Source: a virus. Taken from it: a stretch of 64,000 bases of DNA. The position numbers were made by a program, and so were the translations under genes. Numbering within the stretch: the first letter of the stretch is position 1; the number at the start of each line of letters is the position of its first letter. Positions 1 through 64,000 of this stretch are shown one piece after another. The stretch lies in the IMG/VR virus record IMGVR_UViG_3300028886_001504. One strand, written 5' to 3'. Under the pieces are notes generated by a model, which saw only the letters and a program-made list of their open reading frames with translations, was not told the DNA's origin and did not search any database.

Positions 1-616
1 CTAACAGGTATCCGTTGGTTACAATGTTTGATGAGAAATTGATTTTTGCTTTTCTAAGTTCAGAACAGATTAAATCAATGATTTTTAAATTGTATAGAGG
101 TTCACCGCCAAACCATCTTAAAAACACATTATGTGCTGGGTCGTGTCTTTCAATGATAAACTTTACAATTTTTAAAGCTGTTTCTTCCGTCATGTCAATG
201 TGCCTGATGTTTCTCTCATAACAGTAAAAACATCTGGCATTACAATCTGTTGTTGGAAGAATAGTATATGTGGTTATTTTAGAAGTTCTAATATCATCTT
301 TCATAGTGGAAAGATAATAGTTCTTAACCTTTTTAGCGGCTTCAAATTCATTAAAGTTTTCTGTCACTAAGAAATAGTTCCCAAATAGATACTTAAAGCC
401 CTCTGATGCTTCATTTTCTTTTTTAGTAACCACTTCAAAGTCATGGTCAGTTAAAAATACCAATGATTTTGTGAGTTCATTATAAATTACTTTGCCACCG
501 TCAACATCAACGATAACACATAGTTTACTATATTTTACTTTTTTGGTATTAGTTCTTTTTTGAATACCCCCAAGTACGTTGATAATCTCGTTTGGTGATT
601 TTATGTATATATTCAT
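1..616 (-). CDS. radical SAM domain protein (N-terminal part; gene continues past window start)
   Basis: Minus-strand reading from ATG at 616 gives MNIYIKSPNEI... with CNARCFYC (CxxxCxxC) cluster; absent from ORF track because it runs off the edge. Confidence 0.55.
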   Translation of the reverse strand, partial: MNIYIKSPNEIINVLGGIQKRTNTKKVKYSKLCVIVDVDGGKVIYNELTKSLVFLTDHDFEVVTKKENEASEGFKYLFGNYFLVTENFNEFEAAKKVKNYYLSTMKDDIRTSKITTYTILPTTDCNARCFYCYERNIRHIDMTEETALKIVKFIIERHDPAHNVFLRWFGGEPLYNLKIIDLICSELRKAKINFSSNIVTNGYLL

Positions 617-675
617 TCTTCAATATTTTTGTTAAAAATACTGATTTTATACGAAGAAACCAAATAAAAAAAGAA

Positions 676-700
676 AAACCTCCACGAATGGAGGTTTTTT
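676..700. terminator. hairpin terminator (cctccacgaatggagg) flanked by A/T runs
   Basis: Inverted repeat seen directly, 3' of minus gene 723..1106. Confidence 0.5.
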
Positions 701-722
701 CATGTGCATCAATGAACAAGCA

Positions 723-1106
723 TTAGAAGTTCTTCTTAAGATACTTGTTATTGTGTTCTACGCAGTCATATGCCTTCTCAATGAAGTTGTTGAGAATGGT
801 AAGCCTCAGGAAAGAGCGCTCCATGTCATTGGCAAGGTGGTTCGCGCAGCGCGAATAGGCACGGCTTTCTGCCTTTGCCCGCGCAACTTTCTTACCGACC
901 TCTGCGTTGAACTTATCGCCAGCACCACACTTTGCAATGGCAGTAACAGAAGAATACTTCTCTGGTGCGATGAAGAGTTCACCATCTGCATCATACGGAA
1001 CCTGGAGGTGGTACGATACACGGCACTTGACAGTACCTTCCTTTTCGTTGACATAGTAGTTCGGGCGACCGAAAGTGAGTTTGATTTCGTTTCTTGAAAG
1101 TCTCAT
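723..1106 (-). CDS. hypothetical protein
   Basis: 127 aa ORF, TAA stop, followed by terminator hairpin. Confidence 0.5.
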   Translation of the reverse strand: MRLSRNEIKLTFGRPNYYVNEKEGTVKCRVSYHLQVPYDADGELFIAPEKYSSVTAIAKCGAGDKFNAEVGKKVARAKAESRAYSRCANHLANDMERSFLRLTILNNFIEKAYDCVEHNNKYLKKNF

Positions 1107-1133
1107 TTTTTTGTTTTTTTAAGGGTTAATATT

Positions 1134-1550
1134 TTAGTTGAAATTTATTTGTCCGTTTGCAAAATAGCCATAAGTGCCAGTTACATACACAGGAGTATAA
1201 TGGTAGTACCAATCGGTGATGTTGTTGCTTTCTACAGGCTTAACACCAGGCGCTGTTGCCAAAGTGATGTGTTTAGTTTGGTTATCTGATACTAAGTTCC
1301 GTACTAACACAGCCACCGCCTTATCCGATACACCAACACCAATGATTTCCAAGACAACTTTTTTACCTATAAGGTGTTTAAAGCGCTCAAAATTTTCATC
1401 TTGTGTTTCCACATTACCATTGTAACATGTCGTTCCGTGATGTGCAAAAATCGTCCAATCTTTTGGTATGAGATATTTATATCTGTCCAGAAGTTTGGCT
1501 TTAGATTCTTCATCTAAGAAACAACCGATATAGTTCCATTTCTTAACCAT
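1134..1550 (-). CDS. putative 2H phosphoesterase (LigT-like)
   Basis: Two H-x-T motifs (HGT, HIT); track start is TTG, first ATG at 1550; sigma-A -7 motif at 1569-1576. Confidence 0.4.
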   Translation of the reverse strand: MVKKWNYIGCFLDEESKAKLLDRYKYLIPKDWTIFAHHGTTCYNGNVETQDENFERFKHLIGKKVVLEIIGVGVSDKAVAVLVRNLVSDNQTKHITLATAPGVKPVESNNITDWYYHYTPVYVTGTYGYFANGQINFN

Positions 1551-1568
1551 TGTTCTTGTTATTTTTTG

Positions 1569-1576
1569 CAAAGATA
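1569..1576 (-). promoter_or_regulatory. Bacteroidota-type -7 element (TAtcTTTG on minus strand)
   Basis: CAAAGATA immediately upstream of minus-strand gene start. Confidence 0.45.
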
Positions 1577-1609
1577 ATACTTTTTTCTATAATAACAAAC
1601 TTTTTGTGA

Positions 1610-1897
1610 CTATTTTTGAACATATGGTGTGCCATCTTCGTTCACCAACATTACAACGCCAGTCTCACCAACAACCAAATACAAAACACCTGTGGCGTTG
1701 TGGCGATATATACCATGACTAATGAATATAGGTGCAACTTTTGTAAATGACTCTTTTTTAGGGGCAGGTTCGTGTTTCTCTTTTTCGTGTACTGGCTTTG
1801 TTTTTGTAGAATAGCCACTGTAATCCGCTGGAGCACAGCAAGATGTTAGAAACATACAGGCAATAAACGCAAGGATAATGATAATTTTTCTTTTCAT
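1610..1897 (-). CDS. putative lipoprotein
   Basis: N-terminal signal MKRKIIIILAFIACMFLTSCC. Confidence 0.45.
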   Translation of the reverse strand: MKRKIIIILAFIACMFLTSCCAPADYSGYSTKTKPVHEKEKHEPAPKKESFTKVAPIFISHGIYRHNATGVLYLVVGETGVVMLVNEDGTPYVQK

Positions 1898-1901
1898 AAT
1901 A

Positions 1902-2159
1902 TTAATATTTTGGCTTCTCTTTTTTCTTCACACATTGGTAAACATACCACAAATATTCGGTGGACAGTTTTCTAAGTTTTTCGCCTTTCCACTGCCATCC
2001 AGTAATACCCCACTGTGTTCCTGTAAAGTCACCCATACCTTTGTTAATGAAAAACTGTGCAATTTCAAAAGATGGGTCAACACCAAACACAAGGTTTACA
2101 ACATCTTCATGTGTCAATTCAACCGTAATGTTTTTTTCTTTGTTAGTTTTTGTTTCCAT
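1902..2159 (-). CDS. hypothetical protein
   Basis: 85 aa ORF in co-directional array. Confidence 0.4.
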   Translation of the reverse strand: METKTNKEKNITVELTHEDVVNLVFGVDPSFEIAQFFINKGMGDFTGTQWGITGWQWKGEKLRKLSTEYLWYVYQCVKKKEKPKY

Positions 2160-2183
2160 ACCGTTAGGTTTTTGCTAACTGTA

Positions 2184-2579
2184 CTATTCTGGATAATAAC
2201 ACGTGGTCTTAGGATAACCGCTTTCTTCAATTTCTTTTGCTTGCTGGGAAAGATAATAGGCCATAATCTTGAGACGCTCCGCAGAATCCCTAAGATGTGC
2301 TACCCAATCTTTCTTTTCTTCTTCTGTTTCAAAGGCGATGGGGTCACCCAAACAGCCACAAGACCATACACTATTTTTTCGTGGATGGTAAATGTCTGGA
2401 AAGAGTTCAGTTGTTTCTGGTCCGTCCTCTTCATCCTTACCGAAGCATTGGACAATAACGTTCATTTCTCCACCTGGGTAAACCATGTTGTCTGGATTAA
2501 CACCAATAGCAATAAGTTCTTCTTTCGTAAGCATATTATTAGCCAAGTTTAAAAATTTTTGTAATGTCCGTTTTCCCAA
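2184..2579 (-). CDS. hypothetical protein
   Basis: 131 aa ORF, TAG stop. Confidence 0.45.
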   Translation of the reverse strand: MGKRTLQKFLNLANNMLTKEELIAIGVNPDNMVYPGGEMNVIVQCFGKDEEDGPETTELFPDIYHPRKNSVWSCGCLGDPIAFETEEEKKDWVAHLRDSAERLKIMAYYLSQQAKEIEESGYPKTTCYYPE

Positions 2580-2850
2580 GAATCTGCAAGATTCCTCAGC
2601 ACATCAGCAACATCTTTGCTTCTGTCATCTGCCATATAAAACCCCAAATTCATAAGGTTGGACTTAATTCTGGTTCTTAGATTAATTTTCTCGTTAATAT
2701 CCATAATTTTTAGTTTACTGTTAACCTAACAAGAATAATGCCAAACTACTTTTTATACAGAGTAATTTTGTTTGTTTTCAGTATTTTTTTACTTTCTTCT
2801 TGGCTGTAGTTTAACACATCCGTAAGAAATTTTTGGAACGTAATTTTAGG

Positions 2851-2885
2851 ATGGGTTTGTTTATATTCTCTAAACCCATCCCTGA
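2851..2885. terminator. hairpin ggatgggtttg...caaacccatcc
   Basis: Inverted repeat 3' of minus gene 2913..3278. Confidence 0.45.
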
Positions 2886-2912
2886 GTTGCATATGTGTTT
2901 CAAATAAACTTT

Positions 2913-3278
2913 TCATTCTTTGTTATTTTTACAGAACTTTTTCAAATCATTTGCAACATTTTCAAAATAACTTGACATGTCGAACAAATCGCTTTTCATG
3001 TCTTCAAGGTCATCAATACAGTTCTGAACCTTATCTTTTAACTGGCGTATAGTGGCGGTAGCTACATATTTATCTTCACCGAGTAAGAATTTCATAGCCT
3101 CTGTCATGTTGTCAGGAACATTAACAATCTGATATGCCCAGCCACTGTTTTTGCTATTTGATTCTAAAACAGCGTCCTCTATTTGTGTCAACGTCTTACC
3201 TTTTTCCAGGTAATAATCAACAGAGTAAACATGCACCACTTCGCCTGTGTTTGTACTAGTTGTAATTACTATTTTCAT
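2913..3278 (-). CDS. hypothetical protein
   Basis: 121 aa ORF. Confidence 0.45.
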   Translation of the reverse strand: MKIVITTSTNTGEVVHVYSVDYYLEKGKTLTQIEDAVLESNSKNSGWAYQIVNVPDNMTEAMKFLLGEDKYVATATIRQLKDKVQNCIDDLEDMKSDLFDMSSYFENVANDLKKFCKNNKE

Positions 3279-3481
3279 TTTATAATGATTTTTGTGATGT
3301 TACTAAACATAAGAGAATATGGTATTTCTATTTTTTTGCCATGGCTTTCCAGTATGCCAACGTTTTCGTTTGCGCTTTTTTTAACATCATAAACCTCGCC
3401 TTTTACTGGCATAACGTCCTTAAAAGACTCCATGTTGTTCATGATGTAATCGACAATCTTTTCTGTAACCCTTATTTTCAT
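3275..3481 (-). CDS. hypothetical protein
   Basis: 68 aa ORF, 4-nt overlap with the upstream gene. Confidence 0.4.
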   Translation of the reverse strand: MKIRVTEKIVDYIMNNMESFKDVMPVKGEVYDVKKSANENVGILESHGKKIEIPYSLMFSNITKIIIK

Positions 3482-3657
3482 TGCTCTTCATAAATTATGG
3501 CATAACATTCACCAATCATAGGAATGTATGTGCGTTTGACTTCCGTTACCTGTGGATAGACGGTATATCCACCGCGTTTTTTCTTTTTGGCAACAACAAT
3601 CTTGATGCCATCGGTGTTAGCCACCTGTTCTGTTAATTCTTTTGCTGTCATCATAAC

Positions 3658-3933
3658 TTAAAATTGTTTGTAAAGTCTTTTAAATTTCTTAGCCTTTTTG
3701 CACCATACAAGATAACTACCTTTCCTTACATTGCTTAACAGTCTAATTATCTTTACACGATGAAAATCCTCGCAAGACCCACAGACGGGGCACTCTACAA
3801 AATAAAGCCATTTAGAACATTTTCTTAACATGGTTTGTAAACTATAATACTTGTTATTTGAATAACTGGCATTTGAGAACCATGTATCCTTTAAGCCCAG
3901 GATTTTTGCATATTGGCCATTCATATTCACCAA
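3658..3933 (-). CDS. hypothetical Cys-rich protein
   Basis: CPVCGSC motif. Confidence 0.35.
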   Translation of the reverse strand: MVNMNGQYAKILGLKDTWFSNASYSNNKYYSLQTMLRKCSKWLYFVECPVCGSCEDFHRVKIIRLLSNVRKGSYLVWCKKAKKFKRLYKQF

Positions 3934-4252
3934 AAAGTTCTGCGTCTTTTTCTGACTTCATCGTACACTTAATCATTCCACAAACATCACGGCGTGATTC
4001 AATGAACCAGATTGGATATACAACTTCGCTTAATTTTTTTTCGTCGATTATGGTCTTGTCATATCCCCAAACTTCGTGTTCCTTCATTTCATATGTAAAA
4101 GATGGCTCAATCCAAACACCTTCCTTATTTTCGCCTTTTTCCAATAATTCTTTAACATATTTTTCGGCTTTATTTCTGTCAATAAAAGCAGCAACAGCCT
4201 CAGGAAATTTTTTTCTTCCTTCTTTTCGTATTTTAAGAACAATACTAATCAT
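3854..4252 (-). CDS. hypothetical protein
   Basis: Track ORF 3854..4315 trimmed to the internal Met after the upstream stop. Confidence 0.35.
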   Translation of the reverse strand: MISIVLKIRKEGRKKFPEAVAAFIDRNKAEKYVKELLEKGENKEGVWIEPSFTYEMKEHEVWGYDKTIIDEKKLSEVVYPIWFIESRRDVCGMIKCTMKSEKDAELFGEYEWPICKNPGLKGYMVLKCQLFK

Positions 4253-4262
4253 ACTTGTTTTT

Positions 4263-5267
4263 CTAAAATTTAACGTTTTTAAGGGTGTTTTTGGCATTTT
4301 CTGTGTACCCGTCAACTAACGATACAATGTTGTACATATCGTTGTTAAACACAGCGTCACACAGGATTATGGGGTTATGTGATACCGTGATGATTTGTAC
4401 ACCAAGTTTTTCAACAATCATAGGCAGTTCCTCAACGTAAAGCCGATAAACTGACATAATGTCAAGTGACTTGTCAACTTCATCAAAAACAAAAGTAACG
4501 GGTGACTTTTTGGCATATTTCTCAAAGGACTCCAGATATTCGGCCTGAGCGTTATAACAGTTGGCCCAAGTTGAATTACCTTTTCTGCCAGCCTTTAAAT
4601 CATTGGCGATAATATCTTCAATGGAGCGATGTTCAGCACCATTGTTAATCATCTTTGTCAAAAGATAGTTGGTCTTTTGTCCTTCTGACATTATGTTTTT
4701 CCCAACACGGTACAAAATTTCTTCGGTAAAAGAACCAAACACAGAGCCGACAAGACCACCAACCGTACCACTGTTTTGTGCATAAGTTTCAGCGAATCTA
4801 TCAACATAGACGGGTGCGCCATCCCAAACAACATTGCAGGAGTTTTGTTTCAACTTCTCTACGGCTTTCAAAACGTGGGTTACGGAGATTTGCTCACCCC
4901 ATCCATGTGGAATCTGTATCGGTGTTTGTAATTTGGTGAATCCGTCTGTGATAAGGGCCGTACCAGCGATAGCTTTAATGATTGTTGATTTACCACAAGC
5001 ATTTGGGCCAAACAGGACATTAATCTTTTTGTCACAAAAATTGAAAGTTTTTGCGACTAAAGTCTCTGCTAAAAACGGATTCTCATAATCGTCTTTATGT
5101 TTCTCCCAAATTGCATGTTCTTTTTTATAGTCGGCCTTTGCCTTTGCAAACTCTTTGGGAGACATATTACTATATTCCCTATAACATCTGCTTGGGGCTA
5201 CAGGCTCCTCAATTTTCTTGTAAACATAGCCATTCCCTTCTTTGGGAAAACTTACAGAACTAATCAT
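4263..5267 (-). CDS. P-loop ATPase, ABC/SMC-like
   Basis: Walker A GPNACGKST, Walker B-like FDEVDKSLD, H-loop ITVSHN. Confidence 0.55.
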   Translation of the reverse strand: MISSVSFPKEGNGYVYKKIEEPVAPSRCYREYSNMSPKEFAKAKADYKKEHAIWEKHKDDYENPFLAETLVAKTFNFCDKKINVLFGPNACGKSTIIKAIAGTALITDGFTKLQTPIQIPHGWGEQISVTHVLKAVEKLKQNSCNVVWDGAPVYVDRFAETYAQNSGTVGGLVGSVFGSFTEEILYRVGKNIMSEGQKTNYLLTKMINNGAEHRSIEDIIANDLKAGRKGNSTWANCYNAQAEYLESFEKYAKKSPVTFVFDEVDKSLDIMSVYRLYVEELPMIVEKLGVQIITVSHNPIILCDAVFNNDMYNIVSLVDGYTENAKNTLKNVKF

Positions 5268-5808
5268 TGGTCCTTCCTCTTAGTTTATCAAATACACTAC
5301 CAACGTATGTTACTGGCGCAACATCGGAAACAATACGAAGCATATCTTGTGGATTGCTAAGGTTGAGTTGTGGATAGCCGTCATTATATTTTACATGTTC
5401 TTTACGGATGATGATGAACGCTGCAATGTCCTTGCACCACACAACAACACCAAGTTCTTTGGTAGCATCTATCTCCACCACATCGCCTTGAAACAATGGG
5501 TGTTTATACTTGTAACCCTTAATTGGAACAAGAACGCCAGCACAAAATTGAAGGGTTCTACCGTCAACCTCGATTTGTTCAAGTTCATTCTCCATGTTCC
5601 AATCGGAGAAGCCATCACGAAAAACATAGTGTTTAGTCAGAGCATTATACTCTTCTTCAAGTCTTTTCCTATCTTCCTCTTTGTTAGGCCAAATAGGAGA
5701 CGGAGTTACGGTAAGATGTTTTACATAATACCCTTCAACCCAGTTATGATTTTTTGTTGGGTCGGTATCTTTACGTAGTGCTTTACATTTAAACGTAATT
5801 TCAAACAT
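5260..5808 (-). CDS. hypothetical protein
   Basis: 182 aa ORF. Confidence 0.45.
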   Translation of the reverse strand: MFEITFKCKALRKDTDPTKNHNWVEGYYVKHLTVTPSPIWPNKEEDRKRLEEEYNALTKHYVFRDGFSDWNMENELEQIEVDGRTLQFCAGVLVPIKGYKYKHPLFQGDVVEIDATKELGVVVWCKDIAAFIIIRKEHVKYNDGYPQLNLSNPQDMLRIVSDVAPVTYVGSVFDKLRGRTND

Positions 5809-5922
5809 GGTTTCTGTTTTTTAAGTGTGTTTGCATTACACCGTGCAAGTATCGTGCCAGAATGAACATGGCAGTTCTCAACATTATAATCATTTCTTGC
5901 GCTATTTTAGTTATCAATCCAC

Positions 5923-5948
5923 CTTTTTGGTTTTTCAAACTATTTATA
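5923..5948 (+). promoter_or_regulatory. promoter-like 26-mer CTTTTTGGTTTTTCAAACTATTTATA
   Basis: Identical 26-mer at 12506-12531 upstream of tnpB; core AAACTATTTATA recurs upstream of every + strand gene. Confidence 0.5.
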
Positions 5949-5983
5949 TACAAAGATATGAAATTTTTTAAAAACAACAAAAA

Positions 5984-7192
5984 ATGAATGACGTAACATG
6001 TAAAAAACTGTTTAACACCGAAGATGGTAAGCAAAAACGAATGGTTAGTATTTTAAAAATTTTTAGAGAAAACAAGAATGTGGAAGAATATGTAAAAAAC
6101 AGATATTCGGACTCCACATCAATTAAAGAAAGTGTTTATCGTATATTAAATAATATTGAAATTAGGCCACAGTGTAGGTGCGGAAAAGTATTAGAGTTTG
6201 ATTATCCTCTAAACACTTTCCATAAATATTGCTGTTCAAAATGCCAAAATTCAGACCCAGAAAAGATTAAAAAAGACAAAAAAACTAAACTGGATAAATA
6301 TGGGTCAGAAAATTACAACAATTTTGAAAAAATGAAAGAAACTTGCTATGAACGCTATGGAACAACATCTTTCACTAAGACGAATGAGTTTATAGAAAAA
6401 ACAAAAAAGACTAATTTTGAAAAGTATGGTGTAGATTGGTGATTACAGACTGATACTTGTAAAGATGAAACGAAAAAAGTAAAAAAAGAAAAGTACGGTG
6501 ACGAGAACTATAATAATCGAAATAAGGCGAAAAATACATCACTAGAAAGATATGGGGTTGAAAACACTATGCAATGGGAGGGTTCAAAGCAAAAAGAAAA
6601 AGAAACTTGCCTAAAAAGATACGGTGTTACTTCTTATGCTAAGACAGATGAGTTTAAGAAAAAACTAAAAGCCACTTATCTTAAAAAATGAGGGGTTGAC
6701 AATTGCACAAAAAGCGAAGAATGAAAAAACAAATGATATTCAAATGAAGAGTGAGTAAAAGAAAAAGTAGATAAAATCTACAACACTATGTTAAAAAACT
6801 GTAGTTTTTCACATTCTAAACCAGAGCAAGTTATCTTCAATTTCTTAAAAAATGAGTATCCTGATACAATTTATCAATACAAAGAAAAAAGATACCCCTT
6901 CAAATGTGATTTTTATATCCCTTCAAAAGATTTATTTATTGAATACAACGGCTATTGGGCACATGGCGGACACTTTTTTAACGAGAATGATGAAAAAGAT
7001 GTAGAAAAACTGAAATCATGAAAAGAGAAAAGTAAAAAATCTAAACAATACGAAAATGCAATAAAGACATGGACAATAAAAGACCCTTTGAAACTTAAAA
7101 CTTTTCAAGAAAACAATCTTAAACACATAATACTGTGATATGACAGTTTTAAAAATTTAGAGCAGATAAAAGAAATGGTGGACGAATTTTAG
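5984..7192 (+). CDS. homing-endonuclease-like protein: Zn finger, four ~35-aa repeats (ETC..RYG), C-terminal DUF559/Vsr-like nuclease; 7 in-frame TGA read as sense
   Basis: One frame from 5984 to TAG at 7190-7192 with TGA at 6440, 6689, 6722, 6734, 6752, 7019, 7136 and no TAA/TAG; C-terminal CDFYIPSKDLFIEYNGYWAH matches the DUF559 pattern. Confidence 0.6.
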
Positions 7193-7200
7193 TCCACCAT
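7173..7200. terminator. bidirectional hairpin aatggtggac...gtccaccatt
   Basis: Inverted repeat between convergent genes. Confidence 0.5.
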
Positions 7201-7205
7201 TCTTT

Positions 7206-8357
7206 TTATTTAGCATATGCTTGCTTCCCATTATTTGCAAGAATTGACAGTTCTGTATTTTCTTTTAGTTCTTCAATAGTATTGCTATTAGTATATGTCA
7301 TACAACTTCTGAGATAAGAATCCATATTTGTTATCCAGTGTTTTAGAGAATACTTTACTTTAACTGGTTTACAAATTCCTTCACTAACTTTAGAGCCATC
7401 ACCACCTATTAGTTTTTGAGAATACCTATGTGACATACCCCTATACATCCTATACGGTATTAATAGTTTTCTTGTTTTACCCAGAAAGTTTAAATCTTCT
7501 TCTGTGTATTTCTTATAATTTTCATATTGTTCTCTTGTCAAATATGAACCGTTGGAGAAATCTTCTTCCGTTTCTGCATAGCCTATCTCTCCACATGCTT
7601 CTTCACATTCGGCAAACAATTTGCCAATCATAACAAAATCACCACCTAGTGCAAGACTTTTCTGTATTTTATCATACCAGTCAATTCCACCATCAACAAT
7701 TATTTTAGTATATTTTTTTCCATTAGGATGTGCATCAATCCATTTGCTTCTTTCGATATTAATATCATCAATTAATGTTGCAGCGCCTGTGTATACTCCA
7801 ACAGCACATGCCGTCGTACACCGACTTCCAGAACCAATACAGAGCCTCATATACGAGATACCCGCATCACAATAAAACGAATATGCTAATTCATTGTTTA
7901 CATTTCCTGTCATTAAAACAATCCTTTCTCCGTATTTGTTTTTGATTTTTTTACAAATCTCATATAAAGAGTTTAATGTTCCATGTGCCATATCAATACA
8001 AATGTATTGAACCTTGTCAGATAAATCAAACATTTCTTTTTCAAAAATGTCATACACTTCTTTTTCTGAAAAACTAACAAATGTTTCTTCTGATAATTTT
8101 AATCTATCTTCCATTGTGCACCTTTGCATAATTGACCTAGGAATTACAGGCGTTATTTTATTTTCGATGAAAACTTTATAATTTTTTTCATCAATAACGC
8201 TTTCCATTGGCGAAGCAAAGATAGGATACATTTCTCTTCCACAAACAGTTACAAAAGGATTGATATCACCCCTATGTTCTGTATAACAAATTGGTGACTG
8301 TCTAATCCCTACATCATCAAGACCGTAGGTAATTTTTGTGAGTTTACTTTTATTCAT
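7206..8357 (-). CDS. IMPDH/GMP reductase family protein (GuaC-like)
   Basis: Catalytic loop CIGSGSRCTT; phosphate-binding VDGGI...GGDFVMIG; start set at MNKSKL after the upstream stop. Confidence 0.7.
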   Translation of the reverse strand: MNKSKLTKITYGLDDVGIRQSPICYTEHRGDINPFVTVCGREMYPIFASPMESVIDEKNYKVFIENKITPVIPRSIMQRCTMEDRLKLSEETFVSFSEKEVYDIFEKEMFDLSDKVQYICIDMAHGTLNSLYEICKKIKNKYGERIVLMTGNVNNELAYSFYCDAGISYMRLCIGSGSRCTTACAVGVYTGAATLIDDINIERSKWIDAHPNGKKYTKIIVDGGIDWYDKIQKSLALGGDFVMIGKLFAECEEACGEIGYAETEEDFSNGSYLTREQYENYKKYTEEDLNFLGKTRKLLIPYRMYRGMSHRYSQKLIGGDGSKVSEGICKPVKVKYSLKHWITNMDSYLRSCMTYTNSNTIEELKENTELSILANNGKQAYAK

Positions 8358-8370
8358 GTTACGTCTTCCA

Positions 8371-8613
8371 TTACTGTTGTGCATTAGGGTCACATAATTT
8401 TGCTTCAAACAATTTCTTTCCTTCAACAATTACTTCCATGCCATCTGTTTTGTTTTCAATACAATAGTTTTGGAAATAGAAAGAAAACAATGCAACAATT
8501 TCGTTTGGTGTAATTTCGCGTGAATCTTTGCTTAGTTTGTCACTATTTTGAAGTTTCTTAGATAAGAAAAGTTTGTTACCGTCTGATTTAAACGTATAAT
8601 CATTTGCTGCCAT
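8371..8613 (-). CDS. hypothetical protein
   Basis: 80 aa ORF. Confidence 0.4.
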   Translation of the reverse strand: MAANDYTFKSDGNKLFLSKKLQNSDKLSKDSREITPNEIVALFSFYFQNYCIENKTDGMEVIVEGKKLFEAKLCDPNAQQ

Positions 8614-8634
8614 AATAATATATTTTTAGTTTTG

Positions 8635-9393
8635 TTATTTTACACATTCATAGATTGTTAATAAAGTGTTATCGTCAAGTGGTTCGATAAATCTATCAAA
8701 GAACTGGCTTACCCAGATAAATTGGTTAACATTCGGTTCAAGTTCCTTCCAGCCCTCTTTTTCTGACAAAAAGGCATACCCCCAAAAAGCAGTGTTAGAA
8801 ATGACATATGTCTTTTTGTCACCATATTTCTCGAAGTAGGTTGTTCTGTTTTTCATGTTTTCATAAACAATCTTGTCTTCTTCGGTCTTTGGTTCTTTTC
8901 CTTCCATTACCATTTCCCAGGCGGTTTTATATACCGCTTGATTATTAAGATGTATAGAGTCCCAATCAATGTCTTTCTTTCTTGCTTGAAATGTCTCTTC
9001 ACCGTTCAAGGTCTTAAACGGCACAGAGAAAAACTTACCCATTGCATATGCCCTCCACTTACCATTTGGGTTCTCTGTAGTATATGCATCACCTGTATCT
9101 GGGTCGTGTTCATATGCAGATGTCATTGTAAGGAAGAAATCATCTGGTGTCATTTCTTTAATGTCTTTCAGTTCTTCTTTCAACGTTGCTACGTATGCAG
9201 CAGGTAACCCAGCCTTTTCTATCAAGCTCTGATATAATTCTATTTGTCTTTCTTGCAGTTTTTTTGCATCGTTAAACTTGAACAGTATGTGCTTATTGCC
9301 ATTACCGTTTGATACACCATAAGGCTCCATTAATTTTTCTGGGTTCTCCCCAGCAACAATGCACACAAAATGTGCAAAATCATCAGCGTTCAT
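8635..9393 (-). CDS. hypothetical protein
   Basis: 252 aa ORF. Confidence 0.45.
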   Translation of the reverse strand: MNADDFAHFVCIVAGENPEKLMEPYGVSNGNGNKHILFKFNDAKKLQERQIELYQSLIEKAGLPAAYVATLKEELKDIKEMTPDDFFLTMTSAYEHDPDTGDAYTTENPNGKWRAYAMGKFFSVPFKTLNGEETFQARKKDIDWDSIHLNNQAVYKTAWEMVMEGKEPKTEEDKIVYENMKNRTTYFEKYGDKKTYVISNTAFWGYAFLSEKEGWKELEPNVNQFIWVSQFFDRFIEPLDDNTLLTIYECVK

Positions 9394-9659
9394 TAATTCT
9401 TTGTTTTTGGCAAATTATTATTGTGTAGATTTTTATAGATACTTAACGTCTTCACTAGCGCATATGTCTTGCTCTGCTCTTCTCCAAGACGCTTTCTATT
9501 CAACCCATATATCAATAGATAAATTTCTTTATATGTCATCTTTGTTTCTTTTTTTCCAAGAAACCAACAACATATTTTATAGAGCCAGTTATTTTTAACT
9601 ACCCTAGTTACTTTATCATCCATCCAAGATAAGTCTATTTTCTCTTTCGGTGTTTCCAT
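9393..9659 (-). CDS. hypothetical protein
   Basis: 88 aa ORF. Confidence 0.35.
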   Translation of the reverse strand: METPKEKIDLSWMDDKVTRVVKNNWLYKICCWFLGKKETKMTYKEIYLLIYGLNRKRLGEEQSKTYALVKTLSIYKNLHNNNLPKTKN

Positions 9660-9660
9660 A

Positions 9661-9891
9661 TTACAACATGATTACACCACCCCAAGACAATCCCATTATA
9701 ACAGACAGAATCAGTCGAAATTTGGCAAAAAATGTCGTGGCATTATTGATATCTTTTTCTTTGTCAAGCACTTGGAAATTGTTTTTCCAAGAGTTCGTGG
9801 CGTTTATATCGGTTACGATATTGCTTATGTACAAACATGTGGTAAATATTGCTACCACACAACAAATGTATTTTAATATTACCTGAATCAT
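9661..9891 (-). CDS. small membrane protein
   Basis: Hydrophobic 76 aa ORF. Confidence 0.35.
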   Translation of the reverse strand: MIQVILKYICCVVAIFTTCLYISNIVTDINATNSWKNNFQVLDKEKDINNATTFFAKFRLILSVIMGLSWGGVIML

Positions 9892-9938
9892 GTTTCAAAT
9901 ATATGTTTTATTTTTGTAATAAACAAAAAAAGAAGGTT

Positions 9939-10229
9939 TTAATAGACCCTCCTAAAAGTTTTTCTGTGTTTTGCGCAGTCTACGATATATTCTCTTCGTA
10001 GACGTATGCATTCTGCTATTGCGCCAGATTGGTCGTTGCCAAACGGCTTTGTTTCTTTTGCATAGTCTCCTGAGTTTCCACCAAATGATGCTACATCAAT
10101 AGCGAGGAAAAAACCACCATCGCCTTTCCATACTTGGTACATGCTTTTTGCTTGCTTTCTAAACTCCCTTAAGTAATAGGTGTTAAGGTGGTCATGTGTC
10201 AGTACACGTTTAATTTTCTTTTTTTCCAT
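9939..10229 (-). CDS. hypothetical protein
   Basis: 96 aa ORF. Confidence 0.35.
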   Translation of the reverse strand: MEKKKIKRVLTHDHLNTYYLREFRKQAKSMYQVWKGDGGFFLAIDVASFGGNSGDYAKETKPFGNDQSGAIAECIRLRREYIVDCAKHRKTFRRVY

Positions 10230-11079
10230 TTTCTGTATTAGTTGTCATAAGTTTAAAAAATTCTTCTTTCTCTAACGGAGTAGCATCAGTGGCTACCCAA
10301 GCATTACGTTTCACCATAATCGTAGCACCATCTGGATATTTCTTGTTTGGCTTGATTGTTACTTCGTGCTCCTGTTCCACACGATGTATGATACGGCCAT
10401 ACTTCAAGCCATTTTTATAGCAATTCCAATCAATACCTTTTTCTTCTTTCATTTTAGCAATTTGTTCATCGGTATTAAGGTTAAGTAATTCCTTGTGTGA
10501 AAGGTATGTCTGTGCAGCCTGTTGCTTAGAGTTTTTGATGCAATCCAGCTGGCGGTATTTAAACCATGCAAAAGCATCATTGTCAGAAGGAACATTCCAG
10601 CATTTGCAATCAAATTGTGCTAATTTCTGGTTCTCAATAAGATTCGTTGCCTCATTTATTTTATAAATCGTATCTATGCAATCAATTTTGAAAGTGTCGT
10701 AATCCCTACTTTTTATCTCATAAAGGATTGCAAGCTGGTTAAACTTGGCTGTAGCCAAAGATGCAATGATACTCAAAATTTTGCACATTCTGTTACTAAA
10801 GAACGGTGTGGCTTCGCCCTCATCTTTGAGAAGAAAACTGATTTCATCAGATTGCACAAACGCAATTTTAACTCCCTGTACATTTTCACACACATACTTT
10901 GCTGTTTCATTCATCATATTCACAAAGTCCATATCGAATGGCTTTCCGAAATGGTTTTTAATGAGTTTGCTAAAAGCGCGTCCATCACACATTACCAAAA
11001 CATTGGTGTTTGGTAGAAGTCTGTAATCTGTGAGTCCTCTGTAATACTCACCCTTTTCTTTTAGGTTTTGGAAAATCAT
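10210..11079 (-). CDS. tRNA-His guanylyltransferase-like (Thg1-like) 3'-5' nucleotidyltransferase
   Basis: MCDGRAFSKL...KPFD...AFVQSDEISFLLK matches the Thg1 catalytic core. Confidence 0.7.
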   Translation of the reverse strand: MIFQNLKEKGEYYRGLTDYRLLPNTNVLVMCDGRAFSKLIKNHFGKPFDMDFVNMMNETAKYVCENVQGVKIAFVQSDEISFLLKDEGEATPFFSNRMCKILSIIASLATAKFNQLAILYEIKSRDYDTFKIDCIDTIYKINEATNLIENQKLAQFDCKCWNVPSDNDAFAWFKYRQLDCIKNSKQQAAQTYLSHKELLNLNTDEQIAKMKEEKGIDWNCYKNGLKYGRIIHRVEQEHEVTIKPNKKYPDGATIMVKRNAWVATDATPLEKEEFFKLMTTNTENGKKEN

Positions 11080-11417
11080 AATCTTTCTATAATTTGTTGC
11101 AAATATACAACTATTTTCTTTACTAACAAACTTTTTTTCACTATTTTCATATTATGAAATACGAATCGCCTAAAATAATCAAAGAATACCCCATTAAAAT
11201 AGAAGATTCACTACTTTCTGGGTCTGTTGTCTCAGAAAATAGTGAAGTTACGTCTACAGGACAAGAAGTTGAAACCTATACTATTGATACCTTCGATGCT
11301 GATGGTAATAGTCTCTGGTATTAATCATGTTCATTGTCGGGATTATAGGGGCAAGTTCGTGGGTTATAGTCATAACCCTCTTGTGGCATTGGGCAATGAT
11401 AGTTATGCCAACAATCT

Positions 11418-11981
11418 TCACAGCCAGGATAGTTTTTCGACATAGTTGACACCAAATAATAAAACAAGATAAGTAGATAGATAAGCAGCCATTTCAAGAT
11501 AATAGAAATAAGACTCCTTCACGGTTCTGGTTCCTATTGCTATGACAAATGCCAACGTAAAAACTGGGATAAGTACCGCCCACATTTTAACAATAAAAAA
11601 TAACCATATCAACACACACAAAACAGCACCCCATGCGCCAATCTGGTGTATGATGTTAAGTTTCTTGCTTTCCGTATAGTTTGGGGTGAAACCCACCAAA
11701 AAAAGATGAAGTGGTGCAAAAAAACATAAGAACTGCAACGGACTATCTTTTGCTGATGTCAACATTGGTACTAACAACAATGCGGCGCTAACAATCGTCA
11801 CGAGTGACCACAAATTAATGTTTTTTAACTGTGGATGTTCTTTTGTATAACCATCCCACTTCATTCCATAAGCGGAGTAACAACTTAACACCCCATATTT
11901 TTTAATACAGATGTAGTTGAATACTGCCAGCATTATCAATGACAGAATGGTGCATATGTAAGAAGTAATAACAACAGCCAT
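11418..11981 (-). CDS. multi-pass membrane protein
   Basis: Several hydrophobic helices; ends at TGA followed 5 codons later by TAA. Confidence 0.45.
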   Translation of the reverse strand: MAVVITSYICTILSLIMLAVFNYICIKKYGVLSCYSAYGMKWDGYTKEHPQLKNINLWSLVTIVSAALLLVPMLTSAKDSPLQFLCFFAPLHLFLVGFTPNYTESKKLNIIHQIGAWGAVLCVLIWLFFIVKMWAVLIPVFTLAFVIAIGTRTVKESYFYYLEMAAYLSTYLVLLFGVNYVEKLSWL

Positions 11982-12153
11982 AACTAATCGTAATCCTCCT
12001 CTTCAAGTATTAAACACCTATAGAACTCAGGTTTATATACCTGCTTTTCAAGGAAAGCAAGTTTGTCCCATGGCGTTAGTTCATCAAATAGTTTCTCTAC
12101 GTCTGAGATTTCAACAATTTTAATACCATTAATTTCTTTCATAACTTTATATA

Positions 12154-12384
12154 TTAATCAATAATCGTCAGATAAACGCCATGTTGGTAATACAATGTAT
12201 CCGATAAATCATCCTCATTTTTGCAGATATATTTCTCCAAATACTTATTAAGGTTCGCTCTATGGATTATCATTCTACCATTAGGTATGTCAATGATGTC
12301 ATCATCAGAAACAATCTTATTTCTGAAATCAATCTCTTTTGCAAGCGTCTTAAAATCCTCAAGTGTTAGTTTCCGTGTTTTCAT
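12154..12384 (-). CDS. hypothetical protein
   Basis: 76 aa ORF. Confidence 0.4.
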   Translation of the reverse strand: MKTRKLTLEDFKTLAKEIDFRNKIVSDDDIIDIPNGRMIIHRANLNKYLEKYICKNEDDLSDTLYYQHGVYLTIID

Positions 12385-12505
12385 GATAATACTGCAAGGA
12401 AACCCACTACTTTAGTGGTGGGAGGAATTGCAGTTAATCCTTTTTTCTGTTAAACTCTTTATTTTTCACAACAAAAATACTATATTTTTTTTTGAAAAAC
12501 AAAAA

Positions 12506-12531
12506 CTTTTTGGTTTTTCAAACTATTTATA
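12506..12531 (+). promoter_or_regulatory. promoter-like 26-mer identical to 5923-5948
   Basis: Exact repeat; 18 nt upstream of the tnpB ATG. Confidence 0.5.
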
Positions 12532-12548
12532 GTGAACACAAGTGAAAA

Positions 12549-13757
12549 ATGAATGTAATTACCTATAATGTAGAACTTAACCCAACACCAGAAACTTTCA
12601 ACTACTGGAAGAAAATGCTGGTGTTGTATGCACAGGCATATAATGACTGTGCAAACTACATTGTGGATAAAAAACTTCCTCTTTCCATTAAAACCGTTCA
12701 CAACAAAGTCTACGATAGGCTTCGGAAAGCCTACCAAGAACTCCCTTCACAAGCCGTTATCAGACTTTACAAGGATGTTATTCCTGCGTTCAAGTCTATA
12801 CGCTCGAACAAACAAAAAGACACTGAAACGCCACAGAAGAAAAATCTGTCAATGAGGCTTGACAAACGCCTCTACACAAGAGTGGATAGCGATGGTATTG
12901 TAATCACCTCAGAGGTAGCTAGAAAACGTGTTAAAATACCATTTGTCTTGTATGATAAAGTAACAGAACTTCTAAGCAAATACGAAGTATCTGACCCAAC
13001 GATTTTCATTCGTGATAACAGGTTATACCTGTCAATACCGTTTTCAATCCCAACCATTGTCACCGACAATGACAATGCTGTTGGCATTGACCTTGGCATT
13101 AAACGGTTGTTCGTTACCTCAGAAGGTGTGGCATTTAAAGACAAAGCATATCTTCGTGAGCGAAGGAAGGTGCGGCACAATAAACGCAAACTACAAGAAA
13201 AATCAAATAAAAGTCGCACGGCAAAAAAACACCTTAAGAAAATCAAAAGAAGGGAAGTCAACCTCTCAAAAGATATGTTGCATAGAGCAACTAACGCAGT
13301 TCTCGAATCAACATCAGCATCAGTTCTTGTAGTCGAAGACCTATCGAAGATAAAAACCAAAACCTCCAAAACCAAAGAAGGGTTTAAGAGAACAAAACAC
13401 AATAATTCTTTCTCTCAAGTTCCCGTTAGGGAATTCAGAGACATGTTGGCTTACAAGGCACAGTTACACGGAAAACGTGTTGAAACAGTTTCTCCAACTT
13501 ACACCAGTCAAATGGATTGCCGTACTTCAAATAGAGACGGCAACAGAAAAGGTTGCCGATACTATTGCTCAGACGGAATCGTCTTTGACGCAGATTGGAA
13601 CGCAGCAGCCAATATCGCTATTAGAGCGAACCACCCGTTATCGAATATACTGCCATTGGATGGCACACTTAAATTCCTGAACGGCAGGGCACAGTCAATT
13701 GCCCATACGACGAAGGACACACCCTTTCGTCAAGCCCACGAATTAATTCGTGGGTAG
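12549..13757 (+). CDS. tnpB: TnpB (IS605 OrfB-family RNA-guided nuclease)
   Basis: RuvC-like GIDLGIKRLFV; C-terminal Zn finger CRTSNRDGNRKGCRYYC with DADWNAAANIA. Confidence 0.85.
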   Translation: MNVITYNVELNPTPETFNYWKKMLVLYAQAYNDCANYIVDKKLPLSIKTVHNKVYDRLRKAYQELPSQAVIRLYKDVIPAFKSIRSNKQKDTETPQKKNLSMRLDKRLYTRVDSDGIVITSEVARKRVKIPFVLYDKVTELLSKYEVSDPTIFIRDNRLYLSIPFSIPTIVTDNDNAVGIDLGIKRLFVTSEGVAFKDKAYLRERRKVRHNKRKLQEKSNKSRTAKKHLKKIKRREVNLSKDMLHRATNAVLESTSASVLVVEDLSKIKTKTSKTKEGFKRTKHNNSFSQVPVREFRDMLAYKAQLHGKRVETVSPTYTSQMDCRTSNRDGNRKGCRYYCSDGIVFDADWNAAANIAIRANHPLSNILPLDGTLKFLNGRAQSIAHTTKDTPFRQAHELIRG

Positions 13758-13761
13758 TTGA

Positions 13762-14394
13762 CTATAGTTCGGTTTTAATGTCAACTCTTTTCATTAGTTT
13801 CTTAAACAGATTAATGGTAGTGTCAATATCAAAATCAGCGCTGTGCAGTTCACCTTCATTAATGGATAAGCACCCAAGCAGCATTGCAACAGTGCCAAGT
13901 TTGAAATTATCTGGTTTGATGCCCATAGGAGGAAGCACCAGCATAGCAAGCTGACGCACATCCATAGTTACAACCTTATTGAAGAAATTTGACTTATAAA
14001 ACCCTTGTTTATATCTCTCTGGATTAGGGCTAATCTCGTGATAACGAGCAAAAAAATTGTATAGGAAATCATCATCAAACTTGGCGTTGTTGTATCCAAC
14101 TGTAATGAACTTCTCATACAAGTCACGATTGAACGGGTCAACATACTTTAATAACATTGTACAAAGTTCCTTATAGACCTCCTCCCCAGAAGGATATGCC
14201 ATAATTTGTTCCTCCGTTACGTGACTGACTTCAAGAGCCTTCTCGTCAATCAAAGCACCGTCAAACGGCTTAATATGATAGTTGAAGGTTTCTTTTAATT
14301 TACCATCAACGAAAATTTTTCCACTAAACTGATGAATGGCGTTCTTATTAACATCCGTTCCAGTTGTTTCTAAATCGTAAAAAAATAGTTTCAT
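13762..14394 (-). CDS. DnaQ-like 3'-5' exonuclease (DEDD)
   Basis: Exo I FYDLETTG, Exo II FDDDFL, Exo III HSADFD. Confidence 0.75.
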   Translation of the reverse strand: MKLFFYDLETTGTDVNKNAIHQFSGKIFVDGKLKETFNYHIKPFDGALIDEKALEVSHVTEEQIMAYPSGEEVYKELCTMLLKYVDPFNRDLYEKFITVGYNNAKFDDDFLYNFFARYHEISPNPERYKQGFYKSNFFNKVVTMDVRQLAMLVLPPMGIKPDNFKLGTVAMLLGCLSINEGELHSADFDIDTTINLFKKLMKRVDIKTEL

Positions 14395-14762
14395 GCTTTA
14401 AAGTGTTCTTTAAATTTATCTTGTGACCAATATTTTATGTCTTCAATGCGTTTTTCAATGTCTGCCATCAAATGCTCTTTATTTTTGAAAACGCCCTTGC
14501 TTCTTAACCAAAAATTATAAACTGGTGTGGTGTCAAGAGTGTCTGCTAATACTTCCCAACCTATGTCAGAGACGCAATAACGTCTGTCAAATGCTCTTGC
14601 CAATATTGCAAGACTTACAAAGTCCTTACATCTAAAGAAAATGTGATAAGGCTCCTTATAATGCCCACAGCAACTCTCAAATGTTTCAACCCCTGGTAGC
14701 TCATTCAACGCATCACAAAACGCAATGCACTCCTCATCCATGTATTCATCGTATTTATTCAT
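14391..14762 (-). CDS. hypothetical protein
   Basis: 123 aa; TGA stop overlaps the downstream ATG (ATGA). Confidence 0.4.
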   Translation of the reverse strand: MNKYDEYMDEECIAFCDALNELPGVETFESCCGHYKEPYHIFFRCKDFVSLAILARAFDRRYCVSDIGWEVLADTLDTTPVYNFWLRSKGVFKNKEHLMADIEKRIEDIKYWSQDKFKEHFKA

Positions 14763-15249
14763 TTTCGCTTAAAATTGTTCTTGTTATAACGTTTGCTATG
14801 CTTGTTGTCCATTCATCTCTTAAAGACAGAGAATAATCGTCCCAGTAACTAATAAAAAATTCCACGTATTTTTTTGGCGATTTTAATTCACATTTATCTA
14901 ACGGCAATTTTGTAAAAACTCTCTTAAGAACACCAAACAATGGAACAATCATATTTTCCCTTGTTATTTTTTTTGCCATGGGTGTTTCATCTGGTAATTT
15001 CCGAAGGAAAACGTAAAGCTTATTATATGCTTTACACATAGCAATCCTCTTCTCATGGCTCATATCAACATCAATATAATATCCCACTAACCAGTCTATC
15101 AAACCATCAGGTGTTGTGTGCCAAGAAACTTCCTTTTCCATACTATTATCCATAAATTTTCTTCCTTGCCTCAATAAGAAGATTATTAATTGCCTCATAA
15201 TCAGAGTGCTCTGGAAGCGTTGAGTTTTCAATTGCAATCTCCATTTCAT
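14755..15249 (-). CDS. hypothetical protein
   Basis: 164 aa ORF. Confidence 0.4.
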   Translation of the reverse strand: MKWRLQLKTQRFQSTLIMRQLIIFLLRQGRKFMDNSMEKEVSWHTTPDGLIDWLVGYYIDVDMSHEKRIAMCKAYNKLYVFLRKLPDETPMAKKITRENMIVPLFGVLKRVFTKLPLDKCELKSPKKYVEFFISYWDDYSLSLRDEWTTSIANVITRTILSENE

Positions 15250-16348
15250 GCTTTTCCTTTTCCAATTGCTCCATTACCTCATCATATTCAAATTTATGAT
15301 TACGGATGTCAAGGAGATATTGACGGTCTTCGTCCCTAACAACATTAAAACCTTTTCCTTGTGCAAGTTCTTTTGCCATTCTAACAAGACGCATGCAATG
15401 CATAACATTCTTAGAGTCATAGTTCTTGTTCAAGTTAGACTCATATCTTACAGGGTTGCGTTTTTCCTCCCACTCTTTGTATTCTTTATAATCTCTACAA
15501 TGGCAAGTATACGCATCCTTGTTGTATGTCATAAAACAAATAGGCATCTCCCCCTTTGGAATGGAACTTAAACGAACATCATTCGACTTCTCCATTTCAT
15601 CGGGATGCACAATACCGCCGTACCCAAAGAACTCTTTGTTTTTAATTCTTTCATTTGCGTCATCTCTAATTTCATCAACATCATCTGGGTCAAATATATT
15701 GGCAAGCATGAGAAATCTATCAACAGAAGGAACGTTCTCAAACTTGAAGTATGCTGCCCAATCATAATAAACGCCAAACACATCACGCATGTTAGGAATG
15801 TTTACAAGACCACAGTATTTTTGGTCAAGCCCTCTTTCCTTAAGAAACTCTTTGATGGGTTGAGAACCTTGGTTCTTAAAGGTATAACAGAAATCAAGTA
15901 TATCTTTTCTTTCCGTAATTGGATTGACGATTTTCTTGTTAAGACCACGTGCCTTTCCAATTTGGCTTACCGCATAACCGTAGAATGTTTTGAAACATTC
16001 CTTGGAAACAAACATATCTTTATTGTCAATAATGTGCTGTATAGCGGGATGCACTTCACCAATAATACAGTCTTTGGGGGCAAACAAACTTTCCAGCGCC
16101 GTTGGGTTCGCTTTTAAAAGAAGTTCAATCCATCTTCCAAACTCATAAAACACCGTATCGTTTTTCTCATCTGCAATTTGTTCCTGATAACTTGACCTAA
16201 GTCCGAAAAGCATTTCTTTTGGACAAATAAACACTCCACCCACGTCTATATCACTTGTTTCAACGTTCAAATGGTACATGTGAGAGCCACGCATATATTC
16301 ATATGCAATCCATCCGTTTTTTCGTAGTTCTTCAATTGTCATATTCAT
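15146..16348 (-). CDS. Pol-beta superfamily nucleotidyltransferase
   Basis: GS-x10-DxD motif (GSHMYHLNVETSDID). Confidence 0.5.
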   Translation of the reverse strand: MNMTIEELRKNGWIAYEYMRGSHMYHLNVETSDIDVGGVFICPKEMLFGLRSSYQEQIADEKNDTVFYEFGRWIELLLKANPTALESLFAPKDCIIGEVHPAIQHIIDNKDMFVSKECFKTFYGYAVSQIGKARGLNKKIVNPITERKDILDFCYTFKNQGSQPIKEFLKERGLDQKYCGLVNIPNMRDVFGVYYDWAAYFKFENVPSVDRFLMLANIFDPDDVDEIRDDANERIKNKEFFGYGGIVHPDEMEKSNDVRLSSIPKGEMPICFMTYNKDAYTCHCRDYKEYKEWEEKRNPVRYESNLNKNYDSKNVMHCMRLVRMAKELAQGKGFNVVRDEDRQYLLDIRNHKFEYDEVMEQLEKEKHEMEIAIENSTLPEHSDYEAINNLLIEARKKIYG

Positions 16349-16426
16349 AGATTTTACAAAAACAAAAATAGGTATTATTTAGTTAATTTCCAAATAATAC
16401 CCATCAAAAGTTGTACCAAAAATAAA

Positions 16427-16885
16427 CTATCCTTGTGTGTTTCCAATAAATTCACCAACAATAATATCATTGGCTTCTTTACCATCATACTGTCCAGCGT
16501 ATTTTTGACTTAGAACTTTCATAATTATACCCCTACCATTAATGGATGTAATGCCATTCTCCTTAATAATTTCTTGGATGATGTGACTGAGTTCCTTGCT
16601 GTCAAACTTCTTTGGCACATACTCTTCCAGATACTTCAACTCTGCTGCTTCTTTATCTGCCAACTCTTTTCTCCCAGCGCCATTATAGATATCAATTGAC
16701 TCTTGACGCTGTTTGATTTGTTTATTGATAATTTTGATAACATCAGCATCTGTCAGTTCATGGAACTTACCGTTTGTTTTCTCTGTTTGGATGGCTGCTT
16801 TGATGCTCCTAATTGCAGCCACTTTGTCTTCGTTGTGCTCTTTCAAAGCACTGACTAATTCTTTTTGTAGTTTTTCTTCCAACAT
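16427..16885 (-). CDS. GatB/YqeY domain protein
   Basis: Full-length similarity to the YqeY pattern (..IDIYNGAGRKELADKEAAELKYLEEYVP..). Confidence 0.65.
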   Translation of the reverse strand: MLEEKLQKELVSALKEHNEDKVAAIRSIKAAIQTEKTNGKFHELTDADVIKIINKQIKQRQESIDIYNGAGRKELADKEAAELKYLEEYVPKKFDSKELSHIIQEIIKENGITSINGRGIIMKVLSQKYAGQYDGKEANDIIVGEFIGNTQG

Positions 16886-16898
16886 GTTACTTTGTTTT

Positions 16899-17678
16899 TT
16901 AATCTGTGTATGTTACAACTCTTATATTATCGTCACTAAAGAAATCACCAGTAAGGCTCTCTGCAAATTGTTCGACTGTTTGAATAAACGCATAAAGATT
17001 CATAACATCATACAATTCATCCTCGAACATATAGTCAATGTCTTCTTCATAACATGCACACTCCGAATCATTATCTTCTTCTTTTTCTTGTGTCTTAGGA
17101 AGTTTATCATGTAAAGACGGAAGTGTGTGTTTTTTGACAAGCAAATTAACCTTTTTGTCTATGTTATTCAATTTATCCATGACAATACAGTTCTCAAATT
17201 TTTTATCAAAAAGCCTCAATAGTCGCTTTTTCCACATTTCAAATGATTTATTGTATGCTTCCCATAATTCGGCTATTGTGGCATATGACTCATTATACCA
17301 CCATTTACCACCCCAAGTTTTTTCTTTACCATATTTTTCTTTGTAATCCCTATTCTCTTTGTCAATAATTGCGTATTGTTCATTAAACCAAGCCTTTACG
17401 CCATCACTAACATCTGTTGGTAATCCTCTTTTTGCAAGAGGACTGTTAATCATCATGTTGTTAAACAAGTCCCTTACAGACCCCTGTTTCCAAAACTTAA
17501 TGAAACGGTCATAACCAACATGATTCTCATCCAACACATATGGCTTTGCTTTTGTAGTCTCAACCTTTCCATCCACGATTACGGTTGTTTCTCTATCTTT
17601 AAATGGATAAAGCGCATACAAAAGTTCCCATTTGCCTTTCTTTTGTACTTCTATGAAAAAACAAGATGTTGTGCTCAT
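16899..17678 (-). CDS. hypothetical protein
   Basis: 259 aa ORF. Confidence 0.45.
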   Translation of the reverse strand: MSTTSCFFIEVQKKGKWELLYALYPFKDRETTVIVDGKVETTKAKPYVLDENHVGYDRFIKFWKQGSVRDLFNNMMINSPLAKRGLPTDVSDGVKAWFNEQYAIIDKENRDYKEKYGKEKTWGGKWWYNESYATIAELWEAYNKSFEMWKKRLLRLFDKKFENCIVMDKLNNIDKKVNLLVKKHTLPSLHDKLPKTQEKEEDNDSECACYEEDIDYMFEDELYDVMNLYAFIQTVEQFAESLTGDFFSDDNIRVVTYTD

Positions 17679-18955
17679 TTTTTGTAGTGTTTTATTATTA
17701 TTTTAATACAATCTTCTCTGGTGAGCCGTGGCCTTCTGTAGACTTTTTCAAGTAGAAAATTTTGCACATTTTTTATTTCTGGCCCTGCTTCAATGTTAAG
17801 GGCTGTCATTATGTCATTACCATCAACTGGTAGTTTATATCTGAACAAAGAACTATCGTTATTAAAATGTTTCTTTGCTGTCGCTATCAGCCTATTATAA
17901 GTGATTTTGTCAAATGTTATACCATAATAAGCCTCAGCCACATTCATAAACATGACAAAACATTTACATTTATACTCCAATCTTCTAACATTCCTTGATA
18001 ACAAAATGTTCTTTTCCTTTAACAGTTCCCTAACCGTATCAAGTATGAAAACGACTTCGTTCACTATCTCATTGGAAAGTTTCAATCCTCTAAGTTCATT
18101 ATACACATTTTTCCAATCGTAGTGCATCATAACAGCCAACAAGGTGGTTTGTGTGGAACCCTCTTTCTTGCACAAATTCAATCCCTCAATAAGCGATTTT
18201 TGTTTAAAACCGTCAATATCGTCAAGACCGTTGAAAATATATTTCATTGCACCAATTAGCATTAAAATCTCAATGGCTTCTGAAACATGCTCAGAATTGA
18301 GGATTTTCAACAATTCATCAGCAATTCTTTCTCTACTTATAATTGAAAGTCTATGTGCATTCTTACACATACCCTCATAGGTTTTTGTTTCGATAACAGA
18401 ATCATAACGAGAAAAGAATCTGACAGCCCTCATAATTCTTAATGGGTCATCGCTGAATATGATGTCTGGTTCACCACAACACTTCAGCACATTGTTGTTT
18501 AGGTCTTCAATGCTTGTACCGTTGAAATCACACACTTTGTTTGTCGATATGTTACGATAAATTGCATTGTAGGTGAAATCCCTTCTGGTACAGTCATCCA
18601 TAATAGTACCAAAGGCGGTTTCTGGATTACGTGATTCCATATCGTGGTACGCTTCTTTCCTTGTCTGTACGGCTTCCAATTCGATATCTGGAAAGTTTTT
18701 CAAACGAAACATCGTAGTACCGAAATGTTCATAGACAACAACAGTACCAACAGTGCGTCCGTTAGATTCAAGCCATTTGGAAAACTTGATACCGCCGTCT
18801 AAAATGTCTACCACCAAATCAATATCCTTAATCTCTCTACCAGCAATAAAATCCCTCTCACATCCACCGACAGAGTAGACGTGGCCTTCAAACTCTGAAC
18901 CTTTGATAAGGCTCCTGATTTCCGCTAATACCTCTTGATATCTCTTTATTTCCAT
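17675..18955 (-). CDS. CCA-adding enzyme / poly(A) polymerase-family tRNA nucleotidyltransferase
   Basis: Head-domain motif GGCERDFIAGREIKDIDLVV. Confidence 0.75.
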   Translation of the reverse strand: MEIKRYQEVLAEIRSLIKGSEFEGHVYSVGGCERDFIAGREIKDIDLVVDILDGGIKFSKWLESNGRTVGTVVVYEHFGTTMFRLKNFPDIELEAVQTRKEAYHDMESRNPETAFGTIMDDCTRRDFTYNAIYRNISTNKVCDFNGTSIEDLNNNVLKCCGEPDIIFSDDPLRIMRAVRFFSRYDSVIETKTYEGMCKNAHRLSIISRERIADELLKILNSEHVSEAIEILMLIGAMKYIFNGLDDIDGFKQKSLIEGLNLCKKEGSTQTTLLAVMMHYDWKNVYNELRGLKLSNEIVNEVVFILDTVRELLKEKNILLSRNVRRLEYKCKCFVMFMNVAEAYYGITFDKITYNRLIATAKKHFNNDSSLFRYKLPVDGNDIMTALNIEAGPEIKNVQNFLLEKVYRRPRLTREDCIKIIIKHYKK

Positions 18956-20067
18956 TAGTTTATATCCATTGTAAATGTTTCAAACTCCATATAGTCTGGC
19001 CACTCAAAGCCCATAATCATGTTTTTAAAAACATCTTCGCCTATTTGACCTTCTCTTCTTTCAATGTTTTTATCCAGCGTATCTGCCTGAACATAAACAT
19101 AGTGAAATACATACCCTTTCGAAGCCAAACGCTGGTGATAATCATCACGGTACTTTTTCTTTAGGTTGATGTTGTTAATGATGATTGTTTGCTCGTTTTT
19201 TGCGGCCTCTGCCATCCTGTTATTGAAAATTTTGGTAACTCTATCCTCGTCATATGCTTTTGCTACAATCTTTTCTCCCTCTTTGCAGAGTCCAAGTTCC
19301 ACGCGGATGTCATCACGACACAACACAACAGCGTTTTTCCAATTTTCATCTACCATACGCTTTATTTTAATGTATGTGTCTTTGCCACTACCAGGAAGGC
19401 CAATCATGCAAATGCAAGTAGGCGCTCCTTTGCGCTTATTCCATATGTAATCACCATCAACAGGAATAAGACTCTTTTCGTCATAACAACCCATATCCAG
19501 TGCAATATCTCTAATTGTCTGGAGTTTCATATAGTCTATGGATTTATCTTGAAGTTGTTCGCTACCCATAATATCGGCTTCTTTAAGCGCAATCAACACT
19601 TTAAGATAGCATCGTTTAGATAAACGAACAATCTTTTCAAGTTGTTCTTTTCCTTCGAAAACCCTAAGAGGGTCCATGTGCCAACGTACCAAGGCACAAA
19701 CCTCTTCACGAAAATTAACAGGAGCGTCCCATAAAAGGTATCTTGTGATTTTTTCTCCCTCCACTTCATGGTTATATGCATGCCAGTTACCTTTCTTAAA
19801 CTCTGTGGTAACTCCCTTACCAATATCGTGGAACAATGCAGAGGTGATAAGAAGCGATTTCTCCAATTCCGTGAAGTTATGAGCGTTTTCTTCTATAAGT
19901 TTCACGGCAGCGTTGACAACGCGCTCAGTATGTACCGCAGCGTTACCTTCTTTATGCCACACAGGATTCTGTTCGCAAGTTTTCAATCTACTAAACTCAT
20001 GAACTTTCCAAACATTCTTCCAATTGACTTCGTAGGTATCGAAGTTTATTAATTTTTCCAACTTCAT
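18955..20067 (-). CDS. HD phosphohydrolase fused to P-loop polynucleotide-kinase-like domain
   Basis: HD motif LFHDIGK; Walker A GLPGSGKDT. Confidence 0.55.
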   Translation of the reverse strand: MKLEKLINFDTYEVNWKNVWKVHEFSRLKTCEQNPVWHKEGNAAVHTERVVNAAVKLIEENAHNFTELEKSLLITSALFHDIGKGVTTEFKKGNWHAYNHEVEGEKITRYLLWDAPVNFREEVCALVRWHMDPLRVFEGKEQLEKIVRLSKRCYLKVLIALKEADIMGSEQLQDKSIDYMKLQTIRDIALDMGCYDEKSLIPVDGDYIWNKRKGAPTCICMIGLPGSGKDTYIKIKRMVDENWKNAVVLCRDDIRVELGLCKEGEKIVAKAYDEDRVTKIFNNRMAEAAKNEQTIIINNINLKKKYRDDYHQRLASKGYVFHYVYVQADTLDKNIERREGQIGEDVFKNMIMGFEWPDYMEFETFTMDIN

Positions 20068-20173
20068 TTTAAAAACTCCTTTTCAAGTTCCTTAATATTT
20101 CTTTCTTTTTCAAGACGCTCCAAACACTCAACCACGTATTCTTCATCAGTCTTTTTTTTCTTTTTCTTTGCCA

Positions 20174-20683
20174 TTACAATCCGAATTTATTCAACAAGGG
20201 TTCCATAAAGTTTCTGAGTGGTGTTTCTCCACCAAGTTTGTCTATCTGCTTTTCCATTGTTTCTCTGGCGTTCAATTGTGATTTGGTTTTGGTATATCTA
20301 CTACATTCCCAATCAACAATCATGCCAACCCAATCAACACCATCCCAATGATGGTCAATTGCCCACTCAAGATGATGTTTTGCATGGTGTCTATGAAACT
20401 TTTGTACCTTTTCATACGGCATTACTAATTTCATCCAAGGCTTGTACCAATCATGAAAAACATATTTAAAACGCCATACACCTAAATCCAAAGCCACATA
20501 TTGAAACGCTTTCCAATGGTTCCACCAGTAAACAAATGTGCTTCTTTGTGATTTATCGAACTTAGTAAGGTTATTCAGTTTTTCTTGATGATTCCCTCTT
20601 CTCATGTCATTACAGTATGAGTTTATCATCTTGTTTTGCATCGTCATAATCGTGACCATCGGCTGATTTTGGGCTACGTACAC
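20174..20683 (-). CDS. hypothetical His/Trp-rich protein
   Basis: 169 aa ORF. Confidence 0.4.
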   Translation of the reverse strand: MYVAQNQPMVTIMTMQNKMINSYCNDMRRGNHQEKLNNLTKFDKSQRSTFVYWWNHWKAFQYVALDLGVWRFKYVFHDWYKPWMKLVMPYEKVQKFHRHHAKHHLEWAIDHHWDGVDWVGMIVDWECSRYTKTKSQLNARETMEKQIDKLGGETPLRNFMEPLLNKFGL

Positions 20684-20861
20684 TTTCGTCTGCTACAATC
20701 TCAACGGAACTAAAATTCCGCTCCCAATAATATCCATACCCATCTCCATAACCTAGGCCATCAAGCCATTCCTTGAACTTATTCCAAGCTTCTGTTGGGT
20801 CTTTGGCAATCACATAAGCCCTAAATCCTCTGGATTTGACTAAATAAAGTTTTTCTTCCAT
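20610..20861 (-). CDS. hypothetical protein
   Basis: 83 aa ORF; -7 motif at 20891-20898. Confidence 0.35.
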   Translation of the reverse strand: MEEKLYLVKSRGFRAYVIAKDPTEAWNKFKEWLDGLGYGDGYGYYWERNFSSVEIVADESVRSPKSADGHDYDDAKQDDKLIL

Positions 20862-20890
20862 GTCTAATCTTTTTTATCTGTTTTATGTTA

Positions 20891-20898
20891 CAAAGATA
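20891..20898 (-). promoter_or_regulatory. Bacteroidota-type -7 element
   Basis: CAAAGATA upstream of minus gene start 20861. Confidence 0.45.
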
Positions 20899-20953
20899 TG
20901 TTAAAAAAAGTTAATCTCAAAATATTTATTAAGAAATAAGTAGCAATAAAAAG

Positions 20954-21310
20954 TTGATGGAAAACATGGAGATTACCACAAAACACAAAAATACAGCCTT
21001 TGGTGATGTGTGGTATGTGAACTCAACTGACGGCTCATTTAGATTTGCCATATATCGTTACGATGATGATTTTGATACGGTTTACCTGTCAAATGTCTTC
21101 GTTAGTGAGGAAAACCGTGGGAAAGGATATGGCAACTGTATTTTGGATGCAACCGACAATGTGGCGAAGGAAATGGGTGCTAAAACGATAGGTCTGAAAG
21201 TGAAGAAGGGTTCATTTGCTCATCAGTGGTATAGTAGGCACGGTTATTCATATTTAACCGATGATGAAGAAAACCCACAGTTCGTGTGGATGACAAAAAG
21301 TGTTGAATAA
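20954..21310 (+). CDS. GNAT N-acetyltransferase
   Basis: NRGKGYGNCIL acetyl-CoA motif; TAA stop followed by hairpin. Confidence 0.6.
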   Translation: MMENMEITTKHKNTAFGDVWYVNSTDGSFRFAIYRYDDDFDTVYLSNVFVSEENRGKGYGNCILDATDNVAKEMGAKTIGLKVKKGSFAHQWYSRHGYSYLTDDEENPQFVWMTKSVE

Positions 21311-21317
21311 TATAGTT

Positions 21318-21345
21318 CCCAAAAAAACGTGCCAGCAAATTACTC
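21318..21345. terminator. bidirectional hairpin gtgccagca...gctggcac
   Basis: Inverted repeat between convergent genes. Confidence 0.5.
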
Positions 21346-21378
21346 TGCTGGCACATCAAAAAGGAGGATGTACAAAGA

Positions 21379-22833
21379 CTATGCTAAGTCTTCTATGTTT
21401 TCCTCCCCAGCATCCAATTCTGGTTGCTCGACTTTACCTAGGAAGGCAAAAGTTTTTAGTTTCACGGCATGAGGTATCATGTCTTCTTTTTTGAGGACTA
21501 GTCCTTCATGTGGTACTTTGTTCTGACATTCTGGGCTATCTTTTTCCATGTTGAACTTGACTTCGTTTGCGAGCTTTTCAATGAAATTCTCACACCAGTT
21601 TTCGTCTTGTTCAATGTCAGGGTACAAATCTTTTGCATATCCGTAGTAATACTCGATTACTGGGAACAAACCATGTTCTTTGCACCATTGCTGGACTTCC
21701 CTTGCAGAGAACTCGTGTACAACACCATCTGGGTTAGTGAGGGTGATACGGTATACAGCAATCTTGTAGTGTTTGTTGTAAGTGTATTCCTCACCAGGTT
21801 TAGGCAGCACACAGCCATAGTCATAGTTTTTCTGGATACCTTTACCATTTGGTAGATAACCGACTATTTCTGCGTAAATGGTCATTCCTTTAATGAGGTA
21901 AGGTTTGATGTACTCGAAAGCAATCTTCCAAACATCACCACCGCCTTCACCATAGAAACCAGCACCAGCAGTTTTGTTAACGTCTTTGTTTTTGACAACA
22001 CTTCGTGAAGCATATAGATACTCGTATCTGTTAAACTCTTCACCAGTTAGCCATTTAGCAATCTTCTCTTTGAAAGAAAGAGGGTGTTTGCAAAGAACAT
22101 AAGCAAAAATTGCTGATGTACCATGCCACTTAGAGGTTATTGATATACAGTCATCAGGCTGTATAAACATTGGAATCTTTTTCACAAGCAAAGTATCATA
22201 GTGGAAGCGGAACTGGTTGTCAATCAAGCGACTGAAATTTTTCAACTTCTTGTTACGCTTTTTCTCGTTCCTAGTGGAACCGCCACCACCACCTCCTTGC
22301 TGTGACTGGACAACATATTTCTTGTTAATCCAGAAACTCTTGCCATTATGTTCTACTTCATCGAACTCTGTTCCAACGGCACAATCATCTTCGGTGAAAT
22401 TCACGTTGGTTGAAGATACGATGAAGTTCAACAGAATTTGGAGAGGAAGCAAGAAACCTTCGGACACTTGGCCTTTCAGTTTGATTGCTTTCACTCTACC
22501 GTTGTCTTCGAACATACCAGTTTTTGTGGTATCAACATTCATTTCAGCCTTCCTATACAGGTTAGCATACGACAAGAATTGAGGGTTAATGCAGCATGAC
22601 GTTGGGAAGTAAACGAACTTGCCTGGTTGCTCATCAATTCCGACAATGATGTTGAAACCGTCAACATGTGCAACCTTTAATCTCGTTACCTCAGGATTGA
22701 TGTGTGGAGTAAACTCTTTGAGTTCCACAACTTTAGCCAAGTAGTTAACATTGGCTTTCTTACTGATGTTTAGTTTCATTTGTTTTAGTTTTTGTAATTT
22801 AATTAATTTTGTTGCACCACCACTTGCATTCAT
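21379..22833 (-). CDS. RNA ligase, Rnl2-like, with N-terminal extension and Gly6 linker
   Basis: Motif I KWHGTS (cf. KIHGTN of T4 Rnl2). Confidence 0.5.
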   Translation of the reverse strand: MNASGGATKLIKLQKLKQMKLNISKKANVNYLAKVVELKEFTPHINPEVTRLKVAHVDGFNIIVGIDEQPGKFVYFPTSCCINPQFLSYANLYRKAEMNVDTTKTGMFEDNGRVKAIKLKGQVSEGFLLPLQILLNFIVSSTNVNFTEDDCAVGTEFDEVEHNGKSFWINKKYVVQSQQGGGGGGSTRNEKKRNKKLKNFSRLIDNQFRFHYDTLLVKKIPMFIQPDDCISITSKWHGTSAIFAYVLCKHPLSFKEKIAKWLTGEEFNRYEYLYASRSVVKNKDVNKTAGAGFYGEGGGDVWKIAFEYIKPYLIKGMTIYAEIVGYLPNGKGIQKNYDYGCVLPKPGEEYTYNKHYKIAVYRITLTNPDGVVHEFSAREVQQWCKEHGLFPVIEYYYGYAKDLYPDIEQDENWCENFIEKLANEVKFNMEKDSPECQNKVPHEGLVLKKEDMIPHAVKLKTFAFLGKVEQPELDAGEENIEDLA

Positions 22834-22898
22834 CTATGCAAGAAATCTTCGAAAAGTTAAGCTAAAAAGTTTTATTCACCAAATTTTTTCACAATTTT

Positions 22899-23414
22899 TT
22901 ACTGCCATGGTTTTCTTACATAATACCCATAATGTTTATCGCCACGAAGCAATATCAACAATGGATACCTTTCAAGAACCAACTCATGGGTTAAATCATC
23001 CTGTATATGTTTTTCATACACATTTTCGTTACCATCTTGTACCCATTTATATGGAACTGCAACTAACATGTTTTTACACCTTCCCTCGGCATACTTAAGC
23101 ACTTTCTGTGCATCCTCAACCGTAAGATGTTCAATAATATCGCCAAATATAATCAAGTCATAATGGTCATATTCGAAATCAACGATATTCCTACATGACA
23201 CAGACCTATACTTCTTAAGCAATTCATAGTCGGTTATGTTAGGCTGATAGATTTCAACGGCATCCATCTTCTTATATTTACCTTCCAGTAAATCGTAGTA
23301 AGTACCTCTACCTGCTCCAACATCAAGTATTGTTGAATCCTTGTCGAAGTTGTCATAAATCCATTTTTTCACGTCTTGTTTAAACGTGCCTATAGATGCT
23401 GCCTTCGTGTCCAT
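22899..23414 (-). CDS. SAM-dependent methyltransferase
   Basis: Motif I ILDVGAGRG. Confidence 0.55.
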   Translation of the reverse strand: MDTKAASIGTFKQDVKKWIYDNFDKDSTILDVGAGRGTYYDLLEGKYKKMDAVEIYQPNITDYELLKKYRSVSCRNIVDFEYDHYDLIIFGDIIEHLTVEDAQKVLKYAEGRCKNMLVAVPYKWVQDGNENVYEKHIQDDLTHELVLERYPLLILLRGDKHYGYYVRKPWQ

Positions 23415-23633
23415 TTAAATGTCCTCCAAAAATAATCTACCGTTTTTAATCAAATCGCATTTTACGATTTCAACAACCCTATCCTCTTTATGCAAACTAA
23501 CAAGCATGTCCATAACAGCTTCTTTTGTGAAAGAGGCATCCATAATAAAGTTCTTCTTTATGTTGCAATCAGATGGATTATCATAATCATTCCACCCAGC
23601 ATACATTTCTACGTGCCAAATATTGTATTTCAT
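23415..23633 (-). CDS. hypothetical protein
   Basis: 72 aa ORF. Confidence 0.35.
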   Translation of the reverse strand: MKYNIWHVEMYAGWNDYDNPSDCNIKKNFIMDASFTKEAVMDMLVSLHKEDRVVEIVKCDLIKNGRLFLEDI

Positions 23634-23636
23634 AAC

Positions 23637-24179
23637 TTAAATAAATTTCTCGTTTCTTGAATGATTTCTCCACCAAGGTGGGGTATTATTCTTTATATCT
23701 TCACTATTGACCATATATCCTCTTAATTCATAATCATCATCCATGATATCCTTAACAAAAGGAATGAGTTCGGATTCGTTTACGGGTCGGTCAATGATGT
23801 CCATCAAATCAGAATAACTGTATCCTGTGAAGTTGTGTACATTGACATAATATCTCGTCATATTCAACATTTTCTGATTTGGCCAGAAATGATTTTGTCG
23901 AGTACACACATCCATATGTATAAGTCTAACAATAGGTTTGCCTAGATTCTCACCAGAAACCTTACAATACCCTCCGAAGTATGTTGTAGAACTATCACCC
24001 TCAAAAGGGTTAGTTGTATGATATGATGGTAATTCTTTCAATTTGAATATTGTTCCTTTTGATTCTTTCAACCAAGATGTATATTTGTCTTTATAGACAT
24101 TATACTTGTCTATAAATTCTTGGTATGCTTGTTTTAGTTCTTCTGGCATATTACTCAAGTTTTTTACATTCTTCTTCAC
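23637..24179 (-). CDS. hypothetical protein
   Basis: 180 aa ORF. Confidence 0.4.
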   Translation of the reverse strand: MKKNVKNLSNMPEELKQAYQEFIDKYNVYKDKYTSWLKESKGTIFKLKELPSYHTTNPFEGDSSTTYFGGYCKVSGENLGKPIVRLIHMDVCTRQNHFWPNQKMLNMTRYYVNVHNFTGYSYSDLMDIIDRPVNESELIPFVKDIMDDDYELRGYMVNSEDIKNNTPPWWRNHSRNEKFI

Positions 24180-24831
24180 TATACATACTATGGAGTTTTT
24201 CGAGCCACCATTTGGTCTTAACTTTAACAGACGGACGGCGCTGGCCTTTCATTAATGTTGACCTTTTGAACACCACCCCCTCCTTAACATTAGGCAACTC
24301 AGCATCAGGGGATGTCCAATCATTATTTTGTATGATTGAAACAATTTCAGCGTCAAGCGTTCCTTTACAGATTAGTTCTGGTGTTTCTATATCATCACAT
24401 AAACAGAAAAGCGAATAATAATCTGCTGGTTCCATATATCCTTTCTTCTTAAGAAACACATCAATAAGTGCGAGGTGCATTTCATCACCTTCCTGATGTT
24501 TACCAGCAAAAGAGTTTTCACCATACCATTCGAAAACAAAGGTAATTTCCTCAACGCCTGTAAAAACATCATTCTTACCAGAATGTGCCTTAACTATGTC
24601 AGCAAGCGTCTTTGGATAATTGCTATTGTTAAACCACATTACAACAGGACCAAACTGTTCACTGTTTTCATCAACAGTAACAGTCCTACTCCCAAATGGA
24701 CCCCAAGTCTTCTTCTTACAGTTGTATGATGCAACAAAGTTCTGGCCGTCAAGTTTGTTGAACCCCCAAACCATTTCACCTTTCAGTGTTCCATCATCTT
24801 GTATTCGTGGTATGCTATCGTAATGTTTCAT
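24151..24831 (-). CDS. ligase-like nucleotidyltransferase (KxDG motif)
   Basis: FNKLDGQNF resembles ligase motif I. Confidence 0.4.
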   Translation of the reverse strand: MKHYDSIPRIQDDGTLKGEMVWGFNKLDGQNFVASYNCKKKTWGPFGSRTVTVDENSEQFGPVVMWFNNSNYPKTLADIVKAHSGKNDVFTGVEEITFVFEWYGENSFAGKHQEGDEMHLALIDVFLKKKGYMEPADYYSLFCLCDDIETPELICKGTLDAEIVSIIQNNDWTSPDAELPNVKEGVVFKRSTLMKGQRRPSVKVKTKWWLEKLHSMYSEEECKKLE

Positions 24832-25086
24832 TTATTCAAACTCAATAATGGTTTCTTTTCCAGACAAATCAATTTTCTTAACTGTCATATTATCATATTT
24901 TCCTCCTACACAAATAGGGTCTGCACCATCCCAATCAATCATCTTGGGATTCAAATGGTCACCAGTAATGTAAATTGGCCAATTGTAAGTTTCACTGGTT
25001 TTGAGGGCGTATTTCTTCTCTTCGACTTCTTCAAGCCAAAAGTTATGACCGCTTCTGTTATTCAGTTTTATTTTCTTCATCTTCAA
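24832..25086 (-). CDS. hypothetical protein
   Basis: 84 aa ORF. Confidence 0.35.
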   Translation of the reverse strand: MKMKKIKLNNRSGHNFWLEEVEEKKYALKTSETYNWPIYITGDHLNPKMIDWDGADPICVGGKYDNMTVKKIDLSGKETIIEFE

Positions 25087-25381
25087 ACATTTTAAGAATT
25101 TGCTCCTTTGTTCTTACACCTACAACACGTTCTGTATTTCCGTTATTGTTGATAATCATAACTGGAATATTCCTAATGCCAAGTGTGTTGACAAGTTCCT
25201 CGTCACAATCATCAACGTCAATCTCCCTAAGTCTGATGTTAGGGTTGGTAAGTGCTACAGCTACTAGTGTGTTCTGTAATACCCTACACGGACCACACCA
25301 TTCAGCCCCAATTTTAATTAGGCTAATTGGGTTACTAGCAACGAAATCGTTGTATTCTTCGACTGTTTTAAGTTTGTTCAT
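25058..25381 (-). CDS. thioredoxin
   Basis: WCGPC active site. Confidence 0.8.
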   Translation of the reverse strand: MNKLKTVEEYNDFVASNPISLIKIGAEWCGPCRVLQNTLVAVALTNPNIRLREIDVDDCDEELVNTLGIRNIPVMIINNNGNTERVVGVRTKEQILKMFEDEENKTE

Positions 25382-25382
25382 A

Positions 25383-26390
25383 TTAAAATCCGATACCTTT
25401 CTTATTTAAACTAGTTTTATTTCTCAATCTTCCACCACTTCTGTTAACCATCTTGTCAACGGTACTAAAAGCCTCTTCCTCTGTATGTCCAAAAACAAAG
25501 TGTAGCAGAATAAGTTCGTTAATGTGGTCAATCGTGTAACCATCGGTTCTTTCAACCCAGTGATTGATGTCGATTTTTTCAAGGTCTTCTGGAAGAACAC
25601 TATATTCAATAAACATCTTACGACTTTCCTTATTAGGAAGAGGGAATTCAACAACCCTATCGAAACGTGAAGGACGATTTACATAGCGCTCTTCAAGATA
25701 TTCAATATGATTGGTTGTGGCAATGGTTACCATGTTTCCAAGTTTAAAATTACCGTCAAGGATGTTAAGCAATAGTGTGTTGAATGAACTTGATGCCTGT
25801 GTGAAAGTATCAATGTCTTCAATAATTGCAATAATCTTCCTATCTGGTTCAATTTTCTTTATCCGTTTAACAGCATCTGGTAGCATCTCGATTTCCTGTT
25901 CGGTTGACAATGAAAAAACAATACCATCGTATAGGTCAATCAGTTCCTTACACATAAGGTTAATCAGTGAAGTTTTACCAGTACCAGGTGCTGAATAAAG
26001 AAGGTAGTTTCTTCTAAATACCCTGTTATATTTCTTGTATGTATCTTCAAGCGTCCAGAACTTTGAAATATCATTCAAAACCAAATCACTTGCCTCGTTT
26101 GGAAGTCGATAAAGTTTGTTAAGTTCAATTTCCTCTTTAACGAAATACATACCGATACTATTTGAGGTATGGATAGAATAATATCCTTTATCCAGCCTCT
26201 CAAATGTATTGGAAACAGCAATGATTTTACCATCAACATCTGACCATTGTGTGACACTTGACTTCTGTGTCTTTGGTGACAAAATATCATCAACACTCAC
26301 ATCTTCGTTACCCACAACTGGATGTTGTTCTTCACATTTTTCGATAAAACCGCGTCCTATCGCGTTATCATACGCTTTTAATTCACTCAT
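25383..26390 (-). CDS. AAA+ ATPase
   Basis: Walker A APGTGKTS; Walker B IIAIIEDID. Confidence 0.7.
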   Translation of the reverse strand: MSELKAYDNAIGRGFIEKCEEQHPVVGNEDVSVDDILSPKTQKSSVTQWSDVDGKIIAVSNTFERLDKGYYSIHTSNSIGMYFVKEEIELNKLYRLPNEASDLVLNDISKFWTLEDTYKKYNRVFRRNYLLYSAPGTGKTSLINLMCKELIDLYDGIVFSLSTEQEIEMLPDAVKRIKKIEPDRKIIAIIEDIDTFTQASSSFNTLLLNILDGNFKLGNMVTIATTNHIEYLEERYVNRPSRFDRVVEFPLPNKESRKMFIEYSVLPEDLEKIDINHWVERTDGYTIDHINELILLHFVFGHTEEEAFSTVDKMVNRSGGRLRNKTSLNKKGIGF

Positions 26391-26402
26391 ATTCTTTTAT
26401 TT

Positions 26403-27110
26403 TTAAGCTCTATATCCTTGTTTTTGCATTAATAATTCATTATATTCCAGAAACGTTTTACATCCAGCAGCGTCACGTATATCTGTAAAATACTTATATA
26501 ACTTATCAAGTGGTATCAGTCCTAAATTAGCGAGATTACCATCAAAACCAACATCCAACCTAAGTTCTTTTGTAAGTTTATTGACTACATCTATGCTACC
26601 GTGGCAATGTCCGTGTATCATGCAAGTTCCGTTTGTCCTTCTATTCCAAGTCAACATAGGGAAATGACACATCTCGACACAGAAGGTTTCATTTGGGTCA
26701 ATAAACGGATATTGGTTGTTGGTAAACTTTGCCTCCTTAATTTGGCCATACCACTCAAAATAGTGTTCCAATCCATGTAAGCTCTTATCATGGTTACCCT
26801 CAATAAAATATTTCCTACCATGTAATCTTGATAGAACTTTTTGTGTACGTTCTTTATTTCCAAGACAAAAGTCACCAAGGATGTACACAAAATCTTCACG
26901 GCGCACAGTGTCATTCCACAATTTAATCAGCCATTCATCGTGCTTTTCTATTGCTGCATTCTTATCTGCTTGTAGTTCTTCCAAAGTAATACCTGCTGCT
27001 TCCCTTCGTGCTGGGTGAAAATATAAAATGGAAGTATGGCTAAAATGTAAATCTGATGTGAAATACACTTTTAACCTTGTTCCATTTTGTTCTTTTTTAA
27101 TTTCTTCCAT
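26403..27110 (-). CDS. calcineurin-like metallophosphoesterase
   Basis: DLHFSH, GDFCLG, GNHD, GHCH motifs. Confidence 0.7.
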   Translation of the reverse strand: MEEIKKEQNGTRLKVYFTSDLHFSHTSILYFHPARREAAGITLEELQADKNAAIEKHDEWLIKLWNDTVRREDFVYILGDFCLGNKERTQKVLSRLHGRKYFIEGNHDKSLHGLEHYFEWYGQIKEAKFTNNQYPFIDPNETFCVEMCHFPMLTWNRRTNGTCMIHGHCHGSIDVVNKLTKELRLDVGFDGNLANLGLIPLDKLYKYFTDIRDAAGCKTFLEYNELLMQKQGYRA

Positions 27111-27150
27111 AACAAATCAAAGATAGGTAATAATTTTGAAAAAACAAAAT

Positions 27151-27510
27151 TTAACTTTCACGCACCCATTTCTTCTCTTGTTTTTCTTTTTCAAGTTCTT
27201 CCAAATCTTCTTTCAAGCGTCTTTTAAAACTATCTTCTCCGTCATCACCAGATAACAGCCAATCGGCACGTTGAGCATATATTTGTGCTTCTCGGAGTTT
27301 CCAATATGCTTCCTTGAATTTCTCGATAGTATCGTCTTCATAGCAATAATGGTATTTTGCCCAGGGATATAATTTGCCATTTTCGTCATAATCCCATTTT
27401 TCATGTTCTGAGGAATCAACTTCAACTTTATTTTTGACAATTACCTCTTCAATGCTATCATATATTTCACCAATCCGATACTGTAAATAATCAAAATGCC
27501 CACCACTCAT
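27151..27510 (-). CDS. hypothetical acidic protein
   Basis: 119 aa ORF. Confidence 0.4.
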   Translation of the reverse strand: MSGGHFDYLQYRIGEIYDSIEEVIVKNKVEVDSSEHEKWDYDENGKLYPWAKYHYCYEDDTIEKFKEAYWKLREAQIYAQRADWLLSGDDGEDSFKRRLKEDLEELEKEKQEKKWVRES

Positions 27511-27511
27511 A

Positions 27512-27997
27512 TTATTTCCTTTTTATGACATAACCCATTTGTGCAATAAAGGCTTTGATTGTTGAAATTTGTCCTTTTGAGAACCGTTCCTCAGGTATTC
27601 CCATAATAGTAACACCACTGGTTACTTCACCTTTCATCCTTTTTTTAAGGTTATTTATTTTATTTTCCATGTTAACGAAAGTTTCTTTTTCTATGGTGAA
27701 GTTTGGAGTATTTGCACCTTTGTATAAGTTTGACAGCATACCGAAACTTTTAACAAGTTTCTTGGCATCATTGTAACTAATAACTGTTATGTCTCCTGTT
27801 TTATGATTGTGCACTACATATTGGTTATCATCCTTGGTTTTAATAATTGATATATCACCACTTGAATTAATACCAATATGGTCAGAAATTCTTAAAACGT
27901 TTCCATTAAAATGATAGTAATTACTCCTTGTGGAACGAATAATATCACGCTCCTTGTCTACTACCAGACTACTGATGTATTTGTCAAGTTTGTGCAT
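27512..27997 (-). CDS. hypothetical protein
   Basis: 161 aa ORF. Confidence 0.4.
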   Translation of the reverse strand: MHKLDKYISSLVVDKERDIIRSTRSNYYHFNGNVLRISDHIGINSSGDISIIKTKDDNQYVVHNHKTGDITVISYNDAKKLVKSFGMLSNLYKGANTPNFTIEKETFVNMENKINNLKKRMKGEVTSGVTIMGIPEERFSKGQISTIKAFIAQMGYVIKRK

Positions 27998-27998
27998 A

Positions 27999-29018
27999 TT
28001 AAATTATTGCTTCTGCTGTTTTTCTATGTTTCTTTGAGTTTTCCAACACTCCTTGTTTATTGTGATTGGCATAACAATACTTACAAAAATGTAAACACGT
28101 GCTATAACTTCCTATGTCCTTACTAATCATACATCCACATAACGCTCTCTGCCCCTTGTCTTTAACATTTTTTCTTGTCTCTGGTATCACAAAATCACCC
28201 TCTGGAAGTTTGCCAGTTCTGCAAAAATACACTAATTCTTTGTCTTCTGCAAATATTTTTTCAATATATTCTGGGTCAATACATTTATTGTGGAAAATTC
28301 CGTACTCTTCCAAATCAATCTTTTCTGCACAGGTGGCAATATCTAAATCCCATTTATATATATCCTTTAAGTAAATCCTCATGTTTTGGAGTTCCTTAGC
28401 CATTGCAATCATACTATCTTCATCCCACTCAACAACATCAACCCCATACTCTTTCATGTTATGGCTAACACTTTTATAAGAGCCAATGTCGGCGAAACTA
28501 ACAACAAGTTTGTTTGTATAACCATGTAATTCCTTCGCTATTCCGAAAATTTTCGCAATGAGTTTTCTTGGTGTCAACTCTCTTGTGAGAACCAACGGGT
28601 CAAAACGCCAAATAACCTTATCCTTACCTACCCTGTCTGATAGTTTCTTGAACGTGGAAATTCTCATATCCAGCAAAGGAACGTTTGGCTCAAATCTCTC
28701 ATCCTCATAATCGTTTAGCGTATATTGGAACATATACTTCTTACCCATAGTATCAAGCAAATCAAGATACGGAAGCAACGGTTGAGGATTCTTAGTCCAG
28801 AACACAAACAGCTTCGTGTTTTTGAACGATATATAGGATGTCGGTGATTCTTTTATATATGGGTTCTTCCACCCACAATAACCAGATGCCAATCTAATAC
28901 CAAACCAATCGGAATAGAAAGCAGGTATATCAGTTGCTCTGCTGGCAGATATGATAACTGGCGAAGTACCCTCTACAGTTTCGCCATTATTCCTTGTTAT
29001 TAGTACTTTGTTTTCCAT
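27999..29018 (-). CDS. hypothetical protein with C-terminal Cys cluster
   Basis: CGCM...CLHFCKYC. Confidence 0.4.
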   Translation of the reverse strand: MENKVLITRNNGETVEGTSPVIISASRATDIPAFYSDWFGIRLASGYCGWKNPYIKESPTSYISFKNTKLFVFWTKNPQPLLPYLDLLDTMGKKYMFQYTLNDYEDERFEPNVPLLDMRISTFKKLSDRVGKDKVIWRFDPLVLTRELTPRKLIAKIFGIAKELHGYTNKLVVSFADIGSYKSVSHNMKEYGVDVVEWDEDSMIAMAKELQNMRIYLKDIYKWDLDIATCAEKIDLEEYGIFHNKCIDPEYIEKIFAEDKELVYFCRTGKLPEGDFVIPETRKNVKDKGQRALCGCMISKDIGSYSTCLHFCKYCYANHNKQGVLENSKKHRKTAEAII

Positions 29019-29787
29019 TTTGTATTTTCTGTATATCTTCTATTGTTAAACCAAACTCCATCAATTTTTCTCTTAATTTTATGTTTACTCGAATTATATT
29101 ACGATTGTCTTCATATAATCTATTAATCTCTTTCTCTTTTTGTTTGAGTTGACTGTCTAAAAAATTTACTAATTCATTTGCTTCTGCTATTGTGTACTTG
29201 TATTTAATACCTGTTGTCTCGTCTGTTTTTGCCTCAGTAATGAGACCTTTCATCCTTTCTATTTCTTGTTTATATTTGTTTTCGGCTTTGTCTTTCCACT
29301 GAATGTAGTTATAATAAAATTTATCTTTTAGATTCAACTTATCCTCATCAATCTTATTTCCATGTAGTTTTGGTGCGGTTACTTCGATGTGAACATAAGG
29401 CCATATCTTATCTATGTATATCAGCCCAGCATAAGAAGGAATCTCTTCTGGCTTGACTAACCCCCTTGGAACTGCATAATAGAAATAGTTTGGTTTATCT
29501 GGTTGCTCCTTCTCATAACTTTTCAATTCATATTTGTTTTCTAATATTTGATGCTTTTCTGTTTTCTTCTTATCATTGAAAAAATCAGACCTTGAAATCT
29601 TTATTTCGACTTCATATGAATAACCAGACTTTGTTACATGCAAATAATCACTCTCCCAACGATAAACAAATAAATTCTCTATTTGATATTTTGCCCCATT
29701 AGGTGTCATAAAATGACAGCGGAGGTATTTTTGTATTTCGCTTTCTGTATATTCTTGTTTTTCCCCTGTCTTACCTATTGTACCCAT
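28987..29787 (-). CDS. hypothetical protein
   Basis: 266 aa; -7 motif at 29804-29811. Confidence 0.4.
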   Translation of the reverse strand: MGTIGKTGEKQEYTESEIQKYLRCHFMTPNGAKYQIENLFVYRWESDYLHVTKSGYSYEVEIKISRSDFFNDKKKTEKHQILENKYELKSYEKEQPDKPNYFYYAVPRGLVKPEEIPSYAGLIYIDKIWPYVHIEVTAPKLHGNKIDEDKLNLKDKFYYNYIQWKDKAENKYKQEIERMKGLITEAKTDETTGIKYKYTIAEANELVNFLDSQLKQKEKEINRLYEDNRNIIRVNIKLREKLMEFGLTIEDIQKIQNGKQSTNNKE

Positions 29788-29803
29788 TTTAAAGATTTTA
29801 TGT

Positions 29804-29811
29804 CAAAGATA
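29804..29811 (-). promoter_or_regulatory. Bacteroidota-type -7 element
   Basis: CAAAGATA 17 nt upstream of minus start 29787. Confidence 0.45.
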
Positions 29812-29832
29812 TGCTTTTTTTTCAAGTTTAAC

Positions 29833-29844
29833 AAACTATTTATA
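29833..29844 (+). promoter_or_regulatory. AAACTATTTATA promoter-like motif
   Basis: 20 nt upstream of + gene 29864. Confidence 0.45.
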
Positions 29845-29863
29845 TTATAAAATATCTATTATT

Positions 29864-30358
29864 ATGTTTATTACCGAAAACGACATTAAAAGAATGGTTA
29901 GAGAATGTGCCAAGAAAGTTCTTAACGAATTTTACGGCACTTTTGATGATACAAGAGATGCACCATGGAACCGTACTGATGATTCAAGGACCAGTAAAGA
30001 ATCAACCGAATGGAACGAATTTTATTGTGATTTAACTGATTTAATTAATCAGAATCCACAATACGCAGAAATGCTCCAACCTTTACAAGAAACCCCAGGC
30101 GATTGGACTTCTTGTAATGTGGGTAAAGTCACATTATGGTATGATGTAACTGATTCTGATTTTGAACAAGACGAAGATGGATATGTTTTTGCAAACAATA
30201 GCGAAATAGACACAGATAGCGTAGAAATAGAACTATCGAAAGACAATCAATATCGCTCAACATTTCCTCCAGAACTAATTCAACTGCTCGAAAACGAAGT
30301 ACAAACCGAATTTTCTGAAAACAGAGATTGATTAATAAGTCTATTAAACGATAATTAA
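29864..30358 (+). CDS. small acidic protein, paralog A (N-terminus ITENDI..V.E..KK); 1 in-frame TGA
   Basis: Track ORF ends at TGA 30329-30331; reading through gives 9 more codons to a TAA that sits directly before a terminator hairpin. Confidence 0.45.
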
Positions 30359-30360
30359 CA

Positions 30361-30392
30361 AAAAAGGGAAGTCCAAACGGGCTTCCCTTAAT
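30361..30392. terminator. bidirectional hairpin gggaag...cttccc
   Basis: Inverted repeat plus T-run. Confidence 0.5.
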
Positions 30393-30408
30393 TTTCTAAC
30401 TTTTGCCA

Positions 30409-32055
30409 CTATCGTGACAGAAGTGTAAGAACCTCCTGATTCAGAGCAGAATCAACCATTTCCTGCATAGTCATGTTTCTGACTTCACCAGTCTTCTCAT
30501 CGACTACCTTAGCATCACCTCCCAAAAGAAGGGTCACTATCGCAGGGTCGAAACCACTGAACATGTATGTGCCAGGGCAATCCATGTTGGAAGGGTAATC
30601 CTTGGTGTTGCGGTTTACGCAATACCACCATACCATCTTCCAGTTCTTAAGGAAGTCCTTAGAGAACCCAGCGTTTCTCAGTTTTGAAACCACAGCCTCG
30701 TAGTTGGTCTGCACCTCACTCTGGCTTGGTGCGGGGCTATTCCAAGAATAACCACCAGCAGGGTTGAACTGCATATCTGAGACTACTACAATCGTCTGAG
30801 GGAAATCAGATTCAGGAATCTCAGGGTGGTTCCTCTTAATATTGATAATCTCGTCAATGACGGACTGGAAGTTCGTGCCACCGCTGCCAACGTTAGGCAT
30901 GCTACCGTACCACTTCTCAGTGAAAGACTCGCCAGACAACTTGTGGAGCCATGCGCGATTGTCAAAGCCCATAACATAGTTGTGGAAAGCACCCTCGTTG
31001 AGCGTTGCAAAGTAGATTGCAAGAGACTTGGCGAGTTCAACCGCACGAAGGTCAACACCGTCAACGTTGCTGTTCATAGAGCCAGACGTGTCAAGAGCAA
31101 CCCAAACATTACCCTTAATACCTCCCTGGTCCTGCTTTGCAGTCTTGATGAGGTTGGCAAACTGCTTGTCAATCGTAAGTTGTGTAGTCTTAGGAAGACT
31201 TGCGATGCCGTAGTAGTTACGGAGTTTACGAGCGAACTCATAAACATAGCCGTTGAACTTAGCAACTGGCTGGGTTTCAAGCCACTTCTCGTAAGAATCT
31301 TCAAGTCCGTGATTCTTGAGGAACTTACCGCTTACCAGATTAAGCAGTGCCTTGCCAGGGATGGTGGCCCAGTTAATCCTAGAGTAGAGGCCAGAACACA
31401 TGTAGGTCTGGAACTTGTGAGCAACACCGCTAGCCTTGAAGGTACGGTAATCTCTGTAAGACCAACCAGCGAACTTGGCGAAATCCTTAGCCAACTCATT
31501 AGTAGACTTAGCCCAAGTGGTTTCACACTTGTTGTTCGAGCGAATGCGAGGCATATACTTCTTAACAAGGTCCTTGTTGTCGGCATCGTTGATACCTTCG
31601 GCCATAACCTTGAAGTATTCAGCCTTGTTAGGCTTCTCACTCATAGAGAGCAGCACCCAAAGGTCCTTCCAAGAACCAACGATTGGAACGAGCCAAAGGT
31701 TCTTGTAATAGATGTCAGGGTGGAACTTCTCGAACCACAAAAGACGCTTGAACGCCTCGTCACGAGCGCCCTGTCCTTTCTGCACCTTTTCGGTCTTCTT
31801 ACCATCCATCAACTTCGTCTGACGGGTAATCATACGAAGATAGAATGGGAACTTGAGGGCTGCATCAGGGTTCTCGTTGTAAAGAGCCGCCTGGTCTGCG
31901 AACACTGCGTTGATGTCACGACCTCTGTTAGTACCAGCCTTACCGAACTGGTCAAGCAGAGTAGTACCGATAGATGCATAAGACTTAGCACCGTTCTCCG
32001 TGTAGGAAGACCCACTCCCGCGAGTCATTTCCTTCAAAAAAAGATTCTCACTCAT
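30409..32055 (-). CDS. vWA-domain protein with TROVE/Ro60-like N-terminal region
   Basis: MIDAS motif VALDTSGSM; -7 motif at 32118-32125 lies inside the track ORF, so the start is reset to MSENLFL. Confidence 0.5.
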   Translation of the reverse strand: MSENLFLKEMTRGSGSSYTENGAKSYASIGTTLLDQFGKAGTNRGRDINAVFADQAALYNENPDAALKFPFYLRMITRQTKLMDGKKTEKVQKGQGARDEAFKRLLWFEKFHPDIYYKNLWLVPIVGSWKDLWVLLSMSEKPNKAEYFKVMAEGINDADNKDLVKKYMPRIRSNNKCETTWAKSTNELAKDFAKFAGWSYRDYRTFKASGVAHKFQTYMCSGLYSRINWATIPGKALLNLVSGKFLKNHGLEDSYEKWLETQPVAKFNGYVYEFARKLRNYYGIASLPKTTQLTIDKQFANLIKTAKQDQGGIKGNVWVALDTSGSMNSNVDGVDLRAVELAKSLAIYFATLNEGAFHNYVMGFDNRAWLHKLSGESFTEKWYGSMPNVGSGGTNFQSVIDEIINIKRNHPEIPESDFPQTIVVVSDMQFNPAGGYSWNSPAPSQSEVQTNYEAVVSKLRNAGFSKDFLKNWKMVWWYCVNRNTKDYPSNMDCPGTYMFSGFDPAIVTLLLGGDAKVVDEKTGEVRNMTMQEMVDSALNQEVLTLLSR

Positions 32056-32117
32056 GTCAGAAAATGTTTTTTGTTTGTTATTTGCTGTTAATTTTCTTTG
32101 GTTGTCAAAACCAAGCG

Positions 32118-32125
32118 CAAAGATA
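32118..32125 (-). promoter_or_regulatory. Bacteroidota-type -7 element
   Basis: CAAAGATA. Confidence 0.4.
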
Positions 32126-32136
32126 TGCACTATTTT

Positions 32137-32388
32137 TTAATTCTCCAAATTTTTTTTAACATTTTTTTCGTTTTCCTTTTTTTCTATCTCTTTTAAGGCG
32201 TTGTTTTTATTTTCAACCAGCAATAATGTCCAAAAGATAACACCAAGTAAGTTTAACGCTGCCATTCCAGTTTCTCCGTTGTTAAAGCAACTGAACATCA
32301 CGTCAGAACTACACCAAATCATAAAACCATCAATCAAGGTTAATAAAAAATAAAACAGTTTCATATTATAATACGTTTTGTTTAACAA
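32137..32388 (-). CDS. small membrane protein
   Basis: 83 aa hydrophobic ORF. Confidence 0.35.
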   Translation of the reverse strand: MLNKTYYNMKLFYFLLTLIDGFMIWCSSDVMFSCFNNGETGMAALNLLGVIFWTLLLVENKNNALKEIEKKENEKNVKKNLEN

Positions 32389-32776
32389 TAAAGCGATTCA
32401 TAACAAAAATTTCTTTGTTTGTTTCTGTGACAGCTTCCACACCATAAAGAACCTTGTTAAAAGGCCAACCGTGTACAGTTGTTTTGCACCTCTCAAACAA
32501 GTCCTCACGATTTGTACCGTAATATTCGAATTTTACATTGGTTTCTAATGTTTTTTGACCTTCTACAAGTTTGTCAATGTACGAAACGGCAAAATCATAT
32601 GAATGAAACGTTTCAATGTTGTACTCAGCGTCTGTTTTGCTTTCAACAATATTTCCGTTTTCTTTCCTAACGGCATACTGTTCCCATTTGATGATGACTA
32701 AATAAATTTCTTTTTCCATATTTTTATGTTTTACCAAACAAATAGCAAAGACCATGCCAAACTGATTATGTGGCAC
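32366..32776 (-). CDS. hypothetical protein
   Basis: 136 aa ORF. Confidence 0.4.
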   Translation of the reverse strand: MPHNQFGMVFAICLVKHKNMEKEIYLVIIKWEQYAVRKENGNIVESKTDAEYNIETFHSYDFAVSYIDKLVEGQKTLETNVKFEYYGTNREDLFERCKTTVHGWPFNKVLYGVEAVTETNKEIFVMNRFIVKQNVL

Positions 32777-32821
32777 AAAGTCATTTGACGTTGCAAATAT
32801 ATAAAAGTTTTTTAATTTGAA

Positions 32822-32833
32822 AAACTATTTATA
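32822..32833 (+). promoter_or_regulatory. AAACTATTTATA promoter-like motif
   Basis: 19 nt upstream of + gene 32852. Confidence 0.45.
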
Positions 32834-32851
32834 AAGAAACATTAAAAGATT

Positions 32852-33439
32852 ATGAGTAAACAAGTTAATATAACCGAAAATGACATCATAAAATTAGTTA
32901 CAGAATCTGTCAAAAAACTCATCAAAGAAGACATATATAATGCCTGGAAGCCTATGGAATGTGATGATGAAAATTATTCAGAAATTACAGAAACTAAGCA
33001 ATTAAGAAATATCATCAGAAGGATGGTTAAAGAGGCTTTTGACATGAGTTACGGCGCACCTACTGGAATCGAACAACCAAAGCCAGCAGGTGGTGTTAAT
33101 ACTAATACCAATGAAAAACTTGACAGCGCACATGACATAAGAAAAAAAATCAGACAGTGGGCAAAAGCACATGAAAAAGGGCTTGGAAAAGAAAAGAGTG
33201 GTGGCAGAATGAATAAATCAAAACGTTCACTCGTTATTACATGACTCAAAAGGAATGATGTAAACTGCGCTGAAATTATGAGAAAACTTTGGCATCCAGC
33301 AAAAGAGGATGAGGATAGTGCAAGAAGTTATTTCTACAAATGTAGGGATGGTAAACTAAACGATTCTGGTGTACCATACAGATTCACGGATGAGGAAATC
33401 AATGCGCTATATAGAATTAAATCAGAAGCATCAGCATAA
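32852..33439 (+). CDS. small protein, paralog B (shares N-terminus with 29864 gene); 1 in-frame TGA
   Basis: Track ORF ends at TGA 33242-33244; same frame continues 64 codons to TAA 33437-33439, which abuts a terminator. Confidence 0.5.
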
Positions 33440-33440
33440 T

Positions 33441-33466
33441 AAAAGGGGAGTGAAAACGCTCCCCAT
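33441..33466. terminator. bidirectional hairpin ggggag...ctcccc
   Basis: Inverted repeat plus T-run. Confidence 0.5.
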
Positions 33467-33468
33467 TT

Positions 33469-34368
33469 TTAATCAAAATCAATCGTTAATTTGTGAATTT
33501 TCCCGTCAAGTTTTTCGATTGTTATGCCTCTATACCAATATAGAGGAGGTATCTCTCCTATCAACTCTTTAAGGATTTCATTCATTTTTGGAATAACAAT
33601 TTCAGCCATCCGTGTGCCATTTAATGAATAATATAACTTTTTAACTTCATATTTATCATCTGTTATTGGCTGTTCTTTGGCCTCTTCTATAACAACGTCT
33701 TCTGCTTCTGTAAAGAAGTTTTGTGCACATTCAGCACAAGATACTGACAAACAATCTTCTTCAGCGCAAGATACGGATAAACAATTTTCTTCTGGGTCAT
33801 TAATACAAGCGTCTGTGTATGGCTCGATTTCATTAAGTTCTTCGTCATCGTCATATTCAACACATGATTTGTCAGGAATAACTTCTTGTGCACTCTCTGC
33901 TTTACATGTCCCTTCTATATATGAAATTTCAATACCTACACAGAAATTCTTGCTGTCAACTTGTTTAAAAACATATGCCTCCTGGTTTTCTTCGTTGAAG
34001 GTATTGATAAAAACAGCCCTATTATCATGAGTTGTAAATGAAATATTTTCTATGATGTCACCTTTGACTTTCTCTTCCCATTTCTTGGATAGGTCTTCTT
34101 TATGGTTTACCTTATAGTAAACTGATTCGAAAATACCACAACTTTTTCCAACATTAATGAAACCTGCTTCTTGAAACTCTGGTGTTTCTAATGTGCCACC
34201 ATATTCAATGCCAACGTGCGTTCTTCCCATATTGTTTACATACCAATAGCAATGGTAAGCGCCCTTATAAATGGGACATATTTCTATTGTGGAATCTGGG
34301 GATAATGCATCGCCAACAATTACCGAACCATTGTTAAGTTCAATTGTCCCTATGTATATTTTTTCCAT
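33469..34368 (-). CDS. hypothetical acidic protein with internal tandem repeat
   Basis: 299 aa; 30-nt duplication encoding CLSVSCAEE. Confidence 0.45.
   Translation of the reverse strand: MEKIYIGTIELNNGSVIVGDALSPDSTIEICPIYKGAYHCYWYVNNMGRTHVGIEYGGTLETPEFQEAGFINVGKSCGIFESVYYKVNHKEDLSKKWEEKVKGDIIENISFTTHDNRAVFINTFNEENQEAYVFKQVDSKNFCVGIEISYIEGTCKAESAQEVIPDKSCVEYDDDEELNEIEPYTDACINDPEENCLSVSCAEEDCLSVSCAECAQNFFTEAEDVVIEEAKEQPITDDKYEVKKLYYSLNGTRMAEIVIPKMNEILKELIGEIPPLYWYRGITIEKLDGKIHKLTIDFD
33731..33790. repeat. 2 x 30-nt tandem repeat inside CDS
   Basis: tcagcacaagatactgacaaacaatcttct / tcagcgcaagatacggataaacaattttct. Confidence 0.6.
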
Positions 34369-34392
34369 CTACATATTATTGTTAACGCCTTA

Positions 34393-34599
34393 TTAAAAAT
34401 TAACTGGTCTAAGATATCTCCACCCTTTTTTAATTTCCATATCAAGTAACTTTGCGAAGTCTTCTTGAAAATCTCTATCAAGCATGCCACCGTCCATATA
34501 GAACACACCATTGCTATAGTACAAGTCTAATCCTGCGGCGATTTTCTCGCCATTTCTCCCAACAGGGATGTCTTTAACGATTCTGTATTTACCTTCCAT
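34393..34599 (-). CDS. hypothetical protein
   Basis: 68 aa ORF. Confidence 0.35.
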   Translation of the reverse strand: MEGKYRIVKDIPVGRNGEKIAAGLDLYYSNGVFYMDGGMLDRDFQEDFAKLLDMEIKKGWRYLRPVNF

Positions 34600-34686
34600 A
34601 GTATATTGTTTTTTGAATTTATAAATCTGTATTTTATATATGTAATTATACTGTTCTTTATTAAAGATAATGTTTTAATTATTTAA

Positions 34687-35547
34687 TTAAAGAATTTCTC
34701 TTAATTTTTTCGTCTCATTATTAACAGAAATTACTTCATAACCATCATCTTTGAGCCAAATAATTCTTCGTCCCAAAACTTTATAACCAAGGTCTTCAAG
34801 CGGGATTTGATAACAAGATAATTGAATTGTATATGCAGACAAGTTTTCCTCAAAATACTCTTGAAATGGTGGGAACATCATTTTCTTGGTTGCCCTCGAA
34901 AATTCCTTATAGAGATTCCCGTTTGTTTTCCAGTCACCAAGCACTAAGCCACTTTTACTGTCATCATTTGGATTCTTGTAATACATCAACAAGTCCATTG
35001 TGCCTCCAAAATCTTCCTTGAACTTTGGTTTATCTGGATTGATACCGCTGTAAAGTTTGGTTTCTGGTAAAACAACCCACATGTCTTGAGGAAAGTTCTG
35101 CCAAAACTTCAAAGCTGATTCTTCTTTTGGTCTTGTAGGAATCAGCCAGTTTTTGTCTTTGATATATTTGTATTTGTTGTCTTCTGTTATGTTTTCTGGG
35201 TGCATCATATGAATCCACGCCAAAGATTCTGCATAACTGTGCACCTGTGTTCCAGTAACAGTGGCTTTTAAATTAGTGAACTTCCATTGGTCCATCCAAT
35301 ACTCTGGCGTATTTCCATTTTTCTCTGCATACGCAGTGGCTTTTGCAACAGTATCGAACTCACTTTCAAATCTTGAAACGATTGTTGAAACTGGCGTTAG
35401 TTCTCTGCCATGCAAAAAATACTTGTGACCCTCATCCACAAACTCAAGGTCACCAAATGCATCAAGAATATGCTTTCTTATCTCTGTTACCTCTTTTGGC
35501 TCACCTGGAACAACTATTTCATATTTACTTTGGTCTCTTAATGGCAT
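34687..35547 (-). CDS. hypothetical protein, possible PD-(D/E)XK nuclease
   Basis: Weak D...D-x-K pattern (VLGDWK). Confidence 0.3.
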   Translation of the reverse strand: MPLRDQSKYEIVVPGEPKEVTEIRKHILDAFGDLEFVDEGHKYFLHGRELTPVSTIVSRFESEFDTVAKATAYAEKNGNTPEYWMDQWKFTNLKATVTGTQVHSYAESLAWIHMMHPENITEDNKYKYIKDKNWLIPTRPKEESALKFWQNFPQDMWVVLPETKLYSGINPDKPKFKEDFGGTMDLLMYYKNPNDDSKSGLVLGDWKTNGNLYKEFSRATKKMMFPPFQEYFEENLSAYTIQLSCYQIPLEDLGYKVLGRRIIWLKDDGYEVISVNNETKKLREIL

Positions 35548-35548
35548 G

Positions 35549-36013
35549 CTATTTCATTTTTATAACACCGTTATTATTCATCAAATCCAAAACATCCACT
35601 ACACTGTTTACAAAATCGCCACAGAATCTTTCTGGTGCAATGTCTCTACAAAGCGTCATGGTTGCCTTGAACGACTTAATCTGCTGTTCTGTCCAAGTAC
35701 CTGTTGTTTCTGGCAAGGTGTTTCGAATTACACAGAACACAACACGGTTAACGGTAGTTCCGTATAACTGGGCTTGCCAGCAAGAATTAACAATCTCTGC
35801 AATACTGTACACACCCTGCATTTCAGGAGTAATAACATAAAGGTGTACGTTACATTTTTTGTTTTTTTCCTCTTCCTCAATCGCTTGACATTCTGGTGTC
35901 CAATCTTCAACAACTGGATTAAACCATTCACATTCATAATGTTTCAGACCTTCAATAAGTTCGTCTCTCCAAGTAGTTTCGCAACAAGTGCCACCTAAAA
36001 AAATTCTGTTCAT
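35549..36013 (-). CDS. nucleoside 2-deoxyribosyltransferase-like fold protein
   Basis: IFLGG...W......NP pattern. Confidence 0.4.
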   Translation of the reverse strand: MNRIFLGGTCCETTWRDELIEGLKHYECEWFNPVVEDWTPECQAIEEEEKNKKCNVHLYVITPEMQGVYSIAEIVNSCWQAQLYGTTVNRVVFCVIRNTLPETTGTWTEQQIKSFKATMTLCRDIAPERFCGDFVNSVVDVLDLMNNNGVIKMK

Positions 36014-36024
36014 TGTATAAGTTT

Positions 36025-36399
36025 TTAATTATTGTTTTCTTTATATTCTTTTAAACGCTCTTTTATTAGCATTCTTTGTAGTTTCTTGGCAATAATATCA
36101 CCGTGACAAGGCAATGGTTTACAACAGCATTCAAGATAAATCGTTTCACCATTTTTATACTTATCATATATCTCATCAACAACTTCTTTGAACTTAATAT
36201 TACCAGAATACATCGTATCAAAATAATCAGAATATTTTTCGATTGATTCCTCTCTTGTTTTGCACTGATACAATGCTCTGGTTCTTCCTACTTCTAAATG
36301 CGTATAGGGGTTAGATAATATACTGGGACGCATAATGTTGTAGTTGTTTGGACTATCACTATGTGTCTCTGTATTCGTGTTATAAACAATTATTGCCAT
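36025..36399 (-). CDS. small Cys/His-motif protein (C-C..C-H), possibly DUF4326-like
   Basis: LECCCKPLPCHGD. Confidence 0.3.
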   Translation of the reverse strand: MAIIVYNTNTETHSDSPNNYNIMRPSILSNPYTHLEVGRTRALYQCKTREESIEKYSDYFDTMYSGNIKFKEVVDEIYDKYKNGETIYLECCCKPLPCHGDIIAKKLQRMLIKERLKEYKENNN

Positions 36400-37154
36400 A
36401 AACTGTCATCTGGTATAAATGTCGGTACTTTTATAATATCAAGTTTAAACAAGTTCTTCTTGTGCATACTATCAATTTTTTCCTTGACGGACTTATCTTT
36501 ACAGAGTCCAGTTCTAATATAGTGGTCAAGCGTGTCGTAGGTAAAGCCAAACTTCTGTTCATCACTCATACTTGCTGGCAGTCCGTCATCGGGTGTCTTA
36601 TCAACCCATATACTTGGAAGTCCCAACACTCTACCCACCTCTTTGACCTCTGTGACTGTGAGTTTAGCTAACGGCGCAAAGCTTCCAACAGAATCACCAA
36701 ATAGTGTACTGTAACCAACCCAATCTTCTGAAAGATTACAGTTGCAGGAAACCCTACCGTTAAATGTTTGTGCAATGGCGTACAACATAGTCATCCTAAT
36801 CCGTGGTGGAATATTTTGAATGGATTGTACACTCCAAGAAAAATGGTGTGGAACTTTGGAGAATTCTCCACAGATTTCACCAATAGGAGCCACAATAAAC
36901 GTAATACCAAGATGCTCTGCAATTTTATCAGCATCATTAAGTCCTTGATTACTGGCGGGCATTGCTACACCTATAACCCTATCAGCACCAAGAGCTTTTA
37001 CGCATAAAGCAGCAACGATGGTACTGTCTTTGCCACCGCTAAGGCCAACAACGGCGTTACAATTTTTGCCGTTTACTTCAAACCATTCTTTAATCCAGTT
37101 AACACACTGGTCAGTAATTTCTTTGTACATGTTCATATTCAATACATTTTTCAA
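36390..37154 (-). CDS. nadE: NAD+ synthetase (NH3-dependent)
   Basis: PP-loop GLSGGKDST. Confidence 0.75.
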   Translation of the reverse strand: MKNVLNMNMYKEITDQCVNWIKEWFEVNGKNCNAVVGLSGGKDSTIVAALCVKALGADRVIGVAMPASNQGLNDADKIAEHLGITFIVAPIGEICGEFSKVPHHFSWSVQSIQNIPPRIRMTMLYAIAQTFNGRVSCNCNLSEDWVGYSTLFGDSVGSFAPLAKLTVTEVKEVGRVLGLPSIWVDKTPDDGLPASMSDEQKFGFTYDTLDHYIRTGLCKDKSVKEKIDSMHKKNLFKLDIIKVPTFIPDDSLWQ

Positions 37155-37962
37155 AGTCTTCTAATTTAACACTACATGAACCCCAACTACCGTTAACACT
37201 GACAACGACCATTGGAGTAACGCAGTTAACATACCAGTTTGTAATATTAACTGACATACCAACGAACCCAAACACTCTTTGATTATGGTAGATTGATGAA
37301 TCAATATAAGGTATTGGTTGCTTTAGTTTAAAACTCTTATTTGATGGAAACTTATTTTTTCCCAATTCAATAACTTTTTCTGCTTCATCGTAAGCAGTCA
37401 CAAAATCATGCAGACTCTTAAACCTAAGAATTTGTTCACAACTAGAACTACGAAGAATGCTTCCAAGTTCCTTATCCTTATTATAAGGAGCATCAATTAA
37501 AATGCCGTACTTGACACTGTTACCCTTGAAGTTCCAATCATTGTCATCAATCAGATAATCGCCTTCAACAAGCGTTTTATCCTTCATAAAGCAAATACCG
37601 TCTGGTTCAATACCAAATTTCTCCAACCATTCAAGAGTGTGTTTCTTGTTGGCATATGTCTTTTGATATGTCAATATGATGACTTTACCATACTTTTTCA
37701 GTGTGTCAACATCCTCCTTGACATACGGGAAAGGCTGCGTGTCCAAGAACATTTCTTTTCCGTGTTCTTGAAAAAACCAATATGACGGTGTTTGTCCAGT
37801 CAACCTTTCAATTTCTGGAAAAGAAATTTCAGTTTTGTAGTCTATAACATCCTCTATCTTTTTCTGATTGTCAGGGAAATGTTTGTTGTAAACCTCAATC
37901 ATTTTAGATAAAGTTTGCCTTAGAACTTCATCACAATCAATTAAGAACACTTTTTCTTTCAT
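37111..37962 (-). CDS. HAD-like hydrolase
   Basis: Motif I FLIDCDEVL. Confidence 0.4.
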   Translation of the reverse strand: MKEKVFLIDCDEVLRQTLSKMIEVYNKHFPDNQKKIEDVIDYKTEISFPEIERLTGQTPSYWFFQEHGKEMFLDTQPFPYVKEDVDTLKKYGKVIILTYQKTYANKKHTLEWLEKFGIEPDGICFMKDKTLVEGDYLIDDNDWNFKGNSVKYGILIDAPYNKDKELGSILRSSSCEQILRFKSLHDFVTAYDEAEKVIELGKNKFPSNKSFKLKQPIPYIDSSIYHNQRVFGFVGMSVNITNWYVNCVTPMVVVSVNGSWGSCSVKLEDFEKCIEYEHVQRNY

Positions 37963-38471
37963 CGTATTTTATTCTTTTTTGTTAAAGGAATCAGTACTAA
38001 TGGACTAAATGGCAGAGTATCTATATGTTTCTCCGCTTCTTCGCTTGTCATATTTTTTTCTTTCATAAGGAAGTCATATATTTTTTCATCGTATATAACT
38101 CTATAATCGTGTGATATGCCAATGATTGCAAACTTATACTCTGGTAGTTTAAGTTCATCAGCATCCAACCCAAGAAGGCTGAGAAAATATTCATCATCCA
38201 TGTCTGGAATCTCCATAAGTACGGTTGGCCCATTTGGAAAGTATGGTATTGCTCTTATTGTGTTATATTCAATAAACTCAATAGCTTCTTCATACGTCAT
38301 GTCATCTGTGTCCATAAGACACTCAGCCATTTTCTCGTAATCATATATGACCCTCCCCTCATTTGACATTCCTATAATAGCGGAATCATAATTCGGATTT
38401 TCGAAAATAGTCACCCCTTCGTAGCCACTCTCGACTATTAAGTCTCTATTTGGTCTGTTTTCAGCTTCCAT
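37959..38471 (-). CDS. hypothetical protein
   Basis: 170 aa ORF. Confidence 0.4.
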   Translation of the reverse strand: MEAENRPNRDLIVESGYEGVTIFENPNYDSAIIGMSNEGRVIYDYEKMAECLMDTDDMTYEEAIEFIEYNTIRAIPYFPNGPTVLMEIPDMDDEYFLSLLGLDADELKLPEYKFAIIGISHDYRVIYDEKIYDFLMKEKNMTSEEAEKHIDTLPFSPLVLIPLTKKNKIR

Positions 38472-38935
38472 ACTTCTATCATAATGTTTGTATTATTAAA
38501 AATTGTTATTATAAGTGTTATGACCACTTCCCATAATGCTCCACCCCTAACAGAAGACATTCCATAAGGAAAAGCAATAGAATTGATATTCTTATCACGA
38601 CAATAATCTTTCAATTTCTTCAAACAAGTGTCAAGTGCATCATAACTTGTATATCTTTCACCATCATACCCGTATTTGTCCTGCGCAAATAGGTTGACTA
38701 CCCTTTGTTTGTCGTTTACCTTTACTGGTTGTACGATACCCAACAAATCGTGCGTAGAATACCCTTCCTTTGTTTTCTGGTCACAAAACGCCTTGTATTT
38801 TTCACAAACGACTGGCCATTTATCTTTAACCGCCTTAGCCACTCCTGAACCAAAAGCACCTTGACAATTAACTTGATGGCAAATCAAATCAGCCTTGCTG
38901 TCAAGCAAATTTCCGTCTATGTGTTTAATAGTCAT
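38438..38935 (-). CDS. macro domain protein (ADP-ribose binding/processing)
   Basis: GNLLDSKADLICHQVNCQGAFGSGVAKAV. Confidence 0.65.
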   Translation of the reverse strand: MTIKHIDGNLLDSKADLICHQVNCQGAFGSGVAKAVKDKWPVVCEKYKAFCDQKTKEGYSTHDLLGIVQPVKVNDKQRVVNLFAQDKYGYDGERYTSYDALDTCLKKLKDYCRDKNINSIAFPYGMSSVRGGALWEVVITLIITIFNNTNIMIEVWKLKTDQIET

Positions 38936-38936
38936 A

Positions 38937-40502
38937 CTAAAACTTGTTATCGTTTAACCTTTGCCTAATATCGTTAAGCGTTTCTTCTTTAACCAGTTTA
39001 CCATTTTTGAAAACTGGCTCCATCAATGTGTCTTGAATAGATTCATCCCAAGTAAGGCCATCAACATATGTTACCTTTTTGTTCCACTTATCGCGCCAGA
39101 TAACGGAACAGCAACCCTTCTGTGATTTCTTAAAGTTACCACCGCCAGCATCGCGGTCAGTCTTAGGGTCTTTGAATACAGGAAGTTTTTCGACCTTTCC
39201 ATCTTCTGAGGTAAACTCGGCATAGACGGCTTTAATAGCCATGGAAAGTGTGTCCCTGGTAAAAGGCTTCAGTTCGCCTTCTTCCTCAATACAATGCATA
39301 GAGAAAGAACCAACACCAAGGCTTACATTCTGTGCTGCGAAACCATTATCCATCAAAATTTGATAGATTTGTTCTGCCCTCTGAACTGTGATTGAGTCAC
39401 CATAAAGCGCTTTTACATGAGGGTTAAGTACCTTATAGCCTTTACTATTGGTAGTACCACCAAAGATTTTCCAAAGTTCAAAAACGGTTTCTGTGACAAC
39501 TTTCACACAGTCACCACTATCACCACGAACAAGGAAACAACCATTGTGATTTAGAATCTCTTCCTTAAGTGTAGGGAGAATGTTCTTTACAACATTCCAG
39601 TAATCATAACTATCACACACACAAGAGAAAGATGTGTTTGGATAATATTCTGTGAGAAGTTTTTTCAAGAAAATCCTTTCTCTATAAGGGTCAATGTCTG
39701 TATATTCGTAGTCGGGATTTTCTGCAATATCATATGCAGAATTACTACACATAACAAAATGTTCTGTGGAAGCAGCACCAAATCCAACTGGTTCTTTCTC
39801 ACAATCACAATTGTACATTTGCTCAAGATAAGGAATTACTGGAACGGTTGCTGTGTTCAAGAAAGACAAACACCAAGCAGAACCTGCTTTCAACGCAGCA
39901 TCAAGTCCTTGGTCACCTCTGAAATCAAAGTTTCCCAAGGCTCTATTTCTTGGAACATTATCGTCACAAGTTTTTCCGTAGTAATAGTTTACAATCTCAC
40001 GATATGTATGGCCAACGGTTGCACAAACCATTGGATACCACAATTCTGCTGAAATAAGTGATTCCAAAGCCTGACCAAGCCATGCAAAATCAGGATGGGT
40101 ATTTGTAATACCAAAGATAGGACAATGAATTGGAACAATCATACCCTCTGGCAACGACCAAACTTCAATTGGAAGATAACCAAGTTTATGAAGATTCCTT
40201 ACCTTCTCGAAATCACAAATACCCTTTCCCAATGTAAGTTCAATGTAATGCTTATACTCCTCAACAACTTCATCTTCTGGTCTGTTGAAGAAATTATCAT
40301 TAAAATAATCAATGAGATAGGTTTTACAAAATGCTTGCAAACCGAAGTTTACAACACCATTCCACCTCTTGATGCGTGACATTCGTGCTGTAAAGTAACT
40401 AACAGATTTAGTCATACCTTTTGGAAGCAACTCGCAATGAATCGCTTTGTAGAAATCTTTGAGAAGTAAAGCGTTAGTTTTCATGTTAGTCGTTATTTTC
40501 AA
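38937..40502 (-). CDS. nadV: nicotinamide phosphoribosyltransferase
   Basis: 521 aa; VRGDSGD motif; NAMPT-like throughout. Confidence 0.8.
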   Translation of the reverse strand: MKITTNMKTNALLLKDFYKAIHCELLPKGMTKSVSYFTARMSRIKRWNGVVNFGLQAFCKTYLIDYFNDNFFNRPEDEVVEEYKHYIELTLGKGICDFEKVRNLHKLGYLPIEVWSLPEGMIVPIHCPIFGITNTHPDFAWLGQALESLISAELWYPMVCATVGHTYREIVNYYYGKTCDDNVPRNRALGNFDFRGDQGLDAALKAGSAWCLSFLNTATVPVIPYLEQMYNCDCEKEPVGFGAASTEHFVMCSNSAYDIAENPDYEYTDIDPYRERIFLKKLLTEYYPNTSFSCVCDSYDYWNVVKNILPTLKEEILNHNGCFLVRGDSGDCVKVVTETVFELWKIFGGTTNSKGYKVLNPHVKALYGDSITVQRAEQIYQILMDNGFAAQNVSLGVGSFSMHCIEEEGELKPFTRDTLSMAIKAVYAEFTSEDGKVEKLPVFKDPKTDRDAGGGNFKKSQKGCCSVIWRDKWNKKVTYVDGLTWDESIQDTLMEPVFKNGKLVKEETLNDIRQRLNDNKF

Positions 40503-41178
40503 TTTTTACACCAGATTCGTTTTCGTATTTTGTGTTCATTGCTGACAAGTCACCAGTAAGTGTAGCAGCAAATGCCATTGTTTTTACATCAGAATCACCA
40601 ACAGTGCAACGATATGAACACAAAGAAGAGTTTACTAAGTCATAAGATTCACCGATATTTGAACGGCTTGAATAGCCTCTGTTAACAAAACCGTAATCCT
40701 TTGCTGCCGTAGCATCAGTAATATCGGTTCCAAGATACAAAAATGTCCAAGAATACTTTTCTTCTTGATGTTTAATCATTTCACGTACCTTGTCAATTGT
40801 GTAATCTTTTGAATGGTTTTCACAGCCATCAGTCATGATAACAACAAGATTCTTTTCTGGGCGTTCTTCTTCCTTCATGTTACGAAGCCATTCACCAACC
40901 TTATCAATTGCATATCCAATACCATCGTTCATTGCGGTAAGGCCATCAGGAGAATAGTTGTTTTTGTCAAGATATTCTACCTCATTTACATCCTTACCAA
41001 TGAACACCTCTTTTACGTTGGTTGCAAACTTAAACAACGAAATAGCGCAAGAACCGTCTTTAACGGCTTTCTGCTCATCAATAACTTTTTTAAAACCACC
41101 GATAACATCTGACTGTGATGGAAACATACTGCCAGATTCATCTACAACAAATACGACATGTACAAAATTTTCTTTCAT
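40486..41178 (-). CDS. vWA domain protein
   Basis: MIDAS VVDESGSM. Confidence 0.65.
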   Translation of the reverse strand: MKENFVHVVFVVDESGSMFPSQSDVIGGFKKVIDEQKAVKDGSCAISLFKFATNVKEVFIGKDVNEVEYLDKNNYSPDGLTAMNDGIGYAIDKVGEWLRNMKEEERPEKNLVVIMTDGCENHSKDYTIDKVREMIKHQEEKYSWTFLYLGTDITDATAAKDYGFVNRGYSSRSNIGESYDLVNSSLCSYRCTVGDSDVKTMAFAATLTGDLSAMNTKYENESGVKIENND

Positions 41179-41210
41179 TTTAATCTCTTTTTACTCTTTT
41201 ATTTTCCATA

Positions 41211-41218
41211 CAAAGATA
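41211..41218 (-). promoter_or_regulatory. Bacteroidota-type -7 element
   Basis: CAAAGATA upstream of minus start 41178. Confidence 0.45.
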
Positions 41219-41243
41219 TACATTTTCGCGGAAAAAACCAAAA

Positions 41244-41507
41244 TTATTTATCTTTCTTCAAAAACTTTTCTGCCACCCACATAGCCACATAACAGCCTAC
41301 GAAATTGGTTGTTGCTTGTACGAGGATTGCTGTCTTTAAATCCACTTCTGAAATGAATTTGATAACAATGGCAGAGAATGTATAACAAATACAGTTTGTC
41401 AGAGAAGCCGTGAACTTGGTTGATTTAATAACCAAAATGCTTCTGAAAATGTGAAGGAACACATTAACAAAAGCAATAATGATATAAACAATTAAACTAA
41501 GCGACAT
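41244..41507 (-). CDS. small membrane protein
   Basis: 87 aa, hydrophobic. Confidence 0.4.
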   Translation of the reverse strand: MSLSLIVYIIIAFVNVFLHIFRSILVIKSTKFTASLTNCICYTFSAIVIKFISEVDLKTAILVQATTNFVGCYVAMWVAEKFLKKDK

Positions 41508-41518
41508 TTGTTTAGATT

Positions 41519-42403
41519 TTAATTAGGCCACATTTTAACAACTTGAATATAAGGATGATTACCACTATAGATTGAATCTGTTGTGGTTAAACTCTCTACA
41601 GTTCTATCATTAAGACATTTAATGAAAGTACCTTTTTCTTCATCAAGAACACTGTTTTCTGTATGTGTGGCATAGGCGTAAATTTTCTTAAAACCAAGTT
41701 CCTTCAACTTCAATGCTGAATAATACATTGTTCCACCATAAGAAATAATATCATCAACCATAAGAACAGAATGACCTTTGACTTCTTCTTTCGAAACTTT
41801 GTTTCCGTTTTCATCATGTACATTCAACCCAAGAATTTTTCCTGTTTCCCAATCACGCTCTTTCACACCATATATTTTTTTAGCAAGAGAAAAATAATCC
41901 TTGTAACGCTTCATCGCTCCCTCATCAGGAAAATAAATGTACTGACCATTCTCCTTAGCCTTCATGTCCCACGCTTTCAACTTTATAGACATATCAACAA
42001 CCCGCAAATTATTGAACAACGCACAAGCAACATTAGAATGAGGGTCTGCTACATATACATTGTCAAAATTCAAAGAATTGATTATTTCCGCAAAATACTT
42101 AAGCGTAAAAACATCTTCTCCGCTCTTAACCCTATCCTGTCTTGCATTTGGACAATAAAGCATGGATAAATTGATAGGGTTCTTTTTAGTGAACGTATTT
42201 TGTATATGCCTTGTTAAAAAATAGATGGTTACAAGTTCTTCATCGTTTTCATAGACCCACCTAATGTCAAACTGAAAATATTTATCAGTGTCAGTATAAG
42301 ATTTTCCAAAAGGAAAAAGTACTCTATCCCTATTGAATTTTAGTAACTGACTCCCATCAGGAAAATGCTCGATGGGAAACTTAACACCATTTAGATAAAT
42401 CAT
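41519..42403 (-). CDS. prs: ribose-phosphate pyrophosphokinase-like (PRPP synthetase)
   Basis: PRPP-binding VLMVDDIISYGGT; N-terminal FPDGSQLLKF. Confidence 0.6.
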   Translation of the reverse strand: MIYLNGVKFPIEHFPDGSQLLKFNRDRVLFPFGKSYTDTDKYFQFDIRWVYENDEELVTIYFLTRHIQNTFTKKNPINLSMLYCPNARQDRVKSGEDVFTLKYFAEIINSLNFDNVYVADPHSNVACALFNNLRVVDMSIKLKAWDMKAKENGQYIYFPDEGAMKRYKDYFSLAKKIYGVKERDWETGKILGLNVHDENGNKVSKEEVKGHSVLMVDDIISYGGTMYYSALKLKELGFKKIYAYATHTENSVLDEEKGTFIKCLNDRTVESLTTTDSIYSGNHPYIQVVKMWPN

Positions 42404-42407
42404 AGTT

Positions 42408-42971
42408 CTATCTGTTTACGATATTAATCTGGCACATTTGCATAGTTTCCAAGGCTGCTTCGTGAGACTCTGGTGTGACACCAGCACAACAATCAGCATA
42501 CACATTGATAGTTGCAGTATCATAAAGTTTGGCTTTTGCTAAAAGAACGTTTGATACAACACAAATGTCTGTGCAGAAGCCAACAAAGTCCACGGTTACA
42601 TCATCATTACAAAATGAGTCCATAAACAACCTATCAGCCAAATCATATGAACCAAAAGTAGGCTTTTCAAGGTATTCAATATGCACACCCCTTGCTTTTG
42701 CGTTGTCAAGCGCTTCCTTAATTGAAGGTTCAACCAACCAGCCATTGGTGTATTTTACACAGTGAGTAACAGGAAGTTTCTTACCCTCATTGGTTTCGAG
42801 ATAATCCGTGTCATGAGTGTCCAAGGTAACATAAATAGCCTTACCTTCGAACTCATTAATCTTCTTTACGATATTAGGAACGGCCTTGATAGCCTCCTCG
42901 TTTCGCAATGCCCCCGTGATAAAATCGTTTTGCGTATCAATTACGCAGAGAATTACTTTTTTCATTTCCAT
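42408..42971 (-). CDS. pncA: isochorismatase-family hydrolase, nicotinamidase-like
   Basis: CVIDTQNDF motif. Confidence 0.6.
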   Translation of the reverse strand: MEMKKVILCVIDTQNDFITGALRNEEAIKAVPNIVKKINEFEGKAIYVTLDTHDTDYLETNEGKKLPVTHCVKYTNGWLVEPSIKEALDNAKARGVHIEYLEKPTFGSYDLADRLFMDSFCNDDVTVDFVGFCTDICVVSNVLLAKAKLYDTATINVYADCCAGVTPESHEAALETMQMCQINIVNR

Positions 42972-42992
42972 GTTATTTTGTTTTTAACGCCA

Positions 42993-43000
42993 CAAAGATA
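42993..43000 (-). promoter_or_regulatory. Bacteroidota-type -7 element
   Basis: CAAAGATA upstream of 42971. Confidence 0.45.
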
Positions 43001-43021
43001 ATAATAATTTCTTTAATCTCC

Positions 43022-43033
43022 AAACTATTTATT
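43022..43033 (+). promoter_or_regulatory. orphan AAACTATTTATT motif with no downstream + ORF
   Basis: Followed ~15 nt later by a terminator hairpin. Confidence 0.35.
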
Positions 43034-43048
43034 GAAAATAATTAAAAA

Positions 43049-43078
43049 AGCCATAAGAGAAATCCTATGGCTTATTTG
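43049..43078. terminator. bidirectional hairpin agccata...tatggct
   Basis: U-runs on both strands. Confidence 0.5.
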
Positions 43079-43168
43079 TTTAACAATATCCTTACTGTTT
43101 TTTTAACCATCCGCTTTATGTCGGATTCTGTTTTTTGATATTAACAACTTTTAAGCATCTACAACTGT

Positions 43169-44047
43169 TCAGCCAGATGGAATACCGTCTGCACCTGTTG
43201 TCCAACCTGACATATTTGAACTTTTAACAAAAGTTCCTGTGTTTCCTACACCTTCTACCCATTCAGTTGTACTGGATGGAAAGTATCTGGTTGCGAGGCA
43301 TTTGATGTAATTTAAACTAGCGCAATCACAAAACATTTGATAATAACAAGAACTCAATATGGTTGTTGCGGGTAATTCAGGTGCTTTTGTTAATGATGTA
43401 CAACTTCTAAACATATATTGATAGCAAGCTTGTTCTAAAGTAGTTGCGGGTAATTCAGGTGCATTAACGAGGCTAGTGCAATTATAAAACATCCCATAAT
43501 AACAGCAATAAGTTAAAGTAGTGGCTGGCATAATTAATTTACTAGCATCTGTTAACCCAGTACAATAAATAAATAACCCATTAAAATTATACATATCTTG
43601 TAGTGTTGTAGCGGTAGCAAAACCAGCGCTACTAATCATACTCATTATGTTACCTTTTACTTTAAATTGACATGTTGTACCGTAAAAACTGTTAGACTGA
43701 CTTTCTCTATTGTCGCCATATGTTGTATTATCCCCCCTAAACTGAACAGTATCACCCGAAACAACGCTTATAGATACGCCTTCTGTATTAGCTGTTATAC
43801 TTGTCCATTCTCCGTTATTCTTCTTGTATTCAATTGTTTTTGGTGTACAATTTTGTGCTATTCATATAATATTACCATCGCCAGTTACTTCAAATGTAAG
43901 TGGTGTGCACAGAAGTTTTTCATAACCTGATTTGTTATAATCAACCCCTTTCCCTTCGGTATAAGAGACTCAAGGTTCTAAATAACTATTATCTCTTGCC
44001 TCCGTATAAGCAGATTGTGATTCAAAGTAATGCGTGTATTTTCCCAT
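43169..44047 (-). CDS. BspA-type leucine-rich-repeat protein; 2 in-frame TGA
   Basis: Track ORF 43169..43645 continues upstream in frame to ATG 44045-44047 across TGA at 43862-43864 and 43970-43972; repeats ..ATTL..CY.YMF..CTSL..APELP. Confidence 0.5.
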
Positions 44048-44058
44048 AACTATAATTT

Positions 44059-44071
44059 TCTCTATAAATAG
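44059..44071 (-). promoter_or_regulatory. AACTATTTATAGA promoter-like motif (minus orientation)
   Basis: Reverse complement of ctctataaatagtt, 12 nt upstream of ATG 44047. Confidence 0.4.
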
Positions 44072-44089
44072 TTGATACGCTACAAAACA

Positions 44090-44791
44090 CTAGAATTTAA
44101 TCATGAAGGTTCCACCGTGTATATGGTTTTTGTTTGTGTAATCATACTGGTATAAGTATGAGAATCCGTATTTATCTTCGAAGAACATACCAACCTGACC
44201 GACAACAGATGGCATTGTTGTAATACCAGCACTTACAAACGGACTAAATTTCTTTAGCATCATATTATCATACTCTATCTGTTTAATTACAGGTACAAAT
44301 GTATAGTCAAGATGCCTCAGTTGGTTGTTTGAGATAATTATGTCAACATCACAACGGCCAAGTGTATCTTCATTAAATAATGTTTGGTAATATTCTCTTT
44401 CTTTAACCCAGTCTTTTGCTATTGCGGTAAATATTTTCAATGAGTCATCCTTTGTAGTTGGGTTAATATAAATCAAACTATCTTTTGTTGGAAAAAGTTC
44501 ATCAAAGAGACCATTTGCGACACAATATTTAATTAAATCACCAGTATCAACCTCTGCTGGTATTCTAACCTCTACAGGATATGGTACAGGAACTTCTTGT
44601 TTGACAGTATCCCCAGGAATGTAGATTGGTGGTTTTTCACCAGGCATTTTAATGGTTTTCCTTCCAATGAAGAAACCAACGCCTAATAGTAATATTGCTA
44701 AAGCGATAATCCCGCCTATTTTTCAATTGTTTCTTTGTGTGGTGTTGACATTTATTACTGTTGCGCCACTATTTGTCATATCATTTTCCAT
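44090..44791 (-). CDS. N-terminally membrane-anchored protein; 1 in-frame TGA
   Basis: Track ORF 44090..44647 extends in frame to ATG 44789-44791 through TGA 44723-44725, adding a TM helix IGGIIALAILLLGVGFFIG. Confidence 0.45.
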
Positions 44792-44829
44792 AACTAATCT
44801 TTTTTAAATAAATACTTTACAAAAAGAAA

Positions 44830-44852
44830 GCCGTAATCACTTACGGCTCTCT
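44830..44852. terminator. hairpin agccgtaa...ttacggct
   Basis: 3' of dnaK. Confidence 0.45.
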
Positions 44853-44869
44853 TCGAAAAATGTCAGTTA

Positions 44870-46759
44870 TTACTGTTTTGGTACACCACTAAACGGGTCA
44901 AAATTACCACCAGCAAAAGGATTGAAATCTGTTCCACCGCTGGTTTGTCCAGTGTTTCCAGCAGAATAAAGTCTACTTGAAATAGGTGTCCACTTATCTG
45001 TATTCTCTTTGATAAGTTCCTTGATTCTTTCAATGTTCTTTTCTTTTACTGCATCAGCCAGTTTCTCATTAATTTCCTTGATACTGTTTTTCTCATCTTC
45101 CGTGAGTTTTTCATCAAGGTCTTTAAGCATCTTTTCATTGGAGAAAACCGTTGCATCACCTGCATTCAAGACATCTACTTCTTCTTTTGCTTTCTTATCA
45201 TTTTCCGCGTTTTCCTCTGCCTCTTTCTTCATCCTTTCAATCTCTGCATCAGAAAGGCCAGAAGACGCTTCAATTCGAATATCTTGCGATTTACCAGTTG
45301 CCTTATCAACAGCAGATACTTTCAAGATACCGTTAGCATCAATATCAAAAGTAACCTCAATCTGCGGAACACCTCTTGGTGCTGGCATGATTCCATCAAG
45401 ATGGAAGATACCAATCTGTTTGTTGTCCTTTGCCATAGGTCTTTCACCTTGCAGCACTTTGATTTCAACACCTGGTTGGTTATCAACTGCCGTTGTGAAA
45501 ATCTGGCTTTTCTTCACAGGAATAGTGGTGTTAGCCTCAATCAATTTGGTGAATACGGCTCCATTAGTTTCAATACCAAGTGAAAGTGGTGTTACATCAA
45601 GCAACAGAACGTCAGTGACATCACCAGCAAGGACACCGCCTTGTATTGCAGCACCCATAGCAACTGCCTCATCGGGATTTACACCCTTGTTAGGCTCCTT
45701 ACCAAAAATTTGTTTTACCGTCTCTTGTATTTTTGGTATTCTTGTGGAACCACCAACAAGAATTACTTCATCAATTTCGTTAGTTGTTAAATCTGCGTCT
45801 TTAATTGCTTTTTCACAAGGTTCAATTGTGCGTTTAATGATATCTTCGCACATTGTTTCGAACTTTGCCCTTGTTAAAGACATTACTAAATGTTTTGGAA
45901 CACCGTCAAGTGCTGTGATATAAGGAAGATTGATTTCAACGGATGAGTTGGAAGACAATTCAATCTTTGCTTTTTCAGCCGATTCCTTCAATCTCTGGAG
46001 AGCCATAGGGTCTTTTCTCAGGTCAATGTTTGCATTGTCTTTTGCAAACTCGTCTGCCATCCAGTCAATGATTTTCTGGTCAAAATCATCACCGCCAAGA
46101 TGCGTGTCACCATTAGTTGAAAGCACTTCGAACACACCGTCACCAAGTTCGAGGATGGAAATGTCAAACGTGCCTTGTCCTAAGTCAAAAACCGCAATTT
46201 TACTGTTTTCTTTCTGTTTATCAAGACCATAAGCCAAAGCAGCAGCCGTTGGTTCATTAATAATACGTTTCACATCAAACCCAGCAATTGTACCAGCCTC
46301 TTTTGTTGCTTGCCTTTGACTATCAGAGAAATATGCAGGTACTGTGATAACAGCCTCTTTTACTTCTTCACCAAGATAATCCTCTGCACACTTCTTAAGA
46401 TATTGAAGAATACTTGCTGAAATCTCTTGTGGTGTGTACAATTTACCTTCAATATCAACACAAGGTACATTGTTACTGTTTTTCTTAACATCAAAACTTG
46501 AACGTTTGATTTCTTCTGTTACTTGTTCATATGTCTCACCCATAAATCTCTTGATGGAAGAAACAGTGTTTTTCGCATTTGTAATTGCTTGCCTTTTAGC
46601 AGCATCACCAACCTTTTTATCTTTCCCATTGAAACCAACGACAGAAGGTGTTGTTCTCCCCCCCTCTGAGTTTACAATGATAACGGGTTTACCACCTTCC
46701 ATAACAGCTACTGCTGAACGGCCCGTGCCAAGGTCAATGCCAATAATTTTTTTACTCAT
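44870..46759 (-). CDS. dnaK: molecular chaperone DnaK (Hsp70)
   Basis: [22 protein letters not shown], full 629 aa Hsp70. Confidence 0.95.
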
Positions 46760-46807
46760 AGTATTATGTCTTTTAGTTCGTTAAATATAGTTATTTTTTT
46801 CGTAATC

Positions 46808-46898
46808 ACAAAATTATCGAATAAAAGTTAGATAATCGTCAAATATCTAATAAAAACCTGATAATCGTTAATTATCAGTTTTTTGTTTGATAATTATC
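46808..46898. promoter_or_regulatory. dnaK upstream region: -7-like TAATTTTG (as CAAAATTA) plus array of GATAAT/ATTATC boxes including palindrome GATAATTATC
   Basis: Boxes at 46814-19, 46831-38, 46860-67, 46871-79, 46889-98. Confidence 0.35.
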
Positions 46899-47386
46899 TT
46901 GTTTGCATTGCGTCTTATCAAACTGGTGTTCACTTTAGTGAGGATATCCTTCCTACCTTTTCTCTGATAATATCTATACCAAGACTCGCTACGGTCATGT
47001 GTAATTGTCTTATCAACAATTGCATCCTCTATCACCTTTGCAAGCGTTTTTCTTTGTATCATTAACCAATCGTTTTCGCCCTCAAATACAATATAATCGG
47101 CTTTACCATACAGCCAGCCATCTTTTCCGTTAACGTTTTTAAGTTCAATCCACTGTATATCAGGGTTCGGTTTACTATCAGTTCTTTTATCTTTTTTCAT
47201 GCCTTTGACATCTATTGTCACAGGCTTTTTACCATCTTCATAATACCAGATGATGTCAATGTGGTCATTTATATCTGTTTTAGGGTCTGACGGCTCTGCA
47301 AAACCACCAAGCGTGTTACATAATGTTTGTGCAAATTCACCTTCTTTCTTTTTACCTTCTTCAAGGAAGGGTTTAATATCGAACAT
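46868..47386 (-). CDS. hypothetical protein, possible PD-(D/E)XK fold
   Basis: DHIDIIW...IDVKG. Confidence 0.3.
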   Translation of the reverse strand: MFDIKPFLEEGKKKEGEFAQTLCNTLGGFAEPSDPKTDINDHIDIIWYYEDGKKPVTIDVKGMKKDKRTDSKPNPDIQWIELKNVNGKDGWLYGKADYIVFEGENDWLMIQRKTLAKVIEDAIVDKTITHDRSESWYRYYQRKGRKDILTKVNTSLIRRNANKIIIKQKTDN

Positions 47387-47387
47387 T

Positions 47388-48323
47388 TCATTTTATTTTT
47401 TTCTTACTTATTAAATTAAGCAGGTATTTTCCATAAGCATTTTTCTTCATTGTTTCACCTGCTTTAAAAATATCTTCTTTGGAAATCCATTTATTGAGAT
47501 ATGCAATTTCTTCCAAACAAGCAACTTGTAGCCCTTGTCGAACTTCAATTGTTTTCACATAATTTGAAGCGTCCAGCAAACTTTCAAACGTCCCTGTATC
47601 AAGCCAAGCATAACCTCTATCCAAAAGAATCAAATCTAACATCGTACCGCCATCATTTGCAATGGTTGTATTATAATACTTGTTGAGTTCTGTGATTTCA
47701 AGTTCACCTCTTTCTGACGGTTTGATTGACTTTGCAATCTTTGAAACACCTTTAGGGTAAAAGTACAACCCAGTAACAGCAATATTCGATTTAGGTTCTT
47801 GTGGTTTTTCTTCCAAAGATATGACGGAATACAAGGTATTACCTTTGCCAGTGTTTTTTGTTACCTCAGCAACCCCATACCTTTCTGGGTCTGACACCTC
47901 ATACCCAAAAACAACTGCTCTTGGATTTGCTTCGTCCTCAACAATTGATTTAGCAAATAGCAATTTTTTACTAAGCCCTGGCCCATGGAAGATATTATCA
48001 CCAAGCACCATACAAACAGGGTCATCACCTATAAACTCTTCACCAATAATAAACGCTTGCGCCAGTCCTTCTGGTTTTGGTTGCACAGCATATGTTAAAT
48101 TGATTCCAAACTGAGAGCCATCACCAAGTAAACGGCTGAAAGATTCTGAATCCTCTGGTGTAGTAATAATAAGAATATCCCTAATACCAGCCAACATTAA
48201 GACTGATAAAGGATAGTAAATCATCGGTTTGTCATATACTGGTAAGAGTTGCTTTGAAACACCTTTTGTAATGGGCCACAGTCTGCTTCCACTACCGCCA
48301 GCCAATATAATTCCTTTAGTCAT
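47388..48323 (-). CDS. rfbA: glucose-1-phosphate thymidylyltransferase
   Basis: [11 protein letters not shown]; length and pattern of RmlA. Confidence 0.85.
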
Positions 48324-48459
48324 TTTCTTCTTCTTTTTTAGGATAATATTCTATTCTGACTTCTTCATCAAAGTCAATATCATCTACATGGTCCTCAATC
48401 CATTTAAGAAACTCTCGTTTTGTTGAGAAATCTCTATATAATCCCACTTCTTTCATATT

Positions 48460-48497
48460 TTGCTAAATATACACTATTTTTCTTGATTTAGCAAATT
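48460..48497. terminator. inverted repeat ttgctaaat...atttagcaa
   Basis: 9-bp arms 3' of the rfbD-like gene. Confidence 0.4.
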
Positions 48498-48500
48498 ATA

Positions 48501-49472
48501 TTATTTATCTTTTTCCCAATACCTGATAGCAAATACACACTCTTCGAGAGCTTCAAGCCAATGTCTTACATAAGGTTTTCCAATGTTGGACACGTACATT
48601 TTTGTTAAATTAAGTACACTATATTCTGGTCTTATTACATTGTCAAAACTCTTTGTTGTCGGAGTAATCATATTAACTTTATCTGACGCTAACAGATTTC
48701 TGATTAGTTCAACCGCGCTTGCCAAATCATACCAGGATGCAGTGCCAAAGTTGGCAAAATTAATGATATTTCCTTCCCCGAAATCACAATTCCTGTTATC
48801 TATGACATCAACAACATATTTTGCTAAATCAACCCCATAAGTAGGCGAACCAACTTGATTGTAAACCACAGAACAAGGCTTGCCATTTTCGATTGCATTG
48901 TATATTGTCTTCACAAAGTTCTTACCAAATTGTGAAAACAACCAAGATACAACAATAACTACGAATCGCGGTTGAATCTTGAATATTTCTCTAACACCGC
49001 GAAGTTTCGAAAGCCCGTAATGGTTGATATATTCCCCTTTGTCTGAATAGAAGACAGTATCTTCTGGCTCCAAAAAATCATATTCTTTTTCTGTAATTGG
49101 TACTGGCTCCCTTTTCATTATGCCATTGAACAAATAACTCTCATACATATAATCTGTGGCAAAATGGATAAGGAAAATATCAAATTTCTTGCAAATTTCA
49201 GCCAGATAGCCAACGCCAATGTGGTTGATTAAATCGGCCTTTTCATACTCTTCATACACTTCTTCTGCTTTTGCTACATTTGTGTATGCTGCACAGTTTA
49301 TGATAACTTTAATGCCCTTGTTCTTTTTCAAATACTTGGACATCATTTTCTTATCACAAATATCAAACTCTTCGTGTGTGGCAAACACATAATTTGTCTT
49401 TTCCTGTGTAATAGAACGAAAACATTGTCCAAGTTGTCCACTTGAGCCAACCACTAACACTTTGTCTGCCAT
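48501..49472 (-). CDS. rfbD: dTDP-4-dehydrorhamnose reductase-like NAD(P)-dependent oxidoreductase
   Basis: Rossmann VLVVGSSGQLG. Confidence 0.55.
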   Translation of the reverse strand: MADKVLVVGSSGQLGQCFRSITQEKTNYVFATHEEFDICDKKMMSKYLKKNKGIKVIINCAAYTNVAKAEEVYEEYEKADLINHIGVGYLAEICKKFDIFLIHFATDYMYESYLFNGIMKREPVPITEKEYDFLEPEDTVFYSDKGEYINHYGLSKLRGVREIFKIQPRFVVIVVSWLFSQFGKNFVKTIYNAIENGKPCSVVYNQVGSPTYGVDLAKYVVDVIDNRNCDFGEGNIINFANFGTASWYDLASAVELIRNLLASDKVNMITPTTKSFDNVIRPEYSVLNLTKMYVSNIGKPYVRHWLEALEECVFAIRYWEKDK

Positions 49473-49945
49473 ATCTCATCAACCACTTTTTTAATCTCAT
49501 TACAAATATCTTTAACGTCTGTTGAATTAACCAACGGTATGAGATATTTCTCACAAGTCATTTTTACATTTGTATATCTATAAAATTTATCATTACAGAA
49601 CACAATCATTCTGCCAGAAGGACCATATAAGCCAAGTTCGAGAAGCGATATTGGAGACTTGGAACCTTCTTTGATTACCATTACAATCAAATCAGACTCA
49701 TCCAGTCTATCCTCTTCCCACTTAATTTGTTTTTCAACAGCATCTGAGCCAGCATTTGCGTCCCAATTCTTCCTTCTTGGATTAAACGCTATAAGAAAAC
49801 GATTTTTGAGTTCGTCATCCATCATATGGATTAATTTTTCTTGCCAATCTTCCGAATCACCATTATCAATGGTTCCAGCAAGAAACACTTTAAAATCATC
49901 GGGATAATACGTTCCCTTTTTATCGGGTCTTATTTCTACTACCAT
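49454..49945 (-). CDS. nucleoside 2-deoxyribosyltransferase-like fold protein
   Basis: VFLAG...NP...SDLIV pattern. Confidence 0.4.
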   Translation of the reverse strand: MVVEIRPDKKGTYYPDDFKVFLAGTIDNGDSEDWQEKLIHMMDDELKNRFLIAFNPRRKNWDANAGSDAVEKQIKWEEDRLDESDLIVMVIKEGSKSPISLLELGLYGPSGRMIVFCNDKFYRYTNVKMTCEKYLIPLVNSTDVKDICNEIKKVVDEIWQTKC

Positions 49946-50486
49946 AATCTTTTAATGTTTGTCTATTTATATCTTTTTTTGAAAGATAGGGCAAAAACCT
50001 ATCTGGTATTGGCCATTTCACATCAATATCTTGGTCAAACCATGCAATACCGTCTTCAAGTTCTGGATAATAGAAATCATCACACTTGTATTGAAACACA
50101 GCATGGTCACTCATAACATAAAAACCATGTGCAAAGCCTTTTGGAATAAAGAACTGTTTGTGATTCTCTGCACTTAAGACAACTGAAACATACTTACCAT
50201 ATGTTTTACTGTTAGGGCGCAAATCAACTGCCACATCAAAAACTTCACCAACAACACATCTTACAAGTTTTGCTTGTGCATGTGGTTCTCTTTGAAAATG
50301 CAATCCTCTTAATACTCCTTGTATTGAGAAACTTTCATTGTCCTGTACTGGATTAAAATCAATGTCAGTTTCCATAAGGAATTCTGCTCTATTGAAAGAT
50401 TCACAAAAATATCCTCTCTCGTCACCATGTAATACTGGGTTAATAATATATACCCCTTCTATTGCAGTTTTCTCGTACTTACTCAT
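49920..50486 (-). CDS. rfbC: dTDP-4-dehydrorhamnose 3,5-epimerase
   Basis: RGLHFQ, cupin RmlC pattern. Confidence 0.8.
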   Translation of the reverse strand: MSKYEKTAIEGVYIINPVLHGDERGYFCESFNRAEFLMETDIDFNPVQDNESFSIQGVLRGLHFQREPHAQAKLVRCVVGEVFDVAVDLRPNSKTYGKYVSVVLSAENHKQFFIPKGFAHGFYVMSDHAVFQYKCDDFYYPELEDGIAWFDQDIDVKWPIPDRFLPYLSKKDINRQTLKDYGSRNKTR

Positions 50487-50487
50487 G

Positions 50488-50994
50488 TTACATTCTATTT
50501 AGATATCCAGAAAAATCTGGTTTTTTCATTATATAATTCTCATCTTTTAGTAATGGTGAACTGATAATCATGTCCGCTGTTGTTCTGTTGGTGGCAAACG
50601 CAATATTATACAACGAACTTAAACGAACTAATGCCGACACATCATTTTGATGGCCTTGAATGATGAGATTATCACAAAAGAAAATGAGCGCATCAATCTT
50701 TCCTTCTGCAATCATCGCTGAAATCTGTGCGTCACCACCACAAGGGCCAGAAAGCAAACACGTAACATTCTCTTTAAATGGAAACTCATAGACATTCACA
50801 GCCGTATAGTCACCATTTTCACTGTCTTTTATAAAGGAATCAGATAATATCTTAATCTGTTTGATTAGTTTTCCAGTTGTTCCTGTCGCAAACAAATTGT
50901 GCTTGGATAACTCTTTTACATTAAAGGTTACCCACTCTATCATTTCCTTCTTCCTGCTGTCGTGCGCCACCAGTGCTATGTTCATCTTTTTCAT
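50488..50994 (-). CDS. mgsA: methylglyoxal synthase-like (MGS-like domain)
   Basis: ALVAHDSRK...LFATGTTG. Confidence 0.65.
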   Translation of the reverse strand: MKKMNIALVAHDSRKKEMIEWVTFNVKELSKHNLFATGTTGKLIKQIKILSDSFIKDSENGDYTAVNVYEFPFKENVTCLLSGPCGGDAQISAMIAEGKIDALIFFCDNLIIQGHQNDVSALVRLSSLYNIAFATNRTTADMIISSPLLKDENYIMKKPDFSGYLNRM

Positions 50995-51271
50995 TTTTTG
51001 CCTCCGTTTCTATACCTAAAAATTTCCAAACCATTTTGTTCACCATACCCCACATGTTCATTCTTTCTTTATCTACTTCAATTTCTGTAATAAAGTTGTC
51101 AACAAGTTCTTTAGAGAGATATTTTTCCCAATAACTCCTTGCACTTTCATCCGTTCTAATAAACGCGAAATCTTCTTTGTAGAACAAACAGTCGCTAACT
51201 TTGTACATTGTCTGTTTCAACGTTTCACTAAACCCATGCTGGGAATACACCAAATAGTATTTTTTAGCCAT
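50921..51271 (-). CDS. hypothetical protein
   Basis: 116 aa; TAATG overlap with ligA. Confidence 0.4.
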   Translation of the reverse strand: MAKKYYLVYSQHGFSETLKQTMYKVSDCLFYKEDFAFIRTDESARSYWEKYLSKELVDNFITEIEVDKERMNMWGMVNKMVWKFLGIETEAKNEKDEHSTGGARQQEEGNDRVGNL

Positions 51272-53295
51272 TATAACCCATATTTTTCATAAAACTTATT
51301 TTCTTCAATGATTTCAATACCAAGTTCTTGTGCCTTTGCCACCTTAGACCCACCTGGTTTTTCACCGATAATCAAATAATTGGTTTTCTTTGACACGGAA
51401 TGTCCACATTTAGCACCATTGTCTGTCAAGAATTCTTCAACAGCGTCACCCTTGAATCTACAAGAAGAACCACTAAAACAAACATTAATACCACTCAAAA
51501 CTTGTCCCTTTTTTTCTTCTTGTTGCTCCAATGATGTGGCCCAGCCATTAAACTCTATATCATCTAAGATATGGGGATTCTCTGACAGCCATTTATAAAT
51601 GTTGTTGGCAGTGATTTCTGCAATACCATCAATCGTCATTAAATCTTCTACGGTACATTCTCTTAACAATTGTAACGTAGGATACTTGGCTGCAAGAGTA
51701 CGTGCCATGACTTTGCCAACGCCAGGAATTGATAGTGAAGATAATAACCTATCATATGTCGTTTCTTCTCTAGAAGTGACAAGATTTTTCAATATGTTGG
51801 TAACGGATTTTTCGGCATAACCATCACCTAATCTATCACCTAAAATGTGTAACCAATCTTTGACAATACGCGGTAAACGTGTTGCATCACTAGCCGACTT
51901 AGCCCAGATTAACAGGTCATTAACACTTGTCACCAAACCAACATTATATAAATCATCTACAACGGATTCACCGATGCTCCTTACATCCGCACAATCTTTT
52001 GAACAGAACTGTAATATCTTTCCTTTTTCAATTGCTGTACATTTATCGTTTACACATTTCAACAAAGCACCAACCTTTACCAGCCTCTCACCACAAACAG
52101 GACAAACTTCTGGGATTTTAACGTCCGTATCACCACGTTCAGAAACTCCAAGGACATATGGTATAACACCACCGCTTCTAGTAATTTTAAGCGTGTCACC
52201 AATATGTATGTTTAGTGATTTAATGAAATCGACATTGTTTAACGTGACATTACTGATGACAACACCGCCACATTCAACAGGCTCAAGTTTACCGACAGGC
52301 GTTACAACACCAGTTCTGCCAACTTGCCATTCAATATCGTTCAGTTTAGTAGTAGTAACAAAATCTTCGTTCCATTTTCTGGCAATACCCCATTCAATGG
52401 CCCGTGTATCTTTCGTACCAATTTTGTCTTGCAATTCAATATAATCAACCTTAATTACAACACCGTCATAATCAAAGTCAAAATTTGACTTATCAAGAAA
52501 ATCCTTAAAATCGGCAAGTTTTTTTGCTTCATCACCGTCAATGACGGCAGAGAAAGACGTATCCGCTTCAATGACAAAACCAAGTCTCCTCAGATAACAT
52601 ATCTTTTCCCACATACAGGAAAACTCACGATAATCTGAGAAACAGTCCCAAGCCCTAAAAATTAAACCACGCTCTGCTGTAACACGAGAATCAAGTTGTT
52701 TTATGCTACCAGAACAAGCGTTCCTTGTATTGGAGAATGGTTGCTCTCCATTTGCCATTCTTTCCTCGTTAATTTGCTTTAATTTGGATTTTGGTAGCAA
52801 CACCTCACCCCTGACATAAAATGTCTTAAAATCGCCTAAAAACGCCTTTAAATCAAGGGGAATACTTTTAATGGTTCTGACGTTGTTTGTAATGTCATCA
52901 CCAATGTTTTTATCGCCCCTTGTCAGTGCCTGTGTGAGAATACCGTTTTCATATTTAAGTTCACAAGAAATGCCATCATACTTCACAGAATAATTGAGAA
53001 CATCTGCACCAAGCTTAACCATCTTATCAACCCATTTATCAATATCCTCTTGGTTGTATGCGTTTTCAATGGTAAGCATTGGTTTAGGGTGTTTACCCTT
53101 CTTAAAGCCTTTCTGAATGTCAGAACCTACCCTTTGGGTTGGTGAGTTTGGATAAACAACACCACTTTCTTTCTCCATCTTCTGGAGTTCTTTGAGAGCA
53201 AGGTCAAACTCCGTATCACTATATTCTGTGGTTTGCCCAGCATAATACAGTTCAGATGCTTTAGCTAATGAGTTAGTTAAATCTAATTGATTCAT
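51271..53295 (-). CDS. ligA: NAD-dependent DNA ligase
   Basis: 674 aa; adenylation KYDGIS; Zn finger CPVCGERL; HhH; C-terminal BRCT region. Confidence 0.9.
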   Translation of the reverse strand: MNQLDLTNSLAKASELYYAGQTTEYSDTEFDLALKELQKMEKESGVVYPNSPTQRVGSDIQKGFKKGKHPKPMLTIENAYNQEDIDKWVDKMVKLGADVLNYSVKYDGISCELKYENGILTQALTRGDKNIGDDITNNVRTIKSIPLDLKAFLGDFKTFYVRGEVLLPKSKLKQINEERMANGEQPFSNTRNACSGSIKQLDSRVTAERGLIFRAWDCFSDYREFSCMWEKICYLRRLGFVIEADTSFSAVIDGDEAKKLADFKDFLDKSNFDFDYDGVVIKVDYIELQDKIGTKDTRAIEWGIARKWNEDFVTTTKLNDIEWQVGRTGVVTPVGKLEPVECGGVVISNVTLNNVDFIKSLNIHIGDTLKITRSGGVIPYVLGVSERGDTDVKIPEVCPVCGERLVKVGALLKCVNDKCTAIEKGKILQFCSKDCADVRSIGESVVDDLYNVGLVTSVNDLLIWAKSASDATRLPRIVKDWLHILGDRLGDGYAEKSVTNILKNLVTSREETTYDRLLSSLSIPGVGKVMARTLAAKYPTLQLLRECTVEDLMTIDGIAEITANNIYKWLSENPHILDDIEFNGWATSLEQQEEKKGQVLSGINVCFSGSSCRFKGDAVEEFLTDNGAKCGHSVSKKTNYLIIGEKPGGSKVAKAQELGIEIIEENKFYEKYGL

Positions 53296-53297
53296 TG

Positions 53298-54062
53298 TTA
53301 ATATTTTACTTTAACATCACACAAAACGTTTTCGTTGGACACAACATTTTTATTATCATCCAACACAATTTTCAACACATATCCAACTGGATTATACCTT
53401 TCGTTTACATAAGAGGTGTTTACGATATATGTCCCATCATACTCTTTGAAATCCCTACATGAACTATGGATGTGTCCGTGTACATTGATTTTAGGGTGTT
53501 TCTCTCTAATACATTCATCAAGCACAACGTTACCAGCATCAACACCTTCACTCCATCCCTCACGGATTACACCAGTTTCATACATTCCTGGACTATCGTG
53601 CGACAACAGAATGTCAACACCCTCTGGGCATGCAGCGAACTTCTTGCGTAATGTATCGTTGGACACCATAAACGCCCAACTACCGAAAATCTTGCAATAA
53701 GGTGTACCAAAAATCTTTAATTTCTGTAAACCATTATCGGTAAGATACTCATAATCACAAGTCTCATTTTTAAGTACAGTTAATCTACTGTGTGTTTTTT
53801 TCCTCACAGCCTTCACCTCTTCTTTCGTGATTCTCTCACCAACAAAATCATGATTTCCGAAAATCATGACAACCTGGCTAAACTCATCCTTAAAACTTAG
53901 ACTATTAATCCAAGACGCAAACTCATTTTTAAACCAATCCAATTGGTATGTGTAGTATTGGTCATGCACAGGACACACATCACCACATATGAGAAGAAGT
54001 TCAATTGGCTCCTTAATATCTGGTAAATTACCATGTAAATCGCTTGTTACTAAAATATTCAT
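53298..54062 (-). CDS. metallophosphoesterase
   Basis: DLHGN, GDVCP, GNHD, GHIH. Confidence 0.7.
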   Translation of the reverse strand: MNILVTSDLHGNLPDIKEPIELLLICGDVCPVHDQYYTYQLDWFKNEFASWINSLSFKDEFSQVVMIFGNHDFVGERITKEEVKAVRKKTHSRLTVLKNETCDYEYLTDNGLQKLKIFGTPYCKIFGSWAFMVSNDTLRKKFAACPEGVDILLSHDSPGMYETGVIREGWSEGVDAGNVVLDECIREKHPKINVHGHIHSSCRDFKEYDGTYIVNTSYVNERYNPVGYVLKIVLDDNKNVVSNENVLCDVKVKY

Positions 54063-55033
54063 TGTTCTAATTTTAAAGGTTTTATAAACTTTGCAAGTTG
54101 GTCTTCGTGCCAGAACAAAAGGTCATTATCAACTATCTCCATCCCTTTCCACAATTTATAAACTTGCGGAAAATAGATAGATGAAACGGACTTTAATGTT
54201 TGCTCACCAGTAATAAGATTCGTTCTTATATATGCTGGTATTGAAGTACCATTTACATTAATCACTGGTAACTTCTTGATATCATAAAGTTCACACCTTA
54301 CATGATAACCAAACATATCTTGAATCACACCTTCAAGATTGTCAATATCTTCTTTGGTAACATTACCTTTTACCTCCCAAATAAACTCGTCTGTTTTGAA
54401 AGAGAAAGGTTCACATATACCTTTTTCTGACGCAATAATGGTATTATATTGATTGTGTATCGTCAAATACTTGAAGATGAAAGCAATAATATATTTCTCT
54501 ACTGTCGTGGTCCTCTTAGGATTAAGTTTACCAAAAATAACCTGACGTGTGTATTTGGATTTCTTAAAATAAAAAGACGTGTCGAACTTGTTAATGAAAT
54601 CCTCATAACTGTTATCAAACAAAACACCAGCAGTGTTTAATGCTTGAAAATTAGCTTTCTTCAAATCGAGAGAAAGATATTTGTGACCCTCATATACTTC
54701 TGTATAACTTGTGCGGTCAGGTATACTTAAAGCACGAACTTCCATATCAATAGCAAACGTGTTCATATCGCAACTGTTGAAATTCTTATATGCTGGGCTT
54801 TCAAGTACTGACATGATAATCTTATCCCTAACCTCTGCATAATGTTGTAGCCACAACTCAAAGTTACCATTATACCCTTCGTTGATTTCTTTATTCAATG
54901 CCTCCCACTCCTTCTCAGGCCAAAAATCTTTGTAGAGATTATGATAATACTCAAACATCTCCTCATTAAAAATGTTAATGGGAAGGTTAAAATCTTTTGA
55001 AAACCTTTGATTTAATCTTTCTTTTGCGGTCAT
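54059..55033 (-). CDS. hypothetical protein
   Basis: 324 aa ORF. Confidence 0.45.
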   Translation of the reverse strand: MTAKERLNQRFSKDFNLPINIFNEEMFEYYHNLYKDFWPEKEWEALNKEINEGYNGNFELWLQHYAEVRDKIIMSVLESPAYKNFNSCDMNTFAIDMEVRALSIPDRTSYTEVYEGHKYLSLDLKKANFQALNTAGVLFDNSYEDFINKFDTSFYFKKSKYTRQVIFGKLNPKRTTTVEKYIIAFIFKYLTIHNQYNTIIASEKGICEPFSFKTDEFIWEVKGNVTKEDIDNLEGVIQDMFGYHVRCELYDIKKLPVINVNGTSIPAYIRTNLITGEQTLKSVSSIYFPQVYKLWKGMEIVDNDLLFWHEDQLAKFIKPLKLEQ

Positions 55034-55037
55034 ATTA

Positions 55038-55223
55038 TCACTTGTTTATGAACAAAAAGAAAATAATAAGAAATATTATACCAAGTCCAACACTAATCCA
55101 AAGTGGTGACAATACCCACCACCAACTCCAGTCAATTACTTTAAGGAGTTTCAAGACAATAAACACAACAAGTAGAATAGTTGAAATACTAGTCCCACCA
55201 GAAACAGTCGTTTTTTCACTCAT
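55038..55223 (-). CDS. small membrane protein
   Basis: 61 aa hydrophobic. Confidence 0.35.
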   Translation of the reverse strand: MSEKTTVSGGTSISTILLVVFIVLKLLKVIDWSWWWVLSPLWISVGLGIIFLIIFFLFINK

Positions 55224-55686
55224 CTTTTTTAAGTTTTAATATAGTTTTTATTTTCTCAATATCTTCTATTGTAATTCCAGTTTCCCTATCTGTCTTAATA
55301 AAGTTATCGGCTTGTCCTAATAACATGTCACTATCATCATCTACAATCACATATTCATAGTGTGAATCTGCATAACATGGGCCAAACTTCGTACCCATAC
55401 CATGAAATGTGTCTCGTAACCACTTTTCAATCTCATTACCCCTACATATCCAATCTTGATAAAAATGTTCGGTATATCCAACGATTGGTAAAGTTAATCC
55501 ACACCCACGAAGAGATTTCTCAGTTCTTCCGTTATCATAACCCCACGAAGAGGATATTACTACCTCTACACCTTCCAACTCATTCAATAAAGCGACACAC
55601 GCTGGGTCTATGAACCCTTTACCTGTCTTTAAGAATTCATATCCAGCAAGTACACCATCAATATCCAAAAAAATAATACGCTTCAT
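55216..55686 (-). CDS. HAD-like phosphatase
   Basis: Motif I FLDIDGVL; -7 motif at 55695-55702. Confidence 0.55.
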   Translation of the reverse strand: MKRIIFLDIDGVLAGYEFLKTGKGFIDPACVALLNELEGVEVVISSSWGYDNGRTEKSLRGCGLTLPIVGYTEHFYQDWICRGNEIEKWLRDTFHGMGTKFGPCYADSHYEYVIVDDDSDMLLGQADNFIKTDRETGITIEDIEKIKTILKLKKDE

Positions 55687-55694
55687 ATCTGCAA

Positions 55695-55702
55695 CAAAGA
55701 TA
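55695..55702 (-). promoter_or_regulatory. Bacteroidota-type -7 element
   Basis: CAAAGATA 9 nt upstream of 55686. Confidence 0.45.
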
Positions 55703-55746
55703 TTGTTTTTTTAGAAAACAAACAAAAAAAACCGCAGACTTTTTGT

Positions 55747-56442
55747 CTACGGTTTATCTTTGGTTTCACCAGTGTTTCTATATACATTAAATTGCGGAAA
55801 CTGCATAAAGTCGTTTTCTTCGTCTTCTATTTTATCATCGGTTTGTTTTTCACCTAAAACAAGATGTTTATACGTCCTTTCGAGTCACTTCTTGAAATCA
55901 TCAACTGACATTTCATGTTTAGCATAGTTACATTTAGCACAACAAGGCACTACGTTGTCTAATGTGTAGCCTTTACTAGAATCCACTCTATCTATACCAT
56001 TGTGTGCTCATGGTTTTTGTGTTTTTTGCATATATTGTAATTCATACTCTCTAACTTCTGGTGATGCACCACAATAATAACAATCTTGTTCCATTATCTC
56101 TATAAACTCTTCAAATGTTAAATCAAAGTCTAGTCCTCTTTTTGACGCACCTGCTCTATAATCCTTTAATAGTCTATTTTTCAATCCAGAATGTACAATA
56201 CCCTGACTTTTCCTCAAAGCTGTTTCTGTTGATGTTTTCTTGTTTGTACACGAATGACATCCGAAACGGTTGACTAATGTTTTTTCTTTCGCATGAAATT
56301 CATTACCACAATCACATCTACATTCCCACAGTCAAACGTTTTTACCTTTTACTGTTGATTTTCTACAATAATTCTTAATGAGGATAAATCTATCATTAAT
56401 CCTATCCCCTTCCTTGTAATTTGTTTTGTGTTTTGGTCCCAT
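55747..56442 (-). CDS. HNH homing endonuclease; 3 in-frame TGA
   Basis: ATG 56440-56442 to TAG 55747-55749 in one frame with three TGA; Zn finger WECRCDCG; HNH core HNGIDRVDSSKGY...NVVPCCAKCNYAKH; track fragment 56008..56217 is in the same frame. Confidence 0.6.
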
Positions 56443-56482
56443 AATTACTCTTCCTTTTCTATTAGCACTCTTTTACATAAAA

Positions 56483-56515
56483 AGTCCTGAATTAGAAAAA
56501 ATCTAACCCAGGACT
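56483..56515. terminator. hairpin agtcctg...caggact
   Basis: 3' of the band-7 gene. Confidence 0.45.
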
Positions 56516-56537
56516 AACATTTTTTGAGTAAAAACAA

Positions 56538-57776
56538 CTATTTTTCGTTCATTTTATTAATAACGTCCATAGCCATATTGATGCCAACAAAATCCATAGC
56601 GTTGTTTCCACTACCATTACCAGTCATCATGACTTTTGGAACCCACGAAACGGTTGACTTTGACAAAGCTTCTGCAATACCAACCTTGGTTTTATACTCC
56701 CATTCAAGTTTCTCTTGCGGTGTAGCTCCCGCAGCGACTTTAAGTTTGTTAGCCTCTGCTTCTGCCTGACCTTCTGCAATAATCTTTTTCTTGTCAAATT
56801 CAGCCTTTTCTGCTGCAAGTCGCGCAACCTCACGTTCCTGTTCAGCCTTGGTAACCTCGGTAGCCTTGATACGCTCCTGCTCCCATTTTGCCTTTGCTGC
56901 TGCTGCCTTACCTTCTGCCTCGGCCTTAATAGCATCCTGCTGTGCAGCGAGTGCTTCTGCTTTCTTGGTCTGAATAGACATGTTGGCTTGCTGCTGGGTC
57001 TGAATCTGCTGGTTCACCTTTTCATCATAACTGATTTCCGAAATGGAAACCTGGTCAATTTCTACACCATATGCGGAAAAAGGAGACTTCTCAGAGCGAA
57101 CATAACCATTAGGTGCATCTTCATCTGGAACAAGTGAAGCAACTTTCACCTTCTTGGTTTCACCAGTAAATGAGTCAATTGTTTCAACCTCACGGCTGGT
57201 AGTTTTATAAATACCATTCGTCAACTGGTCAGTAATATAAGCAACCATATCGTTTTTCTTTTCCGCATAAGATTCGAATGCCGACATGAGTGGTCCAGAT
57301 GCATAAATAACTTTAGTGACGTTCTGTGATACAAGGTCATTCATCAGCCTATCCATACCAGTATATGCAGTCTGAATAAGTTTAAGGTGTTCCACATCAG
57401 TAGGCAACTTTACACGAAGTGAACCATAAATGTAACCAACGGAAGCATCGTTAAAAATAACTTTAATTGGCGTACCATGTGATTCACCCTGAATATCCTT
57501 ACCACCAAACCAGTATTGCTGGGTCTTGTAGTAAGAGGTTGTCCTACCAAACCACTGCCATTTGAAGCCAGGGTCTGTCCAGTAAACCATTTTACCAGAG
57601 AACGGGAACTGGTTTACGACAATCTGTTCGTTCTTGACATCCTCACCAAACTTTCCGATGCAGCAAAGGCAAAGGAAAACGAGAACACCAAAGATAATAG
57701 CGGTTACCTTCTTTTTAGAAAGGCGAAATCCCTTAGTAGTAGACTGGGACTGAGAATAGTTTTTGTTGTTGTACAT
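56538..57776 (-). CDS. SPFH/band 7 family membrane protein
   Basis: N-terminal TM, SPFH core, Ala/Glu/Lys coiled coil. Confidence 0.65.
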   Translation of the reverse strand: MYNNKNYSQSQSTTKGFRLSKKKVTAIIFGVLVFLCLCCIGKFGEDVKNEQIVVNQFPFSGKMVYWTDPGFKWQWFGRTTSYYKTQQYWFGGKDIQGESHGTPIKVIFNDASVGYIYGSLRVKLPTDVEHLKLIQTAYTGMDRLMNDLVSQNVTKVIYASGPLMSAFESYAEKKNDMVAYITDQLTNGIYKTTSREVETIDSFTGETKKVKVASLVPDEDAPNGYVRSEKSPFSAYGVEIDQVSISEISYDEKVNQQIQTQQQANMSIQTKKAEALAAQQDAIKAEAEGKAAAAKAKWEQERIKATEVTKAEQEREVARLAAEKAEFDKKKIIAEGQAEAEANKLKVAAGATPQEKLEWEYKTKVGIAEALSKSTVSWVPKVMMTGNGSGNNAMDFVGINMAMDVINKMNEK

Positions 57777-57804
57777 AAAATTTTAGTTTTTAAAGGTTAA
57801 TATA

Positions 57805-58086
57805 TTATTCGTTATTTTCTTCGTTTGTTTTCTTCTTTCTGGGCTTCTTAACCGTTTTTTCCACGGTTTCAGTTAATACCTGTGGTTCTGGTTCATTTTC
57901 ATGCTTTACCTCTTCCACGGGTTTCGCTTTCTTGAAGAGATAATAGAATGGGATGAACATCTGTGGAATTTGAACCTCCACACCTTCATCGGTGAACCGA
58001 ATTACTTCAAAGATTTGCAAGAAGCAAAAGATGTAGTAAATAAAAACGCTTAAAAGCAGTAGTACAATAAAAATTCTGTAAATCAT
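57805..58086 (-). CDS. small membrane protein
   Basis: 93 aa, N-terminal TM. Confidence 0.35.
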   Translation of the reverse strand: MIYRIFIVLLLLSVFIYYIFCFLQIFEVIRFTDEGVEVQIPQMFIPFYYLFKKAKPVEEVKHENEPEPQVLTETVEKTVKKPRKKKTNEENNE

Positions 58087-58367
58087 TTTTTTAAAGGTTT
58101 TAAAGTTGTTGTATCTTTTTTTGTTTTATTGTTTACGTTGACAATTACTTCAAAGGCTGGTAACTCCTTATTCTCGTTAATAACAGTGTTTAGACTGTCA
58201 ACTTTGACTTGTAATTCGGCTATTTGTTTGTCAAAATATACTTCATATTCTCTTTGCTTATCTTTCACCACTATTGCACTAACAATAATTGATATCAGCA
58301 AAGATGATAAAATTGTGATGAGGATAATAACCCAACTAACATTATTCTCTGTGGTATCCATTTTCAA
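58083..58367 (-). CDS. small membrane protein
   Basis: 94 aa, TM then coiled coil. Confidence 0.35.
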   Translation of the reverse strand: MKMDTTENNVSWVIILITILSSLLISIIVSAIVVKDKQREYEVYFDKQIAELQVKVDSLNTVINENKELPAFEVIVNVNNKTKKDTTTLKPLKK

Positions 58368-58743
58368 AGTCCTCTTCCATTAAAAGATTTCTGAATAACC
58401 CAATAAAAAATTGTTTTATTTTCTCCGCAAAGTTAACGATTTTTTCCTTACCTCCAAGTTTTTTTTCAACTTTTTTTGTTTTTTCTTGTGTTTTCACTTC
58501 TATCGTTGTAGGCTGCAACGTTGTTCCAACTGGAGCGCTTGATTTTTTTACCCAATGTCCTTCGACAATAGTATCAACCCTCTCCAATTCTTCATCGTCC
58601 CAAGTATCCCAACCATTTAAGTTCATTAAGTCAACGTAACGACTCAAAAACGGACTATTACCATTGTACTGGTAATAATAATACTTTCTTAATTTGCTGT
58701 CCATTATCGAAAATAATTTTGAACCAAAACAATAGGCGTACAT
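58342..58743 (-). CDS. hypothetical protein
   Basis: 133 aa ORF. Confidence 0.35.
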   Translation of the reverse strand: MYAYCFGSKLFSIMDSKLRKYYYYQYNGNSPFLSRYVDLMNLNGWDTWDDEELERVDTIVEGHWVKKSSAPVGTTLQPTTIEVKTQEKTKKVEKKLGGKEKIVNFAEKIKQFFIGLFRNLLMEEDFENGYHRE

Positions 58744-59819
58744 CTGTCACCAGAACCACTGGTTAAATCCATCAACGATGCTAAAAGATTAACATACCTT
58801 CTTGGTGTAGTCCCTTGACTTACCATATTCCCCTTAAGGCTCATGCCATTTTTTAAAGAAATTTCGCGTTCAATAGCTTTTTGAAGTTCCTCACCTGAAA
58901 GGTCTTTATATTGGTCATCAGCAAGCGCCTTAACCTTGACTTCGTTTGGTGTACTGTCAAGAAGTTCTTCATCGGTGTAACCAGGACTTGAAACAGGGTC
59001 TGCCATTTCCCAGATGCCAGCATCCAAATCCTTGTAACTGCCGTCACCATATGCCATAACCACTAAGTCTTTCCCACATACACCTTTAATAAGGTATTTA
59101 ACATCAACACATACGTCCTTTGCTATTTTTCTGGTAGGGAACAGTTTTAGTTTTTCTTCCGTGGCTTTATTTGTACCAAGCAAACCAAAATCTGGATTCT
59201 TGTCTTTACAAATATCCGCTAACGTGATAAACGTTTTCCCATCAAGTCTCCCAAGCGGAGGATTATATTGATTACTCCAATTTTTATAATCATGAAGCCC
59301 ACAATAAATCGCACATTTATGAAAATACCAAGTATCTTCATTGTTGAGAATTTCGCACTCACATCCTTCATCCTTACAAATTTGGCTATAATACTCTTTG
59401 ATGTTAACTCCAGTAAACGGATTAACGTCACAGGGATTTCCAACTTCATCGTACTTAGGCATTACAATAGTGACTTTCTTTGTCGCTCTAGCAACACCTT
59501 TAAGAATCATACTGAACCTATTACGAGAATAGATAGGATTGATTAACGTGATTTCTTCTGAGTTACCAGAAAGCCTCTTAACATCCTCCGCAATTTCATC
59601 AACGGTTACATATAAGTTTGCAGCCCTTGCAATCACCGATTCAGTAATACCAATAACATCCTTATCCGACAAGTCATCACCGTTATTCGTTACAGATAAA
59701 ATACTGTCTGCAACAATCTTTGCCAAATTATCTCCTGAACGTATAATCGGGCATTTTACACCCCTTGCTGTTAAAGTTTTCTCTGCCATATTATTTTGAC
59801 TCCTTTTTCTTTTTAACAA
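58704..59819 (-). CDS. hypothetical protein
   Basis: 371 aa ORF. Confidence 0.45.
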   Translation of the reverse strand: MLKRKRSQNNMAEKTLTARGVKCPIIRSGDNLAKIVADSILSVTNNGDDLSDKDVIGITESVIARAANLYVTVDEIAEDVKRLSGNSEEITLINPIYSRNRFSMILKGVARATKKVTIVMPKYDEVGNPCDVNPFTGVNIKEYYSQICKDEGCECEILNNEDTWYFHKCAIYCGLHDYKNWSNQYNPPLGRLDGKTFITLADICKDKNPDFGLLGTNKATEEKLKLFPTRKIAKDVCVDVKYLIKGVCGKDLVVMAYGDGSYKDLDAGIWEMADPVSSPGYTDEELLDSTPNEVKVKALADDQYKDLSGEELQKAIEREISLKNGMSLKGNMVSQGTTPRRYVNLLASLMDLTSGSGDRCTPIVLVQNYFR

Positions 59820-60900
59820 CCTTCTTACCTTTTACAGTCTTTACAGTCTTTTTCTCTCCAACATTGATTTCTTCATCAATTTTGAGTGTTTCTTTATCAA
59901 TACCAAGAGTGTCAACAAACTTTTCGAGCGTCAAATCACACGTCTCGTCAATCCAATCGGTTACATAATAAAGTTTGTTGGAACCAGCAATCACACCAAA
60001 CAAAATGGGGTCTTTCTTTTTGGCAATCTCCTTTTCCGTTGGCTTGTATGATTCTCCCTTCGGGTCGTAGTGCAAAATGACGTAATTGTCAAATACCCTC
60101 AAATCATTTGCTTTCTTGATTGTATCAATAACCTCCTGTGGTAAAGGTCTTGAGAAGTTCTTAATATATGTGAGTGCAAGCCCCTTCTCGGTTTTAAGTG
60201 CAAAATCAACAACTTGCTTCTCGGTTACAACATAATAATAACCCTCTGAATAAAGAAGTGATTCATATTTGTTGGCAATCATTTCCTTAAGCAAGGACTC
60301 AACCAACGCTGTTTGGCCTACATTATTTGCATTGTGAATTGCAATAAGATATTTACTGATACGATTTACATAAGATTGAGCAGACTCCTGACTGGTAAGT
60401 TTTACTTTAGTAAAGAACTCAACCGCATCAAACTCATATTTTTCCTTCTTTGTGAGAAACTTATCAAAAAGTTTCTTAAATAACGAAACCTTCTTCTTGT
60501 CCCCAGTTTCAACTCCACTGGAGGTAAAGACAAACGTATTGTTGTTGGTAAATCCATGCATACCGCCGTACCCACTGAGAACGTTGTTCAACTTATTGCT
60601 CTTGATTAAACAAGTAAGTTCATCAAGCGATGCAGCAGCAATCTTATCAAAATCTACCTTTCCGTCGACCACATAAGCGTCTGGTGTTCCATAAACAACA
60701 AACGGGGTTGGTTGTGTTGTATATATATTTGTGGTACTTGTACCAGCATCGGTGGTGCTTGGAAGGTTGATGCTTTGTCGCATAACGATTTTCGCTTGTT
60801 CTTCTTTAACCCCTCCAATGTTCTTCCATTTAGGGAGATTTTGGTCAATAACAACACCATTTTCAAAAATGGCAAGTCTCTTTTTGTCTGTTGTAAGCAT
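59791..60900 (-). CDS. hypothetical protein with Lys-rich C-terminus
   Basis: 369 aa; -7 motif 60925-60932. Confidence 0.45.
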   Translation of the reverse strand: MLTTDKKRLAIFENGVVIDQNLPKWKNIGGVKEEQAKIVMRQSINLPSTTDAGTSTTNIYTTQPTPFVVYGTPDAYVVDGKVDFDKIAAASLDELTCLIKSNKLNNVLSGYGGMHGFTNNNTFVFTSSGVETGDKKKVSLFKKLFDKFLTKKEKYEFDAVEFFTKVKLTSQESAQSYVNRISKYLIAIHNANNVGQTALVESLLKEMIANKYESLLYSEGYYYVVTEKQVVDFALKTEKGLALTYIKNFSRPLPQEVIDTIKKANDLRVFDNYVILHYDPKGESYKPTEKEIAKKKDPILFGVIAGSNKLYYVTDWIDETCDLTLEKFVDTLGIDKETLKIDEEINVGEKKTVKTVKGKKVVKKKKESK

Positions 60901-60924
60901 ATCTTTATTTTTTGTTCAGTGTTG

Positions 60925-60932
60925 CAAAGATA
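60925..60932 (-). promoter_or_regulatory. Bacteroidota-type -7 element (with CAAA -33-like ~22 nt further)
   Basis: CAAAGATA upstream of 60900. Confidence 0.45.
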
Positions 60933-60991
60933 TACACTTTTTTTTATAAAACAAAAAAAGTTGCAGATTTTTTTCTACAACTTTTAATTTG

Positions 60992-61076
60992 CGGAGGGTA
61001 CTGGATTCGAACCAGTGGACCCATACGGGTCGGCAGTTTAGCAAACTGCTGGTTTAAGCCACTCACCCAACCCTCC
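60992..61076 (-). tRNA. tRNA-Ser (anticodon GCU), type II with long variable arm
   Basis: Manual fold: acceptor GGAGGGT/ACCCTCC, anticodon stem GCAGT/ACTGC, loop TTGCTAA, T-loop GGTTCGAATCC. Confidence 0.65.
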
Positions 61077-61112
61077 AAAAGCACTGCATTTAAGGGAATG
61101 CAGGAAACCAAG

Positions 61113-61184
61113 AGTCAACGACTGGATTCGAACCAGCATAAAAAGGTTTTGCAGACCTTCCCCTAACCATTCGGGCACGTTGAC
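61113..61184 (-). tRNA. tRNA-Cys (anticodon GCA)
   Basis: Manual fold: acceptor GTCAACG/CGTTGAC, anticodon stem AAGGT/ACCTT, loop CTGCAAA. Confidence 0.5.
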
Positions 61185-61289
61185 GATGAAAACTCTTACA
61201 TTCCACTATCTCGCCCTATGCGTCTAGGGTCACACACCAGTTCGGGATGATTGATTTTTTTGCACACCAGTGTGAAGCATAGTCCGCGA

Positions 61290-61991
61290 TTACTTCTCCA
61301 GTTTATTGGGACTGGCGTTTCCTTTTGAGTTTGTTTTCCTTTTCGTTCTTGTCGATTTTCCAGTATTCAATGCTGAATAATTTACTGTCATAGCATGGTG
61401 ATTCGGGCATAAAACTTGAAGATTTTCTTCTTTACTATTGTTTGCATCACCATCAATGTGGTGTATTTCAACTATTGGTCTTCCACTCTTAGGATTTACT
61501 CAGTTACATCCACAAATTTCACAAGAACAATTTGTTTTTTCTAACATGTACCTTCTAACAAATTGTGATAGTTGTCCTACCCCTCTATTTCCACTACACT
61601 CTCCACTTTTTCATCTTAGAATATACTGTTTATATTCATACTCTCTTTGACAATGTGAACCACAAAATTTTGTGCTTTTTCTCAAATCCGTTATCTCTCC
61701 TCCACAATTCAAACACACTCTTTCATGTTTTTGTTTCCTCACCCTCTTCTTGTTATTATAAGATGCAGAACAGGAATGTGAGCAAAATAATTTCTGGTCC
61801 TTTTCAAGTTTTTTACCACAAACAATGCAATACTTAGTATTATTTAGTTTAATTGTTTCCAGTCAATCTTTTCAATCAACACCGTTTTCTTTTAAATAAA
61901 GTTTTACTTTTTCTCTGTTAGTGTAATTTGCTTTTCCATAAAGTTTTCTAGATACGTCATTTAACGACTTGCAGTCTTTCAATATTTCCAT
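61290..61991 (-). CDS. HNH homing endonuclease; 4 in-frame TGA
   Basis: ATG 61989-61991 to TAA 61290-61292 in one frame with four TGA and no TGG; Zn fingers CIVCGKKL...CSHSC; HNH core VEIHHIDGD...LQVLCPNHH. Confidence 0.6.
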
Positions 61992-62002
61992 ACTAGTATA
62001 AT

Positions 62003-62018
62003 GTTTATAAATAAATAG
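62003..62018 (-). promoter_or_regulatory. GACTATTTATTTATAA promoter-like motif (minus orientation)
   Basis: 12 nt upstream of the HNH ATG. Confidence 0.4.
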
Positions 62019-62065
62019 TCTCAAAAAGCCAAAATGTGTATTCGAAATTAAAGTTTTTAAATTAG

Positions 62066-62137
62066 AGCCTCCTGTCGGAGTTGAACCAACATTTCAAGAT
62101 TACAAATCATGCGTAATAACCGTTATACGAAGGAGGC
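62066..62137 (-). tRNA. tRNA-Thr (anticodon UGU), one U-U mismatch in the anticodon stem
   Basis: Manual fold: acceptor GCCTCCT/AGGAGGC, loop TTTGTAA, T-loop GGTTCAACTCC. Confidence 0.45.
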
Positions 62138-62247
62138 AATACTACGGAAAACTTTATTTTTTGTCCGCTATTTTTGGTGCAGATATTAATAAATACTTGC
62201 TGTTTGTTTTCCTACAGTAAACTTATGAAAAAAGAACTAATACTTTG

Positions 62248-62255
62248 CAAAGATA
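62248..62255 (-). promoter_or_regulatory. Bacteroidota-type -7 element upstream of tRNA cluster
   Basis: CAAAGATA. Confidence 0.4.
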
Positions 62256-62290
62256 TACACTTTTTTCTAAATAATCAAGTTTTTTTTGAA

Positions 62291-63520
62291 TTATTCTTCA
62301 AATGCTGCCAAACCGTCTGCTTCTTTTGATGCTTCTTGTCTTAGTATAACACCAAGTTCGTCAATGTTGATTGTTGCAGTATATTGTACTTTCTCCTTAT
62401 TGATTGTTCTTTCAAGTAAGAACAAAGGCTCGTTATTAACCCAGAAGAAAGAATCTTTTTGTTTTGTTCTGATATCAAGACCAGTTGCACAAAGATATGC
62501 TACATTGGAAAGTTTGAAAATTTTCTGTTTCATATTCTCTTCTTTCTTAAAATCATAGAACATCTTGAACTGTGCCAATTTATCAGGGTCATTCTGCAAT
62601 TCAACATCTTGTAATTTTGCAGCATATGAGTCAGAGACTTTGTAAAGCATTCTACCTAAAGAATCTGGAATTCTATCAATATCACCATCTTCTGTTACAC
62701 CATAGAAGATAGCTTCTTGGTCATCGACCCTTGAAAGCATGTTTCTGATGGAATATCCTGGTAATTCAACTTGTGTGGAAGGGTCTTCTGCATTTGTTCT
62801 GTATTTAATGTTTCTTGGTACATATTCACCAGTTTCATCGTCACCACTCCACTCGGTATCCGTTGCAATACCAAAATTTGCTGGTTCACCAATATACTTA
62901 TAGGTAGGACCATTTCTTTTAGGAGTATTGTGCCACACTTCATTACCGTCAGCATCTAAATCTTTATATTGAATACCCAATTCATCGTAATATTTGGGGT
63001 CAATCTTCGCAGTCATATCGTTATATGCTTGCGTGTTTCTTTCCTGTGCTTTTGCGTAGCCAGTTTGTCCTTGCCAATGAAGCCTATATTTGGTAAGTTT
63101 GATTACATATTTGTAGATTGCTTTGTTAAAAGCACGTTGTCCTTTATATAAACGGCCAGTTGGATTATCCCATTCGGTGTTTTTTGATTTGTCCATAAAA
63201 TCAACATATCTTTGTCGTGCTCTATCTGTCACATCTTCTGATACCATGGCATAGTCCATGTCATTCTCTACACCAAAATCACCAGCCATTGCACTCATTT
63301 TGTTATAGAGGTCTTCATTTGGATATTGACCAGGAATAGTATAAAGTTGAATATATCCTAATCTGACAAACTGTCCCTCTTGAATTTGTACTGTTGACAA
63401 GAAGTTTACCAAATCATTTGCCATAATCTGTTTTGATTCATTCAGTACTTGCCCCCATCCAGTTCTTGGGCTATTCATTCTCTCAATAAGAGATTTCATT
63501 TCGTTTAACTGTTGCTTCAT
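62291..63520 (-). CDS. hypothetical protein
   Basis: 409 aa ORF. Confidence 0.5.
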   Translation of the reverse strand: MKQQLNEMKSLIERMNSPRTGWGQVLNESKQIMANDLVNFLSTVQIQEGQFVRLGYIQLYTIPGQYPNEDLYNKMSAMAGDFGVENDMDYAMVSEDVTDRARQRYVDFMDKSKNTEWDNPTGRLYKGQRAFNKAIYKYVIKLTKYRLHWQGQTGYAKAQERNTQAYNDMTAKIDPKYYDELGIQYKDLDADGNEVWHNTPKRNGPTYKYIGEPANFGIATDTEWSGDDETGEYVPRNIKYRTNAEDPSTQVELPGYSIRNMLSRVDDQEAIFYGVTEDGDIDRIPDSLGRMLYKVSDSYAAKLQDVELQNDPDKLAQFKMFYDFKKEENMKQKIFKLSNVAYLCATGLDIRTKQKDSFFWVNNEPLFLLERTINKEKVQYTATINIDELGVILRQEASKEADGLAAFEE

Positions 63521-63551
63521 AATAGTATTTGTTTAAACAATAAATAGTTGA

Positions 63552-63800
63552 TTACTTTGTAAATACATCTTCGCCATATAAATCTTTAGTGATATCAACA
63601 CCGTCTGGGCCTTTTACGTGTATTACGTTATTCTCCATAATATAATATTGGTACATAAAGAAATCCAGTTTATCTTCTGGCTTGTAATCGGGAAAGTTCT
63701 CTTTAATCTCTTCTTCTGTGGCTCCAACTGCCATAAATTCACAATCTTCTGATGGGAGGATTCTGATGAGTTTCTTGTTTCCGTTTTCTGCTATAATCAT
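63552..63800 (-). CDS. hypothetical protein
   Basis: 82 aa ORF. Confidence 0.4.
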   Translation of the reverse strand: MIIAENGNKKLIRILPSEDCEFMAVGATEEEIKENFPDYKPEDKLDFFMYQYYIMENNVIHVKGPDGVDITKDLYGEDVFTK

Positions 63801-63852
63801 AGTTATTTGTGTTTAATTTTGTTCAAAAATACCAACAATTTACGAGAAAAAC

Positions 63853-63863
63853 AACTATTTATA
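63853..63863 (+). promoter_or_regulatory. AACTATTTATA promoter-like motif
   Basis: 10 nt upstream of the + ATG 63873. Confidence 0.4.
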
Positions 63864-63872
63864 TAAAAATAT

Positions 63873-64000
63873 ATGAAAATGAAACTGTTAGAGACATACA
63901 ATTTTAGCGTTACTCAGTTCCCTAAAAAGGATGGGACGATGGGGACGTTTGCTTATATTGACCCTAAAAAATCCACTGACGATACTATGCGCGTTAAAGA
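63873..64000 (+). CDS. hypothetical protein (5' part; continues past window end)
   Basis: MKMKLLETYNFSV... open to the edge. Confidence 0.35.
   Translation, partial: MKMKLLETYNFSVTQFPKKDGTMGTFAYIDPKKSTDDTMRVK

Follow-up and report, generated by a model that had tools for sequence, protein, structure and literature searches.

How a 384-kb megaphage of a Bacteroidota host controls the genes that run against its core arrays is the question raised by the 64,000-nt stretch of DNA analysed here (the window). Its core genes form long minus-strand arrays for NAD salvage, RNA repair, DnaK and dTDP-rhamnose synthesis, and intergenic DNA makes up 7-9% of the window. An earlier note had described two upstream motifs and suggested motif discovery; on re-checking, all of the coordinates that it listed for both motifs were confirmed, and the top-ranked words in an unbiased 8-mer enrichment over the window were exactly these two motifs. 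Their counts in the window far exceed expectation, so both are real and not due to chance, while sigma-70-type promoters are not enriched (58 observed against 61 expected). These data support two distinct, non-overlapping classes of upstream signals: host-type promoters (class 1), found before the core genes, and another conserved signal (class 2), which precedes inverted, mobile and accessory genes. Use of TGA for tryptophan is confined here to genes of the latter group.

The class-1 box TATCTTTG would be expected 4.3 times in the window and is found 18 times, with 16 matches on the minus strand. The full pattern TTTG-N18-21-TAnnTTTG has 22 matches against 3.5 expected, a number that none of 100 shuffles reached, which supports the canonical architecture of sigma-A promoters in Bacteroidota, including the -33 TTTG at its spacing of 18-21 nt. 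Fourteen of the 22 lie 4-142 nt upstream of minus-strand starts, all on the minus strand: 1569-1599 (TTTG-N19-TATCTTTG, 18 nt before gene 1134-1550), 5951-5981 (within the gene-A cassette, outward-facing, 142 nt before gene 5260-5808), 9896-9927 (4 nt before gene 9661-9891), 11100-11130 (20 nt before the Thg1 gene, 10210-11079), 12472-12503 (87 nt before gene 12154-12384, divergent from tnpB), 16363-16394 (14 nt before gene 15146-16348), 20891-20921 (29 nt before gene 20610-20861), 27118-27148 (7 nt before gene 26403-27110), 29804-29835 (16 nt before gene 28987-29787), 32118-32149 (62 nt before the Ro-like gene, 30409-32055), 41211-41242 (32 nt before gene 40486-41178), 42993-43024 (21 nt before gene 42408-42971), 55695-55726 (8 nt before gene 55216-55686) and 60925-60955 (24 nt before gene 59791-60900). 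TATCTTTG had been reported 10-25 nt before at least ten minus-strand genes, with ten positions listed. The box is present at all ten positions, the tenth of which (62248-62255, minus strand) adjoins a tRNA and not a protein gene, being 110 nt upstream of tRNA-Thr (62065-62137); the distances measured for the other nine are 18, 142, 29, 16, 62, 32, 21, 8 and 24 nt, so that only about half fit the reported range.

The class-2 signal has the consensus TTTT-N10-AACTATTTATW-N3-AAA, about 18 nt before the ATG, or, in another form, TTTT, about 10 nt, (A/C)AACTATTTAT(A/T), 3 nt and AAA, with its end 15-20 nt before the ATG. The 12-mer AAACTATTTATA is exact at 5937, 12520, 29833 and 32822, and copies with one mismatch (63852, 44063) or two (62010, 44807) are also found. 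With two mismatches allowed, the 12-mer shows no enrichment (26 copies, 22 expected), and only the core is over-represented: the 9-mer ACTATTTAT occurs nine times in the window against 1.13 expected, which none of 100 shuffles reached. It might have been equally common inside coding sequence, which the earlier note would have counted against it; all nine copies are intergenic. An extended sequence of 82.7 kb holds 13 copies, against an average of 2.5 in composition-matched permutations, and 11 of the 13 are followed within 10-36 nt (mode 18-20 nt) by a same-strand ORF of at least 60 aa, a result matched by none of 300 permutations. In eight loci of related phages, 17 of 25 copies are likewise followed by a same-strand ORF (0.78 expected), and a logo of 28 class-2 sites shows two further conserved elements, a T-tract (positions -15 to -13) and AAA (+13 to +15).

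On the plus strand, the exact copy at 5937-5948 lies 35 nt before gene A (5984-7192), a DUF7487 homing-endonuclease-like gene of 402 codons with seven in-frame TGAs, whose Pfam match over residues 138-345 spans TGAs. Gene A is not present in the related loci L004/L005; compared with them, its cassette has been inserted, motif included. The exact copy at 12520-12531, 17 nt before tnpB (12549-13757; OrfB_IS605 and Cas12f1-like TNB domains; no TGA), shares with the gene-A site an identical 26-nt block, CTTTTTGGTTTTTCAAACTATTTATA, and TnpB homologs in L045-L047 (55% identity) also have ACTATTTAT upstream. A weak variant, AAAATATTTATT, at 20919-20930 lies 26 nt before a GNAT gene (20957-21310). The exact copy at 29833-29844 shares bases with the -33 TTTG of a divergent class-1 promoter (29804-29835) and is followed after 19 nt by gene C (29864-30331, extending to 30358 if its TGA is read through; terminator at 30364-30389). 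That at 32822-32833 is 18 nt before gene D (32852-33439, one in-frame TGA), whose terminator (33445-33464) directly follows the TAA at 33439, past the TGA. Finally, CAACTATTTATA at 63852-63863 is 9 or 15 nt before gene E, an ArdC-like gene with an HExxH motif running from 63873 onwards (530 codons).

On the minus strand, CAACTATTTATA at 44063-44074 is 15 nt before gene F (43151-44047), a leucine-rich-repeat (LRR) protein gene with three in-frame TGAs. The variant AAAGTATTTATT at 44807-44818, immediately preceded by a terminator-like hairpin, is 15 nt before gene G (44090-44791), which has one in-frame TGA and encodes a membrane-anchored protein, and AGACTATTTATT at 62010-62021 is 18 nt before the HNH endonuclease gene H (61290-61991). 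While the sites listed by the earlier note were upheld, three had been missed: CAACTATTTATT at 63539-63550 (minus strand), 18 nt upstream of the TGA-free gene I (62291-63520); the degenerate copy ACTTTTTAT at 56477-56485 (minus strand), 34 nt before the HNH-like endonuclease gene K (55747-56442, three in-frame TGAs); and an orphan at 43022-43033 (plus strand), with no plus-strand gene downstream, whose position is also that of the -33 region in the class-1 promoter at 42993-43024.

The genes behind the motif are non-homologous and have nothing but the motif in common, encoding DUF7487, HNH and GIY-YIG homing endonucleases, TnpB, and LRR, membrane and ArdC-like proteins; most are selfish or mobile, being homing endonucleases and TnpB. 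In relatives, the motif also precedes genes for Amidase_2, Amidase_3 and Fib_succ_major proteins, among them two peptidoglycan amidases (L014, L026) and a tail-fibre-like gene.

The association that had been claimed between the motif and in-frame TGA is strong: seven of nine TGA genes have a strict class-2 motif, compared with five of about 106 other genes (odds ratio 71, Fisher p = 6e-7), and the TGA genes G and K have no better than class-2 cores with one mismatch. It has more exceptions than supposed, since tnpB is not the only motif-bearing gene without an in-frame TGA but one of four, together with 29864-30331, 62291-63520 and 20957-21310; the truncated gene at 63873, thought to be a possible exception, has two TGAs past the window end. 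The 34 core genes, by comparison, contain 164 TGG and no TGA in 11,458 codons. In gene H, all four Trp positions are TGA and none is TGG, and all four align with W in the L060 homolog (17163-17819), as do four of the seven TGAs of gene A with W in the L050 homolog. Judged from these alignments, TGA is read as Trp in class-2 genes. A 237-aa TGA gene differs from its L004 ortholog by 16 nt and only three aa, with the TGAs conserved, and the TGA-containing ORFs are evidently under purifying selection. A UCA suppressor tRNA was not found in the 82.7 kb examined. L060 carries an amber suppressor.

The proposal that the second motif marks a separately regulated class thus holds in so far as the two signal classes are distinct and class 2 is orientation-specific, exclusively intergenic, conserved in related megaphages before unrelated genes and linked to TGA. 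On balance, we favour the reading that the class-2 motif is a promoter and serves a phage-directed class of transcripts, probably a late one; the promoter role, the phage factor and the late timing are all inferred from sequence. The signal would be a compact promoter in which a T-tract precedes a -10-like core and the start site is A-rich, giving a 5′ UTR of about 12-15 nt, and would probably be recognised by a phage-encoded or phage-modified specificity factor, although neither a sigma factor nor an RNA polymerase subunit was found in the 82.7 kb examined, Pfam annotation included. The core arrays would be left to the host RNA polymerase and its primary sigma factor, acting at canonical TTTG-N19-20-TAnnTTTG promoters.

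The timing could also be the reverse. The motif may be an early phage promoter, read by a virion-packaged or early phage RNA polymerase as in phiKZ/AR9-type jumbo phages, which would drive anti-defence and selfish genes right after infection. The early promoters of AR9 and phiKZ are extended, highly conserved and AT-rich, with the start site 6 nt downstream (PMC5312081), a layout resembling the class-2 core plus AAA. The ArdC-like gene E, the LRR gene F and the small C/D family do look like anti-defence or host-interaction genes. However, in-frame TGA in class-2 genes demands a suppressor that is already present, and the lack of any TGA in the core class-1 genes argues that these are translated before suppression and the class-2 genes after it. 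The amidase and tail-fibre-like genes behind the motif in relatives, and the absence of the motif from a dense 10-kb array of small early-type genes, which has one class-1 promoter, speak against early use and are indirect hints of late timing. We therefore regard an early role as unlikely.

A promoter role itself would be denied if the motif were a 5′-UTR element, that is, a translational operator or enhancer for a phage protein or for the SD-independent Bacteroidota ribosome. Such a role would account for the fixed spacing from the ATG, which is unusually tight for a promoter (mode 18-20 nt), class-1 boxes by contrast lying 4-142 nt from the start. It would, however, leave the inverted plus-strand genes promoterless: they are embedded in minus-strand arrays, with intergenic regions of just 72-96 nt in which no TAnnTTTG in the same orientation was found, and the class-2 motif is the sole element common to their upstream regions. 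Moreover, the two conserved flanks, a T-tract some 13 nt upstream and AAA 4-6 nt downstream, suit a -30 / -10 / +1 layout, the gene G motif is immediately 3′ of a terminator hairpin, and one copy is just 5 nt from the ATG, with no space for a UTR element. Hence, a purely translational role seems improbable.

We give still less credence to the motif being a weak, -33-independent -7 variant read by unmodified host RNA polymerase with sigma-A, in which case there would be no separate class. TATTTATA matches TAnnTTTG at four of six specified positions (T1, A2, T5, T7), the upstream T-rich element resembles a displaced -33, and motif-bearing HNH cassettes occur in phages with different recoding (L060, amber suppressor), which is easy with host machinery. 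On the other hand, the invariant AC preceding TATTTAT and the loss of TTG are atypical of Bacteroidota promoters, neither reportedly being among the features of the consensus of Bayley et al. from 2000. The T-tract lies about 6-7 nt too near for a -33 box, the motif is not used by a crAss-like Bacteroidota phage or by the huge phage LR756502, and the strict separation of TGA between the classes implies different timing.

In five to six divergent regions, the motif read on the other strand provides the -33 TTTG of the opposite class-1 promoter at a spacing of exactly 19-20 nt, and part of the conservation there may serve that promoter. That the motif is mainly an extended -33/UP region (TATAAATAGTTTG) of minus-strand host-type promoters, its plus-strand placement a by-product of compact divergent regions, is very improbable. 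The initial CAAA at 29833, 43022 and 20919 is the reverse complement of the -33 TTTG in a full class-1 promoter, the 19-20 nt spacing recurs at 32822, 63852 and L006 16002, and the 43022 copy has no plus-strand gene. Yet no opposite -7 box lies at that spacing for 5937, 12520, 44063, 44807, 62010, 63539 or two copies in L003, the motif is missing from the -33 position of most class-1 promoters, at least five copies would, reversed, point into antisense or tRNA sequence, and the 15-20 nt spacing to a same-strand ATG is left unexplained. Just as remote is a motif that is inherited cassette DNA (a homing site or IS end) copied with mobile genes and without expression function, since, despite the block shared by gene A and tnpB, the inserted gene-A cassette and HNH upstream regions in L003 and L060 that are homologous past the motif, the 28 sites before non-homologous genes conserve just a core of 9-12 nt with a short tract on either side, non-mobile genes (amidases, LRR, membrane and ArdC-like proteins) carry the motif too, and in L045-L047 it is set back by more than 90 nt from the end of the conserved element.

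As a phage-directed promoter, the class-2 signal would drive self-contained units of promoter, ORF and terminator, mostly inverted with respect to the core arrays, encoding homing endonucleases, TnpB and putative host-interaction or anti-defence proteins and, in relatives, lysis enzymes too. These genes would be expressed, most likely late, in phase with an available UGA-reading tRNA, and could therefore accumulate TGA(Trp), which core genes cannot. Relatives carry the motif without TGA recoding, and the promoter class would therefore be older than the recoding. Because the gene-A insertion includes the motif, at least one class-2 cassette would have brought its own promoter. The mobility of class-2 genes and a motif that predates recoding both go beyond the earlier note. 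Mobile elements of this clade may have adopted the class-2 promoter, which would travel with them.

Promoters of the host type, TTTG-N18-21-TAnnTTTG (class 1), lie mostly ahead of the minus-strand core genes. We found 22 full copies in the window against 3.5 expected, a number reached by 0 of 100 shuffles, and the -7 box TATCTTTG occurred 18 times (4.3 expected), 16 of these on the minus strand; E. coli-type sigma-70 sites showed no enrichment (58 versus 61 expected). Fourteen full copies are positioned 4-142 nt upstream of minus-strand start codons, with TATCTTTG, TATATTTG or TATTTTTG as the -7 box. The consensus of the Bacteroidota primary sigma factor (sigma-A/ABfr), said to have been described by Bayley and colleagues in 2000, is reportedly a -33 TTTG and a -7 TAnnTTTG, with a start by the host RNA polymerase about 7 nt downstream; class 1 differs from it neither in consensus nor in spacing. 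Class-1 promoters are ordinary, and their main use lies in assigning the host to the phylum Bacteroidota. The earlier note had placed ten such boxes 10-25 nt upstream of minus-strand genes; their enrichment and positioning stand, but the distance fits only about half of them, the one at 62248 precedes a tRNA and the one at 5951 is part of an inserted cassette. Only 4-8 nt separate three -7 boxes (9896-9903, 27118-27125 and 55695-55702) from the ATG, so that their mRNAs would have little or no leader. In addition, a block, AAAATAGTGAAAAAAAGTTTGTTA, is common to the upstream regions of three minus-strand class-1 promoters (1590-1612, 11121-11143 and about 22860-22885), and may mark a sub-class (e.g., immediate-early) or be the binding site of a regulator.

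The window has a GC content of 36%, with nearly all genes on the minus strand, and its proteins match exactly those of an ENA contig of 384,030 bp (ERZ27256887 k141_2852081); its source is a megaphage. Recognisable genes include those for a NAD-dependent ligase, NAMPT and NAD synthase, for RNA ligases, a CCA-adding enzyme and Thg1, and for a Ro-like protein, DnaK, RmlA, RmlC and RmlD. Among GenBank phages, a megablast search with 20 kb gave no match and no near relative, a tblastn search with gene I (a class-2 gene, see below) gave none either, and NAMPT had no hit at 60% identity or more. IMG/VR and ENA contain a clade of 195-393-kb contigs in which NAMPT identity is 72-82%. A 20-mer scan across viral contigs gave 0 hits, and a scan of a single metagenome yielded chance matches only. 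The Ro-like/DUF7788 RNA-binding gene (30409-32055, minus strand) lies in a bin (30001-32000) of about 45% GC compared to 36% for the window, which suggests a recent acquisition; no relatives of the protein were found in IMG/VR. At 47388-50486 (minus strand), the phage encodes a dTDP-rhamnose pathway (RmlA, RmlD and RmlC) together with a nucleoside 2-deoxyribosyltransferase-like gene, which may have a role in DNA or surface glycan modification.

The second motif, TTTT-N10-AACTATTTATW-N3-AAA (class 2), lies about 18 nt before the ATG. Its core, ACTATTTAT, is present in nine copies in the window against 1.13 expected, and 0 of 100 shuffles reached nine. An equal frequency inside coding sequence, which the earlier note named as a refutation, was not seen: all nine copies are intergenic, and intergenic DNA makes up 7-9% of the window. 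An unbiased 8-mer screen placed AACTATTT, ACTATTTA and CTATTTAT at the top and TATCTTTG next. The 12-mer AAACTATTTATA, at two mismatches, was not enriched (26 versus 22 expected). When the window was joined to 8.9 kb and 9.8 kb from look-up loci, giving a working sequence of 82.7 kb, 13 class-2 copies were present, and for 11 of them a same-strand ORF of at least 60 codons begins 10-36 nt further on (mode 18-20). Composition-matched 9-mer permutations gave on average 2.5 copies and 0.27 ORF-positioned cases, and 0 of 300 reached 11. At eight loci of related phages, an ORF follows 17 of the 25 class-2 copies (0.78 expected). An alignment of 28 sites revealed a T-tract 12-15 nt upstream of the core (T at 19-22 sites) and an AAA 4-6 nt downstream (A at 22-25 sites). 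This layout would be as expected of a -30/-10/+1 promoter, with a predicted 5′-UTR of about 12-15 nt. In gene orientation, a start codon lies just downstream of every strict copy except the one at 43022.

Class 2 does not fit the sigma-A consensus. Its core is TATTTAT(A/T), without the TTTG half of TAnnTTTG; its upstream T-tract would have to lie about 6-7 nt farther off to be the -33 box of a Bacteroidota sigma-A promoter, and a correctly spaced -33 TTTG is lacking. A same-strand TAnnTTTG upstream of class-2 genes was likewise absent, except for a distant one before gene E. The two promoter types meet in divergent intergenic regions, where exactly 19-20 nt separate the class-2 reverse complement, TATAAATAGTTTG, from the opposite TAnnTTTG downstream of it; at three window sites, this reverse complement supplies the opposite -33 TTTG (class-1 29804-29835 with class-2 29833, 42993-43024 with 43022, and 20891-20921 with 20919). 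The same spacing is kept at two further window sites (32822 and 63852) and at one in the flank. The two promoter types would thus stand back to back with a shared edge. Since at least six class-2 copies have no opposite -7 box at 19-20 nt, serving the class-1 -33 is not the sole role of class 2. The orphan copy at 43022 (plus strand; region 43022-43073) has no plus-strand ORF and is followed, within 15 nt, by the hairpin that serves gene F as terminator on the opposite strand. The copy may have been left behind when a cassette was lost, or may act as a -33 region only. Rfam returned three tRNAs only, with no known RNA family overlapping the class-2 motif, and we found no paper that describes the motif or ties recoding to a promoter. 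Together with its tie to genes that are recoded and mostly selfish, the motif represents a variation on known phenomena, namely late promoters in phages, regulation by a code switch and mobile cassettes that carry a promoter.

The window genes associated with class 2 encode a DUF7487 homing-endonuclease-like protein (gene A, 5984-7192), TnpB (B, 12549-13757), two small proteins with a common N-terminal peptide motif (C, 29864; D, 32852), an LRR protein (F, 43151-44047), a membrane-anchored protein (G, 44090-44791), an HNH endonuclease (H, 61290-61991), a 409-aa protein without assigned function (I, 62291-63520) and an ArdC-like HExxH protein (E, 63873 onwards); the motif copy is weak for a GNAT gene (J, 20957) and degenerate for an HNH-like gene (K, 55747-56442). 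Flank genes behind the motif comprise a second HNH gene, a GIY-YIG gene and genes for two further proteins, one of 237 aa and one, beta-helix-like, of 501 aa. In the relatives, it precedes endonuclease or mobile genes (four or five for TnpB, two for HNH proteins, and others for GIY-YIG, DUF7487 and another endonuclease) as well as genes for a protein of the C/D family, Amidase_3, Amidase_2 with an adjacent membrane protein, and a Fib_succ_major tail-fibre-like protein. HNH homologs were found in tRNA arrays or unrelated phages. Because the class-2 genes are mutually unrelated, their shared core would be functional rather than inherited.

These genes also appear to be self-contained units, as terminators follow C and D, and a terminator hairpin immediately precedes the motif of G. 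Two close relatives (L004 and L005) lack gene A together with its motif and with a class-1 promoter that faces outward, homology resuming at AACTGCCAT; in a distant relative (L050), a 55%-identical homolog of gene A adjoins IMPDH and has the class-2 motif upstream. Phage morons and free-standing homing-endonuclease cassettes are insertions among core genes, each made up of an ORF with a promoter and a terminator of its own. The class-2 genes resemble them as inverted monocistronic units with terminators (C and D), in presence/absence polymorphism (gene A, absent from L004 and L005) and in content (HNH, GIY-YIG, DUF7487 and TnpB), so that a (predicted) promoter of their own, an own terminator and insertion polymorphism are all found here. 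They differ in that all cassettes use one clade-specific promoter type instead of generic host promoters, and in the extra outward-facing host-type promoter of the gene-A cassette, which is predicted to restore transcription of the downstream core gene. At 5809-7205, compared with L004 (6445-6512) and L005, this cassette replaces the 3′ end of an IMPDH-like gene (392 aa versus 377 aa).

Several other features of the cassettes were observed. The tnpB gene is single-copy in the 384-kb contig, and the hairpin on its 3′ side (13757-13790) ends in ...CGTGGGTAGTTGAC, compared to ...GTGGGTGGTTGAC in 55%-identical homologs at three loci of relatives (L045-L047); it is probably the right element end and omega-RNA scaffold. 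A peptide motif, (L/I)TE(N/S/Q)D(I/L)(K/R)..V.E.VKK(L/I), is common to otherwise unrelated class-2 proteins (window 29864-29935 and 32852-32935; L014 12948-13376; L006 14190-14260; L050 12729-13703). Its placement varies, being N-terminal in some, C-terminal in one (L006) and internal in another (L050), and it may form a targeting or oligomerisation helix; it is reminiscent of the sequence that targets T4 internal proteins to the capsid, as a resemblance only. A tRNA array extends over window positions 60991-62137 and positions 1-8300 of the flank L003 (about 65.5-73.8 kb beyond the window end); its 16 genes by standard ARAGORN are broken by the HNH and GIY-YIG genes, each behind a class-2 motif, and the intron mode proposes several candidate intron-containing tRNAs. 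The same HNH cassettes stand behind class-2 motifs in a different large phage (L060, a 128-kb ENA contig; 10001-10597 and 17163-17819), whose array of 32 tRNAs includes a CUA (amber) suppressor tRNA (6705-6776). Other promoters in L060, and likewise in L050, resemble TTTGTATATTA.

We then considered the in-frame TGA codons, of which ORFs of 195-530 codons have 1-7, whereas TAA and TAG never occur in frame. The TGAs of gene A do not interrupt its DUF7487 domain, and four of the seven are aligned to W of the L050 homolog; in gene H, all four TGAs are aligned to W of the L060 homolog (translations inspected in both cases). Between the 237-aa gene and its L004 ortholog, there are 16 nt differences but only three residue changes, and all three TGAs are kept, a pattern that places the ORF under purifying selection past the TGAs. 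The terminator of gene D comes after the TAA at 33439, and not after the TGA. Domain continuity, W alignments, conservation of the 237-aa protein and the position of this terminator together indicate that TGA is read as tryptophan in these genes. In 34 large core genes, there are 164 TGG and 0 TGA among 11,458 codons, and TGA serves as the stop in 13 genes. A strict motif precedes seven of the nine TGA genes in the 82.7 kb, with a one-mismatch core at G and K, compared to five of about 106 genes without TGA (odds ratio 71, Fisher p = 6e-7). The correlation between motif and read-through proposed in the earlier note holds, but tnpB (B) is not its only exception, since C, I and J also have the motif without TGA; gene E, taken there as a possible exception, does contain TGA. 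Relatives use the class-2 motif without any TGA, which argues that the promoter class predates the recoding. No UCA (UGA-suppressor) tRNA was present among the 16-22 tRNAs predicted in the 82.7 kb, relaxed and intron ARAGORN modes included.

A parallel in promoter organization is found in T4-type phages, whose late promoters have TATAAATA at -10 and no -35, are read by gp55/gp33 with the sliding clamp, and also drive homing-endonuclease, internal-protein and lysis genes. Like these, class 2 has a single short AT-rich core near the gene, is used by selfish endonuclease and lysis genes, and coexists with host-type promoters (the early ones in T4). It differs in its core, ACTATTTAT(A/T) in gene orientation instead of TATAAATA, in its conserved AC and upstream T-tract, and in the Bacteroidota host, and no gp55/gp33-like or sigma-like Pfam matches were found in the sequence covered (82.7 kb and a further 10 kb, out of 384 kb). 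In gut phages, stop-codon recoding is confined to late/lytic genes and was proposed to time late expression (Borges et al.; preprint 10.1101/2021.08.26.457843), a study with no promoter analysis, in which the word "promoter" occurs 0 times. Here also, TGA is read as tryptophan in a subset of genes, and the standard code is retained in genes for replication and metabolism, some of which end in TGA. In contrast to those phages, the recoded genes are isolated cassettes across a metabolic region, not a contiguous structural block, and are tied to a specific upstream motif.

The most economical reading would be that the core arrays are transcribed by the host RNA polymerase, that a second, phage-directed transcription class reads AACTATTTAT, and that class-2 genes are translated once a UGA-decoding tRNA is available, which would leave TGG free to drift to TGA; this fits the published idea that recoding marks late/lytic genes (preprint 10.1101/2021.08.26.457843). 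That class 2 is late is suggested indirectly by the amidases and the tail-fibre-like gene in relatives, by the logic of the TGA codons, and by the absence of the motif from a 10-kb array of small genes, the next 10 kb beyond the sequence read holding small early-type genes only. By analogy with AR9 and phiKZ, class 2 may instead be early and transcribed by a polymerase packaged in the virion. As in AR9-type jumbo phages, the promoters are short, conserved and AT-rich, with a start (predicted here) a few nucleotides downstream, and a very large phage has motif classes, which in AR9 are temporal. The AR9 sequences differ, however (early AAATATATATTAT-N6-G and late AACA-N6-TA/G; PMC5312081), and the other class here is host-type. 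Neither a sigma factor, for which the earlier note suggested a search, nor a phage RNA polymerase turned up in the 82.7 kb read. Class 2 as an opposite-strand T4-like TATAAATA was rejected on orientation: the gene orientation reads TATTTATA, and at 44063, 62010, 63539 and two sites in L003 the reverse-strand TATAAATA is directed away from genes (towards antisense or tRNA at five or more). An IS or homing-site end was rejected because unrelated genes share the core only. In a crAss-like phage (cr116_1, 100 kb read) and a 642-kb huge phage (LR756502, 42 kb read), the motif had no consistent gene position, so that class 2 is not a general Bacteroidota-phage signal but one particular to the present clade.

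Hence, the observation of two promoter classes is confirmed in substance, with corrections, and its interpretation as a late or alternative-sigma class is partly supported. A double lock is conceivable, although we consider it rather doubtful, in which the dedicated promoter class and a temporal genetic-code switch act together and the mobile elements of the clade have adopted both. Genes that are harmful early (nucleases, TnpB and lysis enzymes) or needed only late would be transcribed solely from the AACTATTTAT promoter, and full translation would occur only with a UGA-reading tRNA present. The expression of mobile elements would thereby be confined to the late phase of phages sharing the system, which would limit both their cost and their spread. 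The class-2 motif itself is a simple, scannable DNA signal that co-occurs with TGA-recoded genes and is conserved in a clade of 375-393-kb megaphages. It gives a direct handle on predicting temporal classes in uncultivated megaphages, aids gene calling where two genetic codes mix, and lets the coupling of code switch and promoter switch be tested. It also suggests how homing endonucleases and TnpB elements fit into the regulatory programme of their host phage.

What the first reader, a model, noticed from the sequence alone, without database searches (positions are those of the whole stretch)
5984..61991. Partial genetic-code split: TGA is a sense codon (probably Trp) in a defined subset of genes, while core genes still stop at TGA
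Seven genes form single, sensible reading frames only if in-frame TGA is read through: 5984-7192 (7 TGA), 29864-30358 (1), 32852-33439 (1), 43169-44047 (2), 44090-44791 (1), 55747-56442 (3), 61290-61991 (4). In ~35% GC DNA an accidental open frame of 230-400 codons with several TGA and no TAA/TAG is very unlikely. The read-through products carry intact HNH, Zn-finger, DUF559 and LRR motifs on both sides of the TGA codons. TGA falls at Trp-plausible positions (KDWLE, NIIWIAQ, YLEPWVSY, QRNNW-TM helix). The 61290 HNH gene has four TGA and no TGG. This matches stop-codon recoding described for late genes of some large phages, but here it is confined to homing endonucleases and accessory genes.
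Basis: seen in the sequence. Interest (0 to 1): 0.9.

Follow-up and report, generated by a model that had tools for sequence, protein, structure and literature searches.

The report
Opal-to-tryptophan recoding in megaphage gene cassettes
In this piece of a giant (at least 384 kb) phage genome, a small set of self-contained genes, mostly mobile nucleases, use the stop codon TGA to encode tryptophan while the main metabolic genes avoid it; this is a real but already described kind of phage stop-codon recoding.

Summary
All seven ORFs contain in-frame TGA and no in-frame TAA or TAG.

- **Trp identity.** In alignments with hundreds of intact homologs, W is the commonest residue at 16 of 18 testable TGA positions, and in up to 54 of 54 homologs.
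- **One correction.** The "stop" at 43169-43171 is itself a Trp codon. That gene ends at TAA 43151.
- **One ambiguity.** The TGA of 29864-30358 could be either a stop or Trp.
- **More such genes** lie at the window edge and in the flanks.
- **Core genes.** 85 core genes hold 307 TGG and no in-frame TGA. Twelve of 90 core ORFs of at least 60 aa end in TGA, seven of them in ATGA start/stop overlaps.
- **Own transcription units.** Eight of ten TGA-bearing genes follow a promoter-like motif, AACTATTTAT, about 27 nt before the ATG. Several are followed by a hairpin terminator.
- **Mobility and selection.** The 7-TGA nuclease gene is missing from relatives that are 96-97% identical. Another TGA-bearing ORF is under purifying selection across its TGAs.
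- **Decoder not found.** No tRNA(UCA) occurs in the 88 kb I could reach. A tRNA-Trp(CCA) and an amber suppressor tRNA(CUA) are present.

This fits published phage opal recoding, including the reported preference for homing endonucleases. It is a new member of a known kind.

The parts
5984..7192 (+). DUF7487 gene with a Vsr-like PD-(D/E)XK nuclease C-terminus, probably a free-standing homing-endonuclease-like gene. It has 7 sense TGA codons at 6440, 6689, 6722, 6734, 6752, 7019 and 7136, and a TAG stop.
   Evidence: Pfam DUF7487 at 7.6e-23, spanning residues 138-346 and so crossing six TGAs. More than 2000 homologs, many about 400 aa and uninterrupted. W is the majority residue at 5 of 7 TGA columns. 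The gene is absent from relatives L006, L007 and L010, which are 96-97% identical.
29864..30358 (+). Small ORF of 164 aa with one TGA at 30329, 9 codons before the TAA. Whether this TGA is a stop or Trp is unresolved.
   Evidence: The 8-codon tail has a coding score of -0.03. No Pfam or PHROG hit. The motif lies 28 nt upstream and a hairpin terminator follows the TAA.
32852..33439 (+). Small ORF of 195 aa with one sense TGA at 33242.
   Evidence: The 64-codon segment after the TGA has a coding score of 0.32, typical of coding sequence. A hairpin terminator follows the TAA at 33439, not the TGA. The motif lies 27 nt upstream. No homologs were found.
43151..44047 (-). BspA-type leucine-rich-repeat protein of 298 aa with 3 sense TGA codons (first bases 43972, 43864, 43171). 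The true stop is TAA at 43151-43153, not the TGA at 43169-43171.
   Evidence: About 18,000 homologs. Codon 293 is W in 344 of 382 aligned repeats. W is the commonest residue at codons 62 and 26. The motif lies 24 nt upstream.
44090..44791 (-). Membrane-anchored protein of 233 aa with one sense TGA (first base 44725) at codon 23, just before the transmembrane helix.
   Evidence: Homolog L073 aligns from residue 28 through the TM helix. There is no ATG, GTG or TTG between the TGA and codon 49, so the conserved helix can only be made by reading through the TGA. A one-mismatch motif, AAGTATTTAT, lies 26 nt upstream.
55747..56442 (-). HNH/endonuclease VII-like nuclease gene of 231 aa with 3 sense TGA codons (first bases 56334, 56010, 55887).
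   Evidence: PHROG endonuclease VII/HNH families. 355 homologs. W is the commonest residue at all three TGA columns: 28/45, 21/45 and 33/45.
61290..61991 (-). Zn-ribbon plus HNH endonuclease gene of 233 aa lying between tRNA genes. It has 4 sense TGA codons (first bases 61874, 61865, 61613, 61502) and no TGG.
   Evidence: Pfam DUF2116 treble clef. W at the TGA columns in 52/54, 53/54, 54/54 and 23/54 homologs. The same TGAs occur in L012, from another sample. The motif lies 27 nt upstream.
63873..64000 (+). Start of a 530-aa HExxH metalloprotease-like gene that continues to position 65465 beyond the window and carries 2 TGA codons there.
   Evidence: PHROG metalloprotease. The post-TGA segments score 0.07 and 0.28. 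The motif lies 18 nt upstream.
5939..5947 (+). One of the promoter-like ACTATTTAT sites. The other window sites are 12522, 29835, 32824, 43024 and 63854 on the + strand, and 44064-44072, 62011-62019 and 63540-63548 on the - strand.
   Evidence: 9 exact matches against 1.13 expected; 0 of 100 shuffles reached 9. Association with TGA-bearing genes: Fisher p = 1.7e-7.
60991..62137 (-). Start of the tRNA island: tRNA-Ser(GCU), tRNA-Cys(GCA) and tRNA-Thr(UGU) flank the HNH gene. The island continues for about 17 kb beyond the window.
   Evidence: It includes tRNA-Trp(CCA), tRNA(CUA) and a tmRNA, but no tRNA(UCA).
17675..18955 (-). Example of a TGA-free core gene (CCA-adding enzyme) that ends in a TGA forming an ATGA overlap with the next gene. 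Eleven other core ORFs end in TGA: 2913, 3275, 14391, 37111, 37959, 47388, 54059, 55038, 55216 and 58083 (low-end coordinates, - strand), plus one in the flank.
   Evidence: 7 of 12 are ATGA overlaps. The distance to the next in-frame TAA or TAG has a median of 5.5 codons.

Best explanation
**What the window is.** It comes from a megaphage of at least 384 kb related to the Lak/'huge phage' group.

**What the codon does.** In this phage UGA is decoded as tryptophan in a defined class of genes. The class consists of self-contained cassettes, each with a promoter-like AACTATTTAT motif and an ORF, and several with a hairpin terminator. Most encode mobile nucleases (a Vsr-like DUF7487 protein, two HNH proteins and a GIY-YIG protein). 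The rest encode an LRR protein, a membrane protein, a metalloprotease-like protein and small proteins of unknown function.

**What the other genes do.** The long co-directional operons of RNA-repair, NAD and sugar-nucleotide genes contain no in-frame TGA. They can therefore be translated by the unmodified standard-code host machinery.

**Shown here.**
- The TGAs are in frame and sit at Trp positions.
- The frames downstream of them are coding and under purifying selection.
- The TGA-bearing genes form a separate motif-defined class.

**Inferred.**
- At some stage of infection the phage makes UGA readable. The likeliest means is an opal-suppressor tRNA-Trp(UCA), and perhaps RF1 or TrpRS, encoded in the roughly 77% of the genome not seen here.
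- The TGA-bearing cassettes would then be translated only at that stage, which delays or limits production of nucleases and accessory proteins.
- Read-through of the TGA stops of core genes would then cost only short tails.
For: - **Trp identity.** W is the commonest residue at 16 of 18 tested TGA positions and the majority at 11.
- **Full-length homologs.** Intact homologs span the TGAs.
- **Cand 5.** Its conserved TM helix is reachable only through the TGA.
- **Coding scores.** Post-TGA segments score as coding.
- **Purifying selection.** Flank ORF -3352..-2639 keeps its 3 TGAs in relatives and shows 12 synonymous against 3 nonsynonymous differences, dN/dS about 0.06, mostly downstream of the first TGA.
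- **Independent assemblies.** The TGAs are conserved in assemblies from other samples.
- **Codon usage.** Core genes have 307 TGG and 0 TGA in 20,317 codons. The cassettes have 26 TGA and 27 TGG.
- **Core genes are intact under code 11.** Examples are LigA, NAMPT and DnaK.
- **Motif association.** 8 of 10 TGA-bearing genes against 4 of 85 TGA-free genes, p = 1.7e-7.
- **Terminators.** They are placed after the TAA or TAG, not after the TGA.
- **Published precedent.** Partial TGA recoding, early genes kept in the standard code, and a TGA-enriched homing endonuclease are all described (Borges et al.).
Against: - **No decoder found.**
  - The 88 kb examined includes a tRNA island of about 19 kb with more than 30 tRNAs. 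It holds no tRNA(UCA) and no canonical UCA anticodon arm.
  - None of the 524 tRNAs in the related loci has a UCA anticodon.
- **No accessory factors found.** RF1 and TrpRS are absent from the Pfam annotation of the region.
- **The adjacent contig carries an amber suppressor instead.** L049 has a tRNA(CUA), not an opal suppressor.
- **Small gain in coding density.** It rises only from 82.8% to 85.4% under code 4.
- **Timing is not shown.** Nothing here establishes when the motif-driven genes are expressed.
- **Not all motif-driven genes use TGA.** Four of them have 11 TGG and no TGA.
Confidence: 0.8

Rival explanations
1. The TGA-bearing genes are dead on arrival or decaying. They would be mobile genes imported from TGA-recoded (code 4) donors into a standard-code phage, where they are truncated and not functional.
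For: - Four of the ten are homing-endonuclease-type genes, and the DUF7487 gene is a recent insertion absent from relatives that are 96-97% identical.
- Their GC content is below the genome mean: 29-34% against about 36%.
- No opal suppressor was found in 88 kb.
Against: - All 26 interruptions are TGA. None is TAA, TAG or a frameshift.
- Non-mobile genes (LRR, membrane protein, metalloprotease-like, small ORFs) also carry TGAs.
- One TGA-bearing ORF is conserved in relatives with dN/dS of about 0.06 across its TGAs.
- The cassettes use the same promoter-like motif as native TGA-free genes.
Confidence: 0.08
2. There is no dedicated suppressor. UGA is read at low efficiency by near-cognate tRNA-Trp(CCA) from the host or from the phage copy in the tRNA island, and the TGAs act as attenuators that keep toxic nucleases at trace levels.
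For: - A phage tRNA-Trp(CCA) is present and no tRNA(UCA) was seen.
- Nucleases are over-represented among the TGA-bearing genes.
- Low-efficiency reading of UGA by tRNA-Trp is known in bacteria (background knowledge).
Against: - With 7, 4 or 3 TGAs in one ORF, leaky read-through of a few percent per codon would give essentially no full-length protein.
- An LRR protein and a membrane protein have no obvious need for such attenuation.
- TGA makes up half of all Trp codons in these genes. That looks like free synonymous use rather than a few regulatory stops.
Confidence: 0.08
3. The whole system, host included, uses genetic code 4, and TGA is simply a normal Trp codon throughout the genome.
For: TGA aligns with Trp.
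Against: - 85 core genes contain 307 TGG and no TGA.
- 12 core ORFs end at a TGA, 7 of them in ATGA overlaps typical of start/stop coupling.
- The relatives are Lak-type megaphages of Prevotella, a standard-code host.
- For comparison, phages of hosts with recoded TGA carry in-frame TGA in about 90% of genes (Borges et al.).
Confidence: 0.03
4. It is a sequencing or assembly artefact, or a set of chance open frames.
For: Chance TAA/TAG-free frames of about 230 codons do exist antisense to real genes in this AT-rich DNA.
Against: - Identical sequence was found in the ENA, JGI and Logan assemblies.
- The same TGAs occur in variants at 99.3% and 96-97% identity from other samples.
- Homologs span every multi-TGA ORF.
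Confidence: 0.01

Closest known systems
TGA-recoded gut phages (the Jade, Sapphire and Agate clades and some crAss-like phages) described by Borges et al. 2021/2022 (bioRxiv 10.1101/2021.08.26.457843); earlier work by Ivanova et al. 2014 and Yutin et al. 2021
   Same: - TGA is read as Trp in a phage that appears to infect a standard-code host.
- Only a fraction of genes carry in-frame TGA (26-71% in the published clades).
- Other genes stay compatible with the standard code.
- A homing endonuclease is among the most TGA-enriched families in Agate phages, with the same proposed logic: no nuclease is made until the code changes.
   Different: - The fraction of recoded genes in the visible region is lower, about 10%, with a density gain of only 2.6 points. 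Density-based screens would miss it.
- No structural or lysis genes are in view.
- No tRNA(UCA), RF1 or TrpRS was found in the 88 kb read.
- The recoded genes are tied to a specific promoter-like motif, something not described in that work (the word 'promoter' occurs 0 times in the text).
Lak megaphages and related 'huge phages' (Devoto et al. 2019; Al-Shayeb et al. 2020; Crisci et al. 2021)
   Same: - They are the closest relatives by DnaK: 62-64% identity to LR756501-4 and 48-49% to Lak.
- They share the very large genome, large tRNA islands, a tmRNA, tRNAs with inserts, and a tRNA(CUA).
   Different: - Lak phages recode TAG, using CUA suppressors and sometimes RF2.
- Here TAG behaves as a stop everywhere in the 88 kb, and TGA is the sense codon.
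Late expression of phage T4 free-standing and intron-encoded homing endonucleases (background knowledge, not tested here)
   Same: Nuclease genes are separate cassettes with their own phage-specific promoter, set among earlier-expressed genes. Their production is held back by an additional post-transcriptional block.
   Different: In T4 the block is an RNA structure that hides the ribosome-binding site. Here it would be in-frame UGA codons. The timing of the AACTATTTAT motif is unknown.
Genetic code 4 of Mycoplasma and Spiroplasma
   Same: UGA = Trp, and it is used interchangeably with UGG in AT-rich DNA.
   Different: In those organisms the reassignment is genome-wide and permanent, with tRNA-Trp(UCA) and no RF2. 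Here it is restricted to a gene class, and TGA still closes 12 of 90 core ORFs.

Membership tests
Stop-codon-recoded phage (TGA to Trp) | In-frame TGA codons in genes whose homologs are uninterrupted | tested here: met
   Full-length homologs span all TGAs of 5984-7192, 61290-61991, 55747-56442 and 43151-44047.
Stop-codon-recoded phage (TGA to Trp) | TGA positions correspond to conserved Trp in alignments | tested here: met
   W is the commonest residue at 16 of 18 positions and the majority at 11, reaching 54/54.
Stop-codon-recoded phage (TGA to Trp) | Marked gain in coding density under the alternative code (surveys use about 5-10%) | tested here: not met
   82.8% rises to 85.4% over 82.7 kb. 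Only about a fifth of the genome was visible, and it is an auxiliary-metabolism region.
Stop-codon-recoded phage (TGA to Trp) | Phage-encoded suppressor tRNA with a UCA anticodon | tested here: inconclusive
   None in 88 kb, including a tRNA island of more than 30 tRNAs. About 296 kb of the contig could not be read. Published surveys also find recoded phages with no detectable suppressor.
Stop-codon-recoded phage (TGA to Trp) | Accessory code-change factors (RF1, TrpRS) | tested here: inconclusive
   Absent from the precomputed Pfam annotation of the window and flanks. The rest of the genome was not seen.
Stop-codon-recoded phage (TGA to Trp) | Recoded codon enriched in late (structural, lysis) genes and avoided in early genes | not testable with these tools
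   No structural or lysis genes lie in the accessible region, and expression timing is unknown. What is shown is that TGA is absent from the 85 operon-organised core genes and concentrated in motif-driven cassettes.
Homing endonuclease genes | Nuclease domain of a homing-endonuclease family (HNH, GIY-YIG, PD-(D/E)XK) | tested here: met
   HNH/EndoVII PHROGs for 55747-56442. Homologs of 61290-61991 carry Pfam HNH domains PF01844/PF13392. GIY-YIG Pfam hit for 70147-70734. For DUF7487, one homolog is named a Vsr endonuclease by its source.
Homing endonuclease genes | Presence/absence polymorphism between close relatives at the same locus | tested here: met
   The DUF7487 gene is absent from L006, L007 and L010 (96-97% nt identity in the flanks). 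The neighbouring IMPDH-family gene is replaced by a version only 36% identical. This was not tested for the other nuclease genes.
Homing endonuclease genes | Demonstrated site-specific cleavage and homing | not testable with these tools
   Requires experiment.

The most novel reading that the evidence does not exclude
UGA would be decoded as Trp in a promoter-defined regulon of cassettes without any conventional tRNA(UCA). Possible routes are the phage tRNA-Trp(CCA) combined with inactivation of RF2, or one of the unusual insert-bearing tRNA-like genes after processing. Alternatively, the phage recodes two stop codons in different gene classes: TAG through its tRNA(CUA) in late genes not seen here, and TGA in the cassettes. 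Either would be a mode of phage code switching that has not been described.
Probability: 0.12. Interest if true: 0.75.

Novelty: new member of a known kind. Interest (0 to 1): 0.4.

Why it matters
- **Annotation.** Standard code-11 annotation splits or truncates these genes in every public gene call I looked at.
- **Detection.** Recoding here is light: about 10% of genes and a 2.6-point gain in coding density. Screens that require a 5-10% density gain would not flag it, so partial recoding may be more common in huge phages than surveys suggest.
- **A testable handle.** The link between sense TGA and a sharply defined promoter-like motif allows a direct test of the idea that recoding is a timing or containment device for nucleases and accessory genes.
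- **Evolution of code use.** A Lak-related phage that carries an amber suppressor tRNA yet uses opal as a sense codon is a useful case for how code use shifts within a clade.
- **Limit.** None of this changes the existing picture of phage stop-codon recoding.

Tried and rejected
1. **Near-identical phage genomes.** A megablast of 20 kb against 50,697 phage records found no match.
2. **Reaching the rest of the 384-kb contig.**
   - Look-ups are limited to window proteins. They gave ±10 kb (L008, L013).
   - One exact-match scan added 5.6 kb (L049).
   - Further scans of IMG/VR and GTDB genomes for the end of L049 found nothing.
   - The closest IMG/VR relative has only 71% DnaK identity.
3. **Opal suppressor tRNA.**
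   - Tools used: ARAGORN with and without introns, the Rfam tRNA model at a permissive E-value, and a custom scan for a UCA anticodon arm plus T-loop. None was found.
   - None of the 524 tRNAs of the related loci has a UCA anticodon.
4. **TAG as a sense codon.** There are no credible in-frame TAGs in the 88 kb. All are terminal with low-scoring extensions.
5. **Sequence context of TGA.** Sense and stop TGAs show no distinguishing context.
6. **Back-up stops after core-gene TGAs.** The distance is shorter than the control but not significantly so (p = 0.067).
7. **Homologs of 32852-33439 and 29864-30358.** None in IMG/VR or the phage records, so Trp at those two TGAs is unverified.
8. **Group I introns around the nuclease genes.** No Rfam hit in the window.
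9. **Relative L068** (same tRNA-Thr / HNH / tRNA-Cys synteny). It has a shorter HNH gene and no TGA-bearing ORFs.
10. **JGI protein P0121.** It showed W at two TGA positions, but the DNA has TGA there. JGI had simply translated it with an alternative code, so it is not independent evidence.
11. **Full-library protein search with X at the TGAs.** A TGA-free segment was used instead.

Full report
**Source and setting.**
- The window is 36% GC, and almost all genes lie on the minus strand.
- An exact-protein look-up places it on ENA contig ERZ27256887 k141_2852081, which is 384,030 bp. The window is the reverse complement of about positions 94148-158147.
- Identical pieces occur in a JGI metagenome (3300032007) and in Logan assemblies.
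- There is no near-identical phage record.
- By DnaK, the closest genomes are the 634-735 kb 'huge phages' LR756501-4 at 62-64% identity, and the Prevotella Lak megaphages at 48-49%.
- The window encodes auxiliary functions:
  - DnaK and NAD-dependent ligase;
  - NAMPT and NAD synthase;
  - dTDP-sugar enzymes;
  - RNA ligases and a CCA-adding enzyme;
  - Thg1, RNase T and an IS605-family TnpB.
- No structural or lysis genes are in view.

**The observation.** All seven ORFs exist as described, with 7, 1, 1, 2 (plus a terminal one), 1, 3 and 4 in-frame TGA codons and no in-frame TAA or TAG. The HNH gene at 61290-61991 has no TGG.
- Length alone is not strong evidence, because TAA/TAG-free frames of similar length occur antisense to real genes.
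- The seven ORFs nonetheless fill the gaps of a dense code-11 map.
- All post-TGA segments longer than 30 codons have codon-usage scores typical of the true reading frame.

**Which amino acid.**

| Gene | Homologs | Residue at the TGA columns |
|---|---|---|
| 5984-7192 (DUF7487) | more than 2000, many about 400 aa and uninterrupted | five W-majority columns (23-41 of 44), one Y/F/W column, one variable |
| 61290-61991 (HNH) | 195 | W in 52/54, 53/54, 54/54 and 23/54 |
| 55747-56442 (HNH/EndoVII-like) | 355 | W in 28/45, 21/45 (the rest Y/F) and 33/45 |
| 43151-44047 (BspA-type LRR) | about 18,000 | codon 293: W in 344 of 382 aligned repeats; W commonest at codons 62 and 26 |

The gene really ends at TAA 43151.
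- In the membrane protein 44090-44791, a homolog aligns through the transmembrane helix. That helix lies between the TGA (codon 23) and the first later start codon (codon 49), so it can only be made by reading the TGA.
- For 32852-33439 there are no homologs. The evidence is a coding score of 0.32 for the 64-codon tail and a hairpin terminator placed after the TAA.
- For 29864-30358 the TGA could equally be the true stop.

**The TGAs are neither artefact nor decay.**
- The same TGAs are present in a variant at 99.3% identity from another sample (L012).
- They are also present in relatives at 96-97% identity (L006 and L007).
- A TGA-bearing ORF just left of the window (window-relative -3352..-2639, 3 TGA) differs from its L006 ortholog by 12 synonymous and 3 nonsynonymous codon changes. 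Most lie downstream of the first TGA, and dN/dS is about 0.06.
- All 26 interruptions in the ten TGA-bearing ORFs are TGA.

**The split.**
- The 85 TGA-free ORFs of at least 80 aa have 307 TGG in 20,317 codons. Their stops are 58 TAA, 16 TAG and 11 TGA.
- The ten TGA-bearing ORFs have 26 TGA and 27 TGG, and all stop at TAA or TAG.
- Among core ORFs of at least 60 aa, 12 of 90 end in TGA. Seven of these are ATGA overlaps with the next gene.
- The next in-frame TAA or TAG follows after a median of 5.5 codons, against 9 for TAA-terminated genes. The difference is not significant (p = 0.067).
- Core genes are therefore compatible with the standard code. If UGA becomes readable later, they would gain only short tails.
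- Whether they actually terminate at UGA cannot be shown from sequence.

**A separate gene class.**
- Eight of the ten TGA-bearing genes have the exact motif ACTATTTAT, usually 24-28 nt before the ATG. Two of the eight have other spacings (13 and 44 nt). The extended form is AACTATTTAT(A/T), often with TTTTG(G) 11-12 nt upstream.
- The remaining two have one-mismatch versions.
- Only 4 of the 85 TGA-free genes have the motif: TnpB, 62291-63520 and two flank genes.
- The window holds 9 exact sites against 1.1 expected. The association gives Fisher p = 1.7e-7.
- Several cassettes end with a hairpin terminator directly after the TAA or TAG, and half lie on the strand opposite the core operons.
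- The motif, with the same spacing, also precedes genes in distant relatives, mostly TGA-free ones. It is therefore a general promoter-like element of this phage group rather than a recoding signal.

**Mobility.**
- The DUF7487 gene is missing in L006, L007 and L010.
- There, the adjacent IMPDH-family gene is replaced by a version only 36% identical, although the flanks are 96-97% identical.
- The TGA-bearing set also includes two HNH genes, a GIY-YIG gene (its TGA aligns with W in a homolog) and a metalloprotease-like gene that starts at 63873 and runs off the window.

**How UGA is read remains open.**
- I extended the sequence to 88.3 kb using flanks L008 and L013, plus L049 from a different assembly (joined by a 185-nt overlap at 100% identity).
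- The region to the right of the window is a tRNA island containing:
  - more than 30 tRNAs;
  - a tmRNA;
  - tRNA-Trp(CCA);
  - an amber-suppressor-type tRNA(CUA);
  - three tRNAs with 80-100 nt inserts at position 37/38;
  - about ten tRNA-like elements that share an ACAGCAA box upstream of a T-arm, with weak YrlA matches.
- No tRNA(UCA) or canonical UCA anticodon arm exists anywhere in the 88 kb, nor among the 524 tRNAs of the related loci.
- TAG behaves as a stop throughout.
- RF1 and TrpRS are not in the region.
- About 77% of the contig could not be read.

**Comparison with the literature.** Borges et al. (bioRxiv 10.1101/2021.08.26.457843) describe the following:
- TGA-to-Trp recoding in several clades of gut phages that infect standard-code hosts.
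- In-frame stops in only 26-71% of genes, with other genes kept in the standard code.
- Suppressor tRNAs in many but not all genomes.
- In Agate phages, a group I intron homing endonuclease among the families most enriched in TGA, interpreted as delaying nuclease production.

A 2026 survey of jumbo phages reports TAG and TGA recoding, suppressor tRNAs in about 61% of recoded genomes, and frequent tRNA introns (PMC13037316). The present case fits this framework.

What is specific here:
- the recoding is light;
- the recoded genes are tied to a promoter-like motif;
- the phage belongs to a Lak-related lineage whose visible suppressor tRNA is amber, not opal.

**Verdict.** It is a new member of a known kind rather than a new phenomenon. 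The decoder and the timing remain to be found in the unseen part of the genome.

Noticed in passing
window 5939, 12522, 29835, 32824, 43024, 63854 (+); 44064-44072, 62011-62019, 63540-63548 (-); flanks at -4410, -3365, 70761, 73299 (window-relative): A sharply conserved promoter-like element, TTTTG(G)-N11-12-AACTATTTAT(A/T), lies usually 24-28 nt upstream of ATG codons. It occurs 9 times in the window against 1.1 expected. It precedes cassette-like genes, including TnpB and most TGA-bearing genes, and recurs with the same spacing in distant relatives.
   Followed up: partly
L049 3172-3244 (-), about 12 kb beyond the right end of the window: A tRNA with a CUA anticodon (amber suppressor type) lies in the tRNA island. 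Yet no in-frame TAG is needed anywhere in the 88 kb read, and 16 of 85 core genes stop at TAG.
   Followed up: partly
L013 1-8300 and L049 (window-relative about 65700-79400): The tRNA island holds more than 30 tRNAs and a tmRNA (L013 2459-2866). Three tRNAs (Val, Tyr, Asn) carry 80-100 nt inserts at position 37/38. About ten tRNA-like elements have a conserved '(A)AACAYACAGCAA' box 35-45 nt upstream of a GGTTCGAATCC T-arm; two of these give weak Rfam YrlA (Y RNA-like) matches.
   Followed up: partly
window 5877-8358: In relatives 96-97% identical (L006, L007, L010), this segment is replaced. They lack the DUF7487 gene, and their IMPDH-family gene is only 36% identical in protein to the one at 7206-8384. 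This is a cassette swap of a metabolic gene together with a nuclease gene.
   Followed up: yes
window 12549-13757 (+): An IS605-family TnpB (OrfB_IS605 / Cas12f-like TNB domains) with 41% GC lies on the opposite strand to its neighbours. It is preceded by the same promoter-like motif as the TGA-bearing genes, with 24 nt nearly identical to the site upstream of 5984. It has no in-frame TGA.
   Followed up: no
window 30409-32055 (-): This gene has 48% GC against 36% for the window. It matches DUF7788/DUF2828 and the PHROG family 'RNA-binding protein', and it sits among RNA-repair genes and near Y-RNA-like elements. It may be a Ro60-like protein, but this was not verified.
   Followed up: no
window 29870, 32870; flank -2695: A shared peptide motif, [IL]TE[NS]DI[KRI]K.V.E..KK, occurs at the N-terminus of two small TGA-bearing ORFs and at the C-terminus of a third. 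This suggests a small paralogous family or a shared module.
   Followed up: no
window 5958-5987 (+): A nine-codon upstream ORF (MKFFKNNKK) ends in a TGA that overlaps the ATG of the 7-TGA DUF7487 gene (ATGA).
   Followed up: no
window 1902-2534 (-): Two adjacent small genes (2184-2534 and 1902-2159) are in the same frame, separated only by two TAG codons. Both halves score as coding. This is probably two genes, but it is the only place where TAG read-through would give a sensible product.
   Followed up: no

What the first reader, a model, noticed from the sequence alone, without database searches (positions are those of the whole stretch)
5984..7192. Recoded homing-endonuclease-like gene with Zn finger, four tandem YG-repeats and a DUF559/Vsr-type nuclease domain
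The frame hosts seven TGA. The N-terminal region has CxxC...CxxC. Four ~35-aa repeats with core ETC(Y/L)(E/K)RYG(T/V)(T/S) follow. In two of the repeats the aromatic before GVD is encoded by TGA (KYGVDW vs LKKWGVDN). The C-terminus carries CDFYIPSKDLFIEYNGYWAH, the DUF559 restriction-endonuclease-like pattern. The stop codon sits inside a bidirectional terminator hairpin.
Basis: partly seen in the sequence, partly recalled or inferred. Interest (0 to 1): 0.6.

Follow-up and report, generated by a model that had tools for sequence, protein, structure and literature searches.

The report
TGA-recoded homing endonuclease gene in phage
This is an intact phage gene for a Vsr-like (EDxHD-type) homing endonuclease that can only be read if TGA means tryptophan; it is a good example of a known phenomenon, partial stop-codon recoding concentrated in selfish nuclease genes, not a new kind of system.

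Summary

Orthologs sit at the same place, convergent with an IMPDH-like gene, in related jumbo-phage contigs, and there they use only TGG. A relative 97-98% identical in both flanks lacks the gene but keeps a decayed remnant of its last codons. Other relatives carry truncated copies. This pattern fits a selfish nuclease gene.

In the window, 17 TGA=Trp codons lie in four genes: this one, two HNH endonucleases and an LRR gene. About 60 other genes have none. No suppressor tRNA lies in the window. Preferential TGA use in a phage homing endonuclease was already reported (Borges et al.). Verdict: a new member of known kinds.

The parts
5923..5948 (+). Promoter-like element CTTTTTGGTTTTTCAAACTATTTATA, 35 nt upstream of the ATG
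   Evidence: The 11-mer AACTATTTATA occurs 6 times exactly, and 11 times with up to 1 mismatch against 3.65+-1.96 in shuffles. Eight of nine ACTATTTAT copies lie 14-35 nt upstream of a start codon. The same 26-mer precedes the TnpB gene. The motif is kept upstream of the orthologs in L003 and L005. Promoter function is inferred.
5984..7192 (+). Coding sequence of the DUF7487 / EDxHD-type endonuclease, 402 codons, read with TGA=Trp, stop TAG
6164..6253 (+). Four-Cys zinc ribbon (C64, C66, C83, C87)
   Evidence: The four Cys are invariant in 30 sequences. There is a weak profile match to the YacG zinc finger 1lv3/4tma, E 0.02.
6254..6712 (+). Seven tandem 19-23-aa helix-loop 'KYG' repeats (aa 91-243), presumed DNA-binding array
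   Evidence: z 20.5. In the model each unit is one helix ending in K-Y-G. The DNA-binding role is inferred.
6791..7189 (+). Vsr-like / EDxHD nuclease domain (aa 270-402) with E281, D309, N322, H327, D339
6440..7138 (+). Span holding the seven in-frame TGA codons (starting at 6440, 6689, 6722, 6734, 6752, 7019, 7136)
   Evidence: Each aligns with W in homologs; codon 236 aligns with W/Y/F. Orthologs in L001, L003 and L005 carry TGG only.
7174..7201 (.). Bidirectional intrinsic-terminator hairpin shared with the convergent IMPDH-like gene; it contains the TAG stop
   Evidence: The hairpin and the last ~14 codons persist as a remnant in the relative L008, which lacks the gene.
7206..8429 (-). IMPDH/GMP-reductase-like gene, the conserved convergent neighbour of this endonuclease gene in all related loci
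   Evidence: Pfam PF00478, E 6e-34. Same arrangement in L001, L003-L007 and L129.
55747..56442 (-). HNH / endonuclease VII-like gene with 3 TGA=Trp codons and 1 TGG (same recoding phenomenon)
   Evidence: PHROG 1035, E 2.7e-20. The TGA align to W or an aromatic residue in homologs.
61290..61991 (-). HNH endonuclease gene between tRNA-Thr and tRNA-Cys with 4 TGA=Trp codons and no TGG
   Evidence: PHROG 1271, E 1.8e-20. All 4 TGA align to conserved W. All 4 are kept in a 99.3%-identical contig from another sample.
43151..44047 (-). Leucine-rich-repeat (BspA-like) gene with 3 TGA=Trp codons, which shows the recoding is not confined to nucleases
   Evidence: The three TGA align to W in the standard-code homolog of L008.

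Best explanation
The ORF at 5984-7192 is an intact, free-standing homing-endonuclease gene of the Vsr-like EDxHD type (Pfam DUF7487) in a jumbo-phage genome that has partly reassigned TGA from stop to tryptophan.

The protein has an N-terminal helical region, a four-Cys zinc ribbon and seven KYG helix repeats. These are inferred to bind DNA. Its C-terminal nuclease domain is inferred to cut DNA with an Asp/His/Asp metal-ion site, as Vsr and I-Bth0305I do.

The gene has its own promoter-like element. It is transcribed against the flow of the surrounding genes and ends in a terminator hairpin shared with the convergent IMPDH-like gene. It behaves as a selfish, dispensable cassette at the edge of a conserved block: intact in some relatives, truncated in others, and replaced in one near-identical relative.

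Seven Trp codons are TGA, the first at codon 153. Standard decoding therefore yields only a 152-aa fragment without the nuclease. Full-length enzyme needs efficient TGA suppression, presumably by a phage-encoded tRNA(UCA) outside this window.

The most likely consequence is the one proposed for recoded phages: the nuclease is made only once the code switch is on. That timing step is inference.
For: Reading frame and code. There are seven TGA, no TAA or TAG, and no frameshift in 402 codons. All seven TGA align to W or an aromatic residue in 29 homologs. TGG->TGA and TGG->TAG are equally easy transitions, yet the window shows 7 TGA and 0 TAG here (P 0.008), and 14 against 0 over the three nuclease genes (P 6e-5). 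All family-invariant residues are kept.

Selfish-element behaviour. Orthologs of 56-69% identity lie at the same site next to IMPDH. L003 carries the gene and L008 does not, yet their flanks are 97-98% identical. L003 has a 1488-bp cassette where L008 has 681 bp, and L008 keeps a decayed remnant of the 3' end. Truncated or fused copies occur in L129 and L130. The gene diverges faster than its neighbour: 65-85% against 84-93% nt identity.

Lineage-specific recoding. Orthologs use 9-11 TGG and 0 TGA. Two HNH genes and an LRR gene in the window also carry TGA=Trp. 66 table-11 ORFs of at least 100 aa (63 after removing fragments that overlap the three nuclease genes) hold 265 TGG, and the code-4 ORF map shows no in-frame TGA in nearly all long genes.

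Precedent. In TGA-recoded Agate phages an intron homing endonuclease is one of three gene families that prefer TGA to TGG. This was interpreted as delaying its production (bioRxiv 10.1101/2021.08.26.457843).
Against: The window has no suppressor tRNA, only tRNA-Ser(GCU), Cys(GCA) and Thr(UGU). How TGA is decoded is therefore not shown. Related tRNA arrays in L132 and L134 have tRNA-Trp(CCA) but no tRNA(UCA).

TGA still looks like a genuine stop in at least one gene: in 54059-55033 it sits where the homolog stops.

The gene occupies the same site in relatives whose IMPDH genes are only ~72% identical in DNA. A stably resident nuclease is therefore possible.

No clean empty target site was found, and there is no gradient of differences near the gene.

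Sequence profiles do not reach Pfam Vsr or DUF559. The link to those families rests on a predicted structure of an ortholog, because the tool would not accept the table-4 translation.
Confidence: 0.75

Rival explanations
1. The gene is a stably resident (domesticated) phage nuclease with a cellular or antiviral role, for example cutting host or competitor DNA. It would not be an actively homing element, and recoding would simply reflect late or low expression.
For: The position next to IMPDH is the same in relatives as distant as 56% protein identity. The ORF is intact and conserved. No empty target site or co-conversion gradient was seen. There is a weak PADLOC hit to a 'HEAT_CxxC_PD-DEXK' candidate defence protein, E 0.002.
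Against: Genomes 97-98% identical in the flanks differ in presence or absence of the gene, and the one lacking it keeps a decayed remnant. Truncated and fused copies exist. Single Lak megaphage genomes carry 5-9 copies. The closest solved relatives include a proven homing endonuclease. The gene evolves faster than its neighbour.
Confidence: 0.15
2. The gene is a dead pseudogene: the seven TGA are ordinary nonsense mutations in a standard-code genome.
For: Nearly all other genes of the window read cleanly in the standard code and 13 of 66 long ORFs end in TGA. No suppressor tRNA lies in the window. Decayed copies exist in relatives.
Against: All seven interruptions are TGA at Trp positions. None is TAA or TAG, there are no frameshifts, and every family-invariant residue is kept. 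The same TGA-at-Trp pattern occurs in three further genes, 10 more codons. The four TGA of the HNH gene are conserved in a second sample.
Confidence: 0.04
3. The TGA-rich allele was imported by homing or recombination from a fully code-4 relative into a phage that cannot itself read TGA, so it is silent here.
For: The gene is much more divergent from L003 than the adjacent IMPDH gene is, with a break in identity at its 3' end. Nuclease genes are known to sit at boundaries of exchange (PMC10055350).
Against: Four unlinked genes in this window carry TGA=Trp, including an LRR gene that is not a mobile nuclease. No TGA-bearing donor allele was found in the collections searched.
Confidence: 0.06

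Closest known systems
I-Bth0305I and the EDxHD (Vsr-like) homing endonuclease family (Taylor et al. 2011, PMC3239194)
   Different: It is free-standing, not intron-encoded. The N-terminal part is a zinc ribbon plus seven KYG repeats instead of two NUMOD2 helix-turn-helix motifs. It is read with TGA=Trp. Cleavage and homing are not demonstrated.
E. coli Vsr very-short-patch repair endonuclease (1cw0, 1vsr)
   Different: Vsr is a single-domain repair enzyme that nicks T:G mismatches. Sequence profiles do not connect the two (Pfam Vsr matches 1 of 27 members at E 0.11). This protein has large DNA-binding additions.
Group I intron endonuclease of TGA-recoded Agate phages (Borges et al., bioRxiv 10.1101/2021.08.26.457843)
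   Same: It is a homing endonuclease gene that prefers TGA to TGG for Trp, inside a phage whose replication-type genes stay readable in the standard code. Close relatives use the standard code.
   Different: This gene is free-standing and lies in a different, larger phage type (related contigs are about 300 kb). The endonuclease family of the Agate gene is not stated in the passages read. No suppressor tRNA has been seen here.
RAP-domain / FASTK proteins of mitochondria and apicomplexan organelles
   Different: Those are eukaryotic RNA-binding proteins. There is no sequence relationship, and the resemblance may be convergent.

Membership tests
Pfam DUF7487 (PF24308) | Score above the curated gathering threshold | tested here: met
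   87.9 bits against a cut-off of 27, E 1.2e-24, aa 138-345. Nearly all of the 120 listed homologs carry PF24308.
EDxHD / Vsr-like homing endonucleases | Catalytic domain with the Vsr-type restriction-endonuclease-like fold | tested here: met
EDxHD / Vsr-like homing endonucleases | Conserved composite motif E, D, x, H, D (I-Bth0305I E170, D196, N208, H213, D222) | tested here: met
   E281, D309, H327 and D339 are invariant in 30 sequences; E281, D309 and H327 remain invariant and D339 at least 90% conserved in the other family alignments. N322 is usual. The order and spacing match. The correspondence comes from motif order and spacing, not from a residue-level superposition.
EDxHD / Vsr-like homing endonucleases | N-terminal NUMOD2 / helix-turn-helix DNA-binding motifs | tested here: not met
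   No NUMOD hit in Pfam at E<=1. The region is a zinc ribbon plus seven KYG repeats. One BFVD structural hit is annotated NUMOD3, E 1.8e-4.
Homing endonuclease gene (functional definition) | Variable presence at a fixed site among closely related genomes | tested here: met
   L003 carries the gene and L008 lacks it, with flanks 97-98% identical. L008 keeps a remnant of the gene's 3' end. Truncated copies occur in L129 and L130.
Homing endonuclease gene (functional definition) | Site-specific double-strand cleavage of the allele lacking the gene, and copying into it | not testable with these tools
   This needs enzyme assays and co-infection. No co-conversion gradient was visible in the L003/L008 flanks.
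Pfam DUF559 (PF04480) and Vsr (PF03852), at sequence level | Significant profile match | tested here: not met
   There is no hit for the window domain. Vsr matches 1 of 27 family members at E 0.11 and PvuRts1I-like_N matches 3 of 27 at E 0.006. No Vsr, DUF559 or I-Bth0305I chain appears in a PDB profile search at E<=10.
TGA-to-Trp (code 4) recoded phage | In-frame TGA aligning with Trp in homologs | tested here: met
   17 TGA in four genes all align to W or an aromatic residue.
TGA-to-Trp (code 4) recoded phage | Phage-encoded suppressor tRNA(UCA) or other code-change machinery (RF1, TrpRS) | tested here: inconclusive
   None in this 64-kb window by ARAGORN or Rfam. The rest of the genome is not available. 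Borges et al. detected a suppressor in only 35% of code-4 genomes.
TGA-to-Trp (code 4) recoded phage | Recoded codon concentrated in a subset of genes while replication/metabolism genes stay standard | tested here: met
   TGA makes up 14 of 19 Trp codons in the three nuclease genes and 3 of 6 in the LRR gene. No confirmed in-frame TGA was found in the other long genes, which hold 265 TGG. The temporal class of these genes is unknown.

The most novel reading that the evidence does not exclude
One gene may give two products through a temporal code switch. While TGA still terminates, the ORF would yield a 152-aa fragment (helical head, zinc ribbon, first two and a half KYG repeats) that lacks the nuclease. 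This fragment could occupy or mark the target site, or act as a regulator. Once TGA is read as Trp, the full-length endonuclease appears. More broadly, recoding would be a dedicated lock that phages place on their own selfish nucleases: three of three free-standing nuclease genes in this window are recoded, against almost none of the other genes.
Probability: 0.1. Interest if true: 0.7.

Novelty: new member of a known kind. Interest (0 to 1): 0.4.

Why it matters
It shows clearly how a code change spreads through a phage genome. Orthologs at the same two loci in standard-code relatives use only TGG. In this lineage the resident nuclease genes have converted about three quarters of their Trp codons to TGA, while some 60 neighbouring genes have converted none. 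This supports, in a different and larger phage type, the idea that recoding gates the expression of potentially harmful nucleases.

It also gives a functional assignment to Pfam DUF7487, which carries no functional annotation and which I found in no paper: EDxHD/Vsr-like endonucleases with a zinc ribbon and a tandem KYG helix-repeat array. That array could interest people who engineer DNA-targeting proteins.

Practically, standard gene callers split such genes into fragments, so mobile nucleases will be under-counted in partly recoded phages.

Tried and rejected
1. Megablast of 4000-10000 against GenBank phages found nothing.
2. An exact 40-mer from the gene, and a degenerate pattern requiring three TGA at the conserved EEWKxKWYxNxEW block, found nothing in IMG/VR. 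A looser pattern gave 120 loci, all chance matches except one weak homolog. I therefore found no other TGA-bearing allele of this gene.
3. An exact look-up of the IMPDH-like protein, and a 36-mer from the window end searched in the metagenome collection, found nothing. I could not extend the genome to look for a suppressor tRNA.
4. I asked whether genes ending in TGA are followed unusually soon by TAA/TAG, which would signal read-through. They are not different from genes ending in TAA/TAG (Mann-Whitney p 0.54).
5. I suspected that the short database homologs P0033, P0046, P0229 and P0237 were genes split by TGA. They are instead truncated, fused or naturally short standard-code genes.
7. Sequence-profile searches of the nuclease domain against PDB and Pfam do not reach Vsr or DUF559. 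Only fold comparison does.
8. There is no gradient of substitutions next to the gene between the relative that carries it and the one that lacks it.
9. Code 25 (TGA=Gly) and selenocysteine are rejected, because the TGA positions are Trp or aromatic in homologs.

Full report
**What is in the sequence**

On the + strand an ORF runs from ATG 5984 to TAG 7190-7192, 402 codons. It has seven in-frame TGA (codons 153, 236, 247, 251, 257, 346, 385), four TGG, and no TAA or TAG. In this window TAA plus TAG make up 3.4% of all triplets. A random frame of that length would escape them with P about 8e-7.

The stop codon lies at the loop/stem junction of a hairpin at 7174-7201 (-25.5 kcal/mol, z -6.1, none of 200 shuffles as stable). 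T-runs follow it on both strands. The convergent gene at 7206-8429(-) stops only 13 nt away.

**TGA means tryptophan here**

Translated with TGA=Trp, the protein finds 2531 homologs. The best has E 1.8e-180 and 69% identity over the full length, and most are about 400 aa. In an alignment with 29 of them:
- codons 247, 251, 257 and 346 fall on invariant or nearly invariant Trp;
- codon 385 falls on a mostly Trp column;
- codon 153 falls on Trp in the closest relatives;
- codon 236 falls on the Tyr/Phe/Trp anchor of a repeat.

TGG can become TGA or TAG by equally easy G-to-A transitions, yet the gene has 7 TGA and 0 TAG (P 0.008). There are no frameshifts, and every family-invariant residue is kept. 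This excludes a decaying pseudogene, TGA=Gly and selenocysteine.

**What the protein is**

Pfam places it in DUF7487 (87.9 bits, cut-off 27). PHROGs places it in family 3339, annotated 'homing endonuclease'. The structure tool would not accept a table-4 translation. I therefore modelled the 69%-identical ortholog P0001 with a 58-sequence alignment, which gave pLDDT 93.4. The model has four parts:
- a helical head (aa 1-60);
- a small zinc ribbon, with C64, C66, C83 and C87 invariant and a weak profile match to the YacG zinc finger (E 0.02);
- seven consecutive helices that each end in K/R-Y-G;
- an alpha/beta domain (aa ~270-402).

The repeats are 19-23 aa long and anchored at aa 105, 124, 147, 170, 189, 212 and 235. 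Their mutual similarity lies 20.5 sd above shuffles.

Foldseek also ranks Vsr first.

The paper on I-Bth0305I defines the EDxHD family by E170, D196, N208, H213 and D222, equivalent to Vsr E25, D51, H64, H69 and D97. It notes that the family includes free-standing genes and the Hef genes of T-even phages (PMC3239194). The window protein has E281, D309, N322, H327 and D339, invariant or nearly so in the family. The spacing is 28/13/5/12, against 26/12/5/9 in I-Bth0305I.

**Genomic behaviour**

The window is phage DNA. Genes run almost all on the - strand. They include NAD-dependent ligase, NAMPT, RNA ligase, polynucleotide kinase, CCA-adding enzyme, a Thg1-like enzyme, a TnpB gene and three tRNAs.

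The endonuclease gene points the other way. It is preceded by a 26-nt element, CTTTTTGGTTTTTCAAACTATTTATA. The core of that element recurs upstream of seven other starts in the window and upstream of the orthologs in relatives.

Orthologs of 56-69% identity occupy exactly the same place, convergent with the IMPDH-like gene. They occur in six other loci, one on a 300.8-kb contig.

An IMG/VR contig (L008) has an IMPDH-like protein 94% identical to the window's, but it has no such gene. L003 carries the gene and L008 lacks it, yet they are 98.4% and 97.4% identical over 4.4 kb and 2.8 kb of flanks. Between those flanks L003 has 1488 bp (a 78-aa ORF plus the endonuclease gene). L008 has 681 bp with an unrelated small ORF.

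L008 still holds a decayed copy of the last ~14 codons together with the hairpin. This makes sense because the hairpin also terminates the IMPDH-like gene.

Two further relatives carry an N-terminally truncated copy and a fused half-copy. Against L003, the gene is 65-85% identical in DNA while the adjacent IMPDH gene is 84-93%. Intact, decayed and lost copies at one site, and a position at the edge of a conserved block, are what is expected of a homing endonuclease gene. However, no clean empty site and no co-conversion gradient were found, and activity is untested.

**The recoding in context**

In the relatives the orthologs use 9-11 TGG and no TGA, as do all their neighbours. In the window, three more genes carry TGA at Trp positions:
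- an endonuclease VII/HNH gene at 55747-56442 (3 TGA, 1 TGG);
- an HNH gene between tRNA-Thr and tRNA-Cys at 61290-61991 (4 TGA, 0 TGG);
- a leucine-rich-repeat gene at 43151-44047 (3 TGA, 3 TGG).

The four TGA of the second HNH gene are kept in a 99.3%-identical contig from another metagenome. Its standard-code counterparts sit at the same tRNA-flanked site in relatives.

By contrast, nearly all other long genes have no in-frame TGA in the code-4 ORF map. The table-11 ORFs of at least 100 aa outside the three nuclease genes hold 265 TGG. TGA still appears to end some genes, for example 54059-55033, where it coincides with the homolog's stop.

No tRNA(UCA) lies in the window. I could not recover more of the genome.

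Seven successive TGA cannot be passed by occasional read-through, so a dedicated suppressor must exist if the gene is expressed. That is inference.

This pattern matches what Borges et al. described for gut phages. They reported close standard-code relatives and TGA accumulating in some genes but not in replication genes. In Agate phages a group I intron endonuclease was one of three families that prefer TGA to TGG, which they interpreted as delaying endonuclease synthesis until late in infection.

**Verdict**

The gene is an intact, TGA-recoded, free-standing EDxHD/Vsr-like homing endonuclease gene of family DUF7487, in a partly recoded jumbo phage. Both the enzyme type and the preferential recoding of a homing endonuclease have precedents, so this is a new member of known kinds.

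Three points add to what was known:
- the in-situ contrast with standard-code orthologs at two loci;
- the fact that all three free-standing nuclease genes of the window are recoded;
- a fold-level functional assignment for DUF7487 and its KYG repeat array, on which I found no paper.

Noticed in passing
window 5938-5948, 12521-12531, 29834-29844, 32823-32833, 44063-44073(-), 63853-63863; variants at 62011-62019(-) and 63539-63549(-): The promoter-like motif TTTKG-N~11-AACTATTTATA lies 14-35 nt upstream of eight gene starts, mostly the + strand or independent genes and most of the TGA-bearing ones. The endonuclease and TnpB genes share an identical 26-mer. The motif is conserved upstream of the endonuclease orthologs in standard-code relatives. 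Association with TGA-bearing genes gives Fisher p 0.0026, but the motif may only mark independent transcription units.
   Followed up: partly
window 12546-13757 (+): A TnpB / IS605 OrfB-type gene (Cas12f1-like TNB and OrfB_IS605 domains) lies on the minority strand, with no in-frame TGA and the same upstream motif as the endonuclease gene. I did not look for an associated guide RNA or element ends.
   Followed up: no
window 55747-56442 (-) and 61290-61991 (-): Two HNH-type endonuclease genes read only with TGA=Trp (3 and 4 TGA). The second lies between tRNA-Thr and tRNA-Cys. Relatives have the same arrangement with a shorter, standard-code HNH gene.
   Followed up: yes
window 43151-44047 (-): A leucine-rich-repeat (BspA-like) gene has three TGA=Trp codons. 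One lies 5 codons before the real stop and would be taken for the stop under table 11.
   Followed up: yes
window 29864-30358 (+), 32852-33439 (+); L008 (reverse complement) 8767-9252 and about 9482-9793: A family of small + strand ORFs shares an N-terminal motif like ITENDI(K/I)..V.E.VKK(V/L)(L/I)KE. The two window copies each contain one TGA. In L008 one member occupies the slot where relatives carry the endonuclease gene. There are no Pfam or PHROG hits.
   Followed up: partly
window 4263-5267 (-) and 5260-5808 (-): The ABC/AAA_21-type P-loop ATPase next to the endonuclease gene gives weak matches to the defence ATPases AbiLi and AriA (PADLOC E 6e-8 to 2.5e-9). The overlapping upstream 182-aa ORF has no match. 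This could be a phage-borne defence or anti-defence pair.
   Followed up: partly
window 30409-32130 (-): A GC-rich island (45% GC against about 36% elsewhere) coincides with a 573-aa gene matching PHROG 850 'RNA-binding protein'. It is flanked by the two small + strand ORFs.
   Followed up: no
window 10210-11079, 15146-16348, 17675-18979, 18955-20067, 21379-22833, 38937-40502, 51271-53295 (all -): A dense set of RNA-repair and NAD genes: Thg1-like tRNA-His guanylyltransferase, nucleotidyltransferase, CCA-adding enzyme, polynucleotide kinase, RNA ligase, NAMPT and NAD-dependent DNA ligase.
   Followed up: no
window 54059-55033 (-): The TGA that ends this table-11 ORF sits where the homolog in L132 has its stop. 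TGA may therefore still terminate some genes in a genome that reads it as Trp in others.
   Followed up: partly
window 1-3800: This region has poor long-ORF coverage under table 11. Several candidate ORFs appear only if TGA is read through (for example 2811-3278 and 3269-3508, -). None has a family match.
   Followed up: no
L134 5194-5266; L132 and L134 1-11500: Related phages carry arrays of 24-27 tRNA genes upstream of the HNH gene. L134 has one tRNA-like gene that ARAGORN reports with a two-base anticodon, 'tRNA-??? (ct)'.
   Followed up: no
window 43024-43110 (+): One copy of the promoter-like motif has no ORF downstream. It is followed by a short hairpin (GCCATAAGAGAAATCCTATGGC). It might drive a small RNA or be a relic.
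   Followed up: no
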